This document shows, in pieces, positions 1 to 64,000 of a stretch of 64,000 nucleotides of DNA (within the stretch, counting starts at the first letter, position 1; each line of letters starts with the position of its first letter). The stretch comes from Psammoneis japonica (taxonomy: Eukaryota): NCBI GenBank assembly GCA_008632985.1, contig QPGO01000001.1, positions 1,086,404 through 1,150,403 of the forward strand, in the 5' to 3' direction. The notes beneath the pieces are model-generated. The model was not told the DNA's origin, did not search any database, and saw only the letters and a list, made by a program, of their open reading frames with translations. Both the position numbers and the translations under genes were made by a program.

Positions 1-898
1 AGAGTCCTTGATCCTCAGGTGCTTGGAGTGAATCACATTGGAACAAATCTTCTCATTTGGCAGACAAAAAATGGTGTTCCATCTTGAGGCACTGCTCGGA
101 CTGAGCTTCTTCCACTTGGAAATCAATTCCAGCAGAACTGATGCAATTTGTTCCTGTTCATGGAAGAATGTGCAAAGGCACATTGGTTGAAACTTTCACT
201 TTCTACATTTTTGCCTTCTGTGATGTGTGTGCACAATGCACCATGCTCAAAGAACAAGTGCAAACGAAAGCAGAACGGAGTGCAAAAAGTGGAAATTGTG
301 AGAATGAATTTTGCTCTGTGATTTTTGGTTTCTCCGAACAAGTTCTCAATGGCCTGAAGCTTCTGCGCTGCCCCCACAGACAAAAGGCCTTTTGGAGAAT
401 CTGATTGTGACAACAGATGGTCCGAACGCAATTGGCATTGACGCGTGAGATGTCAGCATCATCTGTTGATCACATTTGAAATTTTTGACTTCCGATCAAC
501 TCTGTGTGATTGTTCTGTCCTTTGCATGCATCCACGACTGCGGCACACTTGACACACAAACAATGATGTGCAATCATGTGTGTGCATGCAACAGCCACAT
601 GCTGCAGATGCTGCAGTGATCTCTGTGCCCTTGGTCATGCACAGCTGAATGGTGGTCTTGACAGCTCAGCTCAGCTCCCCATGGAATGTGCTGAGAGTCC
701 CAGCATTGTTTGGAAAAAGTCAGAGAATGATGAGGTTGGCAGAGCTGCACACTTTTGTGAGCTCACTGCTGGTTTTTGCACTTGACTTCATCTGGTGTTT
801 CTGTCTTGCAGCCTCCCTTCTTTGCCTTTCTTTTTGTGCTCAGCAGAAGCCCACCCTCATCCAGATTGCAACACACAGCTGCTGACAAGAGCCAGTGT

Positions 899-1349
899 AT
901 CACGGCGACGTGTCACAGCCTTTAAATGTCACAAAGGGTGTGACAAAAACAACCTTTTGTCTGCATGCATGCTGCATTGTGAATTCACAGCGGAGTGGTT
1001 CATCGCAACCATCAGGCAGGAGGCCAGGGGTTCGAAACCCTGAGTGGGAGTTGTCTGCAGCAACGTTGATCACTGTCGAACGGGTAAAACTCTGTGCAGT
1101 TCTGTGTGTTCCTTCGCACGCACCCACACTGTTCCACCAAAACCGTGCAGTGTCAGTGCACGTCAGTAAAGAGCCGCATGGATGTGCGACACATGGGGAG
1201 GAGTGCAGTGTGCAGCTGCCAATGAGAGCCAATGAATCACGGCGACGTGTCACAGCCTTTAAATGTCACAAAGGGCGTGACAAAAACAACCTTTTGTCTG
1301 CATGCAAAGGGCATGACAAAAACAACCTTTTGTCTGCATGCATGCTGCA
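899..1349. repeat. Direct repeat pair (899-976 and 1236-1349) with a 13-bp hairpin; second copy has an internal 36-bp tandem duplication
   Basis: atcacggcgacgtgtcacagcctttaaatgtcacaaaggg..tgacaaaaacaaccttttgtctgcatgcatgctgca occurs twice; the sub-unit variants are gggTGtgac, gggCGtgac and gggCAtgac. Confidence 0.9.
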
Positions 1350-2049
1350 AGATGCCACAATTTGAATTTGCAGCATTGGCAGCTCTGACTGCATTCCCAA
1401 GGAGGTGATGTGCAATTGGGTGCTTTTTCTGGAAATGTTTGATGCCAAGGAAAAACCCATGATGTGGCAGATGAAGTGGTGAGCCAGACAGAGTCCAGGC
1501 ACACATGAGACCATGTCTGCTGGATGCCGCACAACACATGGGCCATGCTCCAGGATGTGAGGGTGTGCACCCAGCAGCATGGCACACACACACACACACA
1601 TGAGCACAGAGGAGCACAGCTGCTGCTGGGAAGCAGTGTGTGTTGAAACATTGGGCGAGAGATGGCTTTTGAGGACAAACAGACAATGTTGCAGTCAACA
1701 AAACACTGATGACTGTTGAGAATGTGGCAAATTTGTGCTTGCAACTCCTGATGAATTTTGTTCTTGCTCCCACTTTTCAGTTTCTGCACCTGGTTGACAC
1801 AGCAAATGGCCATGACAGCATCAGAAAAGTGTGCTGTGATCCCCACATGGTGAGTTCAGGGACCGGTGAGACTGGAGTGGATTGTTCAGCAAGCCATGAA
1901 AACAGAAGACAAAAAGTGTCAAGGCAGACATGGCATGACACTCAAAAAAGTGGCATCAATCGAAGGTTGAGAAACAGTCTCTGGAGGACATTGCTGCAAG
2001 GCAGCTGTGTCAGTCTGCTGAAAGAGGGTGGTGTGGTGAAATTGTCTCA

Positions 2050-2870
2050 GGCCAGAAGAAACATGGACAAGGGTGCAACTGAGTGTGAAAGCATGAAAGA
2101 TTTGAAGGAGTGGGTGCACAACACCGTTGCCAAGTCACATTCACAGGCAGATGCTTGTGTGAAAACTGTGAAGAAAACAAGCAAGAACATTGGAAGAGTG
2201 CTTGGTCTGGAGATGTGAGGACTGACATCTCTGAGGCAAGAGAACAAACCAGAGAATCCAGAGTGTCCATTGGGTGAAACCACATCAGAGAATGACAAGG
2301 CAATCTGGGAGAAACAATGTGATCACAGCATGAAACAGGACGCAATCTACAAGATGCAGAGGGCAAAGGCATTTGACACAATTGTGAGATGGTGCATGAA
2401 GGCCACACATCACAAGGTCAAAGGAGTGACAGAGTTTGCCATTGGAAGTTTTTAAGTTGATCTTGTTCAACGCAAATGGGAGAATCTGCTCACAGTTTCA
2501 GGCTGCCAAGGCTTGGAAGCAGTTGGCAATCATTTGTCAAGATGAAAGAGAGAGGTGCTTCAAAGCAATTGGCTCACAAGTGTTGTGTTGAGGTGGTGGA
2601 AGGGTCCTCCTTCAGTGGGGTCCTCCCACAGCAGAAATTGCCATGAAAGAAGATGGGCTCAGCATGGATGCTGATGACACCTGGAAGAAAGAAAGAAACA
2701 AGTCATTCATGGTGCTGCCAATGGAAGGTGCCAAGGAACATTTGCACATCTTGAAGGACCTTCACTGGCAGTTTGCACTGGGGGTTGACAATCACCCCAA
2801 TTTGGCCAAGGACAAGAAACCTGAGGATGCAAGATTTGCACAAAATGAGAAGAAGCAGATCAAGTGCTGA
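2050..2870 (+). mobile_element. Degenerate Copia-like gag relic
   Basis: Broken frames read SHSQADACVKT, PECP..DKAIWEKQCD..AKAF and LKDLHWQFALGVDNHP. From memory these resemble diatom Copia gag motifs (QADxYVKT, DNYP) with Tyr->Cys/His changes. No LTRs found. Confidence 0.45.
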
Positions 2871-5800
2871 AAATGCAGAAAGATTGTGAAGAAGGACTCT
2901 CCTTTTCTCAATGGCGATGGCAATCATTTGTCAGCAGAGCAAGGTGAAGTGAGCCATGGGAGTTGATGGAGCAGTTGATGGTGTGGCATTGGATGACATG
3001 GTTTCCAAGTGTCATCCTCCTTGGATCAGTGCAGACAAGGCCAGTTGATTGGCAGCTTGTGCAAAGGAGTGTGTTGGAATGTCAGGGTGCAAGGTGGCTT
3101 TTGGAGAACAGACAAACTGCACTGCAGTGTGGATGGCATGCTGACGACTGTTGAGGACATGGCACAAATTTGTGTTCACAACTCCCGTTGAAGGATGGGT
3201 CTTGCTCTCACTTTTTAGTTTCTGCACCCAGTCGATCTAAGGCATGGGAACGCACAAACCTTCTCTAGAGTGCAAAAGGGTCTGGAGTGAAGAGTTTGTG
3301 ACAACTGCCACAAAGACAGGACAGCTGGCATTCAAAAGCTAGAGTGCTGACATTCGGCACGATGTGACAGCTGGTGTTCTGTGCCCACTGGTGGCGTTTG
3401 ATGCAATGTGATGGACAGCATTCGATGCAATGTGGTGGCCAGTGTTTGACAGCTGGTGCTCGATGCAGCATGACAGCTGGAGTTCCCCAATGGCTTCTTC
3501 AGAACAGTGCCATCTCCTCTAGAGAGGAACTTGAGGATCCACTGTTTTCAGGTGGAGGTTCTTCTCCTGGTGTCCCGTTTCTTGGAGCACTTGCTGCTCT
3601 TGCTTTCTTGGCGTCAATGTCATTTTCTTCTGACAATGCTGCTGCAGCTGAATTAATTCGCTTTTGATGTGGTCGCCCATTCATGGCAAATGTGTCCTCT
3701 GACCCAAGCTGTTAAAGGTGATGACAAAAAATGAAGCAAGCCTCCAGTTGCATGAGCAACCACAATGAAGGAGCTTGGCATCAACAACTTTTGATGATGA
3801 CAACAACACCCGCCCATGACAATGCTGCACACGGTCATGCTCTCAGGCACGCAACAAACAAATGACATGAGCAATGAATTCAATGGATGAAGCCAAATCA
3901 ACGAAGTGTAAATGAAACAGCCAATGGCACGCAATCAAAAAACCACAACACTGCACATAAAACATGACTTTGCACAATGACGACAATGCAAGAGTTCCCA
4001 ACAAAGGTGCCGACACGCCACATCTCTCATGCTGCTGGTTGCACACGGCAGATGCAAGGGTGGAGTGGGCAATTTTCCATCATCACTGCAGCAAGCAGAG
4101 GAAGGAGAGGTCAAATAAAAATGCCAGTGGTGACAGGCTCCTTTTGATGGCAATGTAGAGATGCATGTCTTTGAGCAGGGTGTGATGGGCCGGGCTGCAA
4201 TGGGAGCTGAAGAGGGAAAGAATGGTTGGAGCGCATGACAAAGGGTGTGACTGTCCAAACATGAATCTCTCAGTCTCCATGGAGAGCAAGCATCTTGTTG
4301 AACAGTGTTGACATTAAAAGAGGATGTTGTCAGCCATCACAAGCACTGTGCAATTGGACAAACTGCTCAATCATGTGGTGCACAGGTGTGATGAAAATCA
4401 AAGCCACCAACCAAGTCGCCACTGGTGTGAAGACGCTCTTCATCATTGTCCCTGTTGTTCTGGGTGCACCACTTGAGCCAGCACATCTTGGGTGTTGAAG
4501 AGACTGGACCAACAGGACGTCAGCTCTGCAAAAGTGCTGGTGGGTTCAAGTCTCAATGCAAACATCAGGGGAGTCCAAGCACAAGCACACCCTTGTTCTT
4601 TCTGTGTCAACTCAGACTTGTGAGCACCATCAGAAAAAGCCCCATCCAATGCCAATGAGCCACAACAGCTGCAAAGCTGTCAAGATCAGAGATGCTGATG
4701 TGTGGACTTCTGCTGGCATGCACTTCTGTCTGGGCTGAGCACCTCACAATGACTGGGGGCTCACCACGCTTGGTTGCTGTCAAAAGCTTGCCTGGTTTTT
4801 AGCATCTGATTGACCACCACAGAGCAGCAGTCTTGGCAATGACCAAACAATGGTGGACATTGAGAGGTGCACCAACCATGCACAAAAAAAAAAAAGTGCT
4901 GTTTCTTGTTTGCCACAAACAGAGCTGCCGTCAGCTGCATGAAGAGCACAAACACGGCCAACTGTGCTGGGTGAGACAAGAACAAAAACAGTTTCTGTTG
5001 GCAGCTCTGGGTCATGGAGATGCCAGCTCACGCATCTTGTGGATCAGGAAAAAATTGCTTTCAACCTGGCTGAGAAACATGAGCACTGAGGTTTGGCATT
5101 GTGCCCATCCTTCTGCCACCACCATGCATTTTGTGCAACAAATAACGGAGAACTTCCCCCCTGATGTCTTGCTGCTTCTTTCCTTCTTGCAGTCAGTTGT
5201 TGTGAAGTCCAGTCATTGATCTCAATGCTTGGAGGAGGGCACTGATTTGGTGCTGAATGTGTGCTGATGTGTGCAGAGCAAATGTGCAGGCAACCTGGTG
5301 ACATGTCTGAAGGTTTCTTGCCTGGATGTGAAAATGCACAAAATGGTGGTGATGTGCCAGCTCTTTGCAGCTGTCCCAAGTGATGCATGGATCCACACAG
5401 AAGGGGTGGCCTGGCAGCAGCTCCAACAGGCACAACAACAAATCAGCAGCTGCAGGCAGCTCTTGGCTTGGGGGCAAAAAGAGCTCCATTCGTCAGAAAA
5501 AGATGACTTTGAGCAGCCACTGAGAGACATGTGAAGAGCAAGGAGGCTGCAATCATTCTGGCAACATGCACGGCATCTGCCCCCATTCTTGATGCCAGAC
5601 AGGTGCATTTTGACAATTCATTCCAAGCTGCTAAGCTGAAGGAAGAGCATCAATGCTGCAGCCAGATGCACAACCAAGAGATGTTGCCCCTGACAAGAAG
5701 AAGCCAGGCAATGGAACAAAAAGCTCAAATGCCATCTCTCAAGCAAGTGATTCCACGCAAGCAATGGCTCCAGAGCAAGGACAAGAGCTGATGAAATGAA

Positions 5801-7449
5801 CCCCAAAGATTTCACCACAACAACTTTGGAGTTTGTTGCATCTGCGCTTGTCCTTGCTGGAGTTGTTGCTTGCATAGAAGCACTTGAAGAAAACCTGATG
5901 TCTGAGCTTTCCCACACTCAGGCTTCCCATCATCACAATGTCCTTGGAGTGGAGACTGCACACAGTGGGTTTTGCTCCACCGGCAGAAGGCTGGTGGTCA
6001 CCAAGTTCATCAATGAAAAGAAACCAAACTTGAGCTCTCAAGACAACAGCCAGCAACAGCAGGGGTCATGTGAAACAACGTCATGCCACCAGCTGGCAGA
6101 GGCCACAAGTGGAGTCATGAAGCTCTGCCTGGGGCTGGAGCATGAGTGTCACATTGCAGCAACAAAAGAGGGGCAGTGTAAGTGCTGAATCAGATTTGAC
6201 ACAGCAAGAACATCAGCAGCCATGGTGAACAGCAGAGAGTCTGGTCAGTTGTCTGACAATTTGTGCACAAGACCTGTGCACCACCACAAGCCACTCTAAC
6301 AAAGGGCAAGCATTTACAAGACTTTGTGTCAGCTGGGGCAGAGACAATTTTTTTCTAGCAGAAAACAAAAATGGGAGGAAGAATGTCTGCATGCTTGGTG
6401 CACATTTGAGACAAGAGGTTGTGCGTGAATCTGACTTGTGCTGCAACAAAAATGAAGCTGTGAATGAGCACTTTGCTGCACGCTTGCACATGTGACAGAG
6501 TCACAGAGCTGAAGAGCCATTCACTTGCACGAAGACAAAGTGAGCACCAAAGTCATTCAGCCATGGCTGTGAGAGTTTGCAGAAGCATGCACCAAAGCAT
6601 CTGAAAGGCAACAAATGATGTGTTCTTGGCTTTCTCCATCCCTTTGCCCAATGAACTGTGTTGCTGCAGTGAGCTTTTCTGGTTTGTTCCTTCTTTGACT
6701 TGTCAGCTCTGTCAGAAGAGGGCACAATGGCCAGTGCCACTTGGGGTCTTGGGTTGCCCAGCTGTGGCACCACATCACTGGTTTTGCTTTGTCAGAACCT
6801 TCCTGCATGGTTGAACATTCGAGTGAATTGTTGTCGTCATTGTGTGGGTGTGAATCAAAATGATGCTCACAGTCATTTTCATTGCTGTGCAGAGCCACAC
6901 AGGTGTCAGCTGCAGAAAGAGCACTGGGTTGAAGTTCTGTGTGTGCACATTGTGCAATGACACAAATGTGCACAAGTGCAAATGACGAGAATTGCTGTGG
7001 TTGAAATGGCATCACACTTGCGATTGAACCAGTTTTCAACATGTGTGACAGGTGTTGAACACAGCAGTGTGAGGTGGTGTGCCAGAGTGTGCTCATTCAG
7101 ACAATGTGCATGGGGAGGCCTCTCATTGCCAGCTGACCATGTGAACTGCCTGTTGCCATGGCACTTGTGGAGCATTCTGTCACCTGTCCATGTCCAGTGT
7201 GCAAGTCTCTCACAGTCACCTTGTTTGTCCATGAAGGGCATTGCCCTGTTGTCCTTGCATGGTGGGAAGTGTGGCAGCAGCACCTGCCAGGCTTTGGCAA
7301 CATCAGCCTTGCAGCAGATGCTGACAATGTGCTGCAACATGTGGCATTGCTGATGTCAATGCAAGAGCTTGTTTGGCGCACCATGCAGGTTCATGACTTT
7401 GGAAAACATTGCAATCATGGAAGTGACTTGGACACAGAGAAATGGTGAA

Positions 7450-7830
7450 CTGAGTTGGTCGACATGATGCTCCAGGATGGGAGAACAGCTGTGCTTGGTG
7501 CCATTCAGATTGAAAAACTGCAAGGCCAAGGAAGGGGATGCTTTGGTGAACCAAGTGCAATGGTCAATGGTGCGGACATGTCAAATCCCACTCACATGTT
7601 TTCTCCCAAAGAATGGCAGTGGCTGAGGTTCGATGGTGGTCATGCACATGTCATGCAAGCTTGTGAGTGCATGGCTGGATGAGGCGGTCATGGTTGCAGA
7701 CAACAAGGGTGCAGCAACCCTGAGGATGACAAGTGGCAGGCACACACCAGAGTGCAGAAGAGCTGTCACAACAACAACAAATTCAACACTCAGGCGCTGG
7801 ATGTGGAAGAGGTTGCAACAATGGGAAAGG
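7450..7830 (+). mobile_element. Degenerate Copia-like gag C-terminal relic
   Basis: VNGADMSNPTHMFSPKEWQWLRFDGGHAHVMQACE resembles the NGVDxSxPxRxFxxxEW motif I recall from diatom Copia gag. Confidence 0.4.
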
Positions 7831-8277
7831 TGACAGGCACAGAGCAGGGCTATTGGGGCAGTGCTTGTGCGTGCACTCTTGATGGTTTGGGATGACAGTT
7901 GTCAGCATTGTCTGCATGTCACACAAATGTGATTGTTTGTCTTTGCTGTTGCTGCTCATGCTGTCTCAACCCCATCCAAACAATGTCAAGAGAAGTTTCT
8001 GGCAGAGTCTTGGCAACCTCCAAAAGATTGTGGTGCAGTTGATCAATGCCATGGCAACTGTGAACAATGCAGTCCCAGGTCATGTGTCTTGAAATGAATG
8101 TCTTTTCTTCAACCCATCTGGGTTCTTTGTGATTTCCGTTTTCTGGGTCTTCCCTGCTCCAGCTCCAACAGAACACAGCTGAGAATGCACCACAGCAAGA
8201 AGAATTTTTTCAGTGTGGGGCACCATTTCTGGTTCACTGCAGCTGATCCCATGTCACCAAATGCTCAACAAGAACAA

Positions 8278-8419
8278 TGAGGGACTGCTCAGGTCTGCCT
8301 CATCGTCCGCTGTGTCTGTCCTGTCTCTGCTAGTAGCTCTCTAGCTAGCCACTGCCAGTGGAGTAGAGGCTCTTCTTCCACATCTGCGCATCTGTCCGTC
8401 GATCGATCGCGCGATAACA
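8278..8419. mobile_element. Possible solo/terminal LTR (142 bp)
   Basis: TG...CA bounded. The reverse complement shares ggacaga and cagtccc motifs with the LTRs at 29532 and 33004. No TSD seen. Confidence 0.35.
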
Positions 8420-8640
8420 ATTCCAAGAGCTCGGCCGCCCACAAGAGATGATTCTTAATTGGTCGCGAGTGGTGCATTGCGCTTGTCATCCGGAGCTACG
8501 TAGAATCTTACGTTGCTTTCAGTACCAAAATTCCAAAATCTCGCTCTGCAACGCGTCGCACAAACACGAAGACGCTGTTGCGGTGAGAAAAACAGCAACG
8601 ACGGCATAGCCGCAATCAGCAAGCGTACAAAAAGCTTACC

Positions 8641-9373
8641 ATGGCTGCACCTCCTCCACAGAGCTTCCCATATGACCACTTGTTCAAAATATTGATTATT
8701 GGTGATGCAGGCGTTGGAAAGGTAAACTTATGCCATGTCAAAAGCACGTAAAACTTTTGAGGAGAAAACCGCAGAAAAAACTCCCCGACTCACTCTCTCT
8801 CCCTTTGTTTCAGTCTTCCATGCTGCTTCGATTTACAGATGACTCGTTTGATGAACACATTCAGAGTACGATTGGTGTTGATTTCAAGGTGAAGCATTTG
8901 GATGTCATGGGCAAACGCGTCAAGCTTACGATTTGGGACACGGCGGGCAGGAGCGCTTTCGCACACTCACTTCCTCGTATTATCGCGGAGCACACGGAGT
9001 CGTTTTGGTGTACGATGTGACTCGTACGGATACGTTTGAGAACCTCCAACAGTGGCTTAAGGAAGTCAATATGTATTCTCCCAACAATGGTGAAGCCGTT
9101 GTGAAGCTCTTGGTGGGAAATAAGATTGATTTGGACCGCAAAGTTTCGAGGGAAGAAGCGGAGGCTTGGGCGAGGAGTCAAGGAATGCTCTTTTTGGAAG
9201 CGTCGGCAAAAACGAAATTGGGTATTCGGCAGTGCTTTATGGAAGTGGTTCAAAAGATTCTGGAGGATCCTGACTTGTTAGCGAATACTGTACCGGGAAG
9301 GCCAAAGATGCAATTGAAACCAAACAGGCCGATTCGAGGTGTCGATGACGATGATGACGGTGGATGTTGTTGA
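8641..9373 (+). CDS. RAB18: Rab18-family small GTPase; exons 8641-8721 and 8814-9373; 1-nt frameshift at about 8947
   Basis: [68 protein letters not shown] and a C-terminal GGCC prenylation motif; GT-AG intron 8722-8813. Confidence 0.93.
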
Positions 9374-9428
9374 TAGAGAATAGCATAATCGGGGTGGTTA
9401 GTAGTAAGTCCGAAGGAAGGAGAATGTT

Positions 9429-10694
9429 TTAAATATCTGGTTCTTCTTCGTCGTCTGACGATTCAAAATCTGAAAGGTCAACGTCATCTTCATCACCAAA
9501 CAAGTCTTCATCGACGTGATCCAGATTATCTGGTATCTCGTCATCTTCGTCATCGGTACTCTCCTCTTCGAGTTGATCGGCAGCCGCTTCGATTGCTTCC
9601 AAATTCAACAAACCACCCGTCTTGCTGAATTGCTGAAATCCCGTCAATCGATCGCTCTTATCCACAATCTTTTCCTTTTTGTTTTTGGATGATGATTTAC
9701 CTTGTTCCTCTTGTTGTTGCTGCTTTTTCAGCTCCTCCATTTCGGCTTCAAAGCGTTTCTTCCATTCCTTGAACGTCTCAGGATTGCAGGGTGTGCCTTC
9801 TTCTCGGCGTTTTCGGACGGCAATCTCTTCGAGTTCTGCCTGTGTCATGGTTTCTTCCTTTTTCTGAGATTCAAATTGCATTTGAGCCAGTGCCTGTATT
9901 GTTACAGAAATGCGAAACAAAAATAGAGACAGAGAGTGAGTTGTTGCACTGGTTATTATCCCGTCGAATCAGTTCCGATTGTACAAGAACGCCTCGACGG
10001 CGCACTTGAAACACATGGATGATAACAGCGACAGGATCTTGACCGTGCAAATTACTTAGTGTTGCGCATTTGAGAAAAACGTGCCAACCACACCAAGGAG
10101 TAGCAGCCGCACAAAATAATCTACGTTATGCGCTCGTAATAAAATGGAAAACTTTGCGAAAGTTTCGTACGCACCTTTGTTTTTTCTGCCTCTTTTTGCT
10201 TTCTCATCATTTGCGCATGCATGGAGGCATCGTCTAGTCCTTTTACGTTGTTATCATTTAACCATTCTCGCAAGGCTTCGCAAACAGCAAAAATAGCAGG
10301 CATTCCCTCGTTTGCTTGTGCTTCAGTGTTGGCCAGTTCGACCAGCTCTGTCTCATGCTCCTTCGCAAGGCCCTGAGAATAATAACGAGTTCAAGACAAT
10401 TCAGCGTCTTGATTTTCGATTCATCCCAAAACCACCGCATAGCAAGATCCTTACCTTTACAATTTCAATCTCAAATTCGGGAAGCTCTTGTTCGGGGTAA
10501 TTTAACGGGATTTTGCAAAGGAGTTTGACGGCTACATGGTTTTGCGCTTCCTCCTCCTCCTGGTCACCACCGCAATCGACCGGCACCAAACGCACAGACC
10601 ATTCAAAGGGTTGTTGATCGTTTACGACTTGAAAGGCGGTATCAAAAATGGCAGCCAAGGCCTCAGCCTCCATTTCTTGTTCTTCGCTAGACAT
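9429..10694 (-). CDS. RWDD1: RWD-domain / DRG-family regulatory protein (RWDD1/Gir2-like); exons 10694-10455, 10372-10175, 9893-9429
   Basis: EEQEMEAEALAAIF, YPEQELP and GMPAIFAVCEALREWL (RWD domain); GTPCNPETFKEWKKRFEAEM...RLTGFQQF (DFRP C-terminal motif); acidic tail; two phase-0 GT-AG introns join the frames. Confidence 0.85.
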
Positions 10695-12166
10695 GATTTG
10701 AGTATGTGCGGTTTTAAGCGGACGACAGGTTCACACAATAAGCCAACTCCAGTAGAGGGTACTCAACAGAGTTTCTTTTTTGTGGGTGGTGCGGTGTCGG
10801 CTGTCGGCTATTGTCTGTTGTCGGTCGGCTAACAGTGTGCGCGGTTTTCGCGCTTCTCAGTTGTCTCTCGTTCTCAGTTCCCATCGCAGCTCGTCTCTCT
10901 CAGAGCCAGAAATCTTCTGAGCGCATGCAACAAAGACAACAACACAGCAAGTGGCTGATGAGAAGTCGCCCCCCTCCACTCTGATTGTTCTCAGAGGTTG
11001 AAAAGACCTCGAAGAAAGCTGCTGAGCTGTGACACGAGAGAGTGCTTTGATCATGCACCGCACATTGTTGCACACCACACGCAGCTGATTTCTGCAAGCA
11101 TCGTCTGAAGAAAACACCTGGGGCAAACAAGAAACAACAATGTGCTTCAAGTGTGAAAGAGCTTATGCATCCACAAAAAAATGCCTCTTTTTTCTGTTGG
11201 CATTTGACAGCACATGTGACAATTTTCTGCAGAGCTTGTGCCCAGAGTTCTCTCTTGTGGGCCCGGTGTCACATGTGGACATCTGAAGAAGAGCGCTGGG
11301 TGTCATGCCAGTGCAGTCAGCCCAGTGCCAAACATGCAAAAAAAATTTTGTGTCATTTTCACATGATGTGCATCAAGACCACAGCATGTGCATGATGCCC
11401 AGCGTGAGGCTGTTGGCATCAGACGAGCATGCACAGGGCCCCACACAGCAAGTCTCTGGGTGTCTTCCAGCCTGCTCATGGCTGCACACTGGCAGATCAT
11501 CAGGAAACACCAAAGGTTCTGCTTGACAATTGAGAGCTTTAAGGAGCTGATGGAGCTTCCTCTCTTGAGTGCTGTGACTCACAGCCCTGAGCGCCACATT
11601 TTCTTGCTCGCCTGAGCTTTGCACAGCTGCACAGCCCCCTCTTGCTGCAAATGATTTTTTTTTGTCAAAATCAAGAAAATCTGTGATGGCTTGAGCTGTG
11701 ATGTCAAAGCAAACACTTTGTTGACTGGCTGCACTTGTGTCTCTCTCAGCACAGAGGAAACGCATGTTGAAACACATTGCCGCCAGCCCTCAAAGTGCAC
11801 AACCACACCACACCTTCAGTGCACACAGATGGATGTTTTTGGGCTCGCAAATGGTTCAGTTGTTGCACAGTTGTGAAGAATTCACAGGTTGTGAGTGAGT
11901 TTCCAATTGCACCGAGCATTGAAGGAATCAGTTTCAATGGTTCAACAGTGAGAGACCAGAGCTTGAACACCCATTGGACACAGCGCGACATTGCCGCAGA
12001 GTGACAACTCTCGGGTGACACTGCGCGATGACGACACGCAGTGCTCCCCGCCAAAGCGCTGTGAACTAAAGTAGAAAACGCTGTAGCGAGGCAGAAAAGA
12101 TCTTAGGCCTGCTTGCATGTAGGCACTGCATCACAAATGCTGTGACAGGTTTTGATCAATCCTATC

Positions 12167-14399
12167 TTACATGATGTATTCTTGAAGCGACTCTGGAGCA
12201 TACTGCAGCAGCTCATAAATGGTTGAAAGGTCTGCTGTCGGGGCCGCAGCGGCAATCTGGAGAGGATAGAGACCAATGTGTGTGCTCTTGGAAGCAGGCC
12301 ATTGGGAAGACAAGGTAACGTATTCTGCCAAACCATCACCAAACCATGTCTTCCCATTCGAAAGCAGGCTATCCAATGGCGTAAGGCCAGCCTTATTCGG
12401 GACAGTAAGAGAGTCAACCGAAATGGATCCGAGCCACTGAAATAACATCGCCAGCTTATCTTTGGCCTCATTTTCGATGTCGACAAGACGCAGGCCCAGC
12501 GCAGCCCTTTCTTCGCTAGTCAAATCACGACCCCATTGGACCTCATCATCACCACCGAATTCGTCCTCATCATCAAGACCCAATTCGTCCTCTTCGTCTT
12601 CATTCAAAACATCGAAGTGGGCTGCGTACAGGAGCTCGTGTCGCTCTTTCATCCTTTGCCAAGTTGTGGGTTTCGTAGGTTGTGCCGCTGCGTGATGCAG
12701 AATCGTGTTGCCGTCGGCGTCCGCCTTCCAAGCAAGGAGATCAAGAATTTCCTTCCTTTCAGATTCCAAATGAAATGACGCAGATGCGTTGTGATTCAAG
12801 ACTTCTTCTGCAAGCTCAAATGCAGCCCTTTCATCAAATCTTTCAACCTGAAGCAGAGCAAAAGCGAGTGCTTCCGGGGTTGAATGTCTAAAAATTTCAA
12901 GCAGCGAAAGGACACCATGTTCATGAGATAGACGAAAAGGGTTGCCATCCAAGCATCTGCACACGTCGTGGAAAGGAGTCCATAGCCTTATTCTAGCTGT
13001 CAGGCAATGCTTCAGAGCTTCGGGACATTCTTGCAAAAGCTTCTTGATGAAGAGATGAGGTCCATAACCTCTGGGAAATGCAGACGCGAGGGTGTGAAGT
13101 GGCGTTAATGGCAAGGACGGCGCCAGAACCAGAGGGGTGCTACCTTCGATGGTCCTCTCCCTCGCTACGGAAAGAACGACATCAAGCAACTGTAACCGCC
13201 CATTTCAATCGACTGTGTACGATGTCTTTACCCTTAGGTAGATATAGGTCTACGTCGATATCTGGTGTACACACCAGATGCAATGGCGTCATTCTGGAAC
13301 AAGTCGTCCTATGAACGATGGGTGGCCAGGCCTCGCAGATAAGGCGAAATGATTCGACTGTTGCCTCGTAGTTATGAACAAGACAGTCGATGGGTTCATC
13401 CTCACGCCGATGTGGTGAAAATGATTTGTAAAAACGAAAAAGTCGTACGTCCATCTTGGCCGTGATTACGAAACGTGCGTCGACATAGAATTCAGAAGCT
13501 GTCTTCAAGATCAACTCGATTTTGCGCTGTCCTCGCTCCCCATCAGGATCCATACATGCAAAGTGAAGTGGTGTACCATGTTTTGTCTTCACCTTCTGAG
13601 GTCCAACCCATACTACTAGGCATCGCATATGGTCGTCATCCTCACGAGGGCAGCTTTCTGTCAAGAGTCTTCCAACAGTTCCGGCTTGAATGTGCCTTTG
13701 GATGAGGCCCTGAAGATCTTCTACTGAGATTTCCCTTGGATCTAAACGCGACTCGATAACGTCAGGACTCATCCCCTCTACTAGCTCACAATAACTTGAA
13801 TTTATGGATACGTCTTCTTCGAATGACTGTCTGCTGGTGTACGGTTCGTCGGTCGACTCATCATCGTTTCCCCACTCCAACTCTTCTGGCTCATAATCGC
13901 TTCGATTCGTGGATGCGTCTTCGAATGACGGATAACTGGTGTACGATTCGTCCGTCGACTCATCGTCGTTTCCCCCCTCTTCTAACTCATAATCGCTTTG
14001 ATTTATGGATACTTCCTCTTCTTCGAAAGACTGCCAGCTGGAGTACGATTCGTCCGTCGACTCATCGTCGTATTCCCCCTCTTCTAGCTCAGAATCACTT
14101 CGATTTATGGCGTCGTCTTCGAATGACGGGCTGTTGGTGTACGATTCGTCCGTCGACTCATCGTCGTCTCCCCCCTCTTCTAACTCATAATCGCTTTGAT
14201 TTATGGATACTTCCTCTTCTTCGAATGACTGCCAGCTGGAATACGATTCGTCCGTCGACTCATCGTCGTCTTCCCCCTCTTCTAGCTCAGAATCGCTATG
14301 ATTCGTGGATGCGCCTTCGAATGACGGATAACTGGTGTACGATTCGTCCGTCGACTCATCGTCGTCTTCCCTCGTTTCTTCATCGTTGTCGGGATCCAT
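12167..14399 (-). CDS. Ankyrin-like repeat protein with acidic N-terminal tandem repeats (about 740 aa; ORFs 13182-14399 and 12167-13189 probably joined across a frameshift near 13200)
   Basis: GTPLHFAC, MTPLHLVC, LTPLHTLA, WTPFHDVC, DGNTILHHAA, AGLTPLD and GLYPLQIAAA motifs; normal TpA/CpG content; the frames switch at a G run (aaatgggcggttacag on the minus strand). Confidence 0.7.
13790..14370 (-). repeat. Coding tandem repeat: six roughly 31-33 aa acidic units (DDESTDESYxSxxSFE...ELEEG)
   Basis: tacgattcgtccgtcgactcatcgtcg recurs about every 93-100 bp in two alternating unit types. Confidence 0.9.
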
Positions 14400-17300
14400 G
14401 TTCTTATTCTGCTTCGTACGAATTACCTTAGCAGCCTCAATGGCACTCTCAATGTTCTTGATCAGAGCAACAACAACGTCTCACAACTCCCAACCTGCTC
14501 CAACCTTCAACTCCCAACAGCGATCAAGCTGAAAGCTGAAGCAGCGGCAGCATCACCTCCATCCACCGCACGTTTCGCGCGGTGGCGCCGACCCTACAGT
14601 ACACAAAAGGGCTAAAAATAATGTGACACCGCTGTGTTCGTGTGCAGCCATGTGCAGACCATTGTAACAATGCTGGACACCAACAAACAGCATGCCAAGG
14701 TGCCACATGGGCTGAGAACCTGCGTGGCAACGAGAAAGAGCCCAGCCCATGGGCAAGTGCATCTCTTGCAAAAAAACAAAAAGACATTTCCAACAAATGA
14801 CACCAGAAACAGCGGTTGTGCCACAAGTGATGCAATGCTGTTGAAATGATGACAACAACAAGGCACAACACATGTTTCCATGCCGTTGCTGGAGGGGTGC
14901 AATGGAGCTCCTGAGCGCATGATGACAGAGTCAACAAAATGTGTCAGCATCCACCCAAAAAGTCAAGACTTTGCACTTGTTCTCAGAGTCTTGGGCAAAA
15001 TTGATTTTGAGCAAAATGGTTGATGACTCTTTCCGTTTCAATGCCATGACACGCTTCTGCAGCAAGTTTGACAGCAGCTGCTGGGCAGTGCAAGGCTGTG
15101 GCATTGATGTGCTGATGACATTGACCATGGCCAGGTCAGCAAATTTTCTGGTGTGACTTGTGCAGAGCACCTTGCAGAGGGTCTGGCGCAATTTCTGTGA
15201 CCATGCCGGGACACAGGGCCTGCACACGACCCTGACACATTGTCTGCCCCACAGCTCTCCACAAGAAAAGTCCCCACACGTGTGACCTAGAGTTTACAAA
15301 GTGCAGGTGGTGCAGCTGAAGCATGGACACACAGCGGCGCAAGTGTGTTCCAGCCAGCTTGCAAGTTGTGAGAGTGTGAAAGTTGGAGCAGCACTGAGAA
15401 TGGTCTTTGTGCATCAGATCCTTTGCAGAGTGGTCAACGCTGTCAACTGTTGACCCCTGCCCTTGTGGAAAAGAAAAAGCAGTTTTCTGCCACAGCACAG
15501 GTCTCTTTTAGAGCATGCAATGAAGGGGTGGCTTCAATCGTGGCATGTGATGTGCGAGACTTGAAATGACTTCTCCCAAAGTTCACGCACATTGGTGGCT
15601 GTGCACAGCCAGCCACAGCCAGCAACCCAAGTCCCACAAAGGCACAAAATGCTTGCAGTGCAACAAAGCTTGCATCAGACACAGAGAGATAAAAAACGGT
15701 GACAACAGCGCAGCGATGAGAAGTCCCTCCACACTGACTCTCACTGCATGATGCCACCTCGTTGGATCTTGAGTGCATGGTTGAAATGAGGTGGCCACAG
15801 GGGGCAGCTCTTCTGGGTGGGAAGCACACAAGTGCTGCTCTTCTGTCAGAGAAAGAGACAAAAGCAAAAAGAGGAAACAGCTGTTTGGCACAAAAACCAC
15901 TGTCATTGAGCCAGCACTTAGAGTGGTCCGTGTCTTTGCCATGAGCAGCAAAATGTTGTCCGAGCAACAAGGAAAGGGTGCACCCCATCCCTGCTGGCAG
16001 GTGGGGCCACGTGTGGCAATGGGCCTGCAGAGTGCAGCTTGCAGTTTCTGTGCAGCAAAGCTGTCAAAGTGAAAACACATGAATGGCTGCCAACAGAAAC
16101 AGAGGCAACTTCCACATGTTCAAAACATGTCGTCATCTCCAGCTTCTGGAGCAGGTGGGACCAAGGAGGTTCAAACCCTTGTTTGACTCGGGCAGAAGCT
16201 GCACAAAACTTCACAAAATCATTGAGAGGAACAACCTCATGCACAGAAGCTTTTGCTGGTAACACCCCCCCAGCGCAATTTGTTTTTTCTTTTGTGAGTC
16301 AGTGGCAAGTTTGGCACGACCGGGGGAGCCTCTGCATGACAATTGTGCATGGCAAAGAGTGGACACAACAATGACACCCAACACTCAACCCACTGTCCAT
16401 GGACCATTTGCATGGTGTGGCTGCAGAAACTCTTCTTTGAAGAAATGGGCATTCCTGACAGTGTCCAGTGGTCTTCTTCTGAGCTTGTTGCTTTGTCTCA
16501 CATCTGGGCTTCTGGCAACAAAGTCTTGGGCCTGACAGTTGCTCAGCTTGTTTTTCAATGCACAGCTGGATGATCAAGCTTTGTCAGGATTGTGTCAATG
16601 AGAGTTGTGACAAAAAATCCATTCTCATGTGGAATCTGGGTTCAATGGTGGTTTGGGAAGCTGAACACAAAAAAACTGTGCGCAGCACAGCCAGTGACTG
16701 AAGAGCTTCATTTTCAGTTTTTACAACCTCCAGTTTCCTTTCCAAGCTGAAAATGTTTGTTCAAGACAGCTGTTCTTGTCTTTGGGCTGTCAGCATGCAT
16801 TCACGTCAATTGCCCAGCAAAGGAAACAATTTTTGGTTGCCGCAGGTGTTGCACAAAGACTCTGCATTGACCAAACAGATTTTCAGCTGTTCATCCAGAA
16901 TCACCTTCTGTCTCTGTTCTCTGTTGGCATGAAGAATTTGGCCATGGACAATGGCAACATGGCAAAGACATTGATGTGCTGTGGTCACTTGAATGACATG
17001 AAGGACAGAGTTTGCCAACCAGCAGTGAGTGTTCAACACAGTCAAGTGTGCCATCAAATGTTGGGTGGAAAACTTCTGGCTTGTTTTGCACAATGATCCT
17101 CTGCAATGACATGGCCCATCCAGCCAGTTGCTCAGAATGTGGCCATCATTCATCCTCAAGTGGACAATGCTTGCATCTCAAGCCCAGCTGGTGGTGTCAT
17201 TGCAACCTCCACTTAGAAAAGCATTTGTGCAGAACATGGAAGTGCACAAAAGAAGGTGGCACAATCTCCTCTTTTTTTTGGTTTGCCCTTCCAAGAACCC

Positions 17301-17714
17301 CATGTGCTGTTTTGAGTTTGTTTCTTTTTCTTAGATTCAACCAGCAGCAACCTTGTGAGTGCCCCAACTGACAAAGGAAGTTCAAAGGCTGCCCCCACTG
17401 TTTCACTGTCATCTCATCCCAACAGCAGGCCAAGTCAGTGCATCATTGCTTGCTCTCAGCAACCATCTCCCAAAGCATTTTGGTCAATTGCCCTGAGTCT
17501 TGCTTCAATTCATGAGACAAGTCAGCAGTCTCCACTTCTGCAATTGATGGGGTGGTTCCTGGAATGCCAGCACAACCATCCAAAAGCTGCTTGCAGCTGG
17601 GTCACACCATGAGAAATTGTTGTTGCAAAGGAAGTGCAAGCTTGATGAGTTTGTGGGAGACTCAGGCTGGTTTGCAACAAAGACAGGCAAAAAATCTAGA
17701 TTCAGGCCACTCTG

Positions 17715-18000
17715 ACATGACTCACAAGATGGGTTTTGTTTGGCATCAATCTTCTCCACAGCTGTGCACAAACATGCCAGATTCATTGAAGCATGATTCA
17801 TGAGATGGGTTTCACTTTCCCCACATTGCTCTTCACCAGTCTTGCACAAAAATGCAAGTTTTGCTGCTGCAGCGCAACTCCCAAGATGGGTTTCATTCCC
17901 CACTTTTCTTCATCACTGGTCATGGCCAAAACCACTGGATTTATAATGTTGCAACTCACAAGATGGGTTTCACCCCCTGTTTCTCTTCACCAGCTGTGCT
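17715..18000. repeat. Degenerate tandem repeat of about 78 bp, 4 units
   Basis: Core agatgggttt at 17727, 17803, 17884 and 17961 with partly conserved flanks (actcacaag..., ctcttcaccag). Confidence 0.7.
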
Positions 18001-19289
18001 GTTGGTTTCTGTGGAACTCTTGGAGCTCAAAGGGTGGCTTTTTTGGTGGATTTGTGTGAGTGAGACAAACCAGACACTTGGGCAATTCTTTTTTTGGTTT
18101 CTGGCTCCTTTCACAAAGGAAAGATTTGTTGCAAACCAACAGCACAAGAGATTTTGTTTCTTTTGGTTGTCCTTCTGTGTCACTTGGCAATCTGCAAATG
18201 ACAAACTGTGCTTTGGACTTGTGTTGTTCAGCCAGGCACAAATGTGAAGGCATTTCCAATGTCACAAACAAAGCCAGTCACTTTTCAATGGCAAAACATG
18301 GCACCCCCCCTCTAGAAGCCTGCATGGGCACCATGGGCAAGCTTCTGGAAATCAACAACGGCACAGTGACATGACAAATTCACAGGGTTGGGAAGAGAGT
18401 GGGTTGCACCAGCATCTGCTTGAGCTGCCACTCAGTCATCCTGAGAGGCCAAAAATGTCAACAACCAGATTTCAGCTTTGTTCTGGTTGAATGACTTGTG
18501 TGTCATGTGGGAGCAAAGTGCTTTGGCTGTGTGGCTGTCTGTCTGCTTCTTGCAAGCTGTGCCCTTGCTGCTGGGTGCAACAAGCTGCTTGCAGGCATGC
18601 CAAGACAGGCATTCAAAGGTCCAATCCACAGCAGCATGTGCATCTTCTTGGTCTTTTGATGATGGCTCTTGCCATTCTCAGAAGTTTGCTCTTTGTTTGA
18701 CAAGGAGGACTCCAACATCTGACACAAGTGGCTGAAAAATCTGTTTGGTGGTGGCAGCAGTGATTGGAGACTTGGAGAAAGACCCCGAGCCTCCGCCAAT
18801 GGCAAATCCTGGCCTGCCATGGGAAACTTGCCAGCTGGGAGACTTGGCACTGCAAAGTTGTGTGTGGGCCTTGCACGCCAGACATCTCTGGAGTTCTTCT
18901 TGTGTCCTTGATTGTCACCTTAAAGGAAAGAGAAACATCAGGCAGGGTGTGGGGAGGAGTGCGTGCACACAACACCATCTGATGCAGAGCACTTTTTTTG
19001 CTGCTGTGTTTGTTCTCGAAAACACAACGGGGTGGCTGGAAACTTGTTTCTTCACAATGTGACAGGCTTTTGTGTCACAAGCAGTGTTGCCAGCTGCCCC
19101 CCCCCCCCCCCAACCTCCACCCCACTCCTGTCCAGGCCTGCTTTGCAAGACTTGCCATGGTGCTTGCACTTTCTCAAGCATGTCAAGAGCATGAGTCATT
19201 TGACCAAAAATGAGAACACGCGATCCACTTGTGCCTTGAGTTGGGTGGGAGTTTTTGGTGCAACAGCACTGCTTTCCCAAGACAAACTT

Positions 19290-19610
19290 GATCTGTCAAG
19301 CTCATGCATGTCTTTGCAAAGGACATGCATGTGCCATTTGTGCTGCATCGCTGTCAAACCAGTGCACAATTTTGTTTCCTTCTCATGTGGCAGTGCGCAA
19401 GCAACATCCTTCTTGACACAAAAGGTTTCAGCACCGTGCGAAGTGCCCCAATGCTGTTTTCGCATCCTTGATCATCAGACAAACTGATCCACTTGTCAAA
19501 CTGTTTGGCATTGACTGAAAACTGTCTTGCAGCAAAAAGTTCAAGAGCACCCACAACTCTTGAAAAGGTTGTTTTGGAGCGGCGTTCCTGCAATCAAGAC
19601 GAGAGACTTG
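19290..19610 (-). pseudogene. ISWI/SNF2-family chromatin remodeller ATPase fragment, frameshifted
   Basis: Joined frames read LVLIAGTPLQNNL/ELWVLLNFLL/AKQFDKWISLSDDQGCENSIGALRTVLKPF/CVKKDVACALPHEKETKLCTGLTAMQHKWHMHVLCKDMHEL. This matches SNF2 motif III and the ISWI LPPKKETK...MQxxWY region. Confidence 0.8.
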
Positions 19611-20377
19611 AGCCCTCGCGTCGGCAGCTTGTTCTTGATGGCTTTTGCCCAGTCATCCTTGGTGCATCTCAGCTCCTTCCCCATTCCTTGCATGTCTCTG
19701 CAGTCTTCCTCCTGCATCTTCTCCTTGAGCCTCATCATCTTTGTCTTGGCTGCTGTGTTTTTTCTTTTGGTGCAACCACGCAAACACAAACAACCAACAA
19801 GGTTGCGCGTCGACTGTTTGACGACAATGCATTCATCATTGAAATTTGAACCCATTCAAAGAATCCACATGAATTGCAAGACACACTCTGTTTGACAAGC
19901 CAGTGTGTGTGGTGCTGCAAGTGCGCAACCACACACCCTGTGCCACCTGACACATCATTCGATGATGATTCGCTCCTCTCTTGCAAGCACATTGACCTGT
20001 CGCAGCATTCTCTGTGATTTTCCTTCCATGTCAATGACAAAATCATTGTCAGCAGAGTTTGCTGCCAATGTCTGCGTAATGGCTCTGATTGGTGGCAGCG
20101 ACAGCCGCACTGTTGCTGCCTCTGACGCCATGGTGTGAGCGCAATCTGATAAAATCCGCTGAATCTTGCGATTGATGATCGAGATGCACACGAAATTCGG
20201 ACAAGCGCACAAGCGGACTCTGCACTCCTGCTCCTCGCGCTCCTCGTCGCCGCAAGTAAGACGACAGCAAAAACACAAACGACGGAGATGCTATCGACGA
20301 CATTGAATAACAAACAGTTAGTGGCGCTGCGCCATTGACCTTGATCCTGCAATGACAATGTGAAGCGCCAGACAGAC

Positions 20378-21613
20378 ATGGTGCATGTTCCAAGAAGAAG
20401 AAGACGTCGTGGTCAGAATTTGCTTCAATGGCATTCAAATCAAACCTTCAAGAGACTGACGTTGCGACTGATTGGTGTGTTGCTTTTTGTGTGTTTTGTA
20501 AGATTGTGGTGGACGCGCACTACAGTAATCCACACGGGCGTGGAGGACTTGCTCCTACACCTGCACAGATTGGCCATACGAGGACAATCCTCTCGAAAAC
20601 TATCAAATCTCATTGTGGCTACAACACCAATCTCTACCGAGGACATTACGCTCGTCACACAAACGTCAGCCAACAAACTTGACATGCTGTTGCTTCAGAT
20701 GGAGCGTTGGCAGGGACCCGTTTCGTGCGCCGTGTATATACAGACATCCAAGCACATTGACAGTTTCTTGGCGTTTCTAAAAAAGCTCAAGGACAGTCAA
20801 CAACAAACAACAACGACACTTCATGTCATGTTTGAACCACCCAACCGCGACTATCCCATGAATGAGCTACGCAATCTCGCCATGAATGCGGTGCAGAGTG
20901 ACTATTTGCTTGTCATGGATGTCGACTTTTTGACAGACGCCAGAGCCTACACTTCACTCAAGTCTGCCCTGCAAACGGATGCAGACTTTCGACACGAGCT
21001 GCATACGAAAACGGCCTTTGTGTTGCCCGCGTTTGAGCGCTTTACGCCTCGTCAACTCGGCCAAGCCGGAGGAGACAACACTATATCAATGGACATGATT
21101 CCCCCCGACAAGCAAGAATTGCTACAAGCAATTGCTCAAAGAAAAGCCGCTCCCTTTCACGAGCAATTTGGACAGGGACATGGACCAACAAACTACACCA
21201 GGTGGTTTTCGGAAGAAACAGAAAATTCTTATTCAATTACGTTTGCTCTCCGCTTTGAACCCTACGTTTTGGTGCATCGACACGGCCTGCCACAATTTTG
21301 GCCCGGATTCCGGGGATTTGGATACAACAAGGCGAGTTGGTGTTGTGAAATGCACTACTTGGGCTATGCCTACAAGGTGTTGGTGAATCACTTTGTCATT
21401 CACAGGAACCACGAGTATGCGTCGAGACGACAAAACCAGGAAACCCTTCAAGAGTGGCGCAACTTTAAACACTACATGATTGAAACGTATGGGGTACATA
21501 AAGAAGTGTTTCGAGACTATGCAGATGGTTATGGAAACGCCAAGTGGAGAGAGTATATTGGCGGAAACAATGAAGAAAGACGGCCATGGTATCGCCGAAT
21601 CGTGGACAAGTAG
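20378..21613 (+). CDS. GT49-family glycosyltransferase (LARGE / B4GAT1-like), type II membrane protein
   Basis: Basic N-tail plus TM segment; DITLVTQTS, RWQGPVSCAVY, YPMNELRNLA, MDVDF (DxD), AFVLPAFE, HGPTNYTRW, FEPYV, FRGFGYNKASW, FVIH; intronless ORF. Confidence 0.9.
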   Translation: MVHVPRRRRRRGQNLLQWHSNQTFKRLTLRLIGVLLFVCFVRLWWTRTTVIHTGVEDLLLHLHRLAIRGQSSRKLSNLIVATTPISTEDITLVTQTSANKLDMLLLQMERWQGPVSCAVYIQTSKHIDSFLAFLKKLKDSQQQTTTTLHVMFEPPNRDYPMNELRNLAMNAVQSDYLLVMDVDFLTDARAYTSLKSALQTDADFRHELHTKTAFVLPAFERFTPRQLGQAGGDNTISMDMIPPDKQELLQAIAQRKAAPFHEQFGQGHGPTNYTRWFSEETENSYSITFALRFEPYVLVHRHGLPQFWPGFRGFGYNKASWCCEMHYLGYAYKVLVNHFVIHRNHEYASRRQNQETLQEWRNFKHYMIETYGVHKEVFRDYADGYGNAKWREYIGGNNEERRPWYRRIVDK

Positions 21614-22239
21614 GGAAAAGGCTGTAATTCTTTTTATAATATCGACAGATTTCTGGCTGTGAGGCACAATCGCAAATGCACGAGAAGGAATCAAATTGTA
21701 TCCTTGCGCGAATCAAGAGTACTAATTTGTAGGTCTGTGTACACCGTCCTTACCTCCCCCCGTATTCTTTCTTTCTTCATCTTCCTCCTGAACTCTCCAT
21801 ACACGAGACATGAGAGTTGGCTCACTGCTGAGTCGGCGTGGTGGTTACTTCGACACGTGAGAAGATCAAACGCTGAAAGAACATTATTTTTGGTAACATT
21901 TGGCATACGCGACATGCGCATTCTTTGCACGACTCTTTTTGCGGAGATTTATGCACCCACTCACCCACTCGTTTTGGGTTTCCCTTGCTCCTCCCGAAAT
22001 GTCTCATTTGTGTGACTGACAAATGACCACCTCCTGCGATTGATGTTTAGAAGAAGCACTTCTGAAGTCGTTGTCATGTTCTGACTTTCCGTTGCTCCTC
22101 AGAAGGTGAATCCAATTTTGTGACTGCCAAATGACCTGTGATTGTCATTTAGAAGAAGCACTTCATTCCACGATCTGTAAAGGAGGGGCTGATGACCGGT
22201 GGTTCATTCTCGACGATTTTCTGATGACCCGATCATTTC

Positions 22240-25200
22240 TGCAAGGTCAAACAAGACGAAGACGTCAGTGTCAACAAAAATTATAAGAGCAGACCGAGGG
22301 AACGAGGTCGTAATCAGTGAAGCCGATCAGCGAAGCCCGTTACAACGTCTCTCTTGAACATCTAATACATTCATTAACACTGTGTGTCAGAAAAATGGGG
22401 TGGGCGACACTGCACTCTTCCCTTCCATGATTCGACTCAGGAGAATCATGAGGGACTCCAAACCGTTAAATGTCGATTCAAAAAGGAGAGAGGGAAACCC
22501 AAGTGTTGGGGAGAAAACCCTCAACCTCAATGAGGAATGATGCGCCGAATGTGGATGCATTCAACTGCATGAGGCGCGCATTGAACTGTGATGGTGCCGT
22601 TGGTGTGCACTTGTGCAATGGGACGCGGGCCATGGGCTTGTGGTTCTAACTTGGCAGGATCAATGGTCTTCAATGGAACTTGTCCGCCCACTTGGAAATT
22701 GCAGGATTTGCATTTTGCATTTGCTCTGCACAGATTTGTGTTGACAAGAGCTTGTTGATGAATGTTCTTGAATGGCAGCGAGATCCACTGGCACTGGAAG
22801 GTCTAGAATCACATCACGATGAAATGCCACAGCCCTTGGAGACATCTTGAGAGCACAGGATGCCACACATTGCATGGCATGCACAGCTGTGGCCAGGGCA
22901 TTGTCCACCAGTTGTTCTGCTTGTCCAACATTCTGTGAAGGACAAATGTGAAGCAAAGCACGCAAGACACCACCAACTGTTTGATGTGTGCACTTGCATG
23001 CCACATTGAACTGTGGATTCTGCAAGGTGGTGGGCACATCATCCACTCCCGCTCATTGCAACAGCAATTGAAAGTCCTCTCCAATGAACTCACCACCATC
23101 ATCATGGTTGCACCTGTTTGGGCAAGGACAATGAGACAACCAACAGTTTTCAAATTGCTGAGCAATGTGAGATGAAGTTTTGTTCTCAATGCGAGTGAGT
23201 TCAGTGACATTCGAAACAGCATCAACACACATTGATGCATTGAATTCAATCTCTTGGCCTTGAATCTCAATTTTCCAGGGTCCAACAAGATCAACCGCCA
23301 CTTCTGACCAAGGTGGCAAAGGTGCTTGCCGTTCACATGACTCTCCATGTCCTGGACCCAAAGTTTTCAACCATTGACAATCAGCGCAATGAAATTCTTC
23401 ACACGTGCAGTGCAAGACAGGATGATGGAAATGTGTGCCAATGGCAAAATGCATTTGCTGCATTCCGGCATGTCCCAACATTCAATGGCACCATTGAATC
23501 AATTCAGGCAGCAAAGCAGTGGGAACACAAATTTTCCACAAAGTTGGAGGATCATTTGGTCAAGCACGACAACAAATCACAGGATGCTGATTCACATGTT
23601 CCACGATGAAATGATCGGGGTGCATTTGTTGCATGTTGCTCAGTTCTGCGTCAACAAATTGGTGCTCCTGGATCCGTTGGATGGCAGTGTGATTCTGCAT
23701 CTCATCAAGGGATGGACAGTTCAAGAAAGATTCAAATGATTCTGGGTCATCCACAAAAGGGGAATAGAAATGAGATGGATCTTCATGTTGGCAGGTGCAA
23801 TGGCACACTGGAGTCAATTTGTCTGGCTCTTCTTCTTCATGAGGTGAGGTGGCAGTGTCGATTGCCTTGAAATCTATGAGCTTCCCTTTGTTGGGAGCAC
23901 ACTTCCCTTCCATGGGAGGATCCATTCGCAGCAACCAAGGGAAACAATCAGCCAACAGGTTGTTTTTGCCTTCCACGTGTTCAAAAGCAGGTGCAAAGTC
24001 TTCCAAGAAGAGTCGCCACCTGAGCACTCATTGAGAATTGAGTGCACAAAAGGTGAGATTGTGATGATCAGTGAGTGCGGTGCAATTGCCTCCTTGCAAC
24101 ATGGTTTGGAATTCTTTGAAACACATGACCACTGCCAGAAGTTCTTTCTCAATTGTTGAATGGTTTTGCTGTGCCAAGCTGAGCTTTTGCAACCAGCGCA
24201 CCACCGGTTTTCCTTCTTGCATGATCACTGCGCCCATTTGATGGTCAGAAGAATCAGCACAAACATGGAAGGGTTTGTCATGATCAGGACAAGCCCACAG
24301 AGTGTCGTCCAGCATTGGGTTCTTCATGTCTTTGAAGGCCTGCTGACACTCTGGCGTCCATTCCAATTTGCTTTTGCCTGTGAGCTTTGTGAGAGGAGCA
24401 AGTGCATGAGAACAACGTGGCCACATGTTGCGACAGTGAGTTGCTGCACCAACAAAGGAACGTGGTTGTGTCATGTTTTTTGGAGGTTGCATTTGCAGTG
24501 CGGCGTCCACCTTTTTCTTCCATGGTCAGACTCCAGTCGGTGTGAGCCAATGGCCTAGAAAATCAGTCTCTTGGGTGCACCACTTGCACTTGAGTGGATT
24601 GACCTTGAGATCATTCTCCTCCAGCCTGGACAACAACTCGTCAAGATGATGCATGTGAGCATCAAATGAATCATCAAATTGAGCAATGTCATCAATGTGG
24701 GCCTCAAGATCAAGACCTTTTGCCACTTTTTCAATGATTGCTTGAGCAACATCCGGCAAGGTTTTGCATCCACCTTTTTCTTCCATGGTGGGACTCCAGT
24801 CGGTGTGAGCCAATGGCCTGGAAAATCAGTCTCTTGGACGCACCACTTGCACTTGAGCAGATTGACCTTGAGATTGTTCTCCTCTAGCCTGGACAACAAC
24901 TTGTCAAGATGACGCATGTGAGCATCAAACGAATCATCAAATTGAGCGATGTCATCGATGTGGGCCTCAAGATCAAGACCTTTTGCCATTTTTTCAATGA
25001 TTGCTTGAGCAACATCCGGTGAGGTTTTCAACCCCATGGCCAGGCAACAATGGCAGAATTTTCCAAATGGAGTGACAATTGCACATGGATCCTTGGATTC
25101 TTTGTCAAGTTCAACATGGCAGCAAAACATGGTGAGGTCCAACTTGGTCAAGAATTTGCACCCTGAGCATCAATGAATCACATCTTGAATGACAGGTGAA

Positions 25201-27888
25201 GGGCAGACCTTGCATCGAAGGACCTTGTCAGGTTCTCAAAAATTGGAAACCCACCGCACTCATCCATCCTTCTTGGGAGCAACAAATGTTCCAGCCACCC
25301 ATTCCATTGGTCCCACTGGCTCTAAAACTCTGATCTTGCAAAGATGGTTCAATTCTTTCTTAAAAACTTCCTCATCATTCTTTGATGCTTCACAAGCTTT
25401 GGAATGAAAAGGGGTGGCATTGGGATCAATTTCCAAATGCACCTTCTCATGCGGACATTTGCCGAGTGTGCCATCAAAAAGAGTTTCATGTTTTTCAAGT
25501 GTGGTCTGCAATTGATTGCATTGCTCTTGGGTCAAATGCTTTTGAGCTTGAGCCACCTTCTCTGTCAAAACCTTCTTGCATTTGGCATCCAACATGTGGC
25601 TCTCACTCAATGGTTCATCTTCCTCTTGATCGTCAAGTGTTTCCAGCCAGTTCTGTGCCTTGTTCCAATGATTGGGCTGTTTCATGGGAATTGACATGTC
25701 ATCCAACCACTTCATGACGCCAAACCAGAAATCCAACACTGTTCCAGCCTTGGCAAGGAAATCTTGACCCAACATCACATCGCATTTACAAGGAGAATCA
25801 AAAACTTGCACCACAACATTGTCCACTTGTTTGGATTCATCAAATTCAGGGAGCACCAGATCTTTCATGATGACACATCGGAAAGATTCACATCATCCAG
25901 CCATGGTCTCAAAACTCATCCTTCCTTCATCATTCATTGTCGGATTGGCTCCCTTGGGTAAAACTTGAGAATGTGCAAGGGTGTTGGCACCTCCAGAATC
26001 CAAAAGCACTTGCAACACTCGCTTGCTCTCTTGATTTTGAATTGTGTGTCAAGCCATCAACGTCGCAGGCACCACATTCAATGGCTCAGGAGTCGCAGTT
26101 TTTGGGGTTGGTGCAGTGCACTCCAAAGCGCCGCCCAAATCTTTGTCATTCACAGTGTGGGATTCCATCAGGTCTCCAACACTTTCATCCACATTAAAAC
26201 ACAAATGATTTTCACAATCACACAAAACATAAAAAGATTGAACAACATGCTTTGATTTGGGCACTTCCGTCCCACATCAATTGTGCCAACTTCATTGGCC
26301 TTGTGGAATTTGACCGCCTTGATTGTGTCCATTTTCACCTTGCAACTCATGAGGCCCTCCTTGATCACAATGGTGTGACTCCATTTGCCAGCCACTGGGA
26401 GGAGCTGCTCCAGCCAGATTTCCACAGCCTTGGGCATCAACGTTGGCTTGGGTGCCGTTTTGATTTTGACAATGGCAGGATCCACCTCCTTGGGAATTTT
26501 GAGAATCACCACAGTTTCCACAACCGCAACCTCCACAGTTGCCTTGGTTGCCACAATTGCTGCGTCCTTGACCTTGGAAGTCACCTTGACCTCCTCAGCC
26601 TTGTGGTCCTCATCCTTGACAATTCCCATGGCCTCCACCTCAACCTCTGCCACAACCTCCTTGGTCTGTCCTTGGTTGACAGTTTTGGCTCTCTGGATTC
26701 AAAACACAATCCTTCCACTTGTGATCATGATTGGGGTGCACTGGACACGTTCCACTTGAGCACTGTTCCCACGACTGTGCCATGAAGCTTGGGATGAAGT
26801 CGAATTGTTCTTGCATTTCTTCTCCTGCTTCTTGTTGCCACCTTTGTCTGCAAAAGATTTCTCATTGTTCATGCTGCCAATGATCTTGGCCAGACTGTCA
26901 GCAGCTGTCGCACGTCCTGCTCGAGTGCACATCTCTCGCCACGGTCAAGGAAAGCTGTCAAAAATGATTTTCTTCTTCTGAGCATCATCAATCTGAGGAT
27001 TGTTTCCAGGAAGCTTGTTGACATGTCAAATCAAGGTCCTGCGTGCGCCTGCATTTCAGATTTGAATGGTTTTTCAAGGCCAGCAAGCATTCAATCATTG
27101 CATCATGAGCTTCATCATCACAATGAGACAAATAAAAACGACTCATCTCCTGATCAAATCGTGCAACAGTTTTGTCAGCATCAGCAATGCTGTCAGTCAA
27201 ATTTGTCCATTTGTCCTCCACCGCATCAGCCAACACTTCTTCAAAATTGTCAAAAAGCTCTCCTCCAGCAGTGTGCTCCAACTTAGCCGCAATTTTACGA
27301 AAACGATCCACAATGAACAACAATGCTTCAATGCCATGAGTTCCATCAAAACACGGACACTTCTTAGTGTGAGCACTGCCATCATCATGCGCCTGCATCA
27401 ACTTCACACTTTCCAAATCAGAATGCTCAAACTTTGTCTCACAACCAATGCATGGTTCCTTCAATGATTCACTCATCATAAATGACAGAATGCAATTGTG
27501 CGATGGTCCTCTCCAAGGACTCTACATTTGACTCCAATTGATGCACTCAACTTGCCAAATTCTGTTTGTGATGTTTATGCTGTTGTGCTTGTTTTTGATG
27601 ATCAATGGCCCAAGCTGCCGCTCTCACTTGCAGATGTCTTTTCTCTTGTTCAGTTAATTTCCCCACACACAGTCTCATCTCCATCCAGTTCTTTTGGTCA
27701 ACTGTGGTTGCAGTGCAAGGTCAAACAAGACAAAGATGTCAGTGTCAACAAAAATCATGAGAGCAGACCAAGGGAACGAGGTTGTAATCAGCAAAGCCAG
27801 TTGGTGAAGCCCGTCACAACATCTCTCTTGAATGTCCAATGCAATCATCAATGCCACATGTCAGAAAAACAAGGTGCGCGACACTGCA
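22240..27888 (-). mobile_element. Full-length degenerate Ty3/Gypsy LTR retrotransposon
   Basis: 175-bp LTRs 22240-22414 and 27714-27888; TSD atttc (22235-22239 and 27889-27893); PPT ggaagggaagag on minus. Domain order: gag, PR (VLLDSGG), RT (APKKDG, AHIDDI), RH (ADSSDHQMG, EKELL), IN (VAVDLVGPW, HDDGGEF). Confidence 0.95.
24503..25028 (-). repeat. 263-bp tandem duplication of the Gypsy RT active-site segment
   Basis: 24503-24765 and 24766-25028 both encode PDVAQAIIEK..LEAHIDDIAQFDD..GHWLTPTGV. Confidence 0.95.
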
Positions 27889-29531
27889 ATTTCCATCACC
27901 ATGGAAAGTGCAGCACTGGTGCAAGTCTTGACAAAGGCGGCACTTTCATGAACAATGGAGATCCATGCCAGCAAAGCTCTTCAGCAATCAAAGTTTTTTT
28001 GCTGCGTGCAACATCTTCTGGTGCCCCCCTTCCCCTGTTGGTCAGTGTGGTCTGCTGTGAGTGCCACACACACCAGCTTGAAGTGCTTTTCAGATTGAGT
28101 GGACGCACTGTGTCAGACAGGCAAAGGGGAGAGCAAGATTGTTTTGTGCATTGTGGGTGTGTGGAAGAAATCCAGATGCAGGCACAACACTTCAAATGAT
28201 CCTTTGCCTGGTGCTCTGAGCATTTGCTGGTGGGGTGGGTTGCTGAACCTTGCAGGAAGGGTGGCATTGGAGCGACCCAATGTGCCAGCTGCAGTGGCAC
28301 AAAAAGGAGAGCCTGCAAAACACATGGAGGCAAGTTCAAGATTTGGGGGCCCAAGATTGACCTGCATCCCATCAGCTCTGAAACACCAACAACAAAGTCT
28401 GCCACATGATTGTTGACAATGCATGCCTGTCCAACACCACTGCAATTTGCTTGAAAGGCTGATGTTGCCATCTTGACTGGCCCCACTGCTGCTGCATTTT
28501 TAAAGATCTCAAGAGAAAAAGTTGGCAACAAAAAGCAGGCAAGGGTGCAGAAAACAATGGCACAACATGGGACAACATGGCAGCAAAAACAATCATGATG
28601 ACAGCATGTTGGCAATGACAACAACAGCAATGACACAGGTTGATTGTCAAGGGTGAAGACGCAGACCAAGAGGAAGATGAAGAAGAAACTTGACAACACA
28701 GTGCAGGCAGCTCCAGCCCAGATGGCACAAATGTTTGGCCATCATGCATTCCTTGTTGTCACAGTGTGTCAAGTCATTTGGCTTTTTTGTCAATTTTCAG
28801 AGTCATTTGTTGACTCAGGCAACATCCAAGAGTCAAGCATCTCTGCTGCTGATCTGCCCATCTTCAACAGAGGAGAGTTTTGTCAAAGGGTGCCCTGAGT
28901 TGAGCTCTGCATGTGATGATGTGGTGGGCATGAGCTCCCTTCACAGTGCTTGTGCACTGCAGGCAGCAAATGCTTTGTCTTCCACACCTGAACAAACAAC
29001 AAAGTTGTTGGTGCAGTTGTGCCTCTTCACATGCAACAATTTTTTTGAAAATCCACAAGCACCAGTGCACTCCACAGACATTGAAGAGTTGTTTCATGCA
29101 AAAATGTTGAAAGCTGTCATGTGGATTGCAAAACAACTGCACTGCAAAATGGCACAAAATGCCACCAAAGTCATGCAGAAATGTTGGCACATGACAAAAA
29201 AAATGGTGCATGACAAAAAATCACCACTGTTGCAGCCCACAGAAGCATGAGAAGATCCCACTCAGAGACAAAGTGTGACAAAAGTGTCAAAGATTTGTTT
29301 GGGTGCATCAACTCACACATGGCAGATGGACACATTGACTGCCTGGGTGCTCTGCCAACAAATGGTTGCAGGTGCAGGTGCCAGCCTGAGCAACAATGCT
29401 GATGAGACATTCAATGAAATGCAAAAGCTTTGCATCAGCCACTTGTTCTCTTTTGATGCCAACACTCAAAGTGAAGCATTTCAAGCTCTGTGGCACAGGC
29501 AAGAACACAGCACCAGGGCACCTGCTGTTGT

Positions 29532-32500
29532 TGTCAGCCTGTCTGTCCAGCTGTCGCATGATGGACAGACTGTGCGCGGATGATGACCGGACCATTTAGA
29601 CAGATGGGCTGCCTCTCACTTTCTCATCTGCTGGCACTCGTGTCATCACAGTCCCAGTGCTCAGGGAGTCTTTCATGCCTCTGTCTCCTCTGACCTTTGG
29701 CATTCTGTCAGGTTGTGGCCTTGCGCTGTGCCACAGAACTCTGCGCCAAGCTTTCCATTTTGATTCATTTGTTCTGTGAGCTGACCAAGCAAGCCTCATT
29801 GTCTGTTCCAAAAACTTTTTTTCTCACTTTCCTGGCATTTTTCACGACCGTAGAAACATGCAAGATTTCTGTGCATGCATGGCCAAAAATGTTTTCACCA
29901 AGTAAAACCGTGACGTCTCCCGACCTTGCAAAGGCCGCTCCCATGTCCCTCACCAAGATCTGTTGTGAACTCCAGGCACATGCAACAATGCCACATCTCC
30001 ACACGTGCCTGAACAAGCTTTGTGCTGATTTCACACTTGATCTGGACCCGTTCTTTGACGATCCAGAACATGCTCAACCCAAGAAGGATTTTGCAGAATT
30101 GCTTCAAGACTGTCTCATCAACAAAGCAATCCCACCTTGCACAGTTGATCCTGCGAACATGCAGTCAATCAAGACGATCATGGATCAAGCCACATTCTGC
30201 ATCACAGACCCCAACAGGCCTCGTGCGGTTTGTTTGATGCCTGCATCCCTGCCATTGATGATCAAGACAAATCTTCAGAATCATGATCAATCAATCTTCA
30301 TTGTCATCTCTGCGCAACATGTGTGCGTTGACCCAGACATGATGTGGAATTGTCGTGATTGGAAAGAGTTTTCCCTCACCCCCTGCCAGCAGAAGCAACA
30401 GCCCACACCCCCATCTCTGAATGCTTCAGGATCTGCTGCCATTGGTGTGAATGAATTGGTTGCTGCACTCAACAAGTCAAGGTGGTGTGGCACTTCCTGC
30501 TGAGACTGAGGAAACTGCCATGGACGAGTTTCACTTTCATGGCAACCCCTTTGCCAAGACCATTGTGCGCACAATGAAGGGCCCATTTTCTGACTCCACT
30601 TTTGGATTGTCACTGACAACAGATGACCCATTTCAACAAGTTTTTGCATCGGACATTGAACGTGGTTCCCTGGCTGCACATCTCTTCTCTTCTTTGAAGG
30701 CAACCCACAACAAGATTGAGGGTGCGTTTGTCATCTCGATTGATGATCACCCCATCTTTACAGCAGAAGAGGCTGTCAAGCATTTCCAACAGATGTGTGA
30801 TTCAGGCAAGACTCATTTTGAAATTGAGCTCATGCCAGAATGCCACCTGGACTCTCAGGGTTTACAACGAGCCTCAATGGAACATGACATCCATGCACCC
30901 ACCCCTGACCCTGATGATGAACATGTCCGGGAGACAACCAATGCCGACACACGTGCTGCCATGATGCGTCACCCTGACATTGACTTCACAGAGATTGATG
31001 ATGATGATGTCCCTCCACCATTCTTCATCGACTGTGACAATGGTGTTGTCAACATTCATGCGCAATCTCTTCCCGTGCTGTTGCCCCGGAGGAACAAGCA
31101 TTGGGTGCTTTTACTTGCCATTGTCTTAAGAAGTTGGACACATGGCCTGAATGGCATGTGGGTGAATTCAAACAGCTTGATCAATTCCATGAGTTGGGAA
31201 TGTTTGGTGCCCCAATCAAATGTCCCAAGGGTGCCATTGTGCTTTGTCCACATTGGCAACATGACCTCAAGCACGATGGCACATGATGCTCTTGTCAGTG
31301 TTGTGATGGTTCTCCCCATGCTGCGTCAATGCTCCACTGTCTTCATTCAACCTGCTCCTCCTGTGTGGAACAACCTGTCCAACAGATGTTCTTTGCTCTT
31401 GCTGCAACTGCAAGCTGTCCTGCATTTGGTGGTGATGCTCGTGATGCCTGTGCACACTCTCCCTGGCCGTCACACCCCGTCCATGTGCTGTTGATGATGC
31501 ATGTGCGACTTGGTGCAATTCTTGCTTTGGCATTGACTTGGATGGGAGCATGGTGCTCCCGATGCAACATGCCCTCCAAGGACACCCAGAATCTGGTGTG
31601 CTCTGGGAGACGCACATCAACAGCATTTTGTCTGATGTGAATCTGTTGTTTTGCAACACTGCTCATGACAAATGCATTTGTTCTGCTGCATTTGAAGGAC
31701 ACAAGATCTTGCCACTTTGTCAAGTTGATGACTTCTCCATCGCGTGTCCTGAAGAGTCCCATGTGGTCAAAATCTACAACAAAATTGGCAAGACTCTCCA
31801 ATTGGAATCAGAAACTTCCCCACCATTCAAGTGCCTTGGCATGATTGATGAATTCAATGGTGCTGATGTCCATCAATGTGATGATTCTGTTGGCATTGCT
31901 GTTCACAGCTACATTGATCAGGTTCATCTGTCACACAGTTGGGTGACACCAATGGATGTGGAACTCAAGGATGATTTCAAGGCAACACCAACCCCAGTTG
32001 ACTCTGTTTGTGAGCTGCACACCACTGTTGGTCCAGCTGAAGGCACACTGGAGCATGTGGAGTGACAACAGGCTGCTGGTTTTGGATGCCGCACTCCACT
32101 TGGTGAATTGTTGCACGCACATGTTGTCTGTTGTTTGGACATTGGATGTGCTGTCACCACTCTTTCCAAGTTCTCTGCCTGCCCTGCAGTGGTGCACTGA
32201 GATGCACTCAAGGGTGTTTGCAAGTGTCTTTGACACACCAAGCATTGGGAATTGAACTGCAAGAAGCCTCCTTGAGATTCAAGACTCCCTGCCTGCTCTT
32301 TTGAACGACTGTCTCTGGATCCGACACTTCCATTGTTTCCCATTCCTGAATGTGATCATCAACTCATTGCTTTTTTTGATGCTGCAAGTGGGGATGATCT
32401 CCGTGACCATTGCTCTGTGACTGGATGTGCTTGCATGTTGGCCGGCGCTGCTGTGTCTTTTTGATGCAAGACTGAGTCGGTGACTGCTGCGAGTTCAACA

Positions 32501-33153
32501 GAAGCAGAGTTTTGCGCTGCTGGCACTGCTGCCAAACATGCACCTTGCCTCCATCACGTGCCACATGACCCAGGCTTTTCTCAGATAAAGCCAACCCTTT
32601 CATGCATTGACAACAAATTGGCAATCAAGATCATCAATCACTTGATCCCGACCAAGCGCTCACGCCAGTCACATTGAGACCCAGTTTTTTGCAATCCAAG
32701 AATGGAAGGAGGCAGGCAAACTTGTCACAAGACATGTCCCTGGCATTGTCAATCCCAGCAATGACCTTGACAAGGCTCTTGGTTGGGCACTGCATGCTCA
32801 CCACGCTCAACACATGATGGGACACTGTCGTTGATGTTTTTTTCCATGATGGCCTCCCTGCTGCGGTGCATTGTCCCCTTGTTTGCTTGCGCATTGGGCT
32901 TGGACACTCACAGTGTCCTTTGGTCTCTTTGTTTGCATCATCCCCATTCTTTGGTTTGATCTGCACTGTTCTCCATCTTGAGATGTTGCAGATCAGGGGA
33001 GGGTGTCAGCCCATCTGTCTGGCTGTCGTGTGATGGACAGACTGTGTGCGGATGATGACCGGACCATTTAGACAGACGAGCAGATCTCTCTTAGATCCGC
33101 CTCTCACTTTCTCATCTGCTGGCACTCATGTTGTCACAGTCCCAGTGCTCTCA
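29532..33153 (+). mobile_element. Internally deleted degenerate Ty1/Copia element (5' gag fused to the post-integrase region, RT, RNase H)
   Basis: LTR pair at about 29532-29663 and 33004-33153; PPT aggggaggg; ALQGHPESG, CQVDDF, TAASSTEAEF, CIDNK. No PR or IN seen, no clear TSD. Confidence 0.85.
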
Positions 33154-34829
33154 AAGCAAGGAGCCAAGATTTGTGATGATTTCCATGCTTTGTCATTGGC
33201 AGACATGGGTGTGTGTGAACACTGCATCAAGAAGCTTGGTTGTTTTTGTTGCATCCCATTTGCACACATGCTGGTGAAAAACATCAATGTTGAACATTGC
33301 ATCCATTTTGCACCACAGTTGCCTTGTTGCTAAAAAAAAAAGGCACAGCAGTGCACAAGGCTCCACTTTGCTGGCTCCCATGCCTGCATTGTTTGTGGAA
33401 TGACTTGTGTCACTTCAAAAATGTTTTGCTCTGTGACCGGTGGCTGACTTTCTGATGTGCAAAATGACCAGTTCTCACACACTTGTGTGTTTCTCATTCA
33501 AAAGAAACAGAGTGCTTCAACATGTGTGCACATTGAGTGGCATGTGCTTTTATTTGAGTGAGAACCTTTGTGAAAATTGGCCAAAAATGAGCGCAGGACA
33601 AAACACGAGAGTTTGAAAAATGTGCTCTTTTGGCATTCATTGATTTGGGGGTGCTCCGCGCCCTCAATTCCTGCCAAAAGAACAGCCAGATTTGGCACAA
33701 AATGAAATGAAGATGTCGCCACAGGGCAAAGTGATGCAGACTCCTTTCCAAAAAGTGAGCAACTGAGACCAGAGGCAGCCAAATCTGGTGCTCATTTTTG
33801 GCAGGGTGGGCACAGCAAACTGCACAGCCAGAAATCCTGCTCTTCCAAACATGGAATGACCATCAAGGTGCAGCTGCCAAGGAGAAAGATGGTCTTGTTG
33901 CCAAGTTGAAAGGGGCTCACACTGAGCCCAGTCCAGCAATTTTGTCAACATCAACTGCAAAAGTGACTTTTGGCCTGAGTTGTTTTGTGTGAGCTTGATG
34001 CAAAAGATGTTGATGACAAGACATTGCAGTCTCACACTCAGAAGGCATGAAGGAGACCATCTTTGAGGTGGGGTCTCTGAGGGTGGTGGATGTGCTTCTC
34101 AAAATGCATGGTTGAGTGACATCAGAGTTGCAAAACCTTGGGTGGCAACTGGACTTGCAAAGCAGCACATGGGAAGGATGTGGCTGTTGTCCAGGAGGGT
34201 GACAACAAAAAGGAGAGGACACCATCACACCACAAGCACCACAACAAACTTGACAGCAGCTCTGTTGCTCTTCTTTGGGCCAAGCAGTGTGCCACTGAAC
34301 ATGCCCTCAAACGTGCCATCAGCAGCCCCATTGGCAGTGCAGCCAAGGCTCCAAGCAAGCAATTTGCCCTCATGAATGCTGTCACTTGCACACCAGCAGC
34401 TCCAGCATCATTGGGTTGCATTTGACTGTCATTGGTTTCAAAGCAGATGCTGGTGGGCATTGATGCTGATGGGATGTGGCTGTGCAGCTTGTTCAGACTG
34501 TTCTGGTTTGAGCCACTTCATGATGAGGAGCAAATGCCACACAGCACTGCTGCTGCTGGCCAACTGCAGCACCCGTTCTCAACCTGATGAGGAGTTGCTC
34601 AACCTTTCTTTGGTCTTGCAAGTCAGAGCAATGCAAGATTGATGGCGTGGTGTGGGAAATGACAGAAATCAAAGAAGATTTGGATTTTGATGGTCAACAT
34701 TCATGATGAATGAGGAAACAGTGAATGGCAACTGTGACAAATTGGCAGCACAAATGCTGACAGACCCATTCCTTGGCCAGGAACAGAAACCTGTCAGCAG
34801 ACTGACAATGGTTCATTCTGGTGCAAACA

Positions 34830-35551
34830 AAGTGGGCTTGGGTTCAAGGCACACCAACCAAGTGTCTCAGCCATCTGGGCATCTGAACATCCGGGCTTGC
34901 CATCACAGGCATGAGACCAGGCACTTCCACCTTGCCAGGCCAAAAACTGTTCCTGACCCTGGAACACTTGTCCCCATCATCAACAGGGGCACCTGCAACG
35001 GTCCCTGCATGGATGTTGTGTAGACAGCAGCAAGGTGTTGCACTGCAGGTCTGTGCCAGAGTTCTGCTTGCTGTGTCCACCCAATGCCATCAATGCCTGA
35101 ATGATGGAGACAAAACAGGAGTGAGTCACTCTTGTTCAAATCTTGCCAGGGAAGCAATGTGGCACTCAGCTTTTGGAGGCTGAACACACGTGCGGGCTTG
35201 GGCTTGAGTCACACCAACCAAGTGTCTCAGCCATCAGGGTGTCTGAACATCTGGGCATGCCATCACAGGCATGAGACCAGGCACTTCCACCTGGCCAGAC
35301 CAAAAACTGTTCCTGACCCTGGAACAGTTGTCCCCATCATTGACAGGGGCACCTGCAACGGTCCCTGCATGGATGTTGTGTAGACAGCAGCAAGGTGTTG
35401 CACTGCAGGTCTGTGCCAGAGTTCTGCTTGCTGTGTCCACCTGATGCCATCAATGCCTGAATGATGGAGACAAAACAGGAGTGAGTCACTCTTGTTCAAA
35501 TCCTGCCAGGGAAGCAATGTGGCACTCAGCTTTTGGAGGCTGAACACATGT
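34830..35551. repeat. 360-bp tandem duplication in degenerate DNA
   Basis: cacaccaaccaagtgtctcagcc...ggaggctgaacaca is repeated at exactly +360. Confidence 0.95.
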
Positions 35552-38500
35552 GCCTGCAATTCAAGTTTCCTGTGTGGTGGGTGCAACCATCATTCTTGAC
35601 AATGGCTGAGTTGTTGATGCTGCTGTTGACGGCTGTCAAAAAGAGTTTGATGTCTGGTGTTGCAAGACAAGAGTCACATCAGCTGGCAAAACAACAGCTG
35701 CTCAGTGACAACACCACACTGGCAAACAGCTGGAAAGTGCATTGTGCAATGCTCTGGCCAAATGGCAAACTCACACAATTGAGAATGATTGCATGTGGGT
35801 CCCACATGGAGTTTCGTGTGCAATCTGAGAAGAGCAAGACATGGTGTTTCTTGGGTGCATGTCAAGCAACAGGAGACTCCACCTCAGTGCATTGCTGCTC
35901 AACATTTGGTGCAACCCAACTCCAAAAAGAAGCCCACCATGTGCCTTGGTTGGCAAGGGCATGCATGGTTGCCCAGCTCTGGTGGACCCAGAAAACCTCT
36001 TTGACACAAGAGACATTGATGCCCCAACCTGGAATGGTCTCAAGACTCAAGAATGCCATGTTTGCTGCAGACATTGGCCCCATCATTTAACTGCCATGGG
36101 TTCATTGTCAGCAGGACAATGGGAAAGGAGGGCTGGTTGGCTGGCTTCCCATTGATTGCCACCTTGTCTGCTGTGAAAATGATGGCTGTGATCAAATCCA
36201 TGCTGATGACAAGGATTGCCCACCAAAGACAGCAAATGTGTGTCATGACATCATCCCTTTTTTGTGGGCCATTGCACTTCAACAAGATTCTGACACTTCT
36301 TGCTTGGAGTGCTGTGGCAGATCCAGCAACACCACTCCAGCATTTGGAGGAAATCCATGAATTTTGAGTCAAATCAAAACAACACAACCATGATGGCGCC
36401 AAAAACACAGTGAGCAACAATGCAACGCACCAAGGAGCTTCTGGCCCCACTGAGTTGTCAAGCCAAATCCAACCAGACTGCTCAGACAAACAGGAGTGTG
36501 CCAACACAAAGGTGAATGACTTTGTAAAACCATCAGACCACACTCAGCAGACACACCTTTTCACAGCATTCCTGTGCAGGGCCACAGCCTCCAATGAGCC
36601 ACATCTGACCTCACCAAGAAATTCTTTAAACAGCCATCAATTAAAGCCACTTGCACATCTGGGCTCAGCACACCCTCAAGAACCAGCTTGGCTGCATCAT
36701 CCAGGTGAAGCAAGGCATTGTGGTGGTGGCACTGGCAGGTGAAGTGCTCTGGGAAAGGAGCGGCTTCCCTTTGAACTTTGGTGTCCTCTTCTTGGCACCT
36801 CTCTTTGTCACCAAGGGAAATTTTGAGAGAGACTGCAACAGCGTGGACTGTTGGATTCACATGTCAAGAAACTTTGTGAACAGAAGCTGACACTTGGGTT
36901 TTGGGAGTGTGTCTCATGTCTGGGAATGAAAATCTGACAGACATCCGAGATGAGGAGCACACTCCCTTGTGCCAGACAGACTGGCACAGACAGTGCCAAG
37001 AGATCCAATGATCTCTCTCTGCTCACTTTCTTTCTCATCCACCGGTGGCACACGATTGTCATCTGTCCCAGATGCCAGTTAGATTGCCCCGATGCTGACA
37101 GTTTGCAAGGTTGTGAGCAGCAGGAGTGCGCTGTTTGTCTTCCTTGGCGCAACTGCGTTGCAACATTCACTGTGTGATTTGGCAAGGTTTCTCCGTTGAA
37201 ATCGTCATCTTTGTCACAGCCATTTTTCTCACTTGATTTGTGATCATCACGACCACCGTAGACCACATGCCAGTGCTCTGTGTGGGATTTTGATTTTTTT
37301 TTCCCATGCAACCATGGCACCAACTGAGCAAACTTCTGTCAATTTGACCAAGATCAAGTCGTTGCGGGTTGAATTCAGACCGCAAAATCACTTGCCTGAT
37401 GCCCATTCTTGCCTGAATGAACTTCATTCTGACATGACACCTGCTCCCAAAGATCTTCTGGATGGATTTGCTCCTCCAGCCCTCAAGCCCAACGCGTCAC
37501 AAGATTGTTCATGATCCAATCATCCCTCAGGCTGCCTTGAACAAGGACCTCAAATGGATTGGACCACTCATCAACAAAGCTTCTCTCTTTGTGGCTGCCC
37601 CTCAAGATGCTCCAATTTGTCTGAACCACACCATTCTTCAGAAGGCTGCGATCAAAGCAACCTCAGATGATCAAGACACCACAGTGCACATGTTGGGACT
37701 GTCAGTCTCTTCTTTCATCCTGGTTGTGAGAATTGTCTGTGTTGGGATGACATCTCTGACACCCCGCACCCAACATCCCCGTCTCCTCCAAGTTCTGCAT
37801 CTCAACTGGCAGCCACTGTAGTTCCGACCCCTGAAGATTTTGATGCTGAGGCCTCAGCTGCTCATTCACCTGGTCCAAAACAGTTTGAGCAAGCTGTGAG
37901 CAATGCATTGAAGACCTCTGCAGCTTCTGCACCACCTCCTGCACCTTCTGCCATGACTGCCACTGCTGTGGTTTCTTCCTTGACAACCACTGGTGCTGTG
38001 CACACCTTCAATCCAAAAGGACTTCCAAAGGATGCACTGGCTTGCTGTCAACGCAAGGAAGCTGGGAAAGTGGTGTCAGGGAAGTCACTGGCACCCCACA
38101 AGTCGGGAAATCTTTGCTGTGAAGACAGCACCGAATGCCTCATTCTTGCTGATGGTTCACTTTTTGTCCATTGCACTGATTGGGATGCTAAGTTGTTCCT
38201 TTGCAATCCCTTGACCTGTGACCACATCTCACCTCAAGGAATCCAAGCATGGCACACTGCAGCAACCCAACAAGCCTTGGCTTGTGGCACACACATGCAT
38301 CCTCTATGGTGTTTCATCAAGGATGGTGGAAACTGGGGCTTCACGAGTGGAAAGGACCCAACTGATGACCTGCCACTTTGCATGCGCGCGCTGCTTGACC
38401 GCATGAAGCTTGCACCATTTCAGTGCATCCAGAAGGTTGGGATTTTCCCAGCCAGTTCCAAGTGCCCCGATGTTGTTTGCCAATGCCATGGAGATGGACA

Positions 38501-40810
38501 TGCTGCCCTCAAGATGATCCCATTTGACATTCTTCCAATTTGGACTAAGCACCCGTTTGAACTGATCAAGAGCCACCCGCACCAGAACAATCTCATGATC
38601 CTAAGTCACTGAGCTCCATTCAGGGATTTCCTCCTGCTGCGGGCCATCATTTCCAACGTTGATGCCTCTCTTGATGATCCTGGTGAGCTGGATGTCTTTC
38701 TCAGCAACACCCAACATGGAGACCATCTGCACAGAAAGACGGTGGATGCTGGGGAAGACAAGAACAAGCAACACAAATTTGCTCAACAGAAGATTGTCAA
38801 ACGATTGCCATGATCCTCAAGGAACCAGACAGTCCTGCTCTTCATCTCAAGGACCCTCCCCAAGCACCCTGCGCGGTGTCTCCAGAACCAGAACCCGGCC
38901 AATCCTCCCCTTGCAGCTCCTCTTTAAGCCCTTGATTTGTCACCTAAAGACAAGGTGCCAGATCTGCCTCCAATTGTTGAGGAAACTCCAACGGAAAGCA
39001 ATCCTCCTCCTGCAGAAGAACCTGTGGAAACCATGGAGTGTTTTGTAAATGAGCTTGCTGCTGTGGAAATTCCTCTGGATGATGAGGCACAAGCACTGCA
39101 TGGTGTTCACAAAGCTTGCATCTACAGGATCAAGTTGTCACCCACCATTGCACAGACTTGACCATGCATTGTCTGTGGTGATGGCCACTTGTTCCATGAG
39201 TGCCCGGTCTTGAACAATGCTGAGCATCTACACACTTGTCTCATCTGATTCTTCCAATTCCTTCAATGTGACCAACGTGCCCAAGATGCACTTGAGGATG
39301 GCAAAACCAAAAAGGATTTTTCCTGGGGCCATTGTTGCGTTTGGACAAACAATGCTGCCCATCTCTTCCCAATCCAAAAACTCATGCAAGCGGGGCAACT
39401 GCAAAAGAGGGTCTAACAGACTCATTGCCTCCCACTGAAATGCCTCTTTCACATGTCTCATTCGCCAACCTTCTTTCAAACTTGTCGAAGGCCAGTGCTC
39501 TGGATCTCAAGACGATTGCAGATGATGACCCTGACACCAACAATCAGGAGAGGGGAACACCTTCTCATGAAGCCTTCATAGAAGAGACTGACATCCCCCC
39601 ATCCAGTGATCAAGACCAAGATTTTGAGCACCTTGACATGGCCACCAGCCAACACTTGTCACCTTTGAGTGCAGCACGCATCTCCCCAATTTTTTCTCCT
39701 CTGGAATCACCTGCAGTTTTTGAATCTTTGGCTGCTCCTGTCATCCCCATCAATCATGTGATGCATGATTCAACAACACACCACACACAAATTGATGCTG
39801 GTGCTTGGGCATCCTGTGCAGGTGACAAGCACCTCCTTCATGCCTGCACCCCATTTGGCCCAGACAATCCTTGTCCTTTGAAGATGCTCCCTGCTGCTGA
39901 AGGCTCTGACATGGTCCCTCATGGCTTTGGTCATTTGCAAGCACCTGCTGCAAATGCTGATGGTTTCCTTCTCATGCGCACCTTCCACCATCCCAGCCTG
40001 CGTTCCACCTTGATTGACAAACGCGACTTTACGCGGGCTTCTGGTTTTTGCACCAAAAACCATTTGCTCTGAGTCTCTTGAGAAGACTTGTGCTGATGGA
40101 ACTTGCACATTTGCTGCTTCGACTGATGCCCAAGAGGTGGTTGTCCATGGCATTCTCCGACATGGAAAGGTTTTTACCCAGCCCCCAGTCCCACCGTCTG
40201 TGAGCAATGCCTCTTTGACACCTGCAACACCTGACTCGACGTCGGTTGATGACATTGATGATGCATGCCAATGTGCAGTCTTCTGTGTCAACATTCAACA
40301 AACACCATCTGATCCTTGGATGACAGACACTGAGTTGTTTCCCATGCAATGCAATTCTGTTGCACACCCATCAACACCTTTGCCAAGTTCTGCCCCAGTC
40401 CGCTCTCTCACAGTCGAGACTGAACGTCTCCTTTGGCACCAATGCCTTGGACATCCCAGCGATCACTGTTTGTGTCATGCTCACAAGCACATCAAAGGGG
40501 TCCTAAGTTCTGCCATGCCAACCCAGTTCTTGACTGACAGGATTTGAACAGGATTTGGATGCGCGCGAAGTATCGCGCGCTGTTTAGTTTACCGCGCACA
40601 GTTTTGTGTGCTTTAGTTCCGCGCGTTCACGCGCGATGTAGTTTGCTTTCGAGCCACAAGGCTCACAAGAATAATAACAGTAGCCCGATTATACCGACTT
40701 ACCCGTCTTTCGGCTCCTGTGACGGTCTCTGAGCGGAGACTCATCTGCTATTTAGACAGCAGTAAGGAGTTATTGTTTGAATTCTTGCCATTTGCCTTCA
40801 ATTTCTGTCA

Positions 40811-40827
40811 GATTAACAGTCTTGCTC
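40811..40827 (+). promoter_or_regulatory. Putative primer-binding site complementary to a tRNA-Asn(GTT) anticodon arm
   Basis: gattaacagtcttgctc directly follows the LTR; its reverse complement GAGCAAGA-CTGTTAA-TC is an Asn anticodon loop with closing pairs. Confidence 0.6.
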
Positions 40828-41749
40828 ATTGTCAACCCATTGAGCAACCGCCATCGTCGTCGTTGATTTACCAACGACGCTATTTCAATTCTACGTGGAC
40901 CTCCGTATATATTCTACATACATCGGCAAGTCTACGCGCATTCAATACCAGGGCATCGGCAGGAAGTTAACGTCACCGTCAAGTCTCCTTACCGCTGGAT
41001 ATCTGGATTGATTATACCACCTTTGATCGCTGAAGACATACATTCAACGGTCATATCCAAGTCTATCCTTGATCCTCATCCCTTGATATACCTGTTCATC
41101 GGTTAACGGTCAAGAACCCTACATATTCAAGGATCTTCGTCGCTGAAGACATATATATATATACATGTCTTCACGGCCAAGAACCTGTACCCACTCTTCG
41201 GACTGCGGTTTTGCTGCCACTCTACAAGCACACCGAGTCCATTGTACCTGATCTACCCCGGACTACTGGTGCTCTACAGTTCCACTAGGTCCACGAGGAT
41301 GACTGTGAGAGCAAGCAGCCGTGATTGCAACCTGCGTTGGGGCGAGGGTGCTTTCCCGCGTTTGTTCGTTCGTCCACAGCGCCTGACGCCTGCGTCAACT
41401 GGCCAGCCTGATCGGGAAATCCAACCGACATAAAATAAGAACGGTTCGGGGGTCTTGTCCACCTCTGGTCAGCTCACCTGCAGGGGTTTACAACCCGCTG
41501 CTCCGCTCGCAAGCAACCCAAAGCGCCGCCAGCTGCGGGTTCGGACGTGCCGGCACAACTCTACGGACCGGATGGGAAGTTTAGCACTTGACAACGAACG
41601 GGATGACAAAGCCCGGCGACTTCTGATTTTAAGATGGTTCAAGATTTCAAGTCAAGTCCATTTCAAGTCAAGCCTGTTCTCACCCAAGTTTCGAGTCTGC
41701 CTTCGCTTCCCAACCCGAATTGATTGTCCTGACACCACTTTTGTCTGCC

Positions 41750-44700
41750 ATGGTTCTCACTCGTCAGCAACAAACCGATGGTTTCGAGCACGTTGTTGGA
41801 ACCGTGCTTGCCCAAGGTGCTGGGAGTCCTCTTCGTTTGGCTTTGGCCCAAGACAGCACAGACTCGCATCAGGAACTGTTCACGTTCACACCGTCCCAAA
41901 TCGACTCGCTTGAGTGCGACAACGGCACCAATGCAATCCCTTTGCCCCGTGGTTATAAGAACATGTCAGCAGCACCAGCTAGCCTGTGCATTGTCAAAGC
42001 ACACAAGGGTCTTGATGTTGCCAACAACTCCTCTTTGTTCACGCATGACGAGTTCCTTGCCCACTCGCCTCAGCCCGGACTGCATGTCCTCTGTGTCCAT
42101 CGGCAGCTCACCCCTTGCACCTCCACATGTCACCAACCCGACCAAGGCACGCGACCCGGTGCGAGACTTCAAGCGAGGCATCAAGCGTGATCCCACCGCT
42201 TTCACGGCTCTCAAATCCGACAAGCAGTGGCACACTTGGCACACCTCACTTGTGGCACAAGCCCGTGCCCAAGACGTCGAGTGCATTCTAGACTCGTCGT
42301 ACAAACCGACCAGCCCCGAAGACAAACTGCTCTTCACTGAACAGCAAAAGTGCATGTTCGCCGTCTTCGAACGCATCCTTCTCACCGACAAGGGCAAGGC
42401 TCTCATTCGCGAAAATGTGGGGTCTTCTGACGCACAGACCGTCTGCCGCTCCTTGTCTGAGTGCGCGCTTGCCTCCACCCGTGCATCTGTCGAGTCCTCC
42501 ACCCTGCTCACGCACCTCACCACCGCACGTCTTGGTGATGGCACTTGGAAAGGCCCGACCCACGGGTTCATCCTTCATTGGCAAGATCAGTTGCGCAAGT
42601 GCGAGGTGCTCATCCCTGCCAGTGACCACTTCTCTGAAGGACAGAAGCGCGTCATGCTCGAGAATGCCGTGCACCCTGTCGAGGAACTCCGTGCTGTCAA
42701 GAACCAAGCTGATCAGCACCGTGCGCAGAGTGGCAAGAGCCTCACATGCGATCAACACTGTGGCTTGCTCCTCTCCGCGGCAGCTCAGTGCGACAGCACA
42801 TTTCAACCCAAGACGACACCCAGAGCTCCCCGACGCGCCATGTGCGCACACGACGTCTACTCCGAGGAACCGTCCGACGATGTGTTCTACGACATTGACA
42901 GCGACGTTGACGTCCTTCAAGCCAATGCTGCCTGCACCCGCGGTCCCAGCCTCACCGGTGTCCAATGGAGACGTCTCCCTCCCGACCACCAACGGCTCTG
43001 GGATTCGTTGCCCGATTCCTCCAAGGCGATCATCCTTGAGCATTCTCGTCCGCCTCCCCGCAACCCGCGAGCCAGCAACTGCCATGAGTCTGTTACGGCC
43101 AACCTTCACGACCAACACCTTGGGAGTGACGGTGATGTCAACTTGTCCAACACGACTCCTGCTGACTGTGGTGACCCCGCTGCACATGTGGACGCCACTT
43201 CGGACAATCCCATCCTGGCGCACCTCACCAAGCGCAAGCCACTGCCACCCGGTGATCTGCAACGTCTGTTGTCTCCTAACCAAGCCCCCAATGCCAGTCG
43301 ACCGGGGCCATCCGCCGCTTCCTCTACCCCGCCAGCTTCTGCAGATAACACAGAACTTAACGGCCGCACTTGCCGCCGCGTTAACAACCACAATGTCATT
43401 TACTCTGCCTCTGCTCATCGCTCCACACGCACTGGCGCTCTAGTCGATCGTGGGCCAACGGCGGCATTGCTGGCGACGACGTTCGCGTCATCGCACGCAC
43501 CTCTCGCCAAGTCGACGTTCAGGGCATTGACGATCATCAATTGGTGGACATCCCCATTGTCACCGCTGGTGCCGTCATTGAGACCCAGCGTGGTCCCGTC
43601 ATCGCCATCCTCCATCAGTGCGCATGCACGGGAAAGGGCAAGACCATCCATTCCTGCGGCCAGCTCGAATGGCACAAACAGGATGTCAACGATCGCTCTG
43701 TCAAGGTGCCCAACGGCTTGCAACGCATTGCCACTCCTGATGGCCATGTCATCCCCATTGACATCAAGGCTGGCCTGCCTCATGTTGCCATGCGACCTTG
43801 CACTGACGCCGAATGGGACACCCTGCCCCATGTCATCCTCACCGGTGATGACACATGGGACCCTTCCGTCCTCGATCACTCTGTCACTGACGACGACCAG
43901 TGGTGCGACGCGATCTCTGACCTGCAGGACGATCCCACTGCCAACCCATTTGACGAATGCGGCAACTGCCGTCACCGTGTCGTTGTCAACGAGACCATCT
44001 TGTCCGCTTCCTTGTCTGCCGATCACGCGTCCGCCCTCGATGATCACCTCATTCCGAACGACGACGTGTTCTACGAGTGTCATCTGCATGCGATTGACCC
44101 CCAGGGCGATGACGTTCCACCTCCGGAGCGCACTGTACAGCCCAAGGACCCCCCCTTCGAGTCTCTTCGGCCTCACTTTGGCTTCCTACCTGCCGATGCG
44201 GTCCGTCGTACTTTTGACTGCACCACGCAGTACGCCCGCATGCCCGCCGGTACACACCTTCGCAAGGCCTGCAAATCACCCAACCCCGCCCTTAATGTGC
44301 ACCGCCGCAACGAGCCCATCGCCACTGACACCGTTTGTGCCGACACCCCGGCCGTCGACTCTGGTTGCACCAGCGCCCAACTGTTTGTTGGCACCGCGTC
44401 TACCGTCACTGACGTCTACGGCACTAAGACGGACAAAGAGTTTGTCAACACACTCGAGGATCAGATCCGTGAACGTGGTGCCCCATCCAAACTCATTAGC
44501 GACCGTGCTCAAGTTGAGATCAGCAACAAAGTGCTCGGGATCCTACGCGCCCTCTTCATCTCCAGCTGGCAAAGTGAGCCTCACCAGCAACACCAAAACT
44601 TTGCCGAGCATCGACACCAGACCGTGAAGCGCATGGCGAACACTGTCATGGACCGTTTTGGTTCACCCGCCCACACATGGCTGCTGGCGCTCATGTGCGT

Positions 44701-47420
44701 GTGCTTCACACTCAACCACACAGCGTCCCCACGTCTCCACTGGCGCACGCCCCTCGAGACTCTCACTGGATCCACCCCGGACATCAGCCCATTGCTTCGC
44801 TTTCACTGGTGGGAACCAGTGTGCTTCCACCTCGATGATTCCGATTGGCCGTCCGAATCCCGTGAGTTGCGTGGACGCTTCGTTGGCATTGCTGAGCACG
44901 TCGGCCACCAGATGACCTTCAAGATCCTATCTGACGAGACTCAGAAGATCCTCTGCCGGTCCAACGTTCGCTCCGCTACCCCCGATCCTGCCGTTCGAAA
45001 CCTGCGTCTTGATCCTCCTGATGGGGAGCCACCTGAACCCATCATCAAATCTCGCCATGACGACAACCCCGTCGATTCTCCTGATGGGGAGATCAGGACA
45101 CCCAAGATGCCAGTTTTCGATCCGCAAGACATCATTGGACGTACCTTCCTCATGCAGCCACAAGAGGACGGACAACGCCACAGAGCTCGCATCGTCAAGG
45201 CCGTCGAAGACCACGAATGGAAAGTGAACAGCAATCCCGAGCTCACTAAGTTCGTCTGCTCTGTCAACAATGACGAATGCGAGGAAGTCCTTGCCTGCAA
45301 TGACATCATGAATCACATTGAGCAAGAAGACGAAGACACCACCATTTGGAAATTTCGACGCATCGCATCACACGAAGGACCTCTGAAGCCTCACGACCCA
45401 ACCTGGAAAGGCTCAAGCTACAACATCATGCTTGAATGGGAAAGTGGGGAGATCACGTCCGAGCCTCTTGCCATCATCGCCAAGGACGACCCCGTCACCT
45501 GTGCCATCTGTGCACGAGAGAACGGACTCCTAGACACGGATGGCTGGAAGCGGTTCCGCACTATCGCGAGGCACCAAAAGAAGCTATTTCGCATGGCCAA
45601 CCAAGCCAAGCTTCGCTCCTTCCGCACTGCACCTCGCTACAAGTGCGGATGCGAAGTTCCCCGGAACTACAAACACGCCATGTCACTAGACGAACGCAAC
45701 GGCAACCGCAAGTGGGGAGACGCAACTAATCTCGAGATGGACCAACTCGACGAATACGAAGTCTTCCATGACTGCGGGCCCTTCAAGTCTTCCACTCCTC
45801 CTGCGGGACACAAGAAGATCCGAGCGCACCTGGTGTTCGACGTGAAACACGACGGTCGCCACAAGGCACGACTCGTAGCCGACGGGCACCTCACGGACGT
45901 ACCTGTCGACAGTGTCTACTCGGGGAGCAGTCTCCCTCCGTGGCCTTCGGCTGATGATTTTCCTGGCCGAACTCAACGAGCTGGAGACATGGGCCACCGA
46001 CATTGGCAATGCCTGCCTTGAAGCCACCACCAAGGAGAAGCTTTACATTGTAGCTGGACCCGAATTTGGCAAACTCGAAGGACACATCCTTGTCATCCAC
46101 AAGGCACTGTATGGACTGCGCAGCTCCGGTCTCCGCTGGCACGAGCGCTTCGCCGACTGCCTGCGAGCTGAAGGCTTCTTCCCCTGCCGCACCGAACCCG
46201 ACATTTGGATGCGCAGGAACGGCGACCACTGTGAATGCATTGGCGTTTATGTGGATGACCTCGCCATTGCCATGAAAGACCCTCAATCTTTCATCGACAC
46301 TCTCACGGAAAAGTGCAAGTTCAAGCTCAAGGGTGCAGGACCCATTGAGTTCCATCTGGGTTGCGACTTTTCCCGGGACCCCGACGGAACCTTGTGCCTG
46401 TCTCCGCGCAAGTACATCGAGCGCATGGTCGACAGCTGCGCCCGATTGTTTGGGGAGAAACCTGCCACCAACGCCCTGTCACCTCTAGAGAAGGGTGACC
46501 ACCCCGAACTGGACACTTCCGAACTGCTGGGACCCGATGGCATTCACAAGTTCCAGTCTCTTGTTGGTTCACTCCAATGGGCAGTGTCCCTTGGTCGAAT
46601 TGACATCACCACGGCTGTCATGTCACTCTCTAGCTTCCGAGCTGCACCCCGTCAAGGCCACTTGGATCGTGCCAAACGCGTCTGTGGGTGCCTCTCCAAG
46701 ATGCGACACGGTGCTCTCCGCGTTCGTACGGAAGAGCCCGACTGTTCGGATCTCCCTGCTCCGGCCTGTGAATGGATGCATTCCGTGTATGGTGAAGCAG
46801 AAGAGATGGTCCCGAAGGACGCTCCACCGCCCCTTGGCAAGTTCGTCACTACCACCCACTGCGTCGATGCAAACTTGTACCATTGCATGCTCACCGGACG
46901 CTCTGTCATGGGAATGCTCCACTTCCTCAACAAATTCCCGGCTGATTGGTTCTCCAAGAAACAAGCCATCGTGGAGACTGCAACCTGCGGATCTGAATTT
47001 GTTGCCGCAAGGAATTGTGTTGAGCAGATTGTCGACCTGCGCATCACCCTGCGCTGCCTTGGCGTCCCGATCCGTAATGTCAGTTGCATGTTCGGTGACA
47101 ACAAGTCGGTTGTAGACAGTGCCACCATCCCGCACTCCAAGTTACACAAGCGACACACCGCACTGTCGATCCACCGTGTGCATGAGGCAATTGCCTCTGG
47201 TCACCTTGAGTTCCACTTCATCGAAGGCTCCCGCAACCCTGCTGACATTCTCAGCAAGCATTGGGGTTGCTCCCAAATCTGGGACCTTCTCCGCCCCCTC
47301 ATGTTCTGGAACTTCATCCCATCCGAAGTCGAATCTGTTTCTGTAGCTCCTCAAGCAAACTGGGGAGTGACAGGATTTGAACAGGATTTGGATGTGCGCG
47401 AAGCATCGCGCGCTGTTTAG
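41750..47420 (+). pseudogene. Copia gag-pol polyprotein; three 1-nt frameshifts (about 42065, 43452, 45925), no internal stops, many Tyr->Cys/His changes
   Basis: FKRGIKRD (gag), LVDRG/ANGG (PR), ATDT..SDRA..FAE (IN D-D-E), HKARLVADG, KALYGL, VYVDDL (RT), VDANL, GSEF, GDNKSV, NPADILSK (RH). Confidence 0.93.
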
Positions 47421-50400
47421 TTTACCGCGCACAGTTTTGTGTGCTTTAGTTCCGCGCGTTCACGCGCGATGTAGTTTGCTTTCGAGCCACAAGGCTCACA
47501 AGAATGACAACAGCAGCCCGATTATGCCGACTCACCCGTCTTTCGGCTCCTGTGACGGTCTCTGAGCGGAGACTCATCTGCTGTTTAGACAGCAGCAAGG
47601 AGTCATTGTTTGAATTCTTGCCACCTGCCTTCAATTTCTGTCATTGACATTTGCCCCATGTGCATCCAAGCAAAGCAAGTCAAGACACCTGCTGGACCAA
47701 ATTCAACTTGAAAGGCAACTCAACAGAGCATCAAGGCCTTGCTGTGGATTTTGCTTTTGCCGGTCAGGCATCCAAGAATGAAGAATGCATGTCTGATTGT
47801 CTTGGCTGCAATGGTGAAATGTGTTGGATCACTGTCTACGACCACAAAACACGCATGCTTCATGGTGTTGCACGGATTTCTGAAGCCAGCCCTCTCAAGT
47901 GGCTTTGCCGATTTTTGGATCAACACTTGCCGAATTGTCATGACAAATGTGTGTTGGTGGACCAAGGTGGGGAATTGCACAAGAATCCCAAAGTTTGTGA
48001 CCTCTTTGAACAAGAATTCCAGCATGACATTTGTCCATCTGGTGCTGGCATGTCCAATCAATGCAACCCTGTTGAACGCTCACATTTGACTGTTGAGAAT
48101 GTGATTTGTGCAATTTCAATCGGCGCCAACCCCCCGATCAGATTCTGGCCCAGTGCTTTTTACCATTGCCTCCGTGTTAAGAATGCCACTCCTGCAAAAG
48201 ACCAAGATGCATCTCCTGTCACCCTTGCAACTGGGAAGGTTGAAGATTTTACTTCCTTGAAGACTTTTGGATGTTGAGTGTGGGCCAAATGGTCCACAAA
48301 ACGCTCTGCCACCTTCTGCTCCAATTCCAAGAAAGGTGCATTCCTTGGATGTCTCCAGAACACCCTGAAGAATGTTCTTTGGTGGGATCCAGAGACTGAC
48401 AAAGTCAAGACAGCCAAACATGCATGACATGACGAGGGCATGAATGACCTGTCTTTGGACCAACTTCTTCGAATGCCACCCAGTTGCAATGCATGGAAAA
48501 TGGCCAGCCTTTTCTGGCTGAAATGCAGGACACAACTGCTCCAATGTTTGCCTCTTCATCAAATCCTTTTGCCAACTTGCACCATGAAACGTCCTCCCAT
48601 GGACCCCACCCATGGTTTTGTTTTCTCCCAGTGCGCTCTCATGGACCATGACTGTGTCTCGGAAATCAAGCAGCGCAGTCCCGCGGCCTCCTTGTTCTCC
48701 TCTCTCCGTGCTGCTCAGAACAAGCTCATGGGTGCACACGTTATCTCCATCAACAAGCACAAAGTCTTTGCACCACAAGATGCTGAAAAAGCACTCCTGC
48801 AGGTCCACTGTGATGAGATTCCCACCTTTGAGATTGTTTTTGCACCTGAACGACATCTGGACCCTCGCACTCTTAATGAGGCTTTTGAGGAAGTGGAGTT
48901 GTTTGACCCTGATTCAAAGGAGGATGATTCCCATGTGCCTGAACTCAATTTGGAGGATGTGCGATCCATTGCAGCTGTCCTCCACCCTGATGATGATTTC
49001 TCTGATGAAGCTGTTCCAACAGATGTCTTTTGTGCTCATCTTCATGCTGTCAGTTCCCGTGCTGTCACTCCGGAAGAAGCTGCTCTTGATTGTCTTGCCC
49101 GTGCCAAGCTCCATAAACTTGAAACATGGCCGGAATGGGAAGAAGGAGAAAAGCGTCAATTGGACCAATTTTGCGCACTTGGTGTGCATGGTCCCCCGCA
49201 ACTGTGCCCTCCTGGAGTGAACGTCATGCATCCGCATTGGGACTGTGTGGCAAAACCAGATGGACAATGCCGTTCTCGACAATGTGGAGACGGACCCAAG
49301 TCAGCTGTGCCAGCGTTGCACAAACTGACTCCACGCATTCTTTGTGTGTGGAACGCTTGATCAAAAAGATGTTTTTTGCTCTCAGTGCTGCCATGTCCCA
49401 TTGAATTTTTGGCGGTGATGCCCGAGATGCACATGCTCATTCTGCTGGTCCTTCACAGCCGGTGTTTGTTGCCATTGATGATGCCTGTGCTGCATGGTGT
49501 GAAAGTCACTTTGGCATGAAAGCACCCCGCCATTGCATCCTCCCGCTTGAGCATGCTCTCCAAGGCCATCCCGAGGCTGGTGTCCTGTGGGAGAAGCACA
49601 TCAATTTGATTCCAGCCAGTGTGAAACTCCTCTTCTGCTGCACTGCTCATGACAAGTGCATCTGCTCTGGTGAATGTGATGGTGTCAAGGTTCTGTCACT
49701 CCATCAAGTTGATGATTTTGCACTTGCTTGTCCTTTGAGAAGATTGCAAAAGAGATCCATGATCACATTGGAAAGGCTCTCCAGATGGAGAATGAAGATG
49801 CTCCTCCGTTCAAGCATTTGGGCCCAGTCACCGCATTCAATGGTGTTGATGTCATTTAGAATGATGATTTGATTACAATCAACATTGCCAGCTGCCTTGA
49901 TTGTGTCTTCAAGACCCATGGATGGGATGCTCCTGCTGCAAATGAAACTGACACTGACTTCAAGGCTGCGCCTGTGCCGGTTGATTGCATTGCTGAGCTG
50001 TGTGCTGCTGAAGGCCCCGAGGAGGGCACTCCTGAGCATGATGCCCTTTCTGACTCCCACGGCTTTTCCTGCCACTCTGTCTTGGGTGAGTTGGTCTTTG
50101 CTTGTCAGTGTTGTTGCTTGGACATTGGCTGTCCCATTGTTGCCTTGTCCAAGTTCTCCAAGGCTCCGGCTGATGTCCACTGTGATTCTCTCAAATGCAT
50201 GGCTGAGTGTCTGCAGCGCACCAAAAATTGGGGTTTGACACACAAGAAGACTGAACGTGATCCGGGTCTGCCTCCCCATGACTTTGAATGGCTTGAGGAT
50301 GATCCATCCCTTCCTGGCTTCCCCCATGCTGATGATCCTTTTCAACTCCTTGGTTTTGTCAATGCAGCACATGCCAACGAACTGTGGCATCGTCAATCCA

Positions 50401-52958
50401 CTGCTGGATGTGCACATGTCCTTGCTGGTGCTGCAGTTGATTGTCGTTGCTGCACACAGACCATTGCAGCCACCAGTTCCACCAAGGCTGAATTTTTTGC
50501 AGCTGTCACTGGTGCGAAGCAGACCTTGCACCTCCGAATGGTCCTTGAAGAGCTGGGCTTTCCTCAATGTGACCCTGCTCCCTTGCACATTGACAACTCC
50601 TCCACCATCCAGATGATCAACAACAAGGTGCCTGCAGAGCGCTCCTGCCACATTGACACTCATCATTTTGTGATCCAAGACTGGCGGAAAATTGTCACAA
50701 GACACATCCCGGGTGTCATCAACCCTGCTGATGTGCTGACCAAGGCTGTGGGCTGGACACTCCATTCCCACCACACCTGTTGTCTGATGGGACACTGCCA
50801 TTGTTTGCCATTTTGTTTGTGTCTGTCTCTTTGTTCTGCTGTTCTGGTCCTCATTTTTTCTTCGGATTGTCTCCTTTCTTGATGAGCTTTTGCATTGCTC
50901 ATCAGGGGAGGGTGACAGACATCTGAGATGGGGAGTGCACTCCCTTGTGTCGGACAGACCAGCACAGACAGCACCAAGAGATCTGATGATCTCTCTCTGC
51001 TCACTTTCTTTCTCATCTGGCACATGATTGTCATCTGTCCCAGACACCAGTCAGATCGTCCCGATGCCGACAGTCTGCAAAAATCTCCCGTGCCAAGAAC
51101 CACTGAGCTTGTGTTCCTGTTTGCACTTGAGACTGGAGCTTTTGACTCATGTGGAGGACTGGTTTTGTTGGGCCATTGGGTGATGCTCTGTTTGGCAATG
51201 CAGTGCATCAGAAGTTGGGTGCTTTCTTTCCAATGACTTTGGCCACAGCCCAGCTTGTTTGTCAGTCTAAAAATCTTGGGCACACTCCAGAACAAGCACA
51301 AGTGACAGGGCCACTGAAAATTTGTGGTGTCATGGTCTTGGCTGCTCAAAAATTGTGCTTGCATCCATGGCAATGTGCAGCTGTCAAGTTGCTCAAAGAA
51401 ATGCAACAAAGCTGCCTTCTCTTTGTGTGCCGTTGACATCTCTTTGGAGAGAGGGGTGACTTCTTGAGTGAGTCTCATTGCTTTGCCATGACAGCGCTGC
51501 TCTGACAAGAAATTCTCTTCTTTTGTTTGAAAATGCATGCACACATGTGTTGCAGATGTGACTCTTGACACACACTCTAGCCTCAGGTGGGACTTCACAT
51601 GACAGCAGCCAACAAAATTCTGTGCACAAGCTCTGCAGGTCTCGCTCTCTTGTTTGCAGGTGCATTTGTCCATGCACCACTCTAATGAGACTTGAGAGTG
51701 GTGCACAGAAAGTGTCAAAAGTTGTTGAATGGACAGCTTGACAACTGCGCTGCAAAATGACACCAAGCTCTGCCAAAGCCACGCAGAAGTGTGCATGTGG
51801 GGCAAAGGGAAAAGACAAAAAACTGTTGACATGTCACAGCTCAGCAGTGCAAGGCCCCTCCCAGAGCTGGAGCTCATCTCTTGTTCTTTGTCATTGTGGC
51901 TTTCTGCACCTTCCCTCATTTTGTTGCGCACTCAAGGCACGCACAGTTGGCCGCCAGTCATTTGCTGGTGTGCACTGCAGCCAAAGGAAATGTGATTGTG
52001 ATTTGATCTCAGTCTTTTGTGAGGCCCAACTCAAAAACATTTGTCCTTGGTGATGCTCGTCAATGTTGTCACATTCAAATGTGATTTTCGGGTGTGTCAA
52101 TTGCTTCAGAGACATGTCCTGCACAATTCATGAAGAGCCACACCTGCGAAGCTGGACGGTGCCAAATTGTGCGGGACATCCCGCGATCAATCGGGCATTG
52201 GGCGTGCTGTCGCTTCTGTGGTTGCGCGTTGGTCCCGGAGCATCAACAGTCATTGTCAAAATGACCAATCGTTTCGGAAATGTCAGTGTGACAGGCATTG
52301 GGCACATGTATGCACTCGTGATTTAGAAGAATAATGCTGCACTTAGAACCCATGCGACAATTTTGGTAAGACAAACATGCTTGCGTAGTCGTAGATGTGA
52401 TGTCAGTAACGGCGAAACTAGCCATAGGGCTTATGGCTTACTTTCTTTGGTGACTGTGCGACCATCATGAGAAAAAGGGTGGTTTCTTGGTAATGACCGC
52501 CTAAATGACCTTTGAAACATCGCCAACATCCTCGGATTTATGTCAAGAGTCATTGTGTAGTCGTATGAACTGCTGACTCTTCGTGGTCGCTCGTATTGGG
52601 CTACGGGATTTCTTTTTTTTTGAAGTCATCTGTCCGAGCGCCGGTCACAAAATCTTTTCACACGAAAACAATAACGCACACAACTTCTTTCACCCGAAAG
52701 AGTTTGATCGAGTGTGAGATTGACCAAGTGTGAGTGAAAAATGGAGTTTTGTGGTTTAAATGAAAAGGTTTCTATGTTGGACATGATACCTGTTCTTCTC
52801 AGCCGCTAGGGAAACATACTCGCTTCAGAAATGGGCCTTTTAGCTCTTGAAAACCACGGAGTGTCTTCTTATCCTCAATTTCTCTCTTTGTTTCCCCGTT
52901 TTTTTTTTCGACAGGAATTGAATATTTACAACAGATATCAGAGGCATAGATTGTGACT

Positions 52959-55900
52959 ATGAAGGTCCTATCTTGTGCTCTACCGTTTCTATGCCTTTGT
53001 CTTTCTGAGACTAGTGTGCAGGCCATCGGCCATGAACAACCTCAGGTGAGACATTTCACAGCCTTTTGATCTACCACCCTCGATAGGAACCTCATGATTT
53101 GTCCATGCTCATCTCATAGGAAGCGAAGTCGTTGAAGGGGCTTCTCTCCTCCTGGTTTAGCGGAAAGGAGGAAGCGGAAGAGGAACCCCCAATCCCCAAT
53201 CCCTTGTCGCGTGAGTTGGCTCCAAAGGTGAGTCTCTCGTTCATGTTCATTATCGTCATCGCTTCGTCTGTTTGAAGAGTGACTGGAGGAACTAATCGCT
53301 TTCTTTTTCTGACCCCTTTGCGTGCCGCAGGGCTTGAATGTCGCGCTTCTGTCACCACATGGGCGAGTGGTTGTAAACCGCGATCATCTGAACAATCGTA
53401 GGAGGCTTCAGACACCGGTGCAAACGTACTACGTGCCATTTCCAGAAGGCAGCCTCCTTACTGGTTTTGAGCAAATCAAAACTACTACCACCACTAAACC
53501 ACAAAGTCCAATTCAATCGATTAGTTCGTTTGCCTTCGCTGTGGACAACACTCGTATCTGGGTTGACCATGTTGAAGATGGCTACGACCCGAATCCGCAG
53601 CTGCCAACCCAGGCCACTACGGAAATTTGGGGCGACGGCGATTGCTCAAATGGCTATCGTCCTGATCTTGATGAATGTATTCCAGATGTTGACGATGCCA
53701 AGGATGTCTTGAACGCGGGCGATGCATTCGTGGTTCAAGAAAGCATTGACATCAGCAACGGAGTTCGCGACGATGACAGCTGCCTTTTGGATCCAAGTGC
53801 CCCTGGTTTCGACTGCAAGATTAACGCAGGAGACAAGATTCAGGCTTCCTTTCCCATTGCAGTCACCCGTGGAGGCTACGCTTCTAACTCAGGCCCACTC
53901 ATGGCCGGTGCCGTCGAGGTGTTCGACACCGATGAATGGGGACGGGAATTTCGTAACCCTCTGCCCTCTGCCGATGATTCCCTCAACTCGTTTGATTACC
54001 GCTCCATATACATCATGGCACAGGAGAATGAGACTGTTGTCTACATGTATAATGACGACACAGGTGTTATGGATGAGGTTGCAAAGTTGGACGAAGGCGA
54101 AACTTATGTCAACAACGAAACTACGACGAACGACTTTTTCAACACCACCAAGCCGGTTCAGGTCGACCTTTTTAGCGGCAAAATCGGTTCGACTTTCGAG
54201 ATCCGTTGGTACTCTCTCCCCTCCATGGAAAAGTGGTCGAATGAGTACTATACGCCTGTTGGAAGTGCGTACAAAAAGAATGAGAATGGAAATGTTGTGG
54301 CCACACCTCAACCAAACACATATGTAAGTCTAAACGAGGTGAACCATTTGAAACATGTGCGTCCACTAACTTTGTTGCTCACAATCTCCCCTACCGGACT
54401 AAAGGTATTTTTGTATAACCCGAACCAAGACCAAAACATCTCAATCTTTGGTGAATGGATCGACTACACGACCAATCCCGATAGTTACGAAGTCGGAAGC
54501 GAATCAGTTGGTAGCGGTCAGAGCCAAGAGTTTGACCAGACGGTTCCCTTCAACTCCGGTATGAGGCTTTACACATCGTCTCCAACAGATGCATTCTTTG
54601 GATTTACCAAGACGGATGACAAGAGTCGTTATGACTGTAAGTCACGTGCCAGCTCTCTTTCCCAAGTATCATCATTCAATTTCTGATCACCGCTGTTTTT
54701 TTGTTGCTGTCGCTTCGTCTGTTACAGGGGGGCATCGTGAGTATCGCCAAGGGTATCCTGATTTGCCAATTCTTTTCGAGCGTTGTGCTTGCTAACTCTC
54801 TCTTTTTCCGTGCTGTATCTTTAGCTTTGATTGCTGCCGACCAACTCACCTCCCAGGCACTTATCGGTTGGGGTTGGGGTTGTCGAGAAAAGTGCGTAAT
54901 TCTAGTTGGACACCCTCGAATCAACTCTCATGGTTACTAACGCTTTGCTTGCTTTACATTTCATAACAGCAATTGCTCGCTCACCAATGGGACGAGATTG
55001 GAAGATAAAAGTGTAGTATGGGTTTCTCCCGTCGAGGATGCAACGATCTACGTAGATGTCGACGGCGATGATGTCCCGGATCAGAACTACACCATGGTGC
55101 GACTTCAGTCAATTCGAATCACAGATCCAGATGACGATGACATGACAGGTAAGACCGCAGGGGTTTCAATCTTTTATGCCTGTTTTGGTCTCGCACCTCA
55201 ATGGTGTTCGCCACTTGCCCCAACTCCTTGACTCAGGTGCTCTGATTTGGGCCAAGTCTTCTAATGGATCGGATGTCGACATTGCTGTAGCCTGGGGTGA
55301 GTTGTGCAATCCTTTTGGTTGTCGGCGCAGCGACTACGCTTATGTTGATTATTTTGTTGTGTGCGTCTAACTTTGAATTGTTCTTCATCCTTTCACAACA
55401 GGGCAAGATCCTTTCGTCTCATTCGATGACCAGCAATTCTCGCTTGATCTTGGTACTGTCATCCCACCACTTCCTGTCCTTTCAGCTGGCAAGTCCGCGA
55501 AAGTTTTGATCGATGTTGACGGAGATGGGTTGGTCGACTTGGGCGACACGGTTCAATATACGATTCGTATCACAAACACAGGCCGCGCAAATTTTCCTGC
55601 GGGAACTTGGTCAGTGACGGATTTGTACTCGGACGTGCAGCTGACAGGTGACTATGTCCCGGGTACTACGGTCTATTACGACGACTTCACCAAGACTACA
55701 ACGAATATAACTGACAGTGGACCAAACGGTTTTCCCCTGGAGGATGGTTTGCTTTCAGTTCAAAACATTGCACCTGGCAGCTTCCATGAGGTCACTTTCA
55801 ATGTTATCATCAAGGATGCTATTGAAGACATTTCGAACGGAACGACACAGATTATCAATAGCGGGTTTCTCACTCACGAAAATGACACGAACCCTTTCTT

Positions 55901-58900
55901 GGATACCACGCCCCTGGACTACAACCCCGCCATCACTCTGGAAAAGACGGTTATGTTAGGATGGGATAAATCATGCGAAAACGACGAGAGCTTCAAGTCA
56001 TTGGGAGTACCTCCGGATGCCAATGTAACATACTGTTTCTTGGTCACTAACACAGGGAACACATACTTATCAAGGTTTGGATTGAAGGACACTGACATAA
56101 TTTTTTCCACTTCCAGCCAAGCTGTGCAAAAACCAGGAGAATCTTTCTACTTTCAAGCGGAAAGAACAATGGACGGAGACCTGGTGAACACCGCGACAGC
56201 TTCTGCTCGCGCAGTTTACAGTGATGGAACGACCATTATCGAGGGCAAAGACGAAGTGAAAGACACGAGCACCGCAAGCATTACAGATTCGACAGCAGCC
56301 CCGTCAACGTCGGTCAGGCCAAGCGACACGCCGTCAGCAGTCCCGTCAATGTCGGTCAAACCAAGCGACGCACCGTCAATCTCACCCTCGACAGCGCCGT
56401 CGGCGGTTCCCAGTGATATACCCAAGGCTCCAAGCGACGCGCCTTCACAATCGCCATCGTCGGCGCCGAGTGCAATGCCGTCAGATGATCCAGCAGGTTT
56501 TCCATCAACGACGCCATCAGGCATGCCAAGCAACGCCCCGTCAATCGCTCCCTCGACAGTACCGTCGGCGGTCCCCAGTGATATACCCAAGGCTCCAAGC
56601 GACGCGCCTTCACAATCGCCATCGTCGGCGCCGAGTGCAATGCCGTCAGATGATCCAGCAGGTTTTCCATCAACGACGCCATCAGGCATGCCAAGCAACG
56701 CGCCGTCAATCGCTCCCTCCACAGCACCGTCAGCGGTCCCCAGTGATATAACCAATGCTCCAAGCGACGCGCCTTCACGATTGCCATCATCCGCACCGAG
56801 TACAATGCCGTCAGATATCCAAGTAGGTGTTCCACCAACGGCGCCATCAGGCATGCCAAGCAACGCGCCCTCTACAGTACCGTCGGCGGTCCCCAGTGAT
56901 ATACCCAAGGCTCCAAGCGACGCGCCTTCACAATCGCCATCGTCGGCGCCGAGTGCAATGCCGTCAGATGATCCAGCAGGTTTTCCATCAACGACGCCAT
57001 CAGGCATGCCAAGCAACGCGCCGTCAATCGCTCCCTCAACAGCACCGTCGACGGTCCCCATTGATACAACCAAGGCTCCAAGCGACGCGCCTTCACGATC
57101 GCCATCATCCGCACCGAGTACAATGCCGTCAGATATCCAAGTAGGTGTTCCACCAACGGTGCCATCAGGCATGCCAAGCAACGCGCCGTCTACAGTACCG
57201 TCGGCGGTTCCCAGTGATATACCCAAGGCTCCAAGCGACGCGCCTTCACAATCGCCATCGTCGGCGCCGAGTGCAATGCCGTCAGATGATCCAGCAGGTT
57301 TTCCATCAACGACGCCATCAGGCATGCCAAGCAACGCGCCGTCAATCGCTCCCTCAACAGCACCGTCGACGGTCCCCATTGATACATCCAAGGCTCCAAG
57401 CGACGCGCCTTCACGATCGCCATCATCCGCACCGAGTACAATGCCGTCAGATATCCAAGTAGGTGTTCCACCAACGGCGCCATCAGGCATGCCAAGCAAC
57501 GCGCCGTCTACAGTACCGTCGGCGGTTCCCAGTGATATACCCAAGGCTCCAAGCGACGCGCCTTCACGATCGCAATCATCCGCTCCGAGTGCGATGCCAT
57601 CAGATAACCAGGTAGGTGTTCTACCAGGAGTTCCATCAACGATGCCGTCAGGAAGCCCAAGCAACGCGCCTTCATTCGCACCCTCGACAACGCCGTCAGC
57701 GGTCCCCAGTGATACAACCAAGGCTCCAAGCGCCGTGCCATCGACGTTGCCATCAAGTCAACCAAGCAATGCGCCATCTACGACACGTTCTGCTGGGCCA
57801 TCATCAGTTCCTACTGCAGCTCCAAGAGATGCACCATCTGCAAATCCGTCGACCGCACCTAGCGCAGCTCCAAGTAATGCGCCCTCTACAACTCCCTCGG
57901 CCCAACCAAGTTCGGCTCCAAGTGATGTGCCCTCCACAAGCCCGTCTGCAGTTCCAAGCACAGCTGAAAGTGACACACCATCAACAGCTCCATCATCCGA
58001 ACCAAGCAAGGAGCCACCTTTGGTGCCTTCAACAAAACCATCTGAGATTCCATCGGCCATTCCAAGCTCGTTGCCATCTTCCGAACCCAGTGCTGTTCCG
58101 TCTACTATGACTTCCACGGTTCCCTCAACAAGCCCATCAGCGGCTCCGAGCGAAGCACCAAGTCATAAACCGTCGACGACTCCATCCGATCTCCCATCAG
58201 TTTTGCCATCAACGGCACCAAGCGTAGCTCCAACGAGCTCCCCAAGCACTCGACCAGTGCTGTCGATTGAGATCGTAACACTTACCAATGGGACAGACGG
58301 ACTAGAAACCAATTACAAAGATCTAGTCACATGGACATATGCAGTTGCGAACACGGGCAATGTAGCTCTATCAAACGTTAACGTCACGGACAACATGGGA
58401 GTCACACCAATTTATCGACATGGCGACGTCAACAATAACAACAAGATTGACTTAGATGAAACGTGGGTGTTCGAAGCAAATGGAACAGCTCAATCAGGAA
58501 TATATAACAACACCGGGTTCGTCAATGCAGATTTCGACGGACAGCCAGTGAACAACTCGGACCCTTCGTCTTATTTTGGCGTGAATGCATCGATCTTGAT
58601 TGACACAGTTACCAATGGTTACGATGGATTGGACATCGATAAGGGGAAGAACGTGACGTGGAAGTACACAGTGACCAATACAGGCAACTTTGAACTGTCA
58701 AACGTTACTGTAGAAGACAGCGTAAGGGGTGCGATCACCAATCGAGTTTCGGGAGATTCAGACAATGACGGAAAGCTTGATCTGGATGAAACGTGGATCT
58801 TCGAGGACTACGGGATCGCACAAGTCGGCGTCTACAACAACACCGGATCGACCGAGGCTACAGCGAATGGAGAGAAGGTTGACGATTCCGACCCCACATC

Positions 58901-61900
58901 TTATTACGGCGTGAACGCGTCCATCGGCATTGACACAGTCACTAACGGCCAAGACGGGCCTAACATCAATGTGGGAGAACCCGTCACCTGGACTTATACC
59001 GTCAAAAACCTGGGCAATGAGCCTCTCACCAACATCACGGTACGGGACAGCGAGGGAGGACCGGTTACCAACCTCCTCCGTGGCGATTCAAACGGGGACG
59101 GAAACTTGGATCCGACCGAAACATGGGTGTACGAGGCCTACGGCACCGCCGATGAGGGAGTGTACAACAATACTGGATCGACGTCGGCCCTGTCCAACGG
59201 TCAGCCTGTGAATGCAACGGACCCCACGTCTTACTTTGGCGTGAATGCATCGATCTTGATTGACACAGTGACCAATGGCTACGATGGATTGGACATCGAT
59301 AAGGGAAAGAACGTCACGTGGAAATACACAGTGACCAATGGAGGCAACTTTGAACTGTCAAACGTTACCGTAGAAGACAGCGTAAGGGGTGCGATCACCA
59401 ACCTGGTTTCGGGAGATTCAGACAATGACGGAAAGCTTGATTTGGATGAGACGTGGATCTTCGAGGACTACGGGATCGCACAAGTCGGCGTCTACAACAA
59501 CACCGGATCGACCGAGGCTACAGCGAATGGAAAGAAGGTTGAAGATTCCGACCCCACATCTTATTACGGCGTGAACGCGTCCATCGGCATTGACACAGTC
59601 ACTAACGGCCAAGACGGGCCTAGCATCAATGTGGGAGAACCCGTCACCTGGACTTATACCGTCAAAAACCTGGGCAACGAGCCTCTCACCAATATCACGG
59701 TACGGGACAGCGAGGGAGGACCGGTTACCAACCTCCTCCGTGGCGATTCAAACGGGGACGGAAACTTGGATCCGACCGAAACTTGGGTGTACGAAGCATA
59801 CGGCACCGCCGATGAGGGAGTGTACAACAACACTGGATCGACGTCGGCCCTGTCCAACGGTCAGCCTGTGAATGCAACGGACCCCACGTCTTACTTTGGC
59901 GTGAATGCATCGATCTTGATTGACACAGTGACCAATGGCTACGATGGATTGGACATCGATAAGGGAAAGAACGTCACGTGGAAGTACACAGTGACCAATG
60001 GAGGCAACTTTGAACTGTCAAACGTTACGGTAGAAGACAGCGTAAGGGGTGCGATCACCAACCTGGTTTCGGGAGATTCGGACAATGACGGAAAGCTTGA
60101 TTTGGATGAAACGTGGATCTTCGAGGACTACGGAATCGCACAAGTCGGTGTCTACAATAACACCGGATCGACCGAGGCTACAGCGAATGGAAAGAAGGTT
60201 GAAGATTCCGACCCCACATCTTATTACGGCGTGAACGCGTCCATCGTCATTGACACAGTCACTAACGGCCAAGACGGGCCTAACATCAATGTGGGAGAAC
60301 CCGTCACCTGGACTTATACCGTCAAAAACCTGGGCAATGAGCCTCTCACCAATATCACGGTACGGGACAGCGAGGGAGGACCGGTTACCAACCTCCTCCG
60401 TGGTGATTCAAACGGGGACGGAAACTTGGATCCGACCGAAACTTGGGTGTACGAGGCCTACGGCACCGCCGATGAGGGAGTGTACAACAACACTGGATCG
60501 ACGTCGGCCCTGTCCAACGGTCAGCCTGTGAATGCAACGGACCCCACGTCTTACTTTGGCGTGAATGCATCGATCTTGATTGACACAGTGACCAATGGCT
60601 ACGATGGATTGGACATCGATAAGGGAAAGAACGTCACGTGGAAATACACAGTGACCAATGGAGGCAACTTTGAACTGTCAAACGTTACGGTAGAAGACAG
60701 CGTAAGGGGTGCGATCACCAACCTGGTTTCGGGAGATTCAGACAATGACGGAAAGCTTGATTTGGATGAAACGTGGATCTTCGAGGACTACGGAATCGCA
60801 CAAGTCGGTGTCTACAATAACACCGGATCGACCGAGGCTACAGCGAATGGAAAGAAGGTTGACGATTCCGACCCCACATCTTATTACGGCGTGAACGCGT
60901 CCATCGGCATTGACACAGTCACTAACGGCCAAGACGGGCCTAACATCAATGTGGGAGAACCCGTCACCTGGACTTATACTGTCAAAAACCTGGGCAACGA
61001 GCCTCTCACCAATATCACGGTACGGGACAGCGAGGGAGGACCGGTTACCAACCTCCTCCGTGGCGATTCAAACGGGGACGGAAACTTGGATCCGACCGAA
61101 AACTGGGTGTACGAAGCATACGGCACCGCCGATGAGGGAGTGTACAACAACACTGGATCGACGTCGGCCCTGTCCAACGGTCAGCCTGTGAATGCAACGG
61201 ACCCCACGTCTTACTTTGGCGTGAATGCATCGATCTTGATTGACACAGTGACCAATGGCTACGATGGATTGGACATCGATAAGGGAAAGAACGTCACGTG
61301 GAAATACACAGTGACCAATGGAGGCAACTTTGAACTGTCAAACGTTACGGTAGAAGACAGCGTAAGGGGTGCGATCACCAACCTGGTTTCGGGAGATTCA
61401 GACAATGACGGAAAGCTTGATTTGGATGAAACGTGGATCTTCGAGGACTACGGAATCGCACAAGTCGGTGTCTACAATAACACCGGATCGACCGAGGCTA
61501 CAGCGAATGGAAAGAAGGTTGACGATTCCGACCCCACATCTTATTACGGCGTGAACGCGTCCATCGGCATTGACACAGTCACTAACGGCCAAGACGGGCC
61601 TAACATCAATGTGGGAGAACCCGTCACCTGGACTTATACCGTCAAAAACCTGGGCAACGAGCCTCTCACCAATATCACGGTACGGGACAGCGAGGGAGGA
61701 CCGGTTACCAACCTCCTCCGTGGCGATTCAAACGGGGACGGAAACTTGGATCCGACCGAAACTTGGGTGTACGAGGCCTACGGCACCGCCGATGAGGGAG
61801 TGTACAACAACACTGGATCGACGTCGGCCCTGTCCAACGGTCAGCCTGTGAATGCAACGGACCCCACGTCTTACTTTGGCGTGAATGCATCGATCTTGAT

Positions 61901-64000
61901 TGACACAGTGACCAATGGCTACGATGGATTGGACATCGATAAGGGAAAGAACGTCACGTGGAAATACACAGTACCAATGGAGGCAACTTTGAACTGTCAA
62001 ACGTTACGGTAGAAGACAGCGTAAGGGGTGCGATCACCAACCTGGTTTCGGGAGATTCAGACAATGACGGAAAGCTTGATTTGGATGAAACGTGGATCTT
62101 CGAGGACTACGGATCGCACAAGTCGGTGTCTACAATAACACCGGATCGACCGAGGCTACAGCGAATGGAAAGAAGGTTGACGATTCCGACCCCACATCTT
62201 ATTACGGCGTGAACGCGTCCATCGGCATTGACACAGTCACTAACGGCCAAGACGGGCCTAACATCAATGTGGGAGAACCCGTCACCTGGACTTATACTGT
62301 CAAAAACCTGGGCAACGAGCCTCTCACCAATATCACGGTACGGGACAGCGAGGGAGGACCGGTTACCAACCTCCTCCGTGGCGATTCAAACGGGGACGGA
62401 ACTTGGATCCGACCGAAACTTGGGTGTACGAGCTACGGCACCGCCGATGAGGGAGTGTACAACAACACTGGATCGACGTCGGCCCTGTCCAACGGTCAGC
62501 CTGTGAATGCAACGGACCCCACGTCTTACTTTGGCGTGAATGCATCGATCTTGATTGACACAGTGACCAATGGCTACGATGGATTGGACATCGATAAGGG
62601 AAAGAACGTCACGTGGAAATACACAGTGACCAATGGAGGCAACTTTGAACTGTCAAACGTTACGGTAGAAGACAGCGTAAGGGGTGCGATCACCAACCTG
62701 GTTTCGGGAGATTCAGACAATGACGGAAAGCTTGATTTGGATGAAACGTGGATCTTCGAGGACTACGGGATCGCACAAGTCGGCGTCTACAACAACACCG
62801 GATCGACCGAGGCTACAGCGAATGGAAAGAAGGTTGACGATTCCGACCCCACATCTTATTACGGCGTGAACGGGTCCATCGGCATTGACACAGTCACTAA
62901 CGGCCAAGACGGGCCTAACATCAATGTGGGAGAACCCGTCACCTGGACTTATACTGTCAAAAACCTGGGCAACGAGCCTCTCACCAATATCACGGTACGG
63001 GACAGCAGGGAGGACCGGTTACCAACCTCCTCCGTGGCGATTCAAACGGGGACGGAAACTTGGATCCGACCGAAACTTGGGTGTACGAAGCATACGGCAT
63101 CGCCGATGAGGGAGTGTACAACAACACTGGATCGACGTCGGCCCTGTCCAACGGTCAGCCTGTGAATGCAACGGACCCCACGTCTTACTTTGGCGTGAAT
63201 GCATCGATCTTGATTGACACAGTGACCAATGGCTACGATGGATTGGACATCGATAAGGGAAAGAACGTCACGTGGAAATACACAGTAACCAATGGAGGCA
63301 ACTTTGAACTGTCAAACGTTACGGTAGAAGACAGCGTAAGGGGTGCGATCACCAACCTGGTTTCGGGAGATTCAGACAATGACGGAAAGCTTGATTTGGA
63401 TGAAACGTGGATCTTCGAGGACAACGGAATCGCACAAGTCGGTGTCTACAATAACACCGGATCGACCGAGGCTACAGCGAATGGAAAGAAGGTTGACGAT
63501 TCCGACCCCACATCTTATTACGGCGTGAACGCGTCCATCGGCATTGACACAGTCACTAACGGCCAAGACGGGCCTAACATCAATGTGGGAGAACCCGTCA
63601 CCTGGACTTATACTGTCAAAAACCTGGGCAACGAGCCTCTCACCAATATCACGGTACGGGACAGCGAGGGAGGACCGGTTACCAACCTCCTCCGTGGCGA
63701 TTCAAACGGGGACGGAAACTTGGATCCGACCGAAACTTGGGTGTACGAGGCCTACGGCACCGCCGATGAGGGAGTGTACAACAACACTGGATCGACGTCG
63801 GCCCTGTCCAACGGTCAGCCTGTGAATGCAACGGACCCCACGTCTTACTTTGGCGTGAATGCATCGATCTTGATTGACACAGTGACCAATGGCTACGATG
63901 GATTGGACATCGATAAGGGAAAGAACGTCACGTGGAAATACACAGTAACCAATGGAGGCAACTTTGAACTGTCAAACGTTACGGTAGAAGACAGCGTAAG
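52959..64000 (+). CDS. Giant secreted adhesin/mucin-like protein, 3'-incomplete; exons 52959-53045, 53120-53227, 53331-54323, 54405-54636, 54728-54736, 54825-54891, 54970-55148, 55237-55296, 55402->64000
   Basis: Signal peptide MKVLSCALPFLCLCLSETSVQA and RRRLQ motif; eight phase-consistent GT-AG introns; DUF11-like GDTVQYTIRITNTG; about 650 aa of PSxxPS; repeated ~110-aa Ig-like (DUF11/DUF7507-type) domains. Frameshifts after about 61973. Confidence 0.85.
56290..58255 (+). repeat. Pro/Ser/Thr/Ala tetrapeptide (PSxx) mucin-like repeat with higher-order 318-bp duplications
   Basis: PSDAPSQSPSSAPSAMPSDDPAGFPSTT blocks recur; 56827 and 57145 are offset by 318 bp. Confidence 0.95.
58258..64000 (+). 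repeat. 330-bp coding domain repeats: one divergent unit, then alternating A/B units (660-bp period), 8 AB pairs plus a partial A
   Basis: A = ASILIDTVTNGYDG...GDSDNDGKLDLDETW; B = ASIGIDTVTNGQDG...GDSNGDGNLDPTETW; copies are nearly identical at the DNA level. Confidence 0.97.

Follow-up and report, generated by a model that had tools for sequence, protein, structure and literature searches.

The question raised by this locus is how DNA related to transposons could lose one dinucleotide, TA, almost completely while the genes lying between keep an ordinary composition. The window analysed is a single 64-kb stretch of the Psammoneis japonica genome, and the footprints in it are historical. Five blocks (positions 1 to 8250, 10900 to 12020, 14650 to 20020, 22420 to 40530 and 47650 to 52180; 37,384 bp in sum) were examined for dinucleotide content. 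The pooled blocks contained 118 TA, against 2,497 ± 39 in mononucleotide shuffles, which corresponds to an observed/expected ratio (o/e) of 0.047. CpG was also reduced (o/e 0.236), and TpG and CpA rose to 1.85 and 1.78, at a GC content of 0.483. For their part, the gene islands (n = 4; 10,873 bp) rendered values of 0.51 for TpA, 1.00 for CpG and 1.18 for TpG/CpA, with a GC content of 0.476. These values are in agreement with a preliminary description of this DNA, which had reported blocks poor in TA and CG and rich in TG and CA, separated by islands of normal composition; its boundaries matched ours within approximately 100 bp. No depletion was observed for ApA/TpT (1.19/1.16 in the blocks, 1.20/1.12 in the islands) or for TpC in the blocks (TC o/e 1.00). 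The edges of the blocks were sharp at 200-bp resolution, and the depletion of TpA was tenfold below the genomic background.

The blocks differed in content. Block A (1 to 8250), with TpA o/e of 0.02 to 0.13 and CpG o/e of 0.08 to 0.33 per kb, retained 29 TA, and none of its 32 open reading frames (ORFs) gave a credible Pfam match. Block B (10900 to 12020), which is flanked by two gene islands, kept 2 TA in 1.1 kb, and block C (14650 to 20020), without a recognisable domain, kept 15 (CpG o/e 0.02 to 0.40). Block D (22420 to 40530), with 60 TA left in 18.1 kb, contains the interior of a Gypsy element, a fragment of an old Copia element, unclassified repeats, a 360-bp tandem duplication (34834 to 35553) whose copies differ by CA/TG swaps, and gag/pre-integrase sequence of an old Copia. 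Block E (47644 to 52180, plus strand) retained 12 TA. Double differences between copies, CA in one and TG in the other, could descend from either CG or TA; changes were polarised directly in the coding parts and in two pairs of long terminal repeats (LTRs), and elsewhere in the blocks the ancestral state was deduced from composition. The TG and CA products were about equal in the old blocks and conversion was almost complete, also where reverse transcriptase (RT) signal was absent. No strand-coordinated runs of TG versus CA were detected in any block (runs test, z of about 0), so that nothing pointed to long processive events on one strand. The excess of TG over CA on the sense strand, sorted by element orientation, was inconsistent between elements.

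Among the unaffected regions, the island at 8251 to 10899 (TpA o/e 0.38 to 0.48; CpG 0.8 to 1.1) carries a Rab18-like exon on the plus strand (8882 to 9373; Pfam Ras, 3.4e-32), the best named matches of which were all from diatoms, with 73 to 83% identity. The island at 20021 to 22419 (TpA o/e 0.35 to 0.59; CpG about 1) comprises a GT49 gene on the plus strand (Glyco_transf_49; 20345 to 21613; Pfam 2.4e-51) and a spared Gypsy LTR. A giant repeat-protein gene (DUF7507/DUF11; 55377 to 64000, plus strand), which is not hypermutated, served as a control.

The differences in composition were reflected in the encoded residues. Tyr amounted to 0.09%, Cys to 6.0% and His to 5.4% in 170 block ORFs (stop to stop, at least 90 aa), compared with 2.14%, 3.06% and 3.38%, respectively, in ORFs outside the blocks; the earlier remark that block ORFs are almost free of Tyr and rich in Cys and His was therefore accurate. 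The stop trinucleotides TAA and TAG together numbered 88 in the blocks, against 1,070 for TGA. The loss of TAA and TAG leads to long false ORFs on both strands, two of which (448 and 422 aa) run antisense to the old Copia, and without Tyr the RT and integrase domains escape Pfam. In a Pfam search of 177 block and Copia ORFs, most blocks gave no match. Homology searches found an integrase in a young Copia and RT/RNase H in the old one that Pfam missed. False ORFs and hidden domains would together bias gene and transposon annotation in such genomes.

The old Copia has been split by insertion of the young one. Its gag/pre-integrase part lies in block D (about 37671 to 40534; Pfam gag_pre-integrs, 1.9e-4), and its integrase/RT/RNase H part occupies 47644 to 52180 on the plus strand; an old Copia fragment in block D (31445 to 32062) matched RVT_2 (1.8e-5). 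The ORF at 49860 to 50879 (340 aa, stop to stop) contains no Tyr, 27 Cys and 22 His; it had no match in Pfam, and homology identified it as the C-terminus of a Copia RT with RNase H (best E value, 5.8e-83). The preliminary description had singled out this RT/RNase H frame (as 49869 to 50882) as lacking Tyr, and rightly so. All eight conserved Tyr columns have lost Tyr, four of them to Cys, two to His and one each to Phe and Leu, and only three of the ten conserved Arg columns were kept (two changes each of R to H, R to C and R to Q). The relatives of the old Copia have a median Tyr content of 4.1%.

The young Copia (40535 to 47643, plus strand) is nested in the old element and flanked by an intact 5-bp target site duplication (TSD), TTGAC (40530 to 40534 and 47644 to 47648). 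It bears two frameshifts, near 43454 to 43469 and 45924, and its LTRs (TG..CA; 40535 to 40810 and 47368 to 47643) are 95% identical. This element was absent from the blocks listed in the preliminary description; it is partly affected. The 5' LTR and leader are spared; hypermutation sets in near 41300 and continues as far as the 3' end. From 41301 to 47643 the TpA o/e was 0.24 at a CpG o/e of 0.93, so the loss of TpA was independent of CpG decay. Approximately 65% of TpA has gone from this young, high-copy element with CpG retained, and the earlier argument that CpG deamination is insufficient is upheld by this TpA loss ahead of CpG loss. The 5' LTR holds 15 TA and 21 CG, and the 3' LTR 6 TA and 20 CG. 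Nine of the 12 differences between them were TA in the 5' copy and TG or CA in the 3' copy (9:0; binomial p = 0.004). Both strands of the 3' LTR were altered (3 TG, 6 CA), which supports the proposal of the preliminary description that A:T is converted to G:C at TpA on both strands of transposon DNA. In this LTR, 9 of 30 TpA bases had changed, versus 2 of 116 A/T bases outside TpA (p = 9e-6), an enrichment of approximately 24-fold at TpA over the other contexts. Comparison with full-length relatives (n = 78), whose median content is 3.9% for Tyr and 1.0% for Cys, rendered a similar picture at the protein level: 10 of 36 conserved Tyr columns were kept, 19 had become TGY (Cys) and 4 CAY (His), that is, 23 of the 26 lost codons, versus 626 of 681 non-Tyr conserved residues kept (Fisher p = 5e-19).

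A Ty3/Gypsy LTR retrotransposon lies at 22240 to 27888 on the minus strand (Pfam rve, weak; RT_RNaseH_2, 2e-23; RVT_1, 2.6e-12), within an intact 5-bp TSD, ATTTC (22235 to 22239 and 27889 to 27893). Its LTRs (22240 to 22414 and 27714 to 27888) are 82% identical. The left one, adjoining the GT49 gene, kept 7 TA and 10 CG, and the right one has 1 TA and 4 CG left. The pair differs by six TA-versus-TG/CA and seven CG-versus-TG/CA changes, with every loss in the right copy. The mutated copy is the 5' LTR, and CpG loss accompanies TpA loss there. Compared with the RT of Ty3 (PDB 4ol8), YLDD reads HIDD, YYRR reads HCRN and NY reads NH.

Tyr codons of the Gypsy and Copia polymerases that now read Cys or His confirm, as far as aligned sequences go, that the direction of change was from TA to TG/CA. 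Given that the LTRs of one insertion differ (9:0 and 6:0) despite intact TSDs, the change followed integration; on this sequence evidence it is shown to have been made in chromosomal DNA. Whether the families could be TA-free by nature, a doubt attached to the preliminary description, was answered at the protein level, where the relatives of both Copia elements are normal in Tyr; no DNA of normal relatives was found among viral contigs, and the control of native composition is thus a protein-level one. The other two grounds on which the preliminary description might have failed were also resolved in its favour: contigs of a public run (see below) carry the same letters, and the change is enriched at TpA over other contexts.

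The surviving TAs were unevenly distributed by context. Residual TA in the blocks comprised 1 RTAY, 58 YTAR and 59 mixed sites, versus 95, 63 and 220 in the islands (p = 2e-15), and two metagenome loci (see below) as well as the hypermutated portion of the young Copia had the same bias. That the survivors are YTAR suggests a preference for TAY. Residual-TA classes and Tyr-codon outcomes, on which the claim is based, show a context bias, with RTAY as the most sensitive and YTAR as the least sensitive class. The 19:4 ratio of Tyr-to-Cys over Tyr-to-His changes in the young Copia fits either a TAY preference or a sense-strand (RNA-stage) component. The per-strand LTR counts comprise few events (Copia, 6 of 14 TAY versus 3 of 16 TAR; Gypsy, 1 of 6 versus 5 of 8) and point in opposite ways for the two elements.

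Targeting was assessed against the control gene, which contains a 660-bp tandem array (58458 to 64000). The eight complete units compared were 96 to 98% identical, with TpA o/e of 0.60 to 0.69 and CpG o/e of 1.1 to 1.16, and the differences between them were of the usual mixed kind, with 27 transitions and 19 transversions. Since an array of such identity was untouched, targeting is not repeat-induced. Block DNA at 36001 to 36667 is single-copy by word depth in a public run (X1, Logan contigs), yet it is affected.

The X1 contigs, possibly the very data behind the assembly of the window, have a single-copy word depth of about 55 and matched TA-free block DNA with 0 differences over 36001 to 37028 and 2 differences over 50991 to 52267. 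The summed contig depth of the young Copia was 67,000 to 132,000, versus about 55 for single-copy DNA. Among 40 of the 923 variant places, there were 4 young-Copia sites at which the window had TA and nearly all X1 depth had TG/CA; part of the TA loss in this family may thus be inherited. Two metagenome contigs from separate sources (L001 and L002) carried a Tyr-poor Copia relative with TpA o/e of 0.25 to 0.28 and CpG o/e of 0.34 to 0.37. Two further loci (L003 and L004) were spurious matches to a single-protein query and served as a composition control.

We propose that a regionally targeted chromosomal process very probably converts TpA to TpG/CpA in the transposon DNA of this diatom, with CpG decay superimposed. 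The process would change A:T to G:C at TpA on either strand and run almost to completion in transposon-derived DNA, with Tyr codons turned into codons for Cys or His and TAA and TAG stops removed. Ordinary decay of CpG to TpG/CpA, a second process that is slower and separable from the first, would add TG and CA in older elements. Targeting would be by domain and not by repeat identity, and the sharp domain edges may fall inside an element, as suggested by a Gypsy LTR spared next to a gene and by the young Copia, which was spared in its 5' LTR and leader. We infer that the agent would be an enzyme recruited to silenced chromatin; the CpG-retaining young Copia speaks somewhat against a coupling to methylated chromatin. 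In the tRNA substrate of TadA/ADAT2, A34 follows a conserved U33, so that a T-A context is native to these enzymes, and both the UACG loop of TadA and the YAC preference of early adenine base editors would fit a TAY bias. A DNA adenine deaminase of this kind, reading 5'-T-A-Y and leaving inosine to be copied as G, is our leading, if tentative, candidate; the preliminary description had likewise put forward a TadA-like enzyme, together with deamination of a modified adenine. We know of no natural DNA-editing member of the TadA/ADAT2 family established in diatoms.

Since TpA reads alike on both strands, A to G on one strand equals T to C on the other, and no sequence test here separates modification of adenine from that of thymine. 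The thymine might instead be oxidised at TpA by a TET/JBP-like enzyme to 5hmU or 5fU, with mispairing with G or misrepair giving T to C; 5-formyluracil does mispair with G. We regard this as unlikely. Studies of the 1980s placed 5hmU in a dinoflagellate preferentially in TA and TC contexts, according to PMC11071213, and a link between 5hmU and transposon silencing in dinoflagellates is made in PMC11572971, but the former paper reports no sequence preference in Breviolum, and TpC was not depleted in our blocks. No report of 5hmU in diatoms was among the papers retrieved in searches on other subjects. Two further mutational routes found no support. A Pol-eta-type error changes A to G at both ApA and TpA; the WA-to-WG repair entertained in the preliminary description is disfavoured by ApA and TpT values that are alike in the blocks and the islands. 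GC-biased gene conversion would be expected to raise GC in all contexts, and only TpA was lost at a nearly constant GC content.

Editing before integration, of retrotransposon RNA or cDNA at UA by an ADAR-like or TAD-like enzyme and fixed on insertion, appears very unlikely. It would suit the fact that all recognisable elements are LTR retrotransposons, as well as the 19:4 sense-strand bias, and late deamination of minus-strand cDNA could edit a 3' LTR alone, as in the young Copia. RNA editing would, however, leave identical LTRs, and two TSD-intact pairs differ at TpA; the Copia 3' LTR was hit on both strands, the mutated Gypsy LTR is the 5' one and lost CpG as well, and the old blocks have near-complete conversion and about equal TG and CA, also in DNA without RT signal. 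ADAR favours a 3' G neighbour, against which TAR is here the refractory context. Moreover, integrated DNA viruses are the targets of a similar process in Bigelowiella natans, according to a preprint (Mettrop et al., bioRxiv 10.64898/2026.01.13.699255). Native composition or selection, by which the families would avoid TA themselves (through TpA under-representation or RNA stability) with no special mutator, is highly improbable: TpA is low in the gene islands too, and the four sites with TG/CA in most copies indicate that some depletion may be lineage-inherited, but the relatives have normal Tyr, conserved and catalytically placed Tyr residues are now Cys or His in frameshifted copies, LTRs differ within one insertion, and a tenfold depletion ends at sharp edges. 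Least probable of all, to the point of being scarcely credible, is a sequencing or assembly artefact in which modified transposon bases were systematically misread in a long-read consensus (A called as G, C called as T). Methylation-linked miscalls exist in nanopore consensus, and the library types of X1 and of the window are not on record; against this, the X1 contigs give the same TA-free block letters at about 55x word depth (a check that holds with the reservation that X1 may be the assembly source), the same signature is present in the two metagenome contigs, which come from separate archives and one of which is named in the manner of a short-read assembler, and the intermediates (young Copia and spared LTRs) form a coherent series with the protein-level pattern.

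If the proposed chromosomal TpA process is enzymatic, it would amount to DNA editing by a natural enzyme, with A:T turned into G:C at TpA. To our knowledge, adenine base editors were obtained by laboratory evolution because no natural enzyme of this kind was known. The process would also constitute a second dinucleotide-specific route of transposon destruction in eukaryotes, beside RIP and CpG decay, and one that RIP indices and scans based on GC do not reveal.

Fungal RIP is alike in that transitions at one dinucleotide ruin transposons and leave a dinucleotide footprint. RIP changes CpA to TpA, lowers GC and hits any duplicated DNA above a few hundred base pairs, whereas here TpA was removed, CpA and TpG stood at about 1.8 and GC was unchanged, so the opposite direction asserted in the preliminary description is borne out. 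Also unlike RIP, the 660-bp array was spared and now-single-copy DNA was hit, and in strand comparison no coordinated TG/CA runs were found. The likeness to 5-methylcytosine (5mC)-driven decay, which turns CpG into TpG/CpA in methylated repeats, lies in the CpG o/e of 0.24, the Arg-to-Cys/His/Gln changes in old elements and the seven CG-versus-TG/CA differences of the Gypsy LTRs. Deamination of 5mC cannot remove TpA or Tyr codons, and as judged from composition it accounts for the CpG half alone. With ADAR and APOBEC3 the process would share deaminase-type, context-dependent hypermutation against selfish nucleic acids. Those enzymes act on RNA or pre-integration cDNA, and APOBEC changes C, not A; here, in contrast, LTRs of single insertions differ, both strands were hit and TAR was refractory. 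The 5' U favoured by ADAR, as quoted in the B. natans preprint (10.64898/2026.01.13.699255), is matched by the 5' T, and the TAR survivors argue against a 3' G, the LTR counts being few.

The closest counterpart is B. natans itself, and a TpA-erasing process has so far been reported only in that 2026 preprint, on an unrelated alga. The claim of novelty in the preliminary description is weakened by it, and stands for diatoms to the extent that we found no description of TpA hypermutation in them in the full-text literature, including passages of PMC2806351 and PMC4504042 (subscription-only papers lay outside this scope). In mutation-accumulation lines of B. natans, the text of the preprint describes de novo TpA-to-TpG/CpA hypermutation, of A:T to G:C only, an enrichment of RT and DDE domains in TpA-depleted coding sequences, and an ADAT2-like adenine deaminase that its authors proposed and left untested (10.64898/2026.01.13.699255). 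Judged against that text, the two systems share a change of A:T to G:C limited to TpA, local to selfish or foreign DNA and forming CpA- and TpG-enriched clusters, with host genes spared here. They differ in host (a diatom, Stramenopila, versus a chlorarachniophyte, Rhizaria), in main targets (LTR retrotransposons versus integrated viral DNA) and in depth (TpA o/e 0.047 versus 0.45 for the B. natans NCLDV insert). CpG decay underlies the signature here and none is reported in that text, which is likewise without mention of the YTAR-refractory, RTAY-sensitive context. De novo events were seen directly in the B. natans lines, whereas here historical footprints were read and post-integration timing came from TSD-intact LTR pairs. 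By analogy, the process would be the same in kind as that of B. natans. More tentatively still, diatoms and chlorarachniophytes might share an ancient TpA mutator for genome defence, directed by chromatin and not by repeats, in which a DNA adenine deaminase or a thymine-modifying enzyme would read 5'-T-A-Y in silenced domains and alter selfish DNA until Tyr codons and TAA/TAG stops are gone; such a 'reverse RIP' might be widespread in SAR protists, and its lack of effect on GC content would explain why it has been overlooked. A footprint in both a diatom and a chlorarachniophyte permits phylogenetic profiling of deaminase, TET/JBP and methyltransferase genes.

Dinucleotide counts placed the five blocks at 1 to 8250, 10900 to 12020, 14650 to 20020, 22420 to 40530 and 47650 to 52180, matching the limits in the preliminary description to within ∼100 bp; four unaffected gene islands lay at 8251 to 10899, 12021 to 14649, 20021 to 22419 and 52181 to 55376. 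The blocks had been described as poor in TA and CG and rich in TG/CA, and the observed/expected (o/e) frequencies bore this out. Thus, the pooled blocks (37,384 bp; GC content, 0.483) showed values of 0.047 for TpA, 0.236 for CpG, 1.85 for TpG and 1.78 for CpA, compared with 0.51, 1.00, 1.18 and 1.18, respectively, in the pooled islands (10,873 bp; GC content, 0.476). Only 118 TA dinucleotides remained in the blocks, versus 2,497 ± 39 in shuffled sequences, while the remaining dinucleotides were nearly unchanged between blocks and islands (AA, 1.19 versus 1.20; AT, 0.89 versus 0.92). Because TAA and TAG triplets were so scarce (88, versus 1,070 TGA), long open reading frames (ORFs) ran on both strands of the blocks, and the 170 stop-to-stop ORFs of at least 90 amino acids contained 0.09% Tyr, 6.0% Cys and 5.4% His. 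The islands themselves reached a TpA value of only 0.51, which may reflect a common avoidance of TpA or a faint imprint of this mutation process across the genome.

The identifiable content of the blocks consisted of LTR retrotransposons, about half of the block DNA having no recognizable domain in a Pfam analysis of the block ORFs. A Ty3/Gypsy element occupied 22240 to 27888 on the minus strand (175-bp LTRs; target site duplication [TSD], ATTTC), and an old Copia fragment was found around 31445 to 32062. A further old Copia element (about 37671 to 40534 and 47644 to 52150) was interrupted by a young one at 40535 to 47643 (276-bp LTRs, TG..CA; TSD, TTGAC). In the Logan contigs of a public sequencing run, where single-copy words have a depth of ∼55, summed word depths were 67,000 to 132,000 for the young Copia and about 500 to 2,300 for the old one. 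The frameshifts of the young Copia (43451 and 45922 to 45923) were sites of 1-bp indel variants in these contigs, among the 40 of 923 variant places listed, so other copies of the family appear to keep an open frame. The contigs also linked 40492 to 47651 through a 16-nt stretch of other sequence, at a depth of 48, which could be an old-Copia copy or allele lacking the young insertion; a link from 47611 back to 40798 suggests that the young element also occurs joined LTR to LTR, in tandem or as circles. Within the Gypsy reverse transcriptase (RT), a 263-bp tandem duplication (24503 to 25028, minus strand; 93% identity) doubled the mutated HIDD catalytic motif, and CA/TG swaps and CG/TG changes have later accumulated between the duplicates. 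A tandem repeat of 102/198 bp (13773 to 14371; 77 to 85% matches) was present in an unaffected island, inside a long minus-strand ORF (13182 to 14480) with no Pfam family.

The direction of the change could be read from lost tyrosines. No Tyr occurred in the Gypsy ORFs for RT and RNase H, and a by-eye reading of two alignments with Ty3 (PDB 4ol8) gave HIDD for YLDD, HCRN for YYRR, NH for NY and CCHV for GYHQ. For the young Copia, 78 full-length relatives (64 to 74% identity; mapped by tblastn; 717 conserved columns) had medians of 3.9% Tyr and 1.0% Cys. The element retained Tyr in 10 of 36 conserved Tyr columns, versus 626 of 681 columns for other residues (Fisher's exact test, P = 5e-19), and the lost columns carried TGY (Cys) in 19 cases, CAY (His) in 4, Phe in 2 and Trp in 1. 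Similarly, the old Copia ORF at 49860 to 50879 (relatives found at an E value of 5.8e-83) retained none of 8 Tyr columns (4 Cys, 2 His, 1 Phe and 1 Leu). It also kept Arg in only 3 of 10 columns (R to H, R to C and R to Q, two each), losses that, on the predicted protein, are the footprint of CpG decay. Since Tyr is present in the relatives and Cys or His in the window copies, the families are not natively TA free and the direction was from TA to TG/CA; the earlier inference of TpA-to-TpG/CpA mutation in transposon DNA holds. The process is TpA specific and converts A:T to G:C.

The two LTRs of a retroelement are identical at integration, and the intact TSDs of the Gypsy and young Copia elements indicate that each LTR pair derives from a single insertion. 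Nine of the 12 differences between the young Copia LTRs were TA in the 5' LTR versus TG (three) or CA (six) in the 3' LTR; the others were one CG versus TG and two adjacent T/C changes. The 5' LTR thus had 15 TA and 21 CG, and the 3' LTR 6 and 20, respectively. Per base, 9 of 30 positions in TpA had changed, versus 2 of 116 other A/T positions (P = 9e-6), and all nine losses fell in one LTR (P = 0.004). The Gypsy LTR adjoining the GT49 gene had 7 TA and 10 CG, versus 1 and 4 in the opposite LTR, with six TA-type and seven CG-type differences always lost from the same copy and four more sites showing CA/TG swaps. On the evidence of these LTR pairs, the TpA change was made in DNA after integration; the process acts on resident DNA, in sharp-edged domains.

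It is also separable from CpG decay. From ∼41300 to its 3' end, the young Copia had a TpA o/e value of 0.24 with CpG at 0.93, indicating that TpA loss is faster than, or independent of, CpG decay. Its 5' LTR and leader (40535 to 41300) were spared (TpA, 0.97), so a mutated domain can end within an element. Nor is the process repeat induced. The gene at 55377 to 64000 (plus strand) carries a 660-bp tandem array with normal TpA (0.60 to 0.69) and CpG (about 1.15) values; its units (eight complete ones compared) were 96 to 98% identical, and the differences among them were the usual mixture of substitutions (27 transitions and 19 transversions). In contrast, block DNA at 36001 to 36667 was single copy by contig depth. 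An untouched array together with affected single-copy DNA argues against homology- or repeat-induced targeting as in RIP; the observed behaviour suggests a property of chromatin domains. The array gene contains a giant ORF of 2,211 amino acids to a stop at 62012, continuing in further ORFs, with DUF7507/DUF11 Ig-like repeats and a Pro/Thr/Ser-rich tandem region (56361 to 57803; periods of 165/318/483). Its product is probably a repeat protein of the cell surface or one associated with the frustule, and the array extends past the end of the window.

The TAs that survived were unevenly distributed among flanking contexts. The blocks had 1 RTAY, 58 YTAR and 59 mixed sites, versus 95, 63 and 220 in the islands (chi-square test, P = 2e-15); the corresponding counts were 13, 20 and 37 in the mutated part of the young Copia and 22, 7 and 23 in its spared 5' part. 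Tyr codons have the form N-TA-Y, and the Cys:His ratio of 19:4 would fit a per-strand motif 5'-T-A-Y if adenine were the target. Per-strand context counts from the LTRs were few, and the two elements disagreed. The order of TG and CA along the blocks was random (runs test, z about 0), giving no sign of long strand-coordinated events.

A sequencing or assembly artefact has a negligible probability as the explanation. The contigs of the public run matched TA-free block DNA with 0 to 3 differences per piece, although the assembly may itself have been built from this run. Among the best 150 representatives listed for the old Copia ORF, 130 aligned over at least 150 residues, of which four had 0% Tyr and three more at most 1%, with raised Cys/His. 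Ten of the representatives were traced to contigs, seven of them in ENA, two in JGI/IMG and one in Logan, and two metagenome loci from different archives, L001 (1 to 2314) and L002 (1 to 5378), carried the same Tyr-poor Copia fragment (P0407) at 100% identity. Both had TpA values of 0.25 to 0.28, CpG of 0.34 to 0.37 and TG/CA of 1.6 to 1.7, and their surviving TAs showed the YTAR bias of the blocks (RTAY, YTAR and mixed: 1, 23 and 22 in L001; 4, 49 and 61 in L002). The footprint thus exists beyond this assembly, although the organism may be the same one or a relative. A native composition is hardly more credible, given the tyrosines of the relatives. An origin in edited RNA or cDNA is very unlikely as the main cause: editing of the RNA leaves both LTRs of an insertion alike. 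Late cDNA editing might conceivably leave a 5' LTR untouched but would be expected to change one strand and to have a constant polarity, neither of which was seen. GC-biased gene conversion was ruled out by GC content (0.483 versus 0.476), and a Pol-eta-type process (WA) by AA frequency (1.19 versus 1.20).

The agent would be an enzyme recruited to silenced chromatin. Deamination of adenine to inosine by a TadA/ADAT2-type enzyme is our tentative candidate, with a probability approaching an even chance. The target of these enzymes, A34, follows U33, so that T-A is a context native to them, and TAY matches the UACG loop of TadA. Oxidation of thymine at TpA (to 5hmU or 5fU) appears improbable; because TpA is palindromic, the two reactions are inseparable by sequence. 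Early work cited in PMC11071213, which placed 5hmU in TA/TC contexts in a dinoflagellate, speaks for oxidation.

The preliminary description had put such hypermutation forward as a candidate new process. A full-text literature search found one description, in Bigelowiella natans (bioRxiv 10.64898/2026.01.13.699255), and none of the TpA pattern in the diatom papers that it covered. According to the text of that preprint, 231 of 302 nuclear single-nucleotide mutations in mutation-accumulation lines fell in integrated NCLDV and virophage DNA, all but one being A to G or T to C, all of these on TpA according to its authors, at a rate about 1000 times the background. RT and DDE domains were enriched among TpA-depleted coding sequences, and an ADAT2-like candidate was proposed. 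The main text makes no mention of diatoms, retrotransposons or flanking-base preferences. Our host is a diatom and not Bigelowiella, since the best named matches of a Rab18-like exon were all diatoms (73 to 83% identity) and the top named match of the GT49 gene came from a diatom transcriptome. The claim of novelty stands in part: independence from CpG loss, independence from repeat status and the RTAY/YTAR context bias are new, as seen in one 64-kb window. The same kind of hypermutation as in B. natans is found here in a second, distant lineage, where it acts on retrotransposons and has been carried almost to saturation.

Follow-up and report, generated by a model that had tools for sequence, protein, structure and literature searches.

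A 64-kb window of genomic DNA (the whole stretch analysed here) carries a Copia retrotransposon whose two long terminal repeats (LTRs) differ mostly at TpA dinucleotides, raising the question of whether the pair records a TpA-directed mutator and, if so, in which direction, on which strands and on which DNA it acts. The initial annotation had read the pair as a direct, post-insertion record of TpA loss on both DNA strands, running ahead of CpG decay. We regard it as quite probable that the LTR pair is the footprint of TpA-specific A:T>G:C hypermutation, a process that converts TA to CA or TG in double-stranded DNA and is directed at sequence of transposon origin, not at the genome as a whole.

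The LTR pair is the sole direct repeat of at least 40 nt in 39500-48700. Both LTRs have TG...CA termini, and TTGAC flanks the element on both sides as an intact 5-bp target site duplication (TSD). We assigned the element to Copia because gag-pol with RVT_2 and homologs spanning protease, integrase, reverse transcriptase and RNase H (PR-INT-RT-RNH) lie between the LTRs; the Ty1/Copia features present are the paired TG...CA LTRs, the 5-bp TSD and an RVT_2 RT downstream of integrase. The integrase domain was not found by Pfam, yet residues 23-847 of P0001 align to full-length Copia polyproteins. The Ty1/Copia elements of diatoms, which we take to be CoDi-type, share the RVT_2, the order gag-PR-INT-RT-RNH, the 5-bp TSD and the TG...CA LTRs, and the best named homolog comes from the diatom Cylindrotheca (67% identity). 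The studied copy differs from them in having 15 conserved Tyr that are now Cys and two frameshifts relative to other copies: the gag frame breaks near 43451, at one base that is absent here but present in most other copies, and the P0001 frame near 45922/3, at one base that other copies lack. The element comprises the following features (O/E, observed/expected ratio):

40530..40534, + strand: TSD TTGAC, upstream copy; identical five bases at 47644-47648
40535..40810, + strand: 5' LTR, 276 bp, TG...CA, 15 TpA (O/E 0.82), 21 CpG; TA state at all nine TpA-type differences
40811..41600, + strand: leader / 5' UTR; 42 TpA observed versus 46.6 expected, no depletion
41733..43451, + strand: gag part of the polyprotein frame; homologs match residues 146-418; stop-free frame 41733-44627
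43451..45922, + strand: protease, integrase and start of RT in the P0001 frame; matched by homologs over residues 23-847
45924..47345, + strand: RT (RVT_2) and RNase H in the P0003 frame; Cys (TGY) replaces Tyr at 11 of 16 conserved columns
47357..47367, + strand: candidate polypurine tract, short and purine-rich, CTGGGGAG, directly before the 3' LTR; putative function
47368..47643, + strand: 3' LTR, 276 bp, 6 TpA (O/E 0.38), 20 CpG; CA (six) or TG (three) for TA, TG for CG (one), CC for TT (one tandem pair)
47644..47648, + strand: TSD TTGAC, downstream copy, read from the sequence

Alignment of 40535-40810 with 47368-47643 (MAFFT) gave 276 columns without gaps and 12 differences, exclusively transitions, reproducing both the count and the site classes reported initially (5' versus 3' LTR: TA/CA at six sites, TA/TG at three, CG/TG at one and TT/CC at two). 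By LTR position and 5'/3' state they are:

first six: 28 C/T; 37 T/C; 139 A/G; 141 T/C; 147 T/C; 159 A/G
last six: 166 T/C; 216 A/G; 229 T/C; 237 T/C; 257 T/C; 258 T/C

TpA dinucleotides take up 30 positions, and these hold nine of the 12 differences (hypergeometric P=1.1e-7), a concentration that persists when only A/T positions are considered (9/11 differences at TpA, P=9.6e-6). With 15 TpA and 21 CpG in the 5' LTR against 6 and 20 in the 3' LTR, the 3' LTR indeed lacks 9 of 15 TpA but only 1 of about 21 CpG, as had been claimed (9/15 versus 1/21, Fisher P=4e-4). Under loss polarity, 11 of the 12 differences are A>G or T>C. Of these 11 A:T>G:C changes, the two outside TpA form the TT>CC pair at 257-258, where both TT and CC occur among other family copies (clipped contig ends carry TT in one copy and CC in one). 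The LTRs diverge by 4.3% in all and by 1.2% when TpA positions are left aside.

We then placed the element in its surroundings. Two-state segmentation divided the window into 38.6 kb of hypermutated and 25.3 kb of plain DNA, with borders adjoining genes:

9..8301, no strand assigned: hypermutated domain; O/E TpA 0.05, CpG 0.19
10901-11981 and 14641-20073: further hypermutated domains, from the segmentation
20345..21610, + strand: host gene (Glyco_transf_49) in an unmutated segment; control for TAY retention
22479..40534, no strand assigned: hypermutated TE-derived domain upstream of the insertion; O/E TpA 0.05, CpG 0.24, CpA 1.76, TpG 1.86
24558-25169, - strand: LINE RT fragment within the 22479..40534 domain
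29694-32062, + strand: old Copia fragments within the same domain, Tyr 0-1%
47649..52145, no strand assigned: hypermutated TE-derived domain downstream of the insertion; O/E TpA 0.04, CpG 0.29
~49998-50756: Copia RNase H fragment within the 47649..52145 domain

TpA O/E runs from 0.82 in the 5' LTR through 0.38 in the 3' LTR and 0.32 in the element body to 0.03-0.05 in the old TE domains, where 35 kb hold 110 TA against ~2340 expected from base composition (~5%); genic segments stand at 0.5-0.65. As tested within this one window, the process is not genome-wide but keeps to sharply bordered domains of TE origin. CpG O/E is ~0.95 in the element and 0.19-0.29 in the old domains. The proposed lead of TpA loss over CpG decay holds for the element as a whole (TpA O/E 0.35 versus CpG 0.95), and the process outpaces CpG decay by roughly an order of magnitude.

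The same numbers could be read with the opposite polarity, in which the CA/TG of the 3' LTR is ancestral and the 5' LTR gained TA by C>T or G>A at CpA/TpG, as in RIP. All 12 differences would then be C:G>T:A, the commonest mutation class, and nine would sit in the CpA/TpG context favoured by fungal RIP. The coding region argues otherwise. Of 24 gag-pol columns with conserved Tyr, 15 are Cys in the element, seven Tyr, one His and one Phe, whereas the conserved Cys (3), His (20), Gln (14) and Trp (19) columns are all unchanged; 16/24 Tyr columns thus became Cys or His, and 0/23 Cys/His columns became Tyr (Fisher P=6.5e-7). Among 70 conserved CA/TG positions none had turned to TA, and no Gln- or Trp-to-stop change was present in 2300 codons. 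Two controls were used: 28 related metagenome Copia loci, of which 23 retain 16-19 out of 20 conserved Tyr, and the host Glyco_transf_49 gene, which has 18 TAY codons and keeps 9/10 conserved Tyr columns as TAY. TA also falls with TE age, to the O/E of the old domains, the opposite of RIP.

Other family copies add to this picture at neighbouring sites; their states were listed for 40 of 443 variable places, the 12 LTR sites lying outside these. At the leader sites seen, TA accounts for 41-85% of other copies' depth where the studied copy has CA or TG. Codon 42756 is Tyr in 87% of 23 outgroup proteins, CAC in the studied copy and TG in 58% of other copies' depth, and these three states point to an ancestral TA. 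A clipped contig end of another copy has TG at LTR 166-167, where the studied LTRs have TA and CA. The process removes TA and does not create it. For the LTR pair itself, the direction as judged from codons, composition and context, rather than from family copies at the 12 sites, would likewise be TpA loss. The initial claim on direction thus gains support from Tyr-to-Cys/His changes that lack a reverse counterpart, from the TA-poor old TE DNA and from a matching context rule, and RIP-like polarity appears highly improbable.

The context rule emerged from the bases that flank TA. The 110 TA left in the old domains divide into 1 RTAY, 55 YTAY/RTAR and 54 YTAR, compared with 186, 384 and 82 in genic bins (chi-square P=1e-22). 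The LTR pair lost 2/2 RTAY, 7/10 of the mixed class and 0/3 YTAR; the three YTAR-class TA common to both LTRs fit the loss rule and speak further against RIP-like polarity. RTAY is lost first and YTAR survives, and this rule is common to the LTR pair and the old DNA. In the leader, 20 of the 42 TpA are in RTAY, the most vulnerable class, including an (AT)n run at 41151-41163.

We next considered why every change lies in one LTR. The proposal that the pair is a post-insertion record stands insofar as the two are true sisters: LTR position 169 (place 40703) is C in both and A in 99.4% of family depth. It does not stand as the simple clock of a uniform mutator, since all 12 changes sit in one LTR; under equal action on both, 12:0 has P=5e-4 and 9:0 has P=0.004. 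TA is at 57 observed versus 65 expected in the 5' LTR plus leader, 6 versus 16 in the 3' LTR and 59 versus 266 in the rest of the element, with a sharp step at ~41600 between intact leader and depleted body. Such asymmetry would also arise if the LTRs were unequal from the start or one was replaced later: a younger genomic or cDNA copy from the same sub-lineage may have converted the 5' LTR, perhaps together with some of the leader, or the element itself may have formed by recombination with a resident LTR. The pair would then set an old mutated LTR beside a young one instead of logging 12 hits in place after a single insertion, with mutator and direction the same. The one-sidedness and the near-expected TA of the 5' LTR and leader, unlike the rest of the element and the 3' LTR, fit this account, and potential donors are many (14128 contigs of sequencing run X1 match the element). 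Against it, the shared C at 169 occurs in only ~0.6% of family depth, which makes a random donor very unlikely; the leader has TA and CpG losses of its own relative to the family majority at 41018, 41094, 41283 and 41300, so any conversion tract must end before 41018; and the TSD is intact. We judge later replacement or initial inequality of the LTRs distinctly improbable, and prefer hypermutation of one of two sister LTRs.

The strands on which the process acts were inspected in the LTRs and in the body. Counted on one strand, the LTR changes are eight T>C and three A>G, and because they go both ways, a one-strand RNA edit cannot explain them. ADAR-type hyperediting fixed by reverse transcription was rejected for the LTRs: it needs sense-only A>G that is identical in both, and the two LTRs differ by both kinds of change. 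The process acts on both strands. The accompanying claim that RNA editing plays no part holds for the LTRs and is less secure for the body, where changes at Tyr codons favour one strand (15 to Cys, one to His; binomial P=5e-4), leaving room for an RNA-stage or transcription-linked part; three hypermutated metagenome relatives have 21:16 (P=0.01). This bias is opposite to the lean of the LTR, so part of the body's TA poverty may stem from an RNA or transcription stage, or from before insertion.

Taken further, much of the body's TA loss could be sense-strand A>I at the RNA or transcription stage, inherited at insertion, with the cis-acting LTR and leader kept by selection for transposition, proteins acting in trans, and the LTR differences a separate, later DNA layer. 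The Cys:His ratio favours such an origin, as does the opposite lean of the copy's own recent TA losses (four CA and two TG in 41018-41988; six CA and three TG in the 3' LTR), and the change at ~41600 is abrupt. As a weaker point on this side, the 40 differences from the family that were listed, out of 443 variable places, include six other pol sites at ~100% but not one of the 15 Cys codons. Yet the RT-RNase H region has 81 CA and 89 TG per kb, versus means of 73 and 74 in 23 unmutated relatives; with both raised, the loss is not solely sense-strand A>G. In addition, the leader is untouched by the depletion though in the same RNA, CA and TG are equal in old TE DNA, and selection against His at Tyr columns could give the same bias. 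An RNA-stage origin of much of the body's loss therefore seems to us rather unlikely, if a serious contender, and duplex DNA remains our preferred substrate.

We also weighed an artefact: modified bases may be miscalled, reads that map to many places may mislead polishing, and a high-copy repeat may be assembled as a chimera. The very high copy number invites collapse and mis-polishing, and the four runs found all share a single sample and study and could be the very reads from which the assembly was built. Host genes, however, retain TAY codons, and TpA O/E is 0.5-0.65 in genic segments, so there is no global misreading of TA. The flanks are matched by run X1 contigs of single-copy depth, at 40000-40473 (three other letters) and at 47618-47840 (one other letter), the second stretch including the 3' junction and the CC sites. 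The private C at 40703 would have become A had polishing pulled the sequence towards the family, and the same signature recurs in metagenome contigs of other projects (L029, L030, L009). We consider an artefact extremely improbable.

To our knowledge, textbooks describe hypermutation directed at TEs only for fungi (RIP) and, via cDNA editing, for vertebrate APOBECs, and we know of a single report of an A:T>G:C, TpA-specific counterpart, a 2026 chlorarachniophyte preprint. RIP shares with the present process its restriction to transitions, its targeting of repeats and transposons, a dinucleotide preference, sharp gene borders and a strong shift in dinucleotide index. RIP changes C to T at CpA, which yields TpA and AT-rich DNA; the present process runs the other way, from TpA to CpA/TpG. 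Here the TpA/ApT index stands at 0.15-0.24, compared with values above 0.89 in RIPped DNA. As a candidate assignment, fungal RIP (C>T at CpA, TpA excess in repeats) was rejected at a TpA O/E of 0.03-0.05 in old repeats. CpG decay through deamination of 5-methylcytosine reaches the same end point (TpG/CpA) in the same TE domains of the window (CpG O/E 0.19-0.29), but it accounts for 1/12 LTR differences and is far behind TpA loss in the young element. APOBEC and ADAR editing likewise produce clustered, context-dependent, deaminase-type transitions in retroelements. APOBEC acts as G>A on the plus strand, which is absent here apart from one CpG site. Furthermore, RNA edits, or cDNA edits before plus-strand transfer, are copied into both LTRs and cannot make LTRs differ.

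The closest match lies in Bigelowiella natans, where A>G/T>C hypermutation restricted to TpA was measured in integrated viral DNA using mutation-accumulation lines (Mettrop et al. 2026, bioRxiv 10.64898/2026.01.13.699255). As described there, the changes are almost solely A>G and T>C at TpA, yielding TpG/CpA; they are limited to foreign-derived regions while the rest of the genome is normal (here, within one 64-kb window); and the long-term outcome is low TpA with high CpA and TpG. TpA-poor CDS there are enriched in RT and DDE domains, and the process is episodic, which could account for patchiness (same preprint). The two cases differ in that the mutations there are de novo, whereas ours are comparative (LTR pair, conserved codons, composition), and in that two viral insertions in a chlorarachniophyte contrast with retrotransposons and whole TE domains in a host that is probably a diatom. 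Their NCLDV region still has a TpA Rho of 0.45, compared with the near-saturation seen here (O/E 0.03-0.05). A text search of the preprint's available text returned no mention of flanking context, CpG or LTRs. Its Discussion states that ADAR and TadA/ADAT enzymes prefer U before the edited A.

A sequence of events can be proposed on this basis. The Copia copy would have inserted into a TE domain already erased of TA, after which 9/15 TA would have gone from the 3' LTR, with no such erosion of its sister 5' LTR or of the 0.8-kb leader. Chemically, the adenine at TpA may be deaminated to inosine by an ADAT2/TadA-type enzyme, as proposed for B. natans (bioRxiv 10.64898/2026.01.13.699255); Pfam scans found no ADAT2-like adenosine deaminase within the 64-kb window. 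Targeting may follow a chromatin domain or episodic local bursts rather than sequence identity, in which case identical LTRs 6.8 kb apart could fare differently. The role may be genome defence.

With the signature itself known from B. natans, what is added here is an apparent diatom, saturation and an extent of most of 64 kb. The process may be widespread among ecologically dominant algae. LTR-based dating is distorted by such a process (4.3% divergence overall versus 1.2% outside TpA), and repeat finding by nucleotide similarity fails because old copies retain only a purine/pyrimidine pattern. The RTAY preference, the sharp domain borders and the spared 5' LTR and leader offer handles for an enzyme search. 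More tentatively, and as speculation we hold to be possible, a dedicated genome defence in the diatom would be RIP in reverse: an adenine-deaminating (or thymine-modifying) activity, guided by chromatin state and not by sequence identity, would erase TpA, RTAY first, from every retrotransposon domain quickly and ahead of CpG decay, while a 'TpA island' made up of the leader and the active 5' LTR would be spared. If other marine protists (the three metagenome loci above and Bigelowiella) run this system too, it would be an old, widespread immunity of the SAR clade.

The two repeats of 276 bp, at 40535-40810 and 47368-47643, show no gap when aligned and differ by transitions only. They are the sole long direct repeat within 39500-48700 and have TG...CA termini, and TTGAC flanks the element on either side, as expected of the LTRs of the Copia retrotransposon that they delimit. 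Realignment of both LTRs reproduced exactly the 12 differences listed in the initial annotation, which are (5'/3' LTR) TA/CA at six places, TA/TG at three, CG/TG at one and a tandem TT/CC at one. The 5' LTR contains 15 TpA and the 3' LTR 6, with CpG counts of 21 and 20, respectively. Nine of the 12 differences fall within the 30 TpA positions (P = 1.1e-7), and the losses of TpA (9/15) exceed those of CpG (1/21; P = 4e-4). The LTR-pair observation is real. The coding features between the LTRs are as follows.

Coding features of the Copia element
41733-44627, frame whose residues 146-418 align with the gag part of Copia polyproteins
43385-46021, frame whose residues 23-847 align with full-length Copia polyproteins
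45930-46440, RVT_2 domain, inside the element (gag-pol between the LTRs)

Most other copies of the family, seen as depth in contigs of sequencing run X1 matched onto the element, carry one additional base near 43451 and one base fewer near 45922/3, and because of these indels the gag-pol of this copy is split over three frames; this copy is dead. Within the window, blastn returned no further copy of the LTR or element, a transition-blind scan in a purine/pyrimidine alphabet likewise found none of either (top score 66 versus a background median of 44), and an exact LTR 22-mer had 0 matches in metagenome contigs. None of the datasets listed as carrying the element was of RNA. In run X1, contigs at single-copy depth link 40492 with 47651 across 16 unmatched letters, and 40460 with 47732. 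These joints may represent an allele lacking the element or a paralogous flank, as opposed to a clean empty site; if they are allelic, the insertion would be heterozygous.

The initial annotation had also held that TpA is lost, at the DNA level and ahead of CpG decay, a claim that is well supported, albeit indirectly. For the direction of change we took protein columns, with the element as anchor, in which conservation reached 70% or more across 32 to 311 homolog matches. At 24 conserved Tyr columns the element encodes Cys (15), His (1), Tyr (7) or Phe (1), and it is unchanged at all conserved columns of Cys (3/3), His (20/20), Gln (14/14) and Trp (19/19), so that 16/24 Tyr losses stand against 0/23 Tyr gains at the Cys/His columns (P = 6.5e-7). 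Likewise, of the 18 TA positions that 23 unmutated relatives conserve, 11 are TG in the element, 5 are TA and 2 are TT, and none of 70 conserved CA/TG positions has turned into TA. Double CA/TG differences between copies were dropped as proof of an ancestral TA, since an ancestral CG yields the same pair. The three-state evidence was therefore restricted to the one site anchored by an outgroup Tyr, codon 42756, which is Tyr in 87% of 23 outgroup proteins, CAC in this copy and TG in 58% of the depth of other copies.

A changed genetic code, or the reading of a modified A as G, is ruled out by a host gene in an unmutated segment, the Glyco_transf_49 (GT49) gene at 20345-21610 (+), which retains TAT/TAC at 9 of 10 conserved Tyr positions and contains 18 of these codons overall. 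Because both this gene and most of the metagenome relatives examined keep their Tyr codons, the code is standard and TA was not lost through sequencing. The observed/expected ratio (O/E) of TpA is 0.82 for the 5' LTR, 0.38 for the 3' LTR, 0.32 for the body and 0.03-0.05 for old transposable element (TE) DNA, whereas fungal RIP would be expected to produce the opposite trend with age. The two systems share a similar logic with opposite chemistry, and membership in fungal RIP is ruled out.

Fifty related Copia loci were fetched from metagenome contigs of other projects, of which 28 with long matches were examined and 22 short or near-duplicate ones left out. Of 20 conserved Tyr, 16-19 are present in 23 of the 28 loci; a further 2 loci are gapped and 3 are hypermutated. 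These 3 carry the same signature in RT-RNase H at near-normal CpG, with Tyr replaced by Cys and His about equally, and in L029 and L030 YTAR (R, purine; Y, pyrimidine) accounts for about half of the remaining TA. The other 47 of the 50 loci are normal, with CpG decay alone in some (e.g., L005 and L049).

Hypermutated Copia loci from metagenomes
L030: TpA O/E 0.13; CpG O/E 0.74; conserved Tyr to Cys 8, to His 6
L029: TpA O/E 0.27; CpG O/E 0.80; conserved Tyr to Cys 8, to His 7
L009: TpA O/E 0.31; CpG O/E 0.76; conserved Tyr to Cys 5, to His 3

The bases flanking TA distinguish what is lost from what remains.

Flanking context of TA
110 TA remaining in 35 kb of old bins: RTAY 1; YTAY or RTAR 55; YTAR 54
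Genic bins of the window: RTAY 186; YTAY or RTAR 384; YTAR 82
47 unmutated relatives: RTAY 34%; YTAY or RTAR 50%; YTAR 17%
LTR pair (lost/total): RTAY 2/2; YTAY or RTAR 7/10; YTAR 0/3

The old bins depart from both baselines, genic bins and relatives (P~1e-22), and the classes also differ within the LTR pair (Fisher P = 0.044). That the LTR differences follow the context rule of old DNA is a further argument for losses by the same process. We retain this ranking, RTAY > mixed > YTAR, at the level of the duplex and not in a strand-specific version: a motif in which 5'-TAY, read on either strand, undergoes A>G is obeyed by just 6 of the 9 LTR sites, and is also contradicted by L029, where Tyr codons preceded by Y became His 6 times and Cys once, and those preceded by R became Cys 7 times and His once.

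A second layer is possible in the body (41733-47345), where the Tyr-codon changes, 15 to Cys and 1 to His, amount to a sense-strand A>G bias (P = 5e-4) that differs from the 21:16 of the three hypermutated metagenome relatives (P = 0.01). The bias is absent from these relatives and from the 3' LTR, and the element's own recent losses lean to CA, by 4:2 in 41018-41988 (among the 40 of 443 variable places listed) and by 6:3 in the 3' LTR. Over RT-RNase H, CA and TG are both elevated (81 and 89 per kb; 23 relatives average 73 and 74), and the Cys bias therefore does not hold in general. Possible sources are a component acting at the RNA stage or linked to transcription, selection in lineages still transposing with proteins supplied in trans, and chance. 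The private CpG losses of the element relative to the family, again among the 40 of 443 variable places listed, comprise five CG>CA and one CG>TG (at 41300, 41855, 41860, 42026, 42800 and 46191); on these small numbers, a strand bias of CpG decay is possible.

As a clean clock the LTR pair fails, since all 12 changes lie in one LTR (P = 5e-4) and the 5' LTR and leader are near their expected TA content. The one-LTR asymmetry is part of a wider pattern across the element.

TA content of the element
40535-41600, 5' LTR and leader: observed 57, expected 65
41601-47367, body: observed 59, expected 266
47368-47643, 3' LTR: observed 6, expected 16

The leader, which has 20 RTAY sites plus an (AT)n run, is slightly hit, with CA/TG at 41018, 41094 and 41283 where 50-85% of the depth of other copies has TA (among the 40 of 443 variable places listed). 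At 41141-41175 it contains an inverted repeat about the (AT)n run, GAAGACAT-(AT)n-ATGTCTTC, a potential hairpin that is intact though ATAT belongs to the most vulnerable context class. At LTR position 169 (40703 in the 5' LTR, and the matching base of the 3' LTR) both LTRs carry C, where 99.4% of the family depth has A. This private base identifies the LTRs as sisters, and neither has therefore been overwritten by an arbitrary copy of the family or polished towards its consensus. It is possible that a fresher copy from their own rare sub-lineage converted the 5' LTR; the most economical reading is a putative promoter-proximal protected island at the 5' LTR and leader. The one-sided pattern suggests that the mutator would act regionally or episodically, not uniformly.

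We found no report of TpA-loss hypermutation in diatoms, LTR retrotransposons or LTR pairs; the sole relevant source, a preprint on Bigelowiella natans, provides one recent precedent for TpA hypermutation. In its mutation-accumulation lines, two viral regions integrated in the genome gained 231 mutations, of which 230 were either A>G or T>C, each of these at TpA, at a rate of ~6e-7 per site per generation and in some lines only; the candidate enzyme put forward was an ADAT2 homolog, and RT and DDE domains were enriched in TpA-poor coding sequences (Mettrop et al., bioRxiv 10.64898/2026.01.13.699255). The TpA signature and the targeting of foreign DNA are alike in both cases, whereas the present window differs in its probable host lineage, its LTR/LINE retrotransposon-domain targets and its near-saturation. 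The main text of the preprint makes no mention of the RTAY > YTAR ranking, of co-location with or lead over CpG decay, or of a spared 5' LTR and leader, which are added here.

Across the window, 1-kb bins have a two-peaked distribution, and two-state segmentation delimits the hypermutated segments listed below together with two genes.

Hypermutated segments (two-state segmentation) and neighboring genes
9-8301, hypermutated segment
8706-9370 (+), Rab18-like small GTPase, at least 2 exons
10124-10730 (-), RWD-domain gene
10901-11981, hypermutated segment
14641-20073, hypermutated segment
22479-40560, hypermutated segment
47590-52145, hypermutated segment

The hypermutated segments, 38.6 kb in all, have TpA O/E of 0.03-0.05, CpG of 0.19-0.29, and CpA and TpG of 1.64-1.91. 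Their sequence is complex, not low-complexity. They contain old Copia fragments along with one from a LINE RT, and the frames of these fragments encode 0-1% Tyr and 2.6-7.9% Cys. The plain segments (TpA O/E 0.49-0.65, CpG ~1) bear the Rab18-like, RWD and GT49 genes and a giant repeat protein. Every named best match of the Rab18-like exon is a diatom (Odontella, Attheya, Thalassionema, Fragilaria, Seminavis and Chaetoceros; 78-83% identity), as are the named GT49 matches and the best named RT match. The Rab18-like and RWD genes share an unmutated 2.6-kb island with erased TE domains on either side (borders at ~8301/8304 and 10892/10901). The giant intron-free ORF at 55377-64000 (+), of more than 2211 aa and continuing past the window edge, is built of Ig-like repeats of the DUF7507/DUF11 type that recur about every 660 bp of DNA; it is unaffected by the mutator despite these repeats (TpA O/E 0.6, CpG 1.1), so repetition alone seems not to trigger the process. 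The mutation process is compartmental, not genome-wide. Its sharp bounds are illustrated by the 1.1-kb block at 10901-11981, wholly erased (TpA O/E 0.03) with genic segments on both sides, which resembles an old TE insertion of small size.

Follow-up and report, generated by a model that had tools for sequence, protein, structure and literature searches.

The question raised by this locus is what removed the tyrosines from a retrotransposon whose other conserved residues are largely intact, and at which stage of the element's life the change took place. The element, here called X, lies on the forward strand of the window, by which we mean the whole 64-kb stretch of DNA analysed. It is an LTR retrotransposon of the Copia type (40535-47643) with TG..CA termini and a perfect 5-bp target duplication, TTGAC, seen when the sequence was compared at both junctions (40530..40534 and 47644..47648); the empty site is represented by one read contig that connects 40529 to 47644 through five letters compatible with either side. 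The 5′ LTR (40535..40810, 276 nt), delimited by repeat search, blastn and alignment, begins with TG and is normal in TpA (15 TA), while the 3′ LTR (47368..47643) ends in CA and is unlike it at 12 positions. Between the 5′ LTR and the gag ATG runs a leader (40811..41777) in which TpA is normal to about 41600 (5-17 TA per 200 bp) and lower thereafter. The polyprotein follows in three pieces: a gag section in window frame 3 (41778..43451), placed by tblastn and translation (residues 118-582 of the relative P0002 match 42102-43469); a mid-pol section in frame 2 comprising the protease/integrase region and the start of the reverse transcriptase (43454..45922); and the reverse transcriptase/RNase H section, again in frame 3 (45924..47420), which ends in TAG at 47418-47420. 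Pfam RVT_2 identifies a Copia-type reverse transcriptase (E=4.7e-20 on 45912-47420; residues 1338-1554 in P0002, which has 1859 aa), and a reverse transcriptase so close to the end of the polyprotein, in its final third, is in keeping with the gene order of Copia; the middle ORF of X matched no Pfam family at E<=1, and no integrase family was found at that threshold on P0002. The features examined here are those of Ty1/Copia elements; the label CoDi (diatom Copia) used in the earlier note is a presumptive one.

The earlier note on this DNA had described X as inactivated by systematic missense change of Tyr to Cys or His, and the tyrosine loss itself is confirmed. Against 70 full-length intact relatives (1800-2000 aa), and leaving out columns with a residue in fewer than 35 of the 70, so that 1753 of the 1879 X codons were scored, X keeps Tyr at only 8 of the 29 Tyr columns conserved at 90% or more; the remainder read Cys (16 columns), His (3) or Phe (2). 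The other 19 residue classes are retained at 84-100% of such columns (W 21/21, H 22/22), among them Arg, rightly described as mostly intact (39/43, with three R to H changes read as CAY). Tyr to Cys or His thus makes up 19 of the 45 departures from consensus at 571 columns conserved at 90% or more, and Tyr columns are changed at 21/29 as opposed to 24/542 for the others (Fisher, p=1.1e-19); at a 50% threshold X retains Tyr at 14 of 59 columns, with 29 C, 8 H, 6 F, 1 A and 1 W at the rest. All eight Tyr-less motifs listed in the earlier note are present, and in the consensus of the relatives each aligned motif carries Tyr. In the middle section HQCACTGKG stands against HQYA..GKG, AEHRHQTVK against AERRYQTVK, CAICAREN against CAIYARDN and RYKCGCEVP against KYKYGFEVP; in the last section GNACLEA stands against GNAYLEA, ETATCGSEF against ETATYGSEF, LRCLGVP against LRYLGVP and KHWGC against KHWGY. 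YSGAVSLR, proposed as a case of GTA to GCA, aligns to YSGVVSLR with a GCA codon at 45927; the motif spans a frameshift.

That frameshift is the second of two that the earlier note did not mention. Relative to intact relatives the frame passes from 3 to 2 at 43451..43454 and from 2 back to 3 at 45922..45924, and contigs from other copies of the family show a 1-nt indel at exactly the first spot and a 1-nt indel at the second. The claim that X has no internal stops holds within each frame piece (0 in 558, 823 and 498 codons), and the missense changes of X are accompanied by these two lesions of another kind.

The direction of the change, which had been argued to be TA to TG or CA independently of the LTRs, is borne out by codon alignment to eight intact relatives. 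Where the relative has TA within a codon, X has TG at 32-51 sites, CA at 6-14 and TA at 10-19, while for TA in X the relatives have TG at just 1-6 sites and CA at 0-2. The converse possibility, that active members of the family themselves carry Cys or His at these positions, is contradicted by relatives with intact ORFs of 1800-2000 aa, which have Tyr there. A native Cys/His family, or a general AT to GC drift by GC-biased gene conversion among repeats, would agree with an interior GC of 0.56-0.59 in X that exceeds its surroundings. Against such an account, the changes are restricted to TAY, codons without TA show 84-100% retention, the same blocks of the window lose GC at CpG, and Tyr is retained in the 70 relatives and in 46 of 49 environmental loci; we regard it as scarcely credible.

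The two LTRs, which are identical at integration, give the timing. Nine of their 12 differences are TA to CA or TG (6 CA, 3 TG), with one CG to TG and two others, and in all nine the TA stands in the 5′ LTR and the CA or TG in the 3′ LTR; TA sites are changed at 9/15 and other positions at 3/246 (p=7.7e-11). X was therefore mutated as DNA, after integration. This bears directly on the proposal that the transcript was edited from A to I by an ADAR- or ADAT-like enzyme and the edits fixed by reverse transcription, to which the 5′ U next to each A to G change, resembling the ADAR neighbour preference, and the excess of TG over CA on the X coding strand (32-51 against 6-14) lend some colour. ADAR-type editing before integration would leave edits common to both LTRs and only sense-strand A to G, and we rejected it as a candidate on the nine LTR differences, six of which are sense-strand T to C. 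The same T to C change is common elsewhere (9 His to 14 Cys in Y, an older Copia element that surrounds X, and C:H ratios of 7:6, 7:6 and 7:4 at environmental loci), and TAG is the context least edited (1/25), the opposite of the 3′ G preference of ADAR. Editing at the RNA level is accordingly very improbable. Other copies of the family present in the reads have TG for the CA of X at six adjacent pairs and CA for its TG at one (among the 40 of 234 differences listed), and four further repeat pairs in the window show 3-7 adjacent CA/TG doubles each: separate copies were mutated independently. For elements so affected, dating by LTR divergence is badly inflated, nine of the 12 differences in X being TA-type.

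The target is wider than a dinucleotide, and reads 5′-TAY-3′ (A to G). By 3′ neighbour of the edited A, sites were changed at 29/64 for C, 11/24 for T, 5/19 for A and 1/25 for G (Y versus R, p=2e-4). The residual TA in the 36.9 kb of saturated sequence agrees, in a comparison with 19 kb of normal sequence that sets transposon DNA against gene DNA of different composition: ATAT is left 0 versus 36 times, GTAC 0 versus 67 and ATAC 1 versus 83, as against 17 versus 11 for TTAA, 11 versus 19 for CTAG and 24 versus 52 for CTAA, the resistant contexts (p=6e-22). The TG excess on the X coding strand is largely a consequence of this context, and where both strands read TAY, X has 12 Cys and 5 His (p=0.14). 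The statement that TAY is the codon class that cannot avoid the target was thus right, and could have gone further: the trinucleotide most readily changed is none other than TAY.

X is one local case of a wider loss of TpA, which extends over most of the window. Transposon blocks amounting to 36.9 of the 64 kb have a TpA o/e of about 0.05 (0.03-0.07) and a CpG o/e of about 0.2-0.3, while the four gene blocks of the window stand at a TpA o/e of 0.46-0.59, and the transition from one to the other takes no more than some 50 bp; within the window, mobile DNA is affected and host genes are untouched. The saturated blocks lie at 1..8250, about 10850-12050, 14750-20200, 22500-40530 and 47644-52300. 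X sits within Y, whose left half (36935..40529, probable LTR 36935-37108; TpA o/e about 0.07, CpG about 0.3) and right half (47649..51080, probable LTR 50913-51080) are on the same strand and both saturated. The gag_pre-integrs domain of Y lies on 40014-40544, and its relative P0271 has the order gag_pre-integrs, SH3_retrovirus, RVT_2. In Y none of 27 conserved Tyr is retained (14 C, 9 H), 13 of 39 Arg are (10 C, 6 H, 2 Q, 2 stop), and all 11 Thr to Ala changes are preceded by T, as is 1 of 17 retained Thr. The TpA-directed process itself shows almost solely A to G or T to C. TAA and TAG stops, counted on both strands, fall to 4.4 per kb in affected elements against a comparison value of 28.7 per kb. 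A host gene contains tandem units of 660 bp, 96-98% identical, in which the TpA o/e is still about 0.6, so that duplication alone is not the trigger; 4.8-kb repeat sets differ at 75 positions, of which 7 are TA-type and two form one CA/TG double.

The older elements around X, besides being saturated, have lost most of their CpG to TG or CA, which may be part of the TpA process or may be ordinary decay of methylated CpG. On a passive route, modified bases at TpA in transposon chromatin (for instance an oxidised thymine like 5hmU or 5fU, or methylated adenine) would mispair or be misrepaired, giving T to C or A to G as a by-product of silencing that calls for no dedicated editing enzyme. 5-Formyluracil mispairs with G, and a 5hmU-forming enzyme of dinoflagellates reportedly silences transposons; moreover, A to G and T to C are indistinguishable by spectrum, TA being palindromic, and the transposon-restricted blocks lose CpG as methylated DNA does. 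Yet in X the TAY sites have changed far faster than CpG (9/15 TA versus one CpG in the LTR; interior CpG o/e 0.8-1.05), and the loss of TpA runs near completion in older elements. The comparable process in Bigelowiella natans, as described in a 2026 bioRxiv preprint, is active in certain lines only (10.64898/2026.01.13.699255), which looks regulated. We consider the passive route unlikely, if the least unlikely of the alternatives.

X itself represents an early, patchy stage and a mild example, with some 60-70% of its TA sites lost and its CpG untouched. Its hypermutated section (41600..47643) has a TpA o/e of 0.09-0.33 per kb and a GC of 0.56-0.59; one 500-bp segment (43501-44000) is free of TA, others (43251-43500, 44001-44500, 45501-46250) are near normal, and Tyr is retained at 9/17 sites in 45400-46450 and at 5/34 elsewhere (p=0.007). 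The first 1.07 kb, 5′ LTR and leader, is nearly unmutated though equally repeated, which counts against the explanation we prefer. This patchiness fits none of the models considered, and is to be held against that explanation too.

The signature is not confined to the window. Three of 49 metagenome contigs carry it, with Cys or His at many conserved Tyr columns (L011, 7C+6H of 22; L029, 7C+6H of 16; L030, 7C+4H of 15), while each of the remaining 46 has 0-1 Cys and 0-1 His. L029 and L030, 94.5% identical, differ at 93 positions, 40 of them in 20 CA/TG doubles and 26 as TA versus CA or TG. Five database proteins (P0239, P0253, P0255, P0194, P0153), with 0-0.7% Tyr, bear the signature as well. 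Two points might suggest that it arose in sequencing or assembly, for instance by miscalling of modified bases: substitutions are the sole type of change, and no library type is recorded for the runs. But these contigs come from other assemblies; run X1, furthermore, contains exact matches to 68% of the 31-mers sampled from the stretch and a read contig crosses the Y/X junction with 0 differences, although these reads come from one sample, possibly the source of the assembly, and so are not independent support. An artefact is a most improbable explanation. The best database match of a host gene has 45% identity, and on this indirect evidence the organism probably belongs to another lineage than B. 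natans.

The data establish the spectrum and its trinucleotide context, the timing after integration and the independence of hits in different copies; they also show that the changes keep to sharply bordered transposon blocks and recur in other elements from the environment. Taken together, they make it probable that X has undergone a transposon-targeted, context-specific hypermutation of DNA, 5′-TAY-3′ to TGY, after its integration. X inserted into Y and was then mutated as DNA, TAY becoming TGY and, on the opposite strand, RTA becoming RCA; because TA is palindromic each site finishes as TG or CA and, once hit, ceases to be a target. Codons TAY turn into TGY (Cys) or CAY (His), erasing Tyr; GTA, ATA and T|ACN codons are altered as well, TAA and TAG stops are destroyed and new stops impossible, so that a dead element stays open-reading. 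On the most likely route, which is the one proposed for B. natans and is adopted here on the spectrum and by analogy, a TadA/ADAT2-like enzyme would deaminate adenine within the DNA to give inosine; the mode in which transposons would be recognised is likewise an inference. The natural tRNA substrate of TadA has a UAC-like context; if the proposal is true, the TAY rule would point to the enzyme, and the 3′ pyrimidine requirement narrows the search for it. Rather more tentatively, it is possible, if by a little the less probable outcome, that a genome defence which edits DNA adenine strictly at 5′-TAY-3′ is widespread in aquatic microbial eukaryotes and not restricted to Bigelowiella, recognising transposons and viruses without a duplication cue, acting in bursts after integration, saturating ahead of CpG decay and leaving stop-free, Tyr-free ghost ORFs miscalled as proteins. 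Affected elements do read as long ORFs, because their TAA and TAG stops are lost, and as Tyr-free "proteins" in databases.

How does this compare with what is known? In silenced transposons, methylated CpG decays to TpG or CpA and TpA is unaffected; the older blocks share that change (Arg in Y becoming Cys, His, Gln or stop), whereas in X the loss of TpA is advanced and CpG still intact. ADAR hyper-editing of repeat-derived dsRNA likewise gives A to G with a 5′ U preference, but its substrate is RNA and it prefers a 3′ G, while in X the divergence of the LTRs took place in DNA, and no context resists change more than TAG. APOBEC3, too, kills retroelements by clustered transitions of the deamination type; it converts C to U on minus-strand cDNA, hence G to A on one strand before integration, in contrast to the A:T to G:C changes on both strands after integration seen here. 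Hypermutation directed against mobile DNA is textbook knowledge in fungi (RIP) and vertebrates (APOBEC), in both by cytosine deamination.

For the adenine-directed counterpart there is so far, in the literature considered here, that one preprint on two viral insertions in one rhizarian alga. It describes TpA to TpG/CpA hypermutation of integrated viruses in B. natans, where two viral regions of the genome collected 231 of the 302 mutations that arose in mutation-accumulation lines; with a single exception these 231 were A to G or T to C, and all such changes lay on TpA. The targets measured were insertions of giant viruses and virophages, present in a single copy and only mildly depleted (Rho TpA 0.45), TpA-poor CDS were enriched for reverse-transcriptase and DDE domains, and the Discussion argues a likeness to the 5′ U preference of ADAR (10.64898/2026.01.13.699255). 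The process in the window and that in B. natans are of the same kind: as far as the preprint goes, both show near-exclusive A to G or T to C at TpA, and foreign DNA is hit while host genes stay normal, the difference being that here LTR retrotransposons are the target and are pushed to a TpA o/e of about 0.05. The main text of the preprint does not contain the words trinucleotide, context, retrotransposon or CpG (10.64898/2026.01.13.699255); relative to that text, therefore, three things are added here, namely the TAY rule, the timing read from the LTRs and the loss of CpG at a later stage, and the LTR-pair proof of action after integration, the insufficiency of duplication and the loss of TpA before CpG constitute new constraints.

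The last comparison is with RIP, for which the window was considered and rejected as a candidate: the direction is opposite to C to T at CpA with TpA excess (TpA o/e 0.03-0.07 in affected blocks), and the targeting of any long duplication is contradicted by the spared tandem repeats of the host gene. RIP, in Neurospora and other fungi, consists of dinucleotide-specific, patchy transitions in DNA after insertion that inactivate transposon copies and can saturate, and the process in the window shares its timing, dinucleotide specificity, patchiness, inactivation of copies and possible saturation. RIP turns CpA into TpA, lowering GC and creating stop codons; the process in the window does the reverse, eliminating TpA and stops and raising GC. 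The spectrum is that of B. natans, though the organism is probably another, and its effect on LTR retrotransposons is the counterpart of that of RIP in fungi; three environmental contigs show it besides.

The segment 41750-47420 is the interior of a Ty1/Copia LTR retrotransposon, here called X. Repeat finding, blastn and alignment placed direct repeats at 40532-40810 and 47365-47643, and a reading of the junctions set the LTRs at 40535-40810 and 47368-47643, each starting with TG and ending with CA; a perfect duplication of 5 bp (TTGAC) lies on either side of the element. X is nested in an older Copia element, Y, whose gag_pre-integrase match at 40014-40544 is interrupted by the insertion. A single read contig, of depth 47.5, links 40529 to 47644 without X, with five letters that fit either flank; it is either another copy of Y or an allele without the insertion, that is, an empty site. 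Pfam places RVT_2 on 45912-47420 (E=4.7e-20) and gives no match on X's other two long ORFs; no integrase family was found, even at E<=1, on the middle ORF or on the intact relative P0002.

Of 8000 candidates scored in a homologue search for X, 1685 proteins reached E<=1e-3, and the best 120 of these were listed; by intact relatives we mean 70 of those 120, single-ORF polyproteins of 1800-2000 aa, with the remaining 50 left out. P0002, the closest relative among the matches listed (74% identical over the reverse transcriptase), matches X by tblastn in frame 3 at 42102-43469, in frame 2 at 43454-45925 and again in frame 3 at 45924-47324, from which it follows that X carries two frameshifts. These could be assembly errors; at exactly both places, read contigs from other copies of the family show a 1-nt indel relative to X. 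The claim in the earlier note that X has no internal stops is correct within each of the three frame pieces, where none was found.

The three pieces were aligned as separate fragments to an alignment of the 70 intact relatives. At the 29 columns that are at least 90% Tyr in the relatives, X has 8 Tyr, 16 Cys, 3 His and 2 Phe. All other residue classes are kept at 84% or better, including Thr (21/25), Val (29/33) and Arg (39/43, as expected from the remark that Arg is largely intact), and Trp, Ala, Pro, Ser, His and Glu are all kept at columns conserved to at least 90%. Lowering the threshold to 50% leaves Tyr in 14 of 59 columns, with 29 Cys and 8 His. X deviates at 45 of the 571 columns that are at least 90% conserved, and 19 of these 45 deviations are Tyr to Cys or His, an excess of change at Tyr columns that is strongly non-random (Fisher p=1.1e-19). 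The earlier note had recognized eight motifs as altered Tyr motifs, and all eight align to a Tyr-bearing consensus; both its observation and its reading of systematic Tyr loss were right. In YSGAVSLR, suggested to record a GTA to GCA change, X has GCA at a column that is Val in 97% of relatives, but the motif spans the second frameshift. The possibility that active members of the family carry Cys or His at these positions is rejected, as the 70 intact relatives have Tyr.

The change was also claimed to run from TA to TG or CA on evidence independent of the LTRs. A codon comparison of X with eight intact-ORF relatives from metagenome contigs is strongly asymmetric in that direction: where the relative has an in-codon TA, X has TG at 32-51 sites, CA at 6-14 and TA at 10-19, whereas at in-codon TA sites of X the relative has TG at only 1-6 and CA at 0-2. 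The LTRs supply the timing. Both LTRs of an element are identical at integration, and those of X show 12 differences over 276 positions. Nine have TA in the 5' LTR and CA (6) or TG (3) in the 3' LTR, the remainder being one CG versus TG and two others. Change thus affected 9 of 15 TA sites but 3 of the 246 other positions (p=7.7e-11). The changes therefore took place in the DNA of the integrated element and hit both of its strands; RNA editing before reverse transcription cannot produce this pattern, and we reject it. Reads from four runs of one sample, from which the assembly itself may derive, were used solely to compare copies. Of 234 read differences, the 40 with the best support include six adjacent pairs with CA in X and TG in other copies, and one pair with TG in X and CA in the others; different copies of the family were therefore mutated independently.

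X is a mild case in its surroundings. A dinucleotide profile of the window in 1-kb steps shows saturated blocks at 1-8250, 10850-12050, 14750-20200, 22500-40530 and 47644-52300, which are transposon DNA, amount to 36.9 of 64 kb (about 58%) and have TpA observed/expected (o/e) ratios of 0.03-0.07, CpG of 0.19-0.34 and CpA+TpG of about 1.8-2.0. Four host-gene blocks, by comparison, have TpA o/e of 0.46-0.59 and CpG of about 1.0, and the borders are sharp within about 50 bp. The interior of X has TpA o/e of 0.09-0.33 with a normal CpG of 0.8-1.05. Residual CpG in saturated blocks is richest in GCGC, CCGG and CCGC contexts. The host genes (a Rab-like exon, an ankyrin-like gene, a GT49 glycosyltransferase and a giant DUF7507/DUF11 repeat protein) are long uninterrupted ORFs; the glycosyltransferase, of 411 aa, has its best database homologue at 45% identity, in an MMETSP transcript, and matches only broad eukaryotic protein clusters. 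By both features the window is probably not from B. natans, whose genes are intron-rich and whose proteome is public.

For 66 sites of known ancestral TA (51 Tyr codons and 15 LTR sites), the A was edited in 29 of 64 opportunities when followed by C, 11 of 24 by T, 5 of 19 by A and 1 of 25 by G, so that a 3' pyrimidine is favored over a purine (p=2e-4). The TA left in the window, with 110 sites in the 36.9 kb that is saturated and 650 in 19 kb that is normal, agrees: tetranucleotides that read TAY on both strands have nearly vanished (ATAT 0 in saturated and 36 in normal DNA, GTAC 0 and 67, ATAC 1 and 83), and those that read TAR on both strands persist (TTAA 17 and 11, CTAG 11 and 19, CTAA 24 and 52), a contrast between classes (p=6e-22), with the caveat that transposon DNA is here set against gene DNA. 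The target is 5'-TAY-3', and it is for this reason that Tyr codons are the main casualty and, largely, that Cys outnumbers His in X. A coding-strand bias, which the 29 Cys and 8 His might suggest, is rejected as an independent effect, since the ratio falls to 12:5 (p=0.14) among sites with TAY on both strands and is near 1:1 in Y and in environmental loci. Because the process never produces T or A, it creates no new stops and removes TAA and TAG, whose joint density over both strands falls from 28.7 per kb in normal DNA to 4.4 in the saturated blocks, TGA rising from 40.1 to 53.7 per kb. To this loss of TAA and TAG stops we attribute the 40 ORFs of at least 80 aa overlapping 9.5 kb.

Element Y (halves 36935..40529 and 47649..51080, probable LTRs 36935-37108 and 50913-51080) illustrates the saturated state. 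As the relatives of X are only about 27% identical to Y, a separate homologue search was run, which gave 20 matches, 15 of them (at least 1200 aa) used as references. Y keeps Tyr at none of 27 conserved columns (14 Cys, 9 His, 2 Phe, 1 Ser, 1 Trp) and Arg at 13 of 39 (10 Cys, 6 His, 2 Gln, 2 stop, 5 Lys). Thr has become Ala at 11 of 34 conserved columns, and a T precedes all 11 of these codons as against 1 of 17 kept Thr codons, and none of Y's kept Ile, Lys, Met or Asn codons; the Thr to Ala change after T is a TA change across the codon boundary. In four other repeat pairs of the window, nearly all differences are transitions at CG, TA, CA or TG, and each pair has 3-7 adjacent CA<->TG doubles. 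Saturated blocks hold two tandem duplication pairs, at 34834-35553 (360 bp, 95% identical) and 24503-25028 (263 bp, 93% identical), whose copies differ mostly by CA<->TG doubles and CG/TG, indicating that they were duplicated before hypermutation ended.

Duplication alone is no trigger. The giant host gene at 55953-64000, which has a Pro/Ser-rich repeat array and at least eight tandem 660-bp units (DUF7507/DUF11), is not hypermutated: its units are 96-98% identical, TpA o/e is about 0.6, and two 4.8-kb sets of the repeats differ at 75 positions, among which only 7 differences are of TA type and a single CA<->TG double occurs. The gene has a 2019-aa ORF, followed by more ORFs in different frames to the end of the window. 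At an early stage, the process is patchy: the first 1.07 kb of X (5' LTR and leader, 40535-41600) is almost unmutated between saturated Y and the mutated interior, and Tyr survives better at 45400-46450 than elsewhere in X (9/17 versus 5/34, p=0.007). A rule that the 5' LTR is always spared is rejected on a second element, a minus-strand RVT_1 element within an 82% identical LTR-like pair at 22240-22414 and 27714-27888. There, TA and CG remain in 22240-22414, on the gene-block side, where the other copy has CA or TG, and the spared LTR beside the gene block is the 3' one.

The signature is not confined to this assembly. Metagenome contigs scanned with the reverse-transcriptase piece of X yielded 49 related loci. 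In 46 of them TpA o/e is 0.52-1.02, and the conserved Tyr columns show at most one Cys and one His per locus. The other three, with CpG o/e of 0.74-0.80, are L011 (TpA o/e 0.31; 7 Cys and 6 His at 22 conserved Tyr), L029 (0.27; 7 and 6 of 16) and L030 (0.13; 7 and 4 of 15). Residual TA reads TAR on both strands in 13 of 26 cases in L029 and 6 of 13 in L030, an enrichment over the 16.5% of the other loci; L011, which is less mutated, has 12 of 49. L029 and L030 are 94.5%-identical copies with 93 differing positions, 40 of which form 20 CA<->TG doubles, 26 are TA versus CA/TG, 8 CG versus CA/TG and 19 other. Five database proteins related to X pol (P0239, P0253, P0255, P0194 and P0153) have 0-0.7% Tyr and 2.6-5.9% Cys and probably represent dead, hypermutated copies that were annotated as genes because stops are scarce. 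Together, the environmental loci and these proteins make an artefact of a single assembly very unlikely. Six environmental loci (L005, L014, L037, L045, L046 and L048) have CpG o/e of 0.13-0.27 with normal TpA and intact Tyr, and both kinds of decay hence occur separately.

A search of the full-text literature for TpA to CpA/TpG hypermutation, with subscription journals mostly outside its coverage, gave only a preprint on Bigelowiella natans (10.64898/2026.01.13.699255), and a term search of Maumus 2009 (PMC2806351), on CoDi elements, gave nothing on such hypermutation. According to the preprint, 231 of 302 new mutations in mutation-accumulation lines fell in integrated giant-virus and virophage regions, at about 6e-7 per site per generation. 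With a single exception the 231 were A to G or T to C, always on TpA, and such mutations were seen in some lines only (10.64898/2026.01.13.699255). TpA-poor coding sequences were enriched in reverse-transcriptase and DDE domains, and the authors proposed an ADAT2-like DNA adenine deaminase and drew a comparison with RIP; the words trinucleotide, context, retrotransposon and CpG are absent from the main text (10.64898/2026.01.13.699255). In Psammoneis, too, a deaminase may be the agent and a targeting signal would direct it, and thymine oxidation is a live rival chemistry. A dinoflagellate study (PMC11572971) has reportedly linked 5hmU with transposon silencing, which keeps that rival in play.

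We regard the window as a new instance of this very recently described genome defence, and not as a new category. What it adds to the B. natans case is LTR retrotransposons as saturated targets, proof of action after integration, the TAY rule, the loss of TpA ahead of CpG, insensitivity to mere duplication, and presence in environmental contigs.
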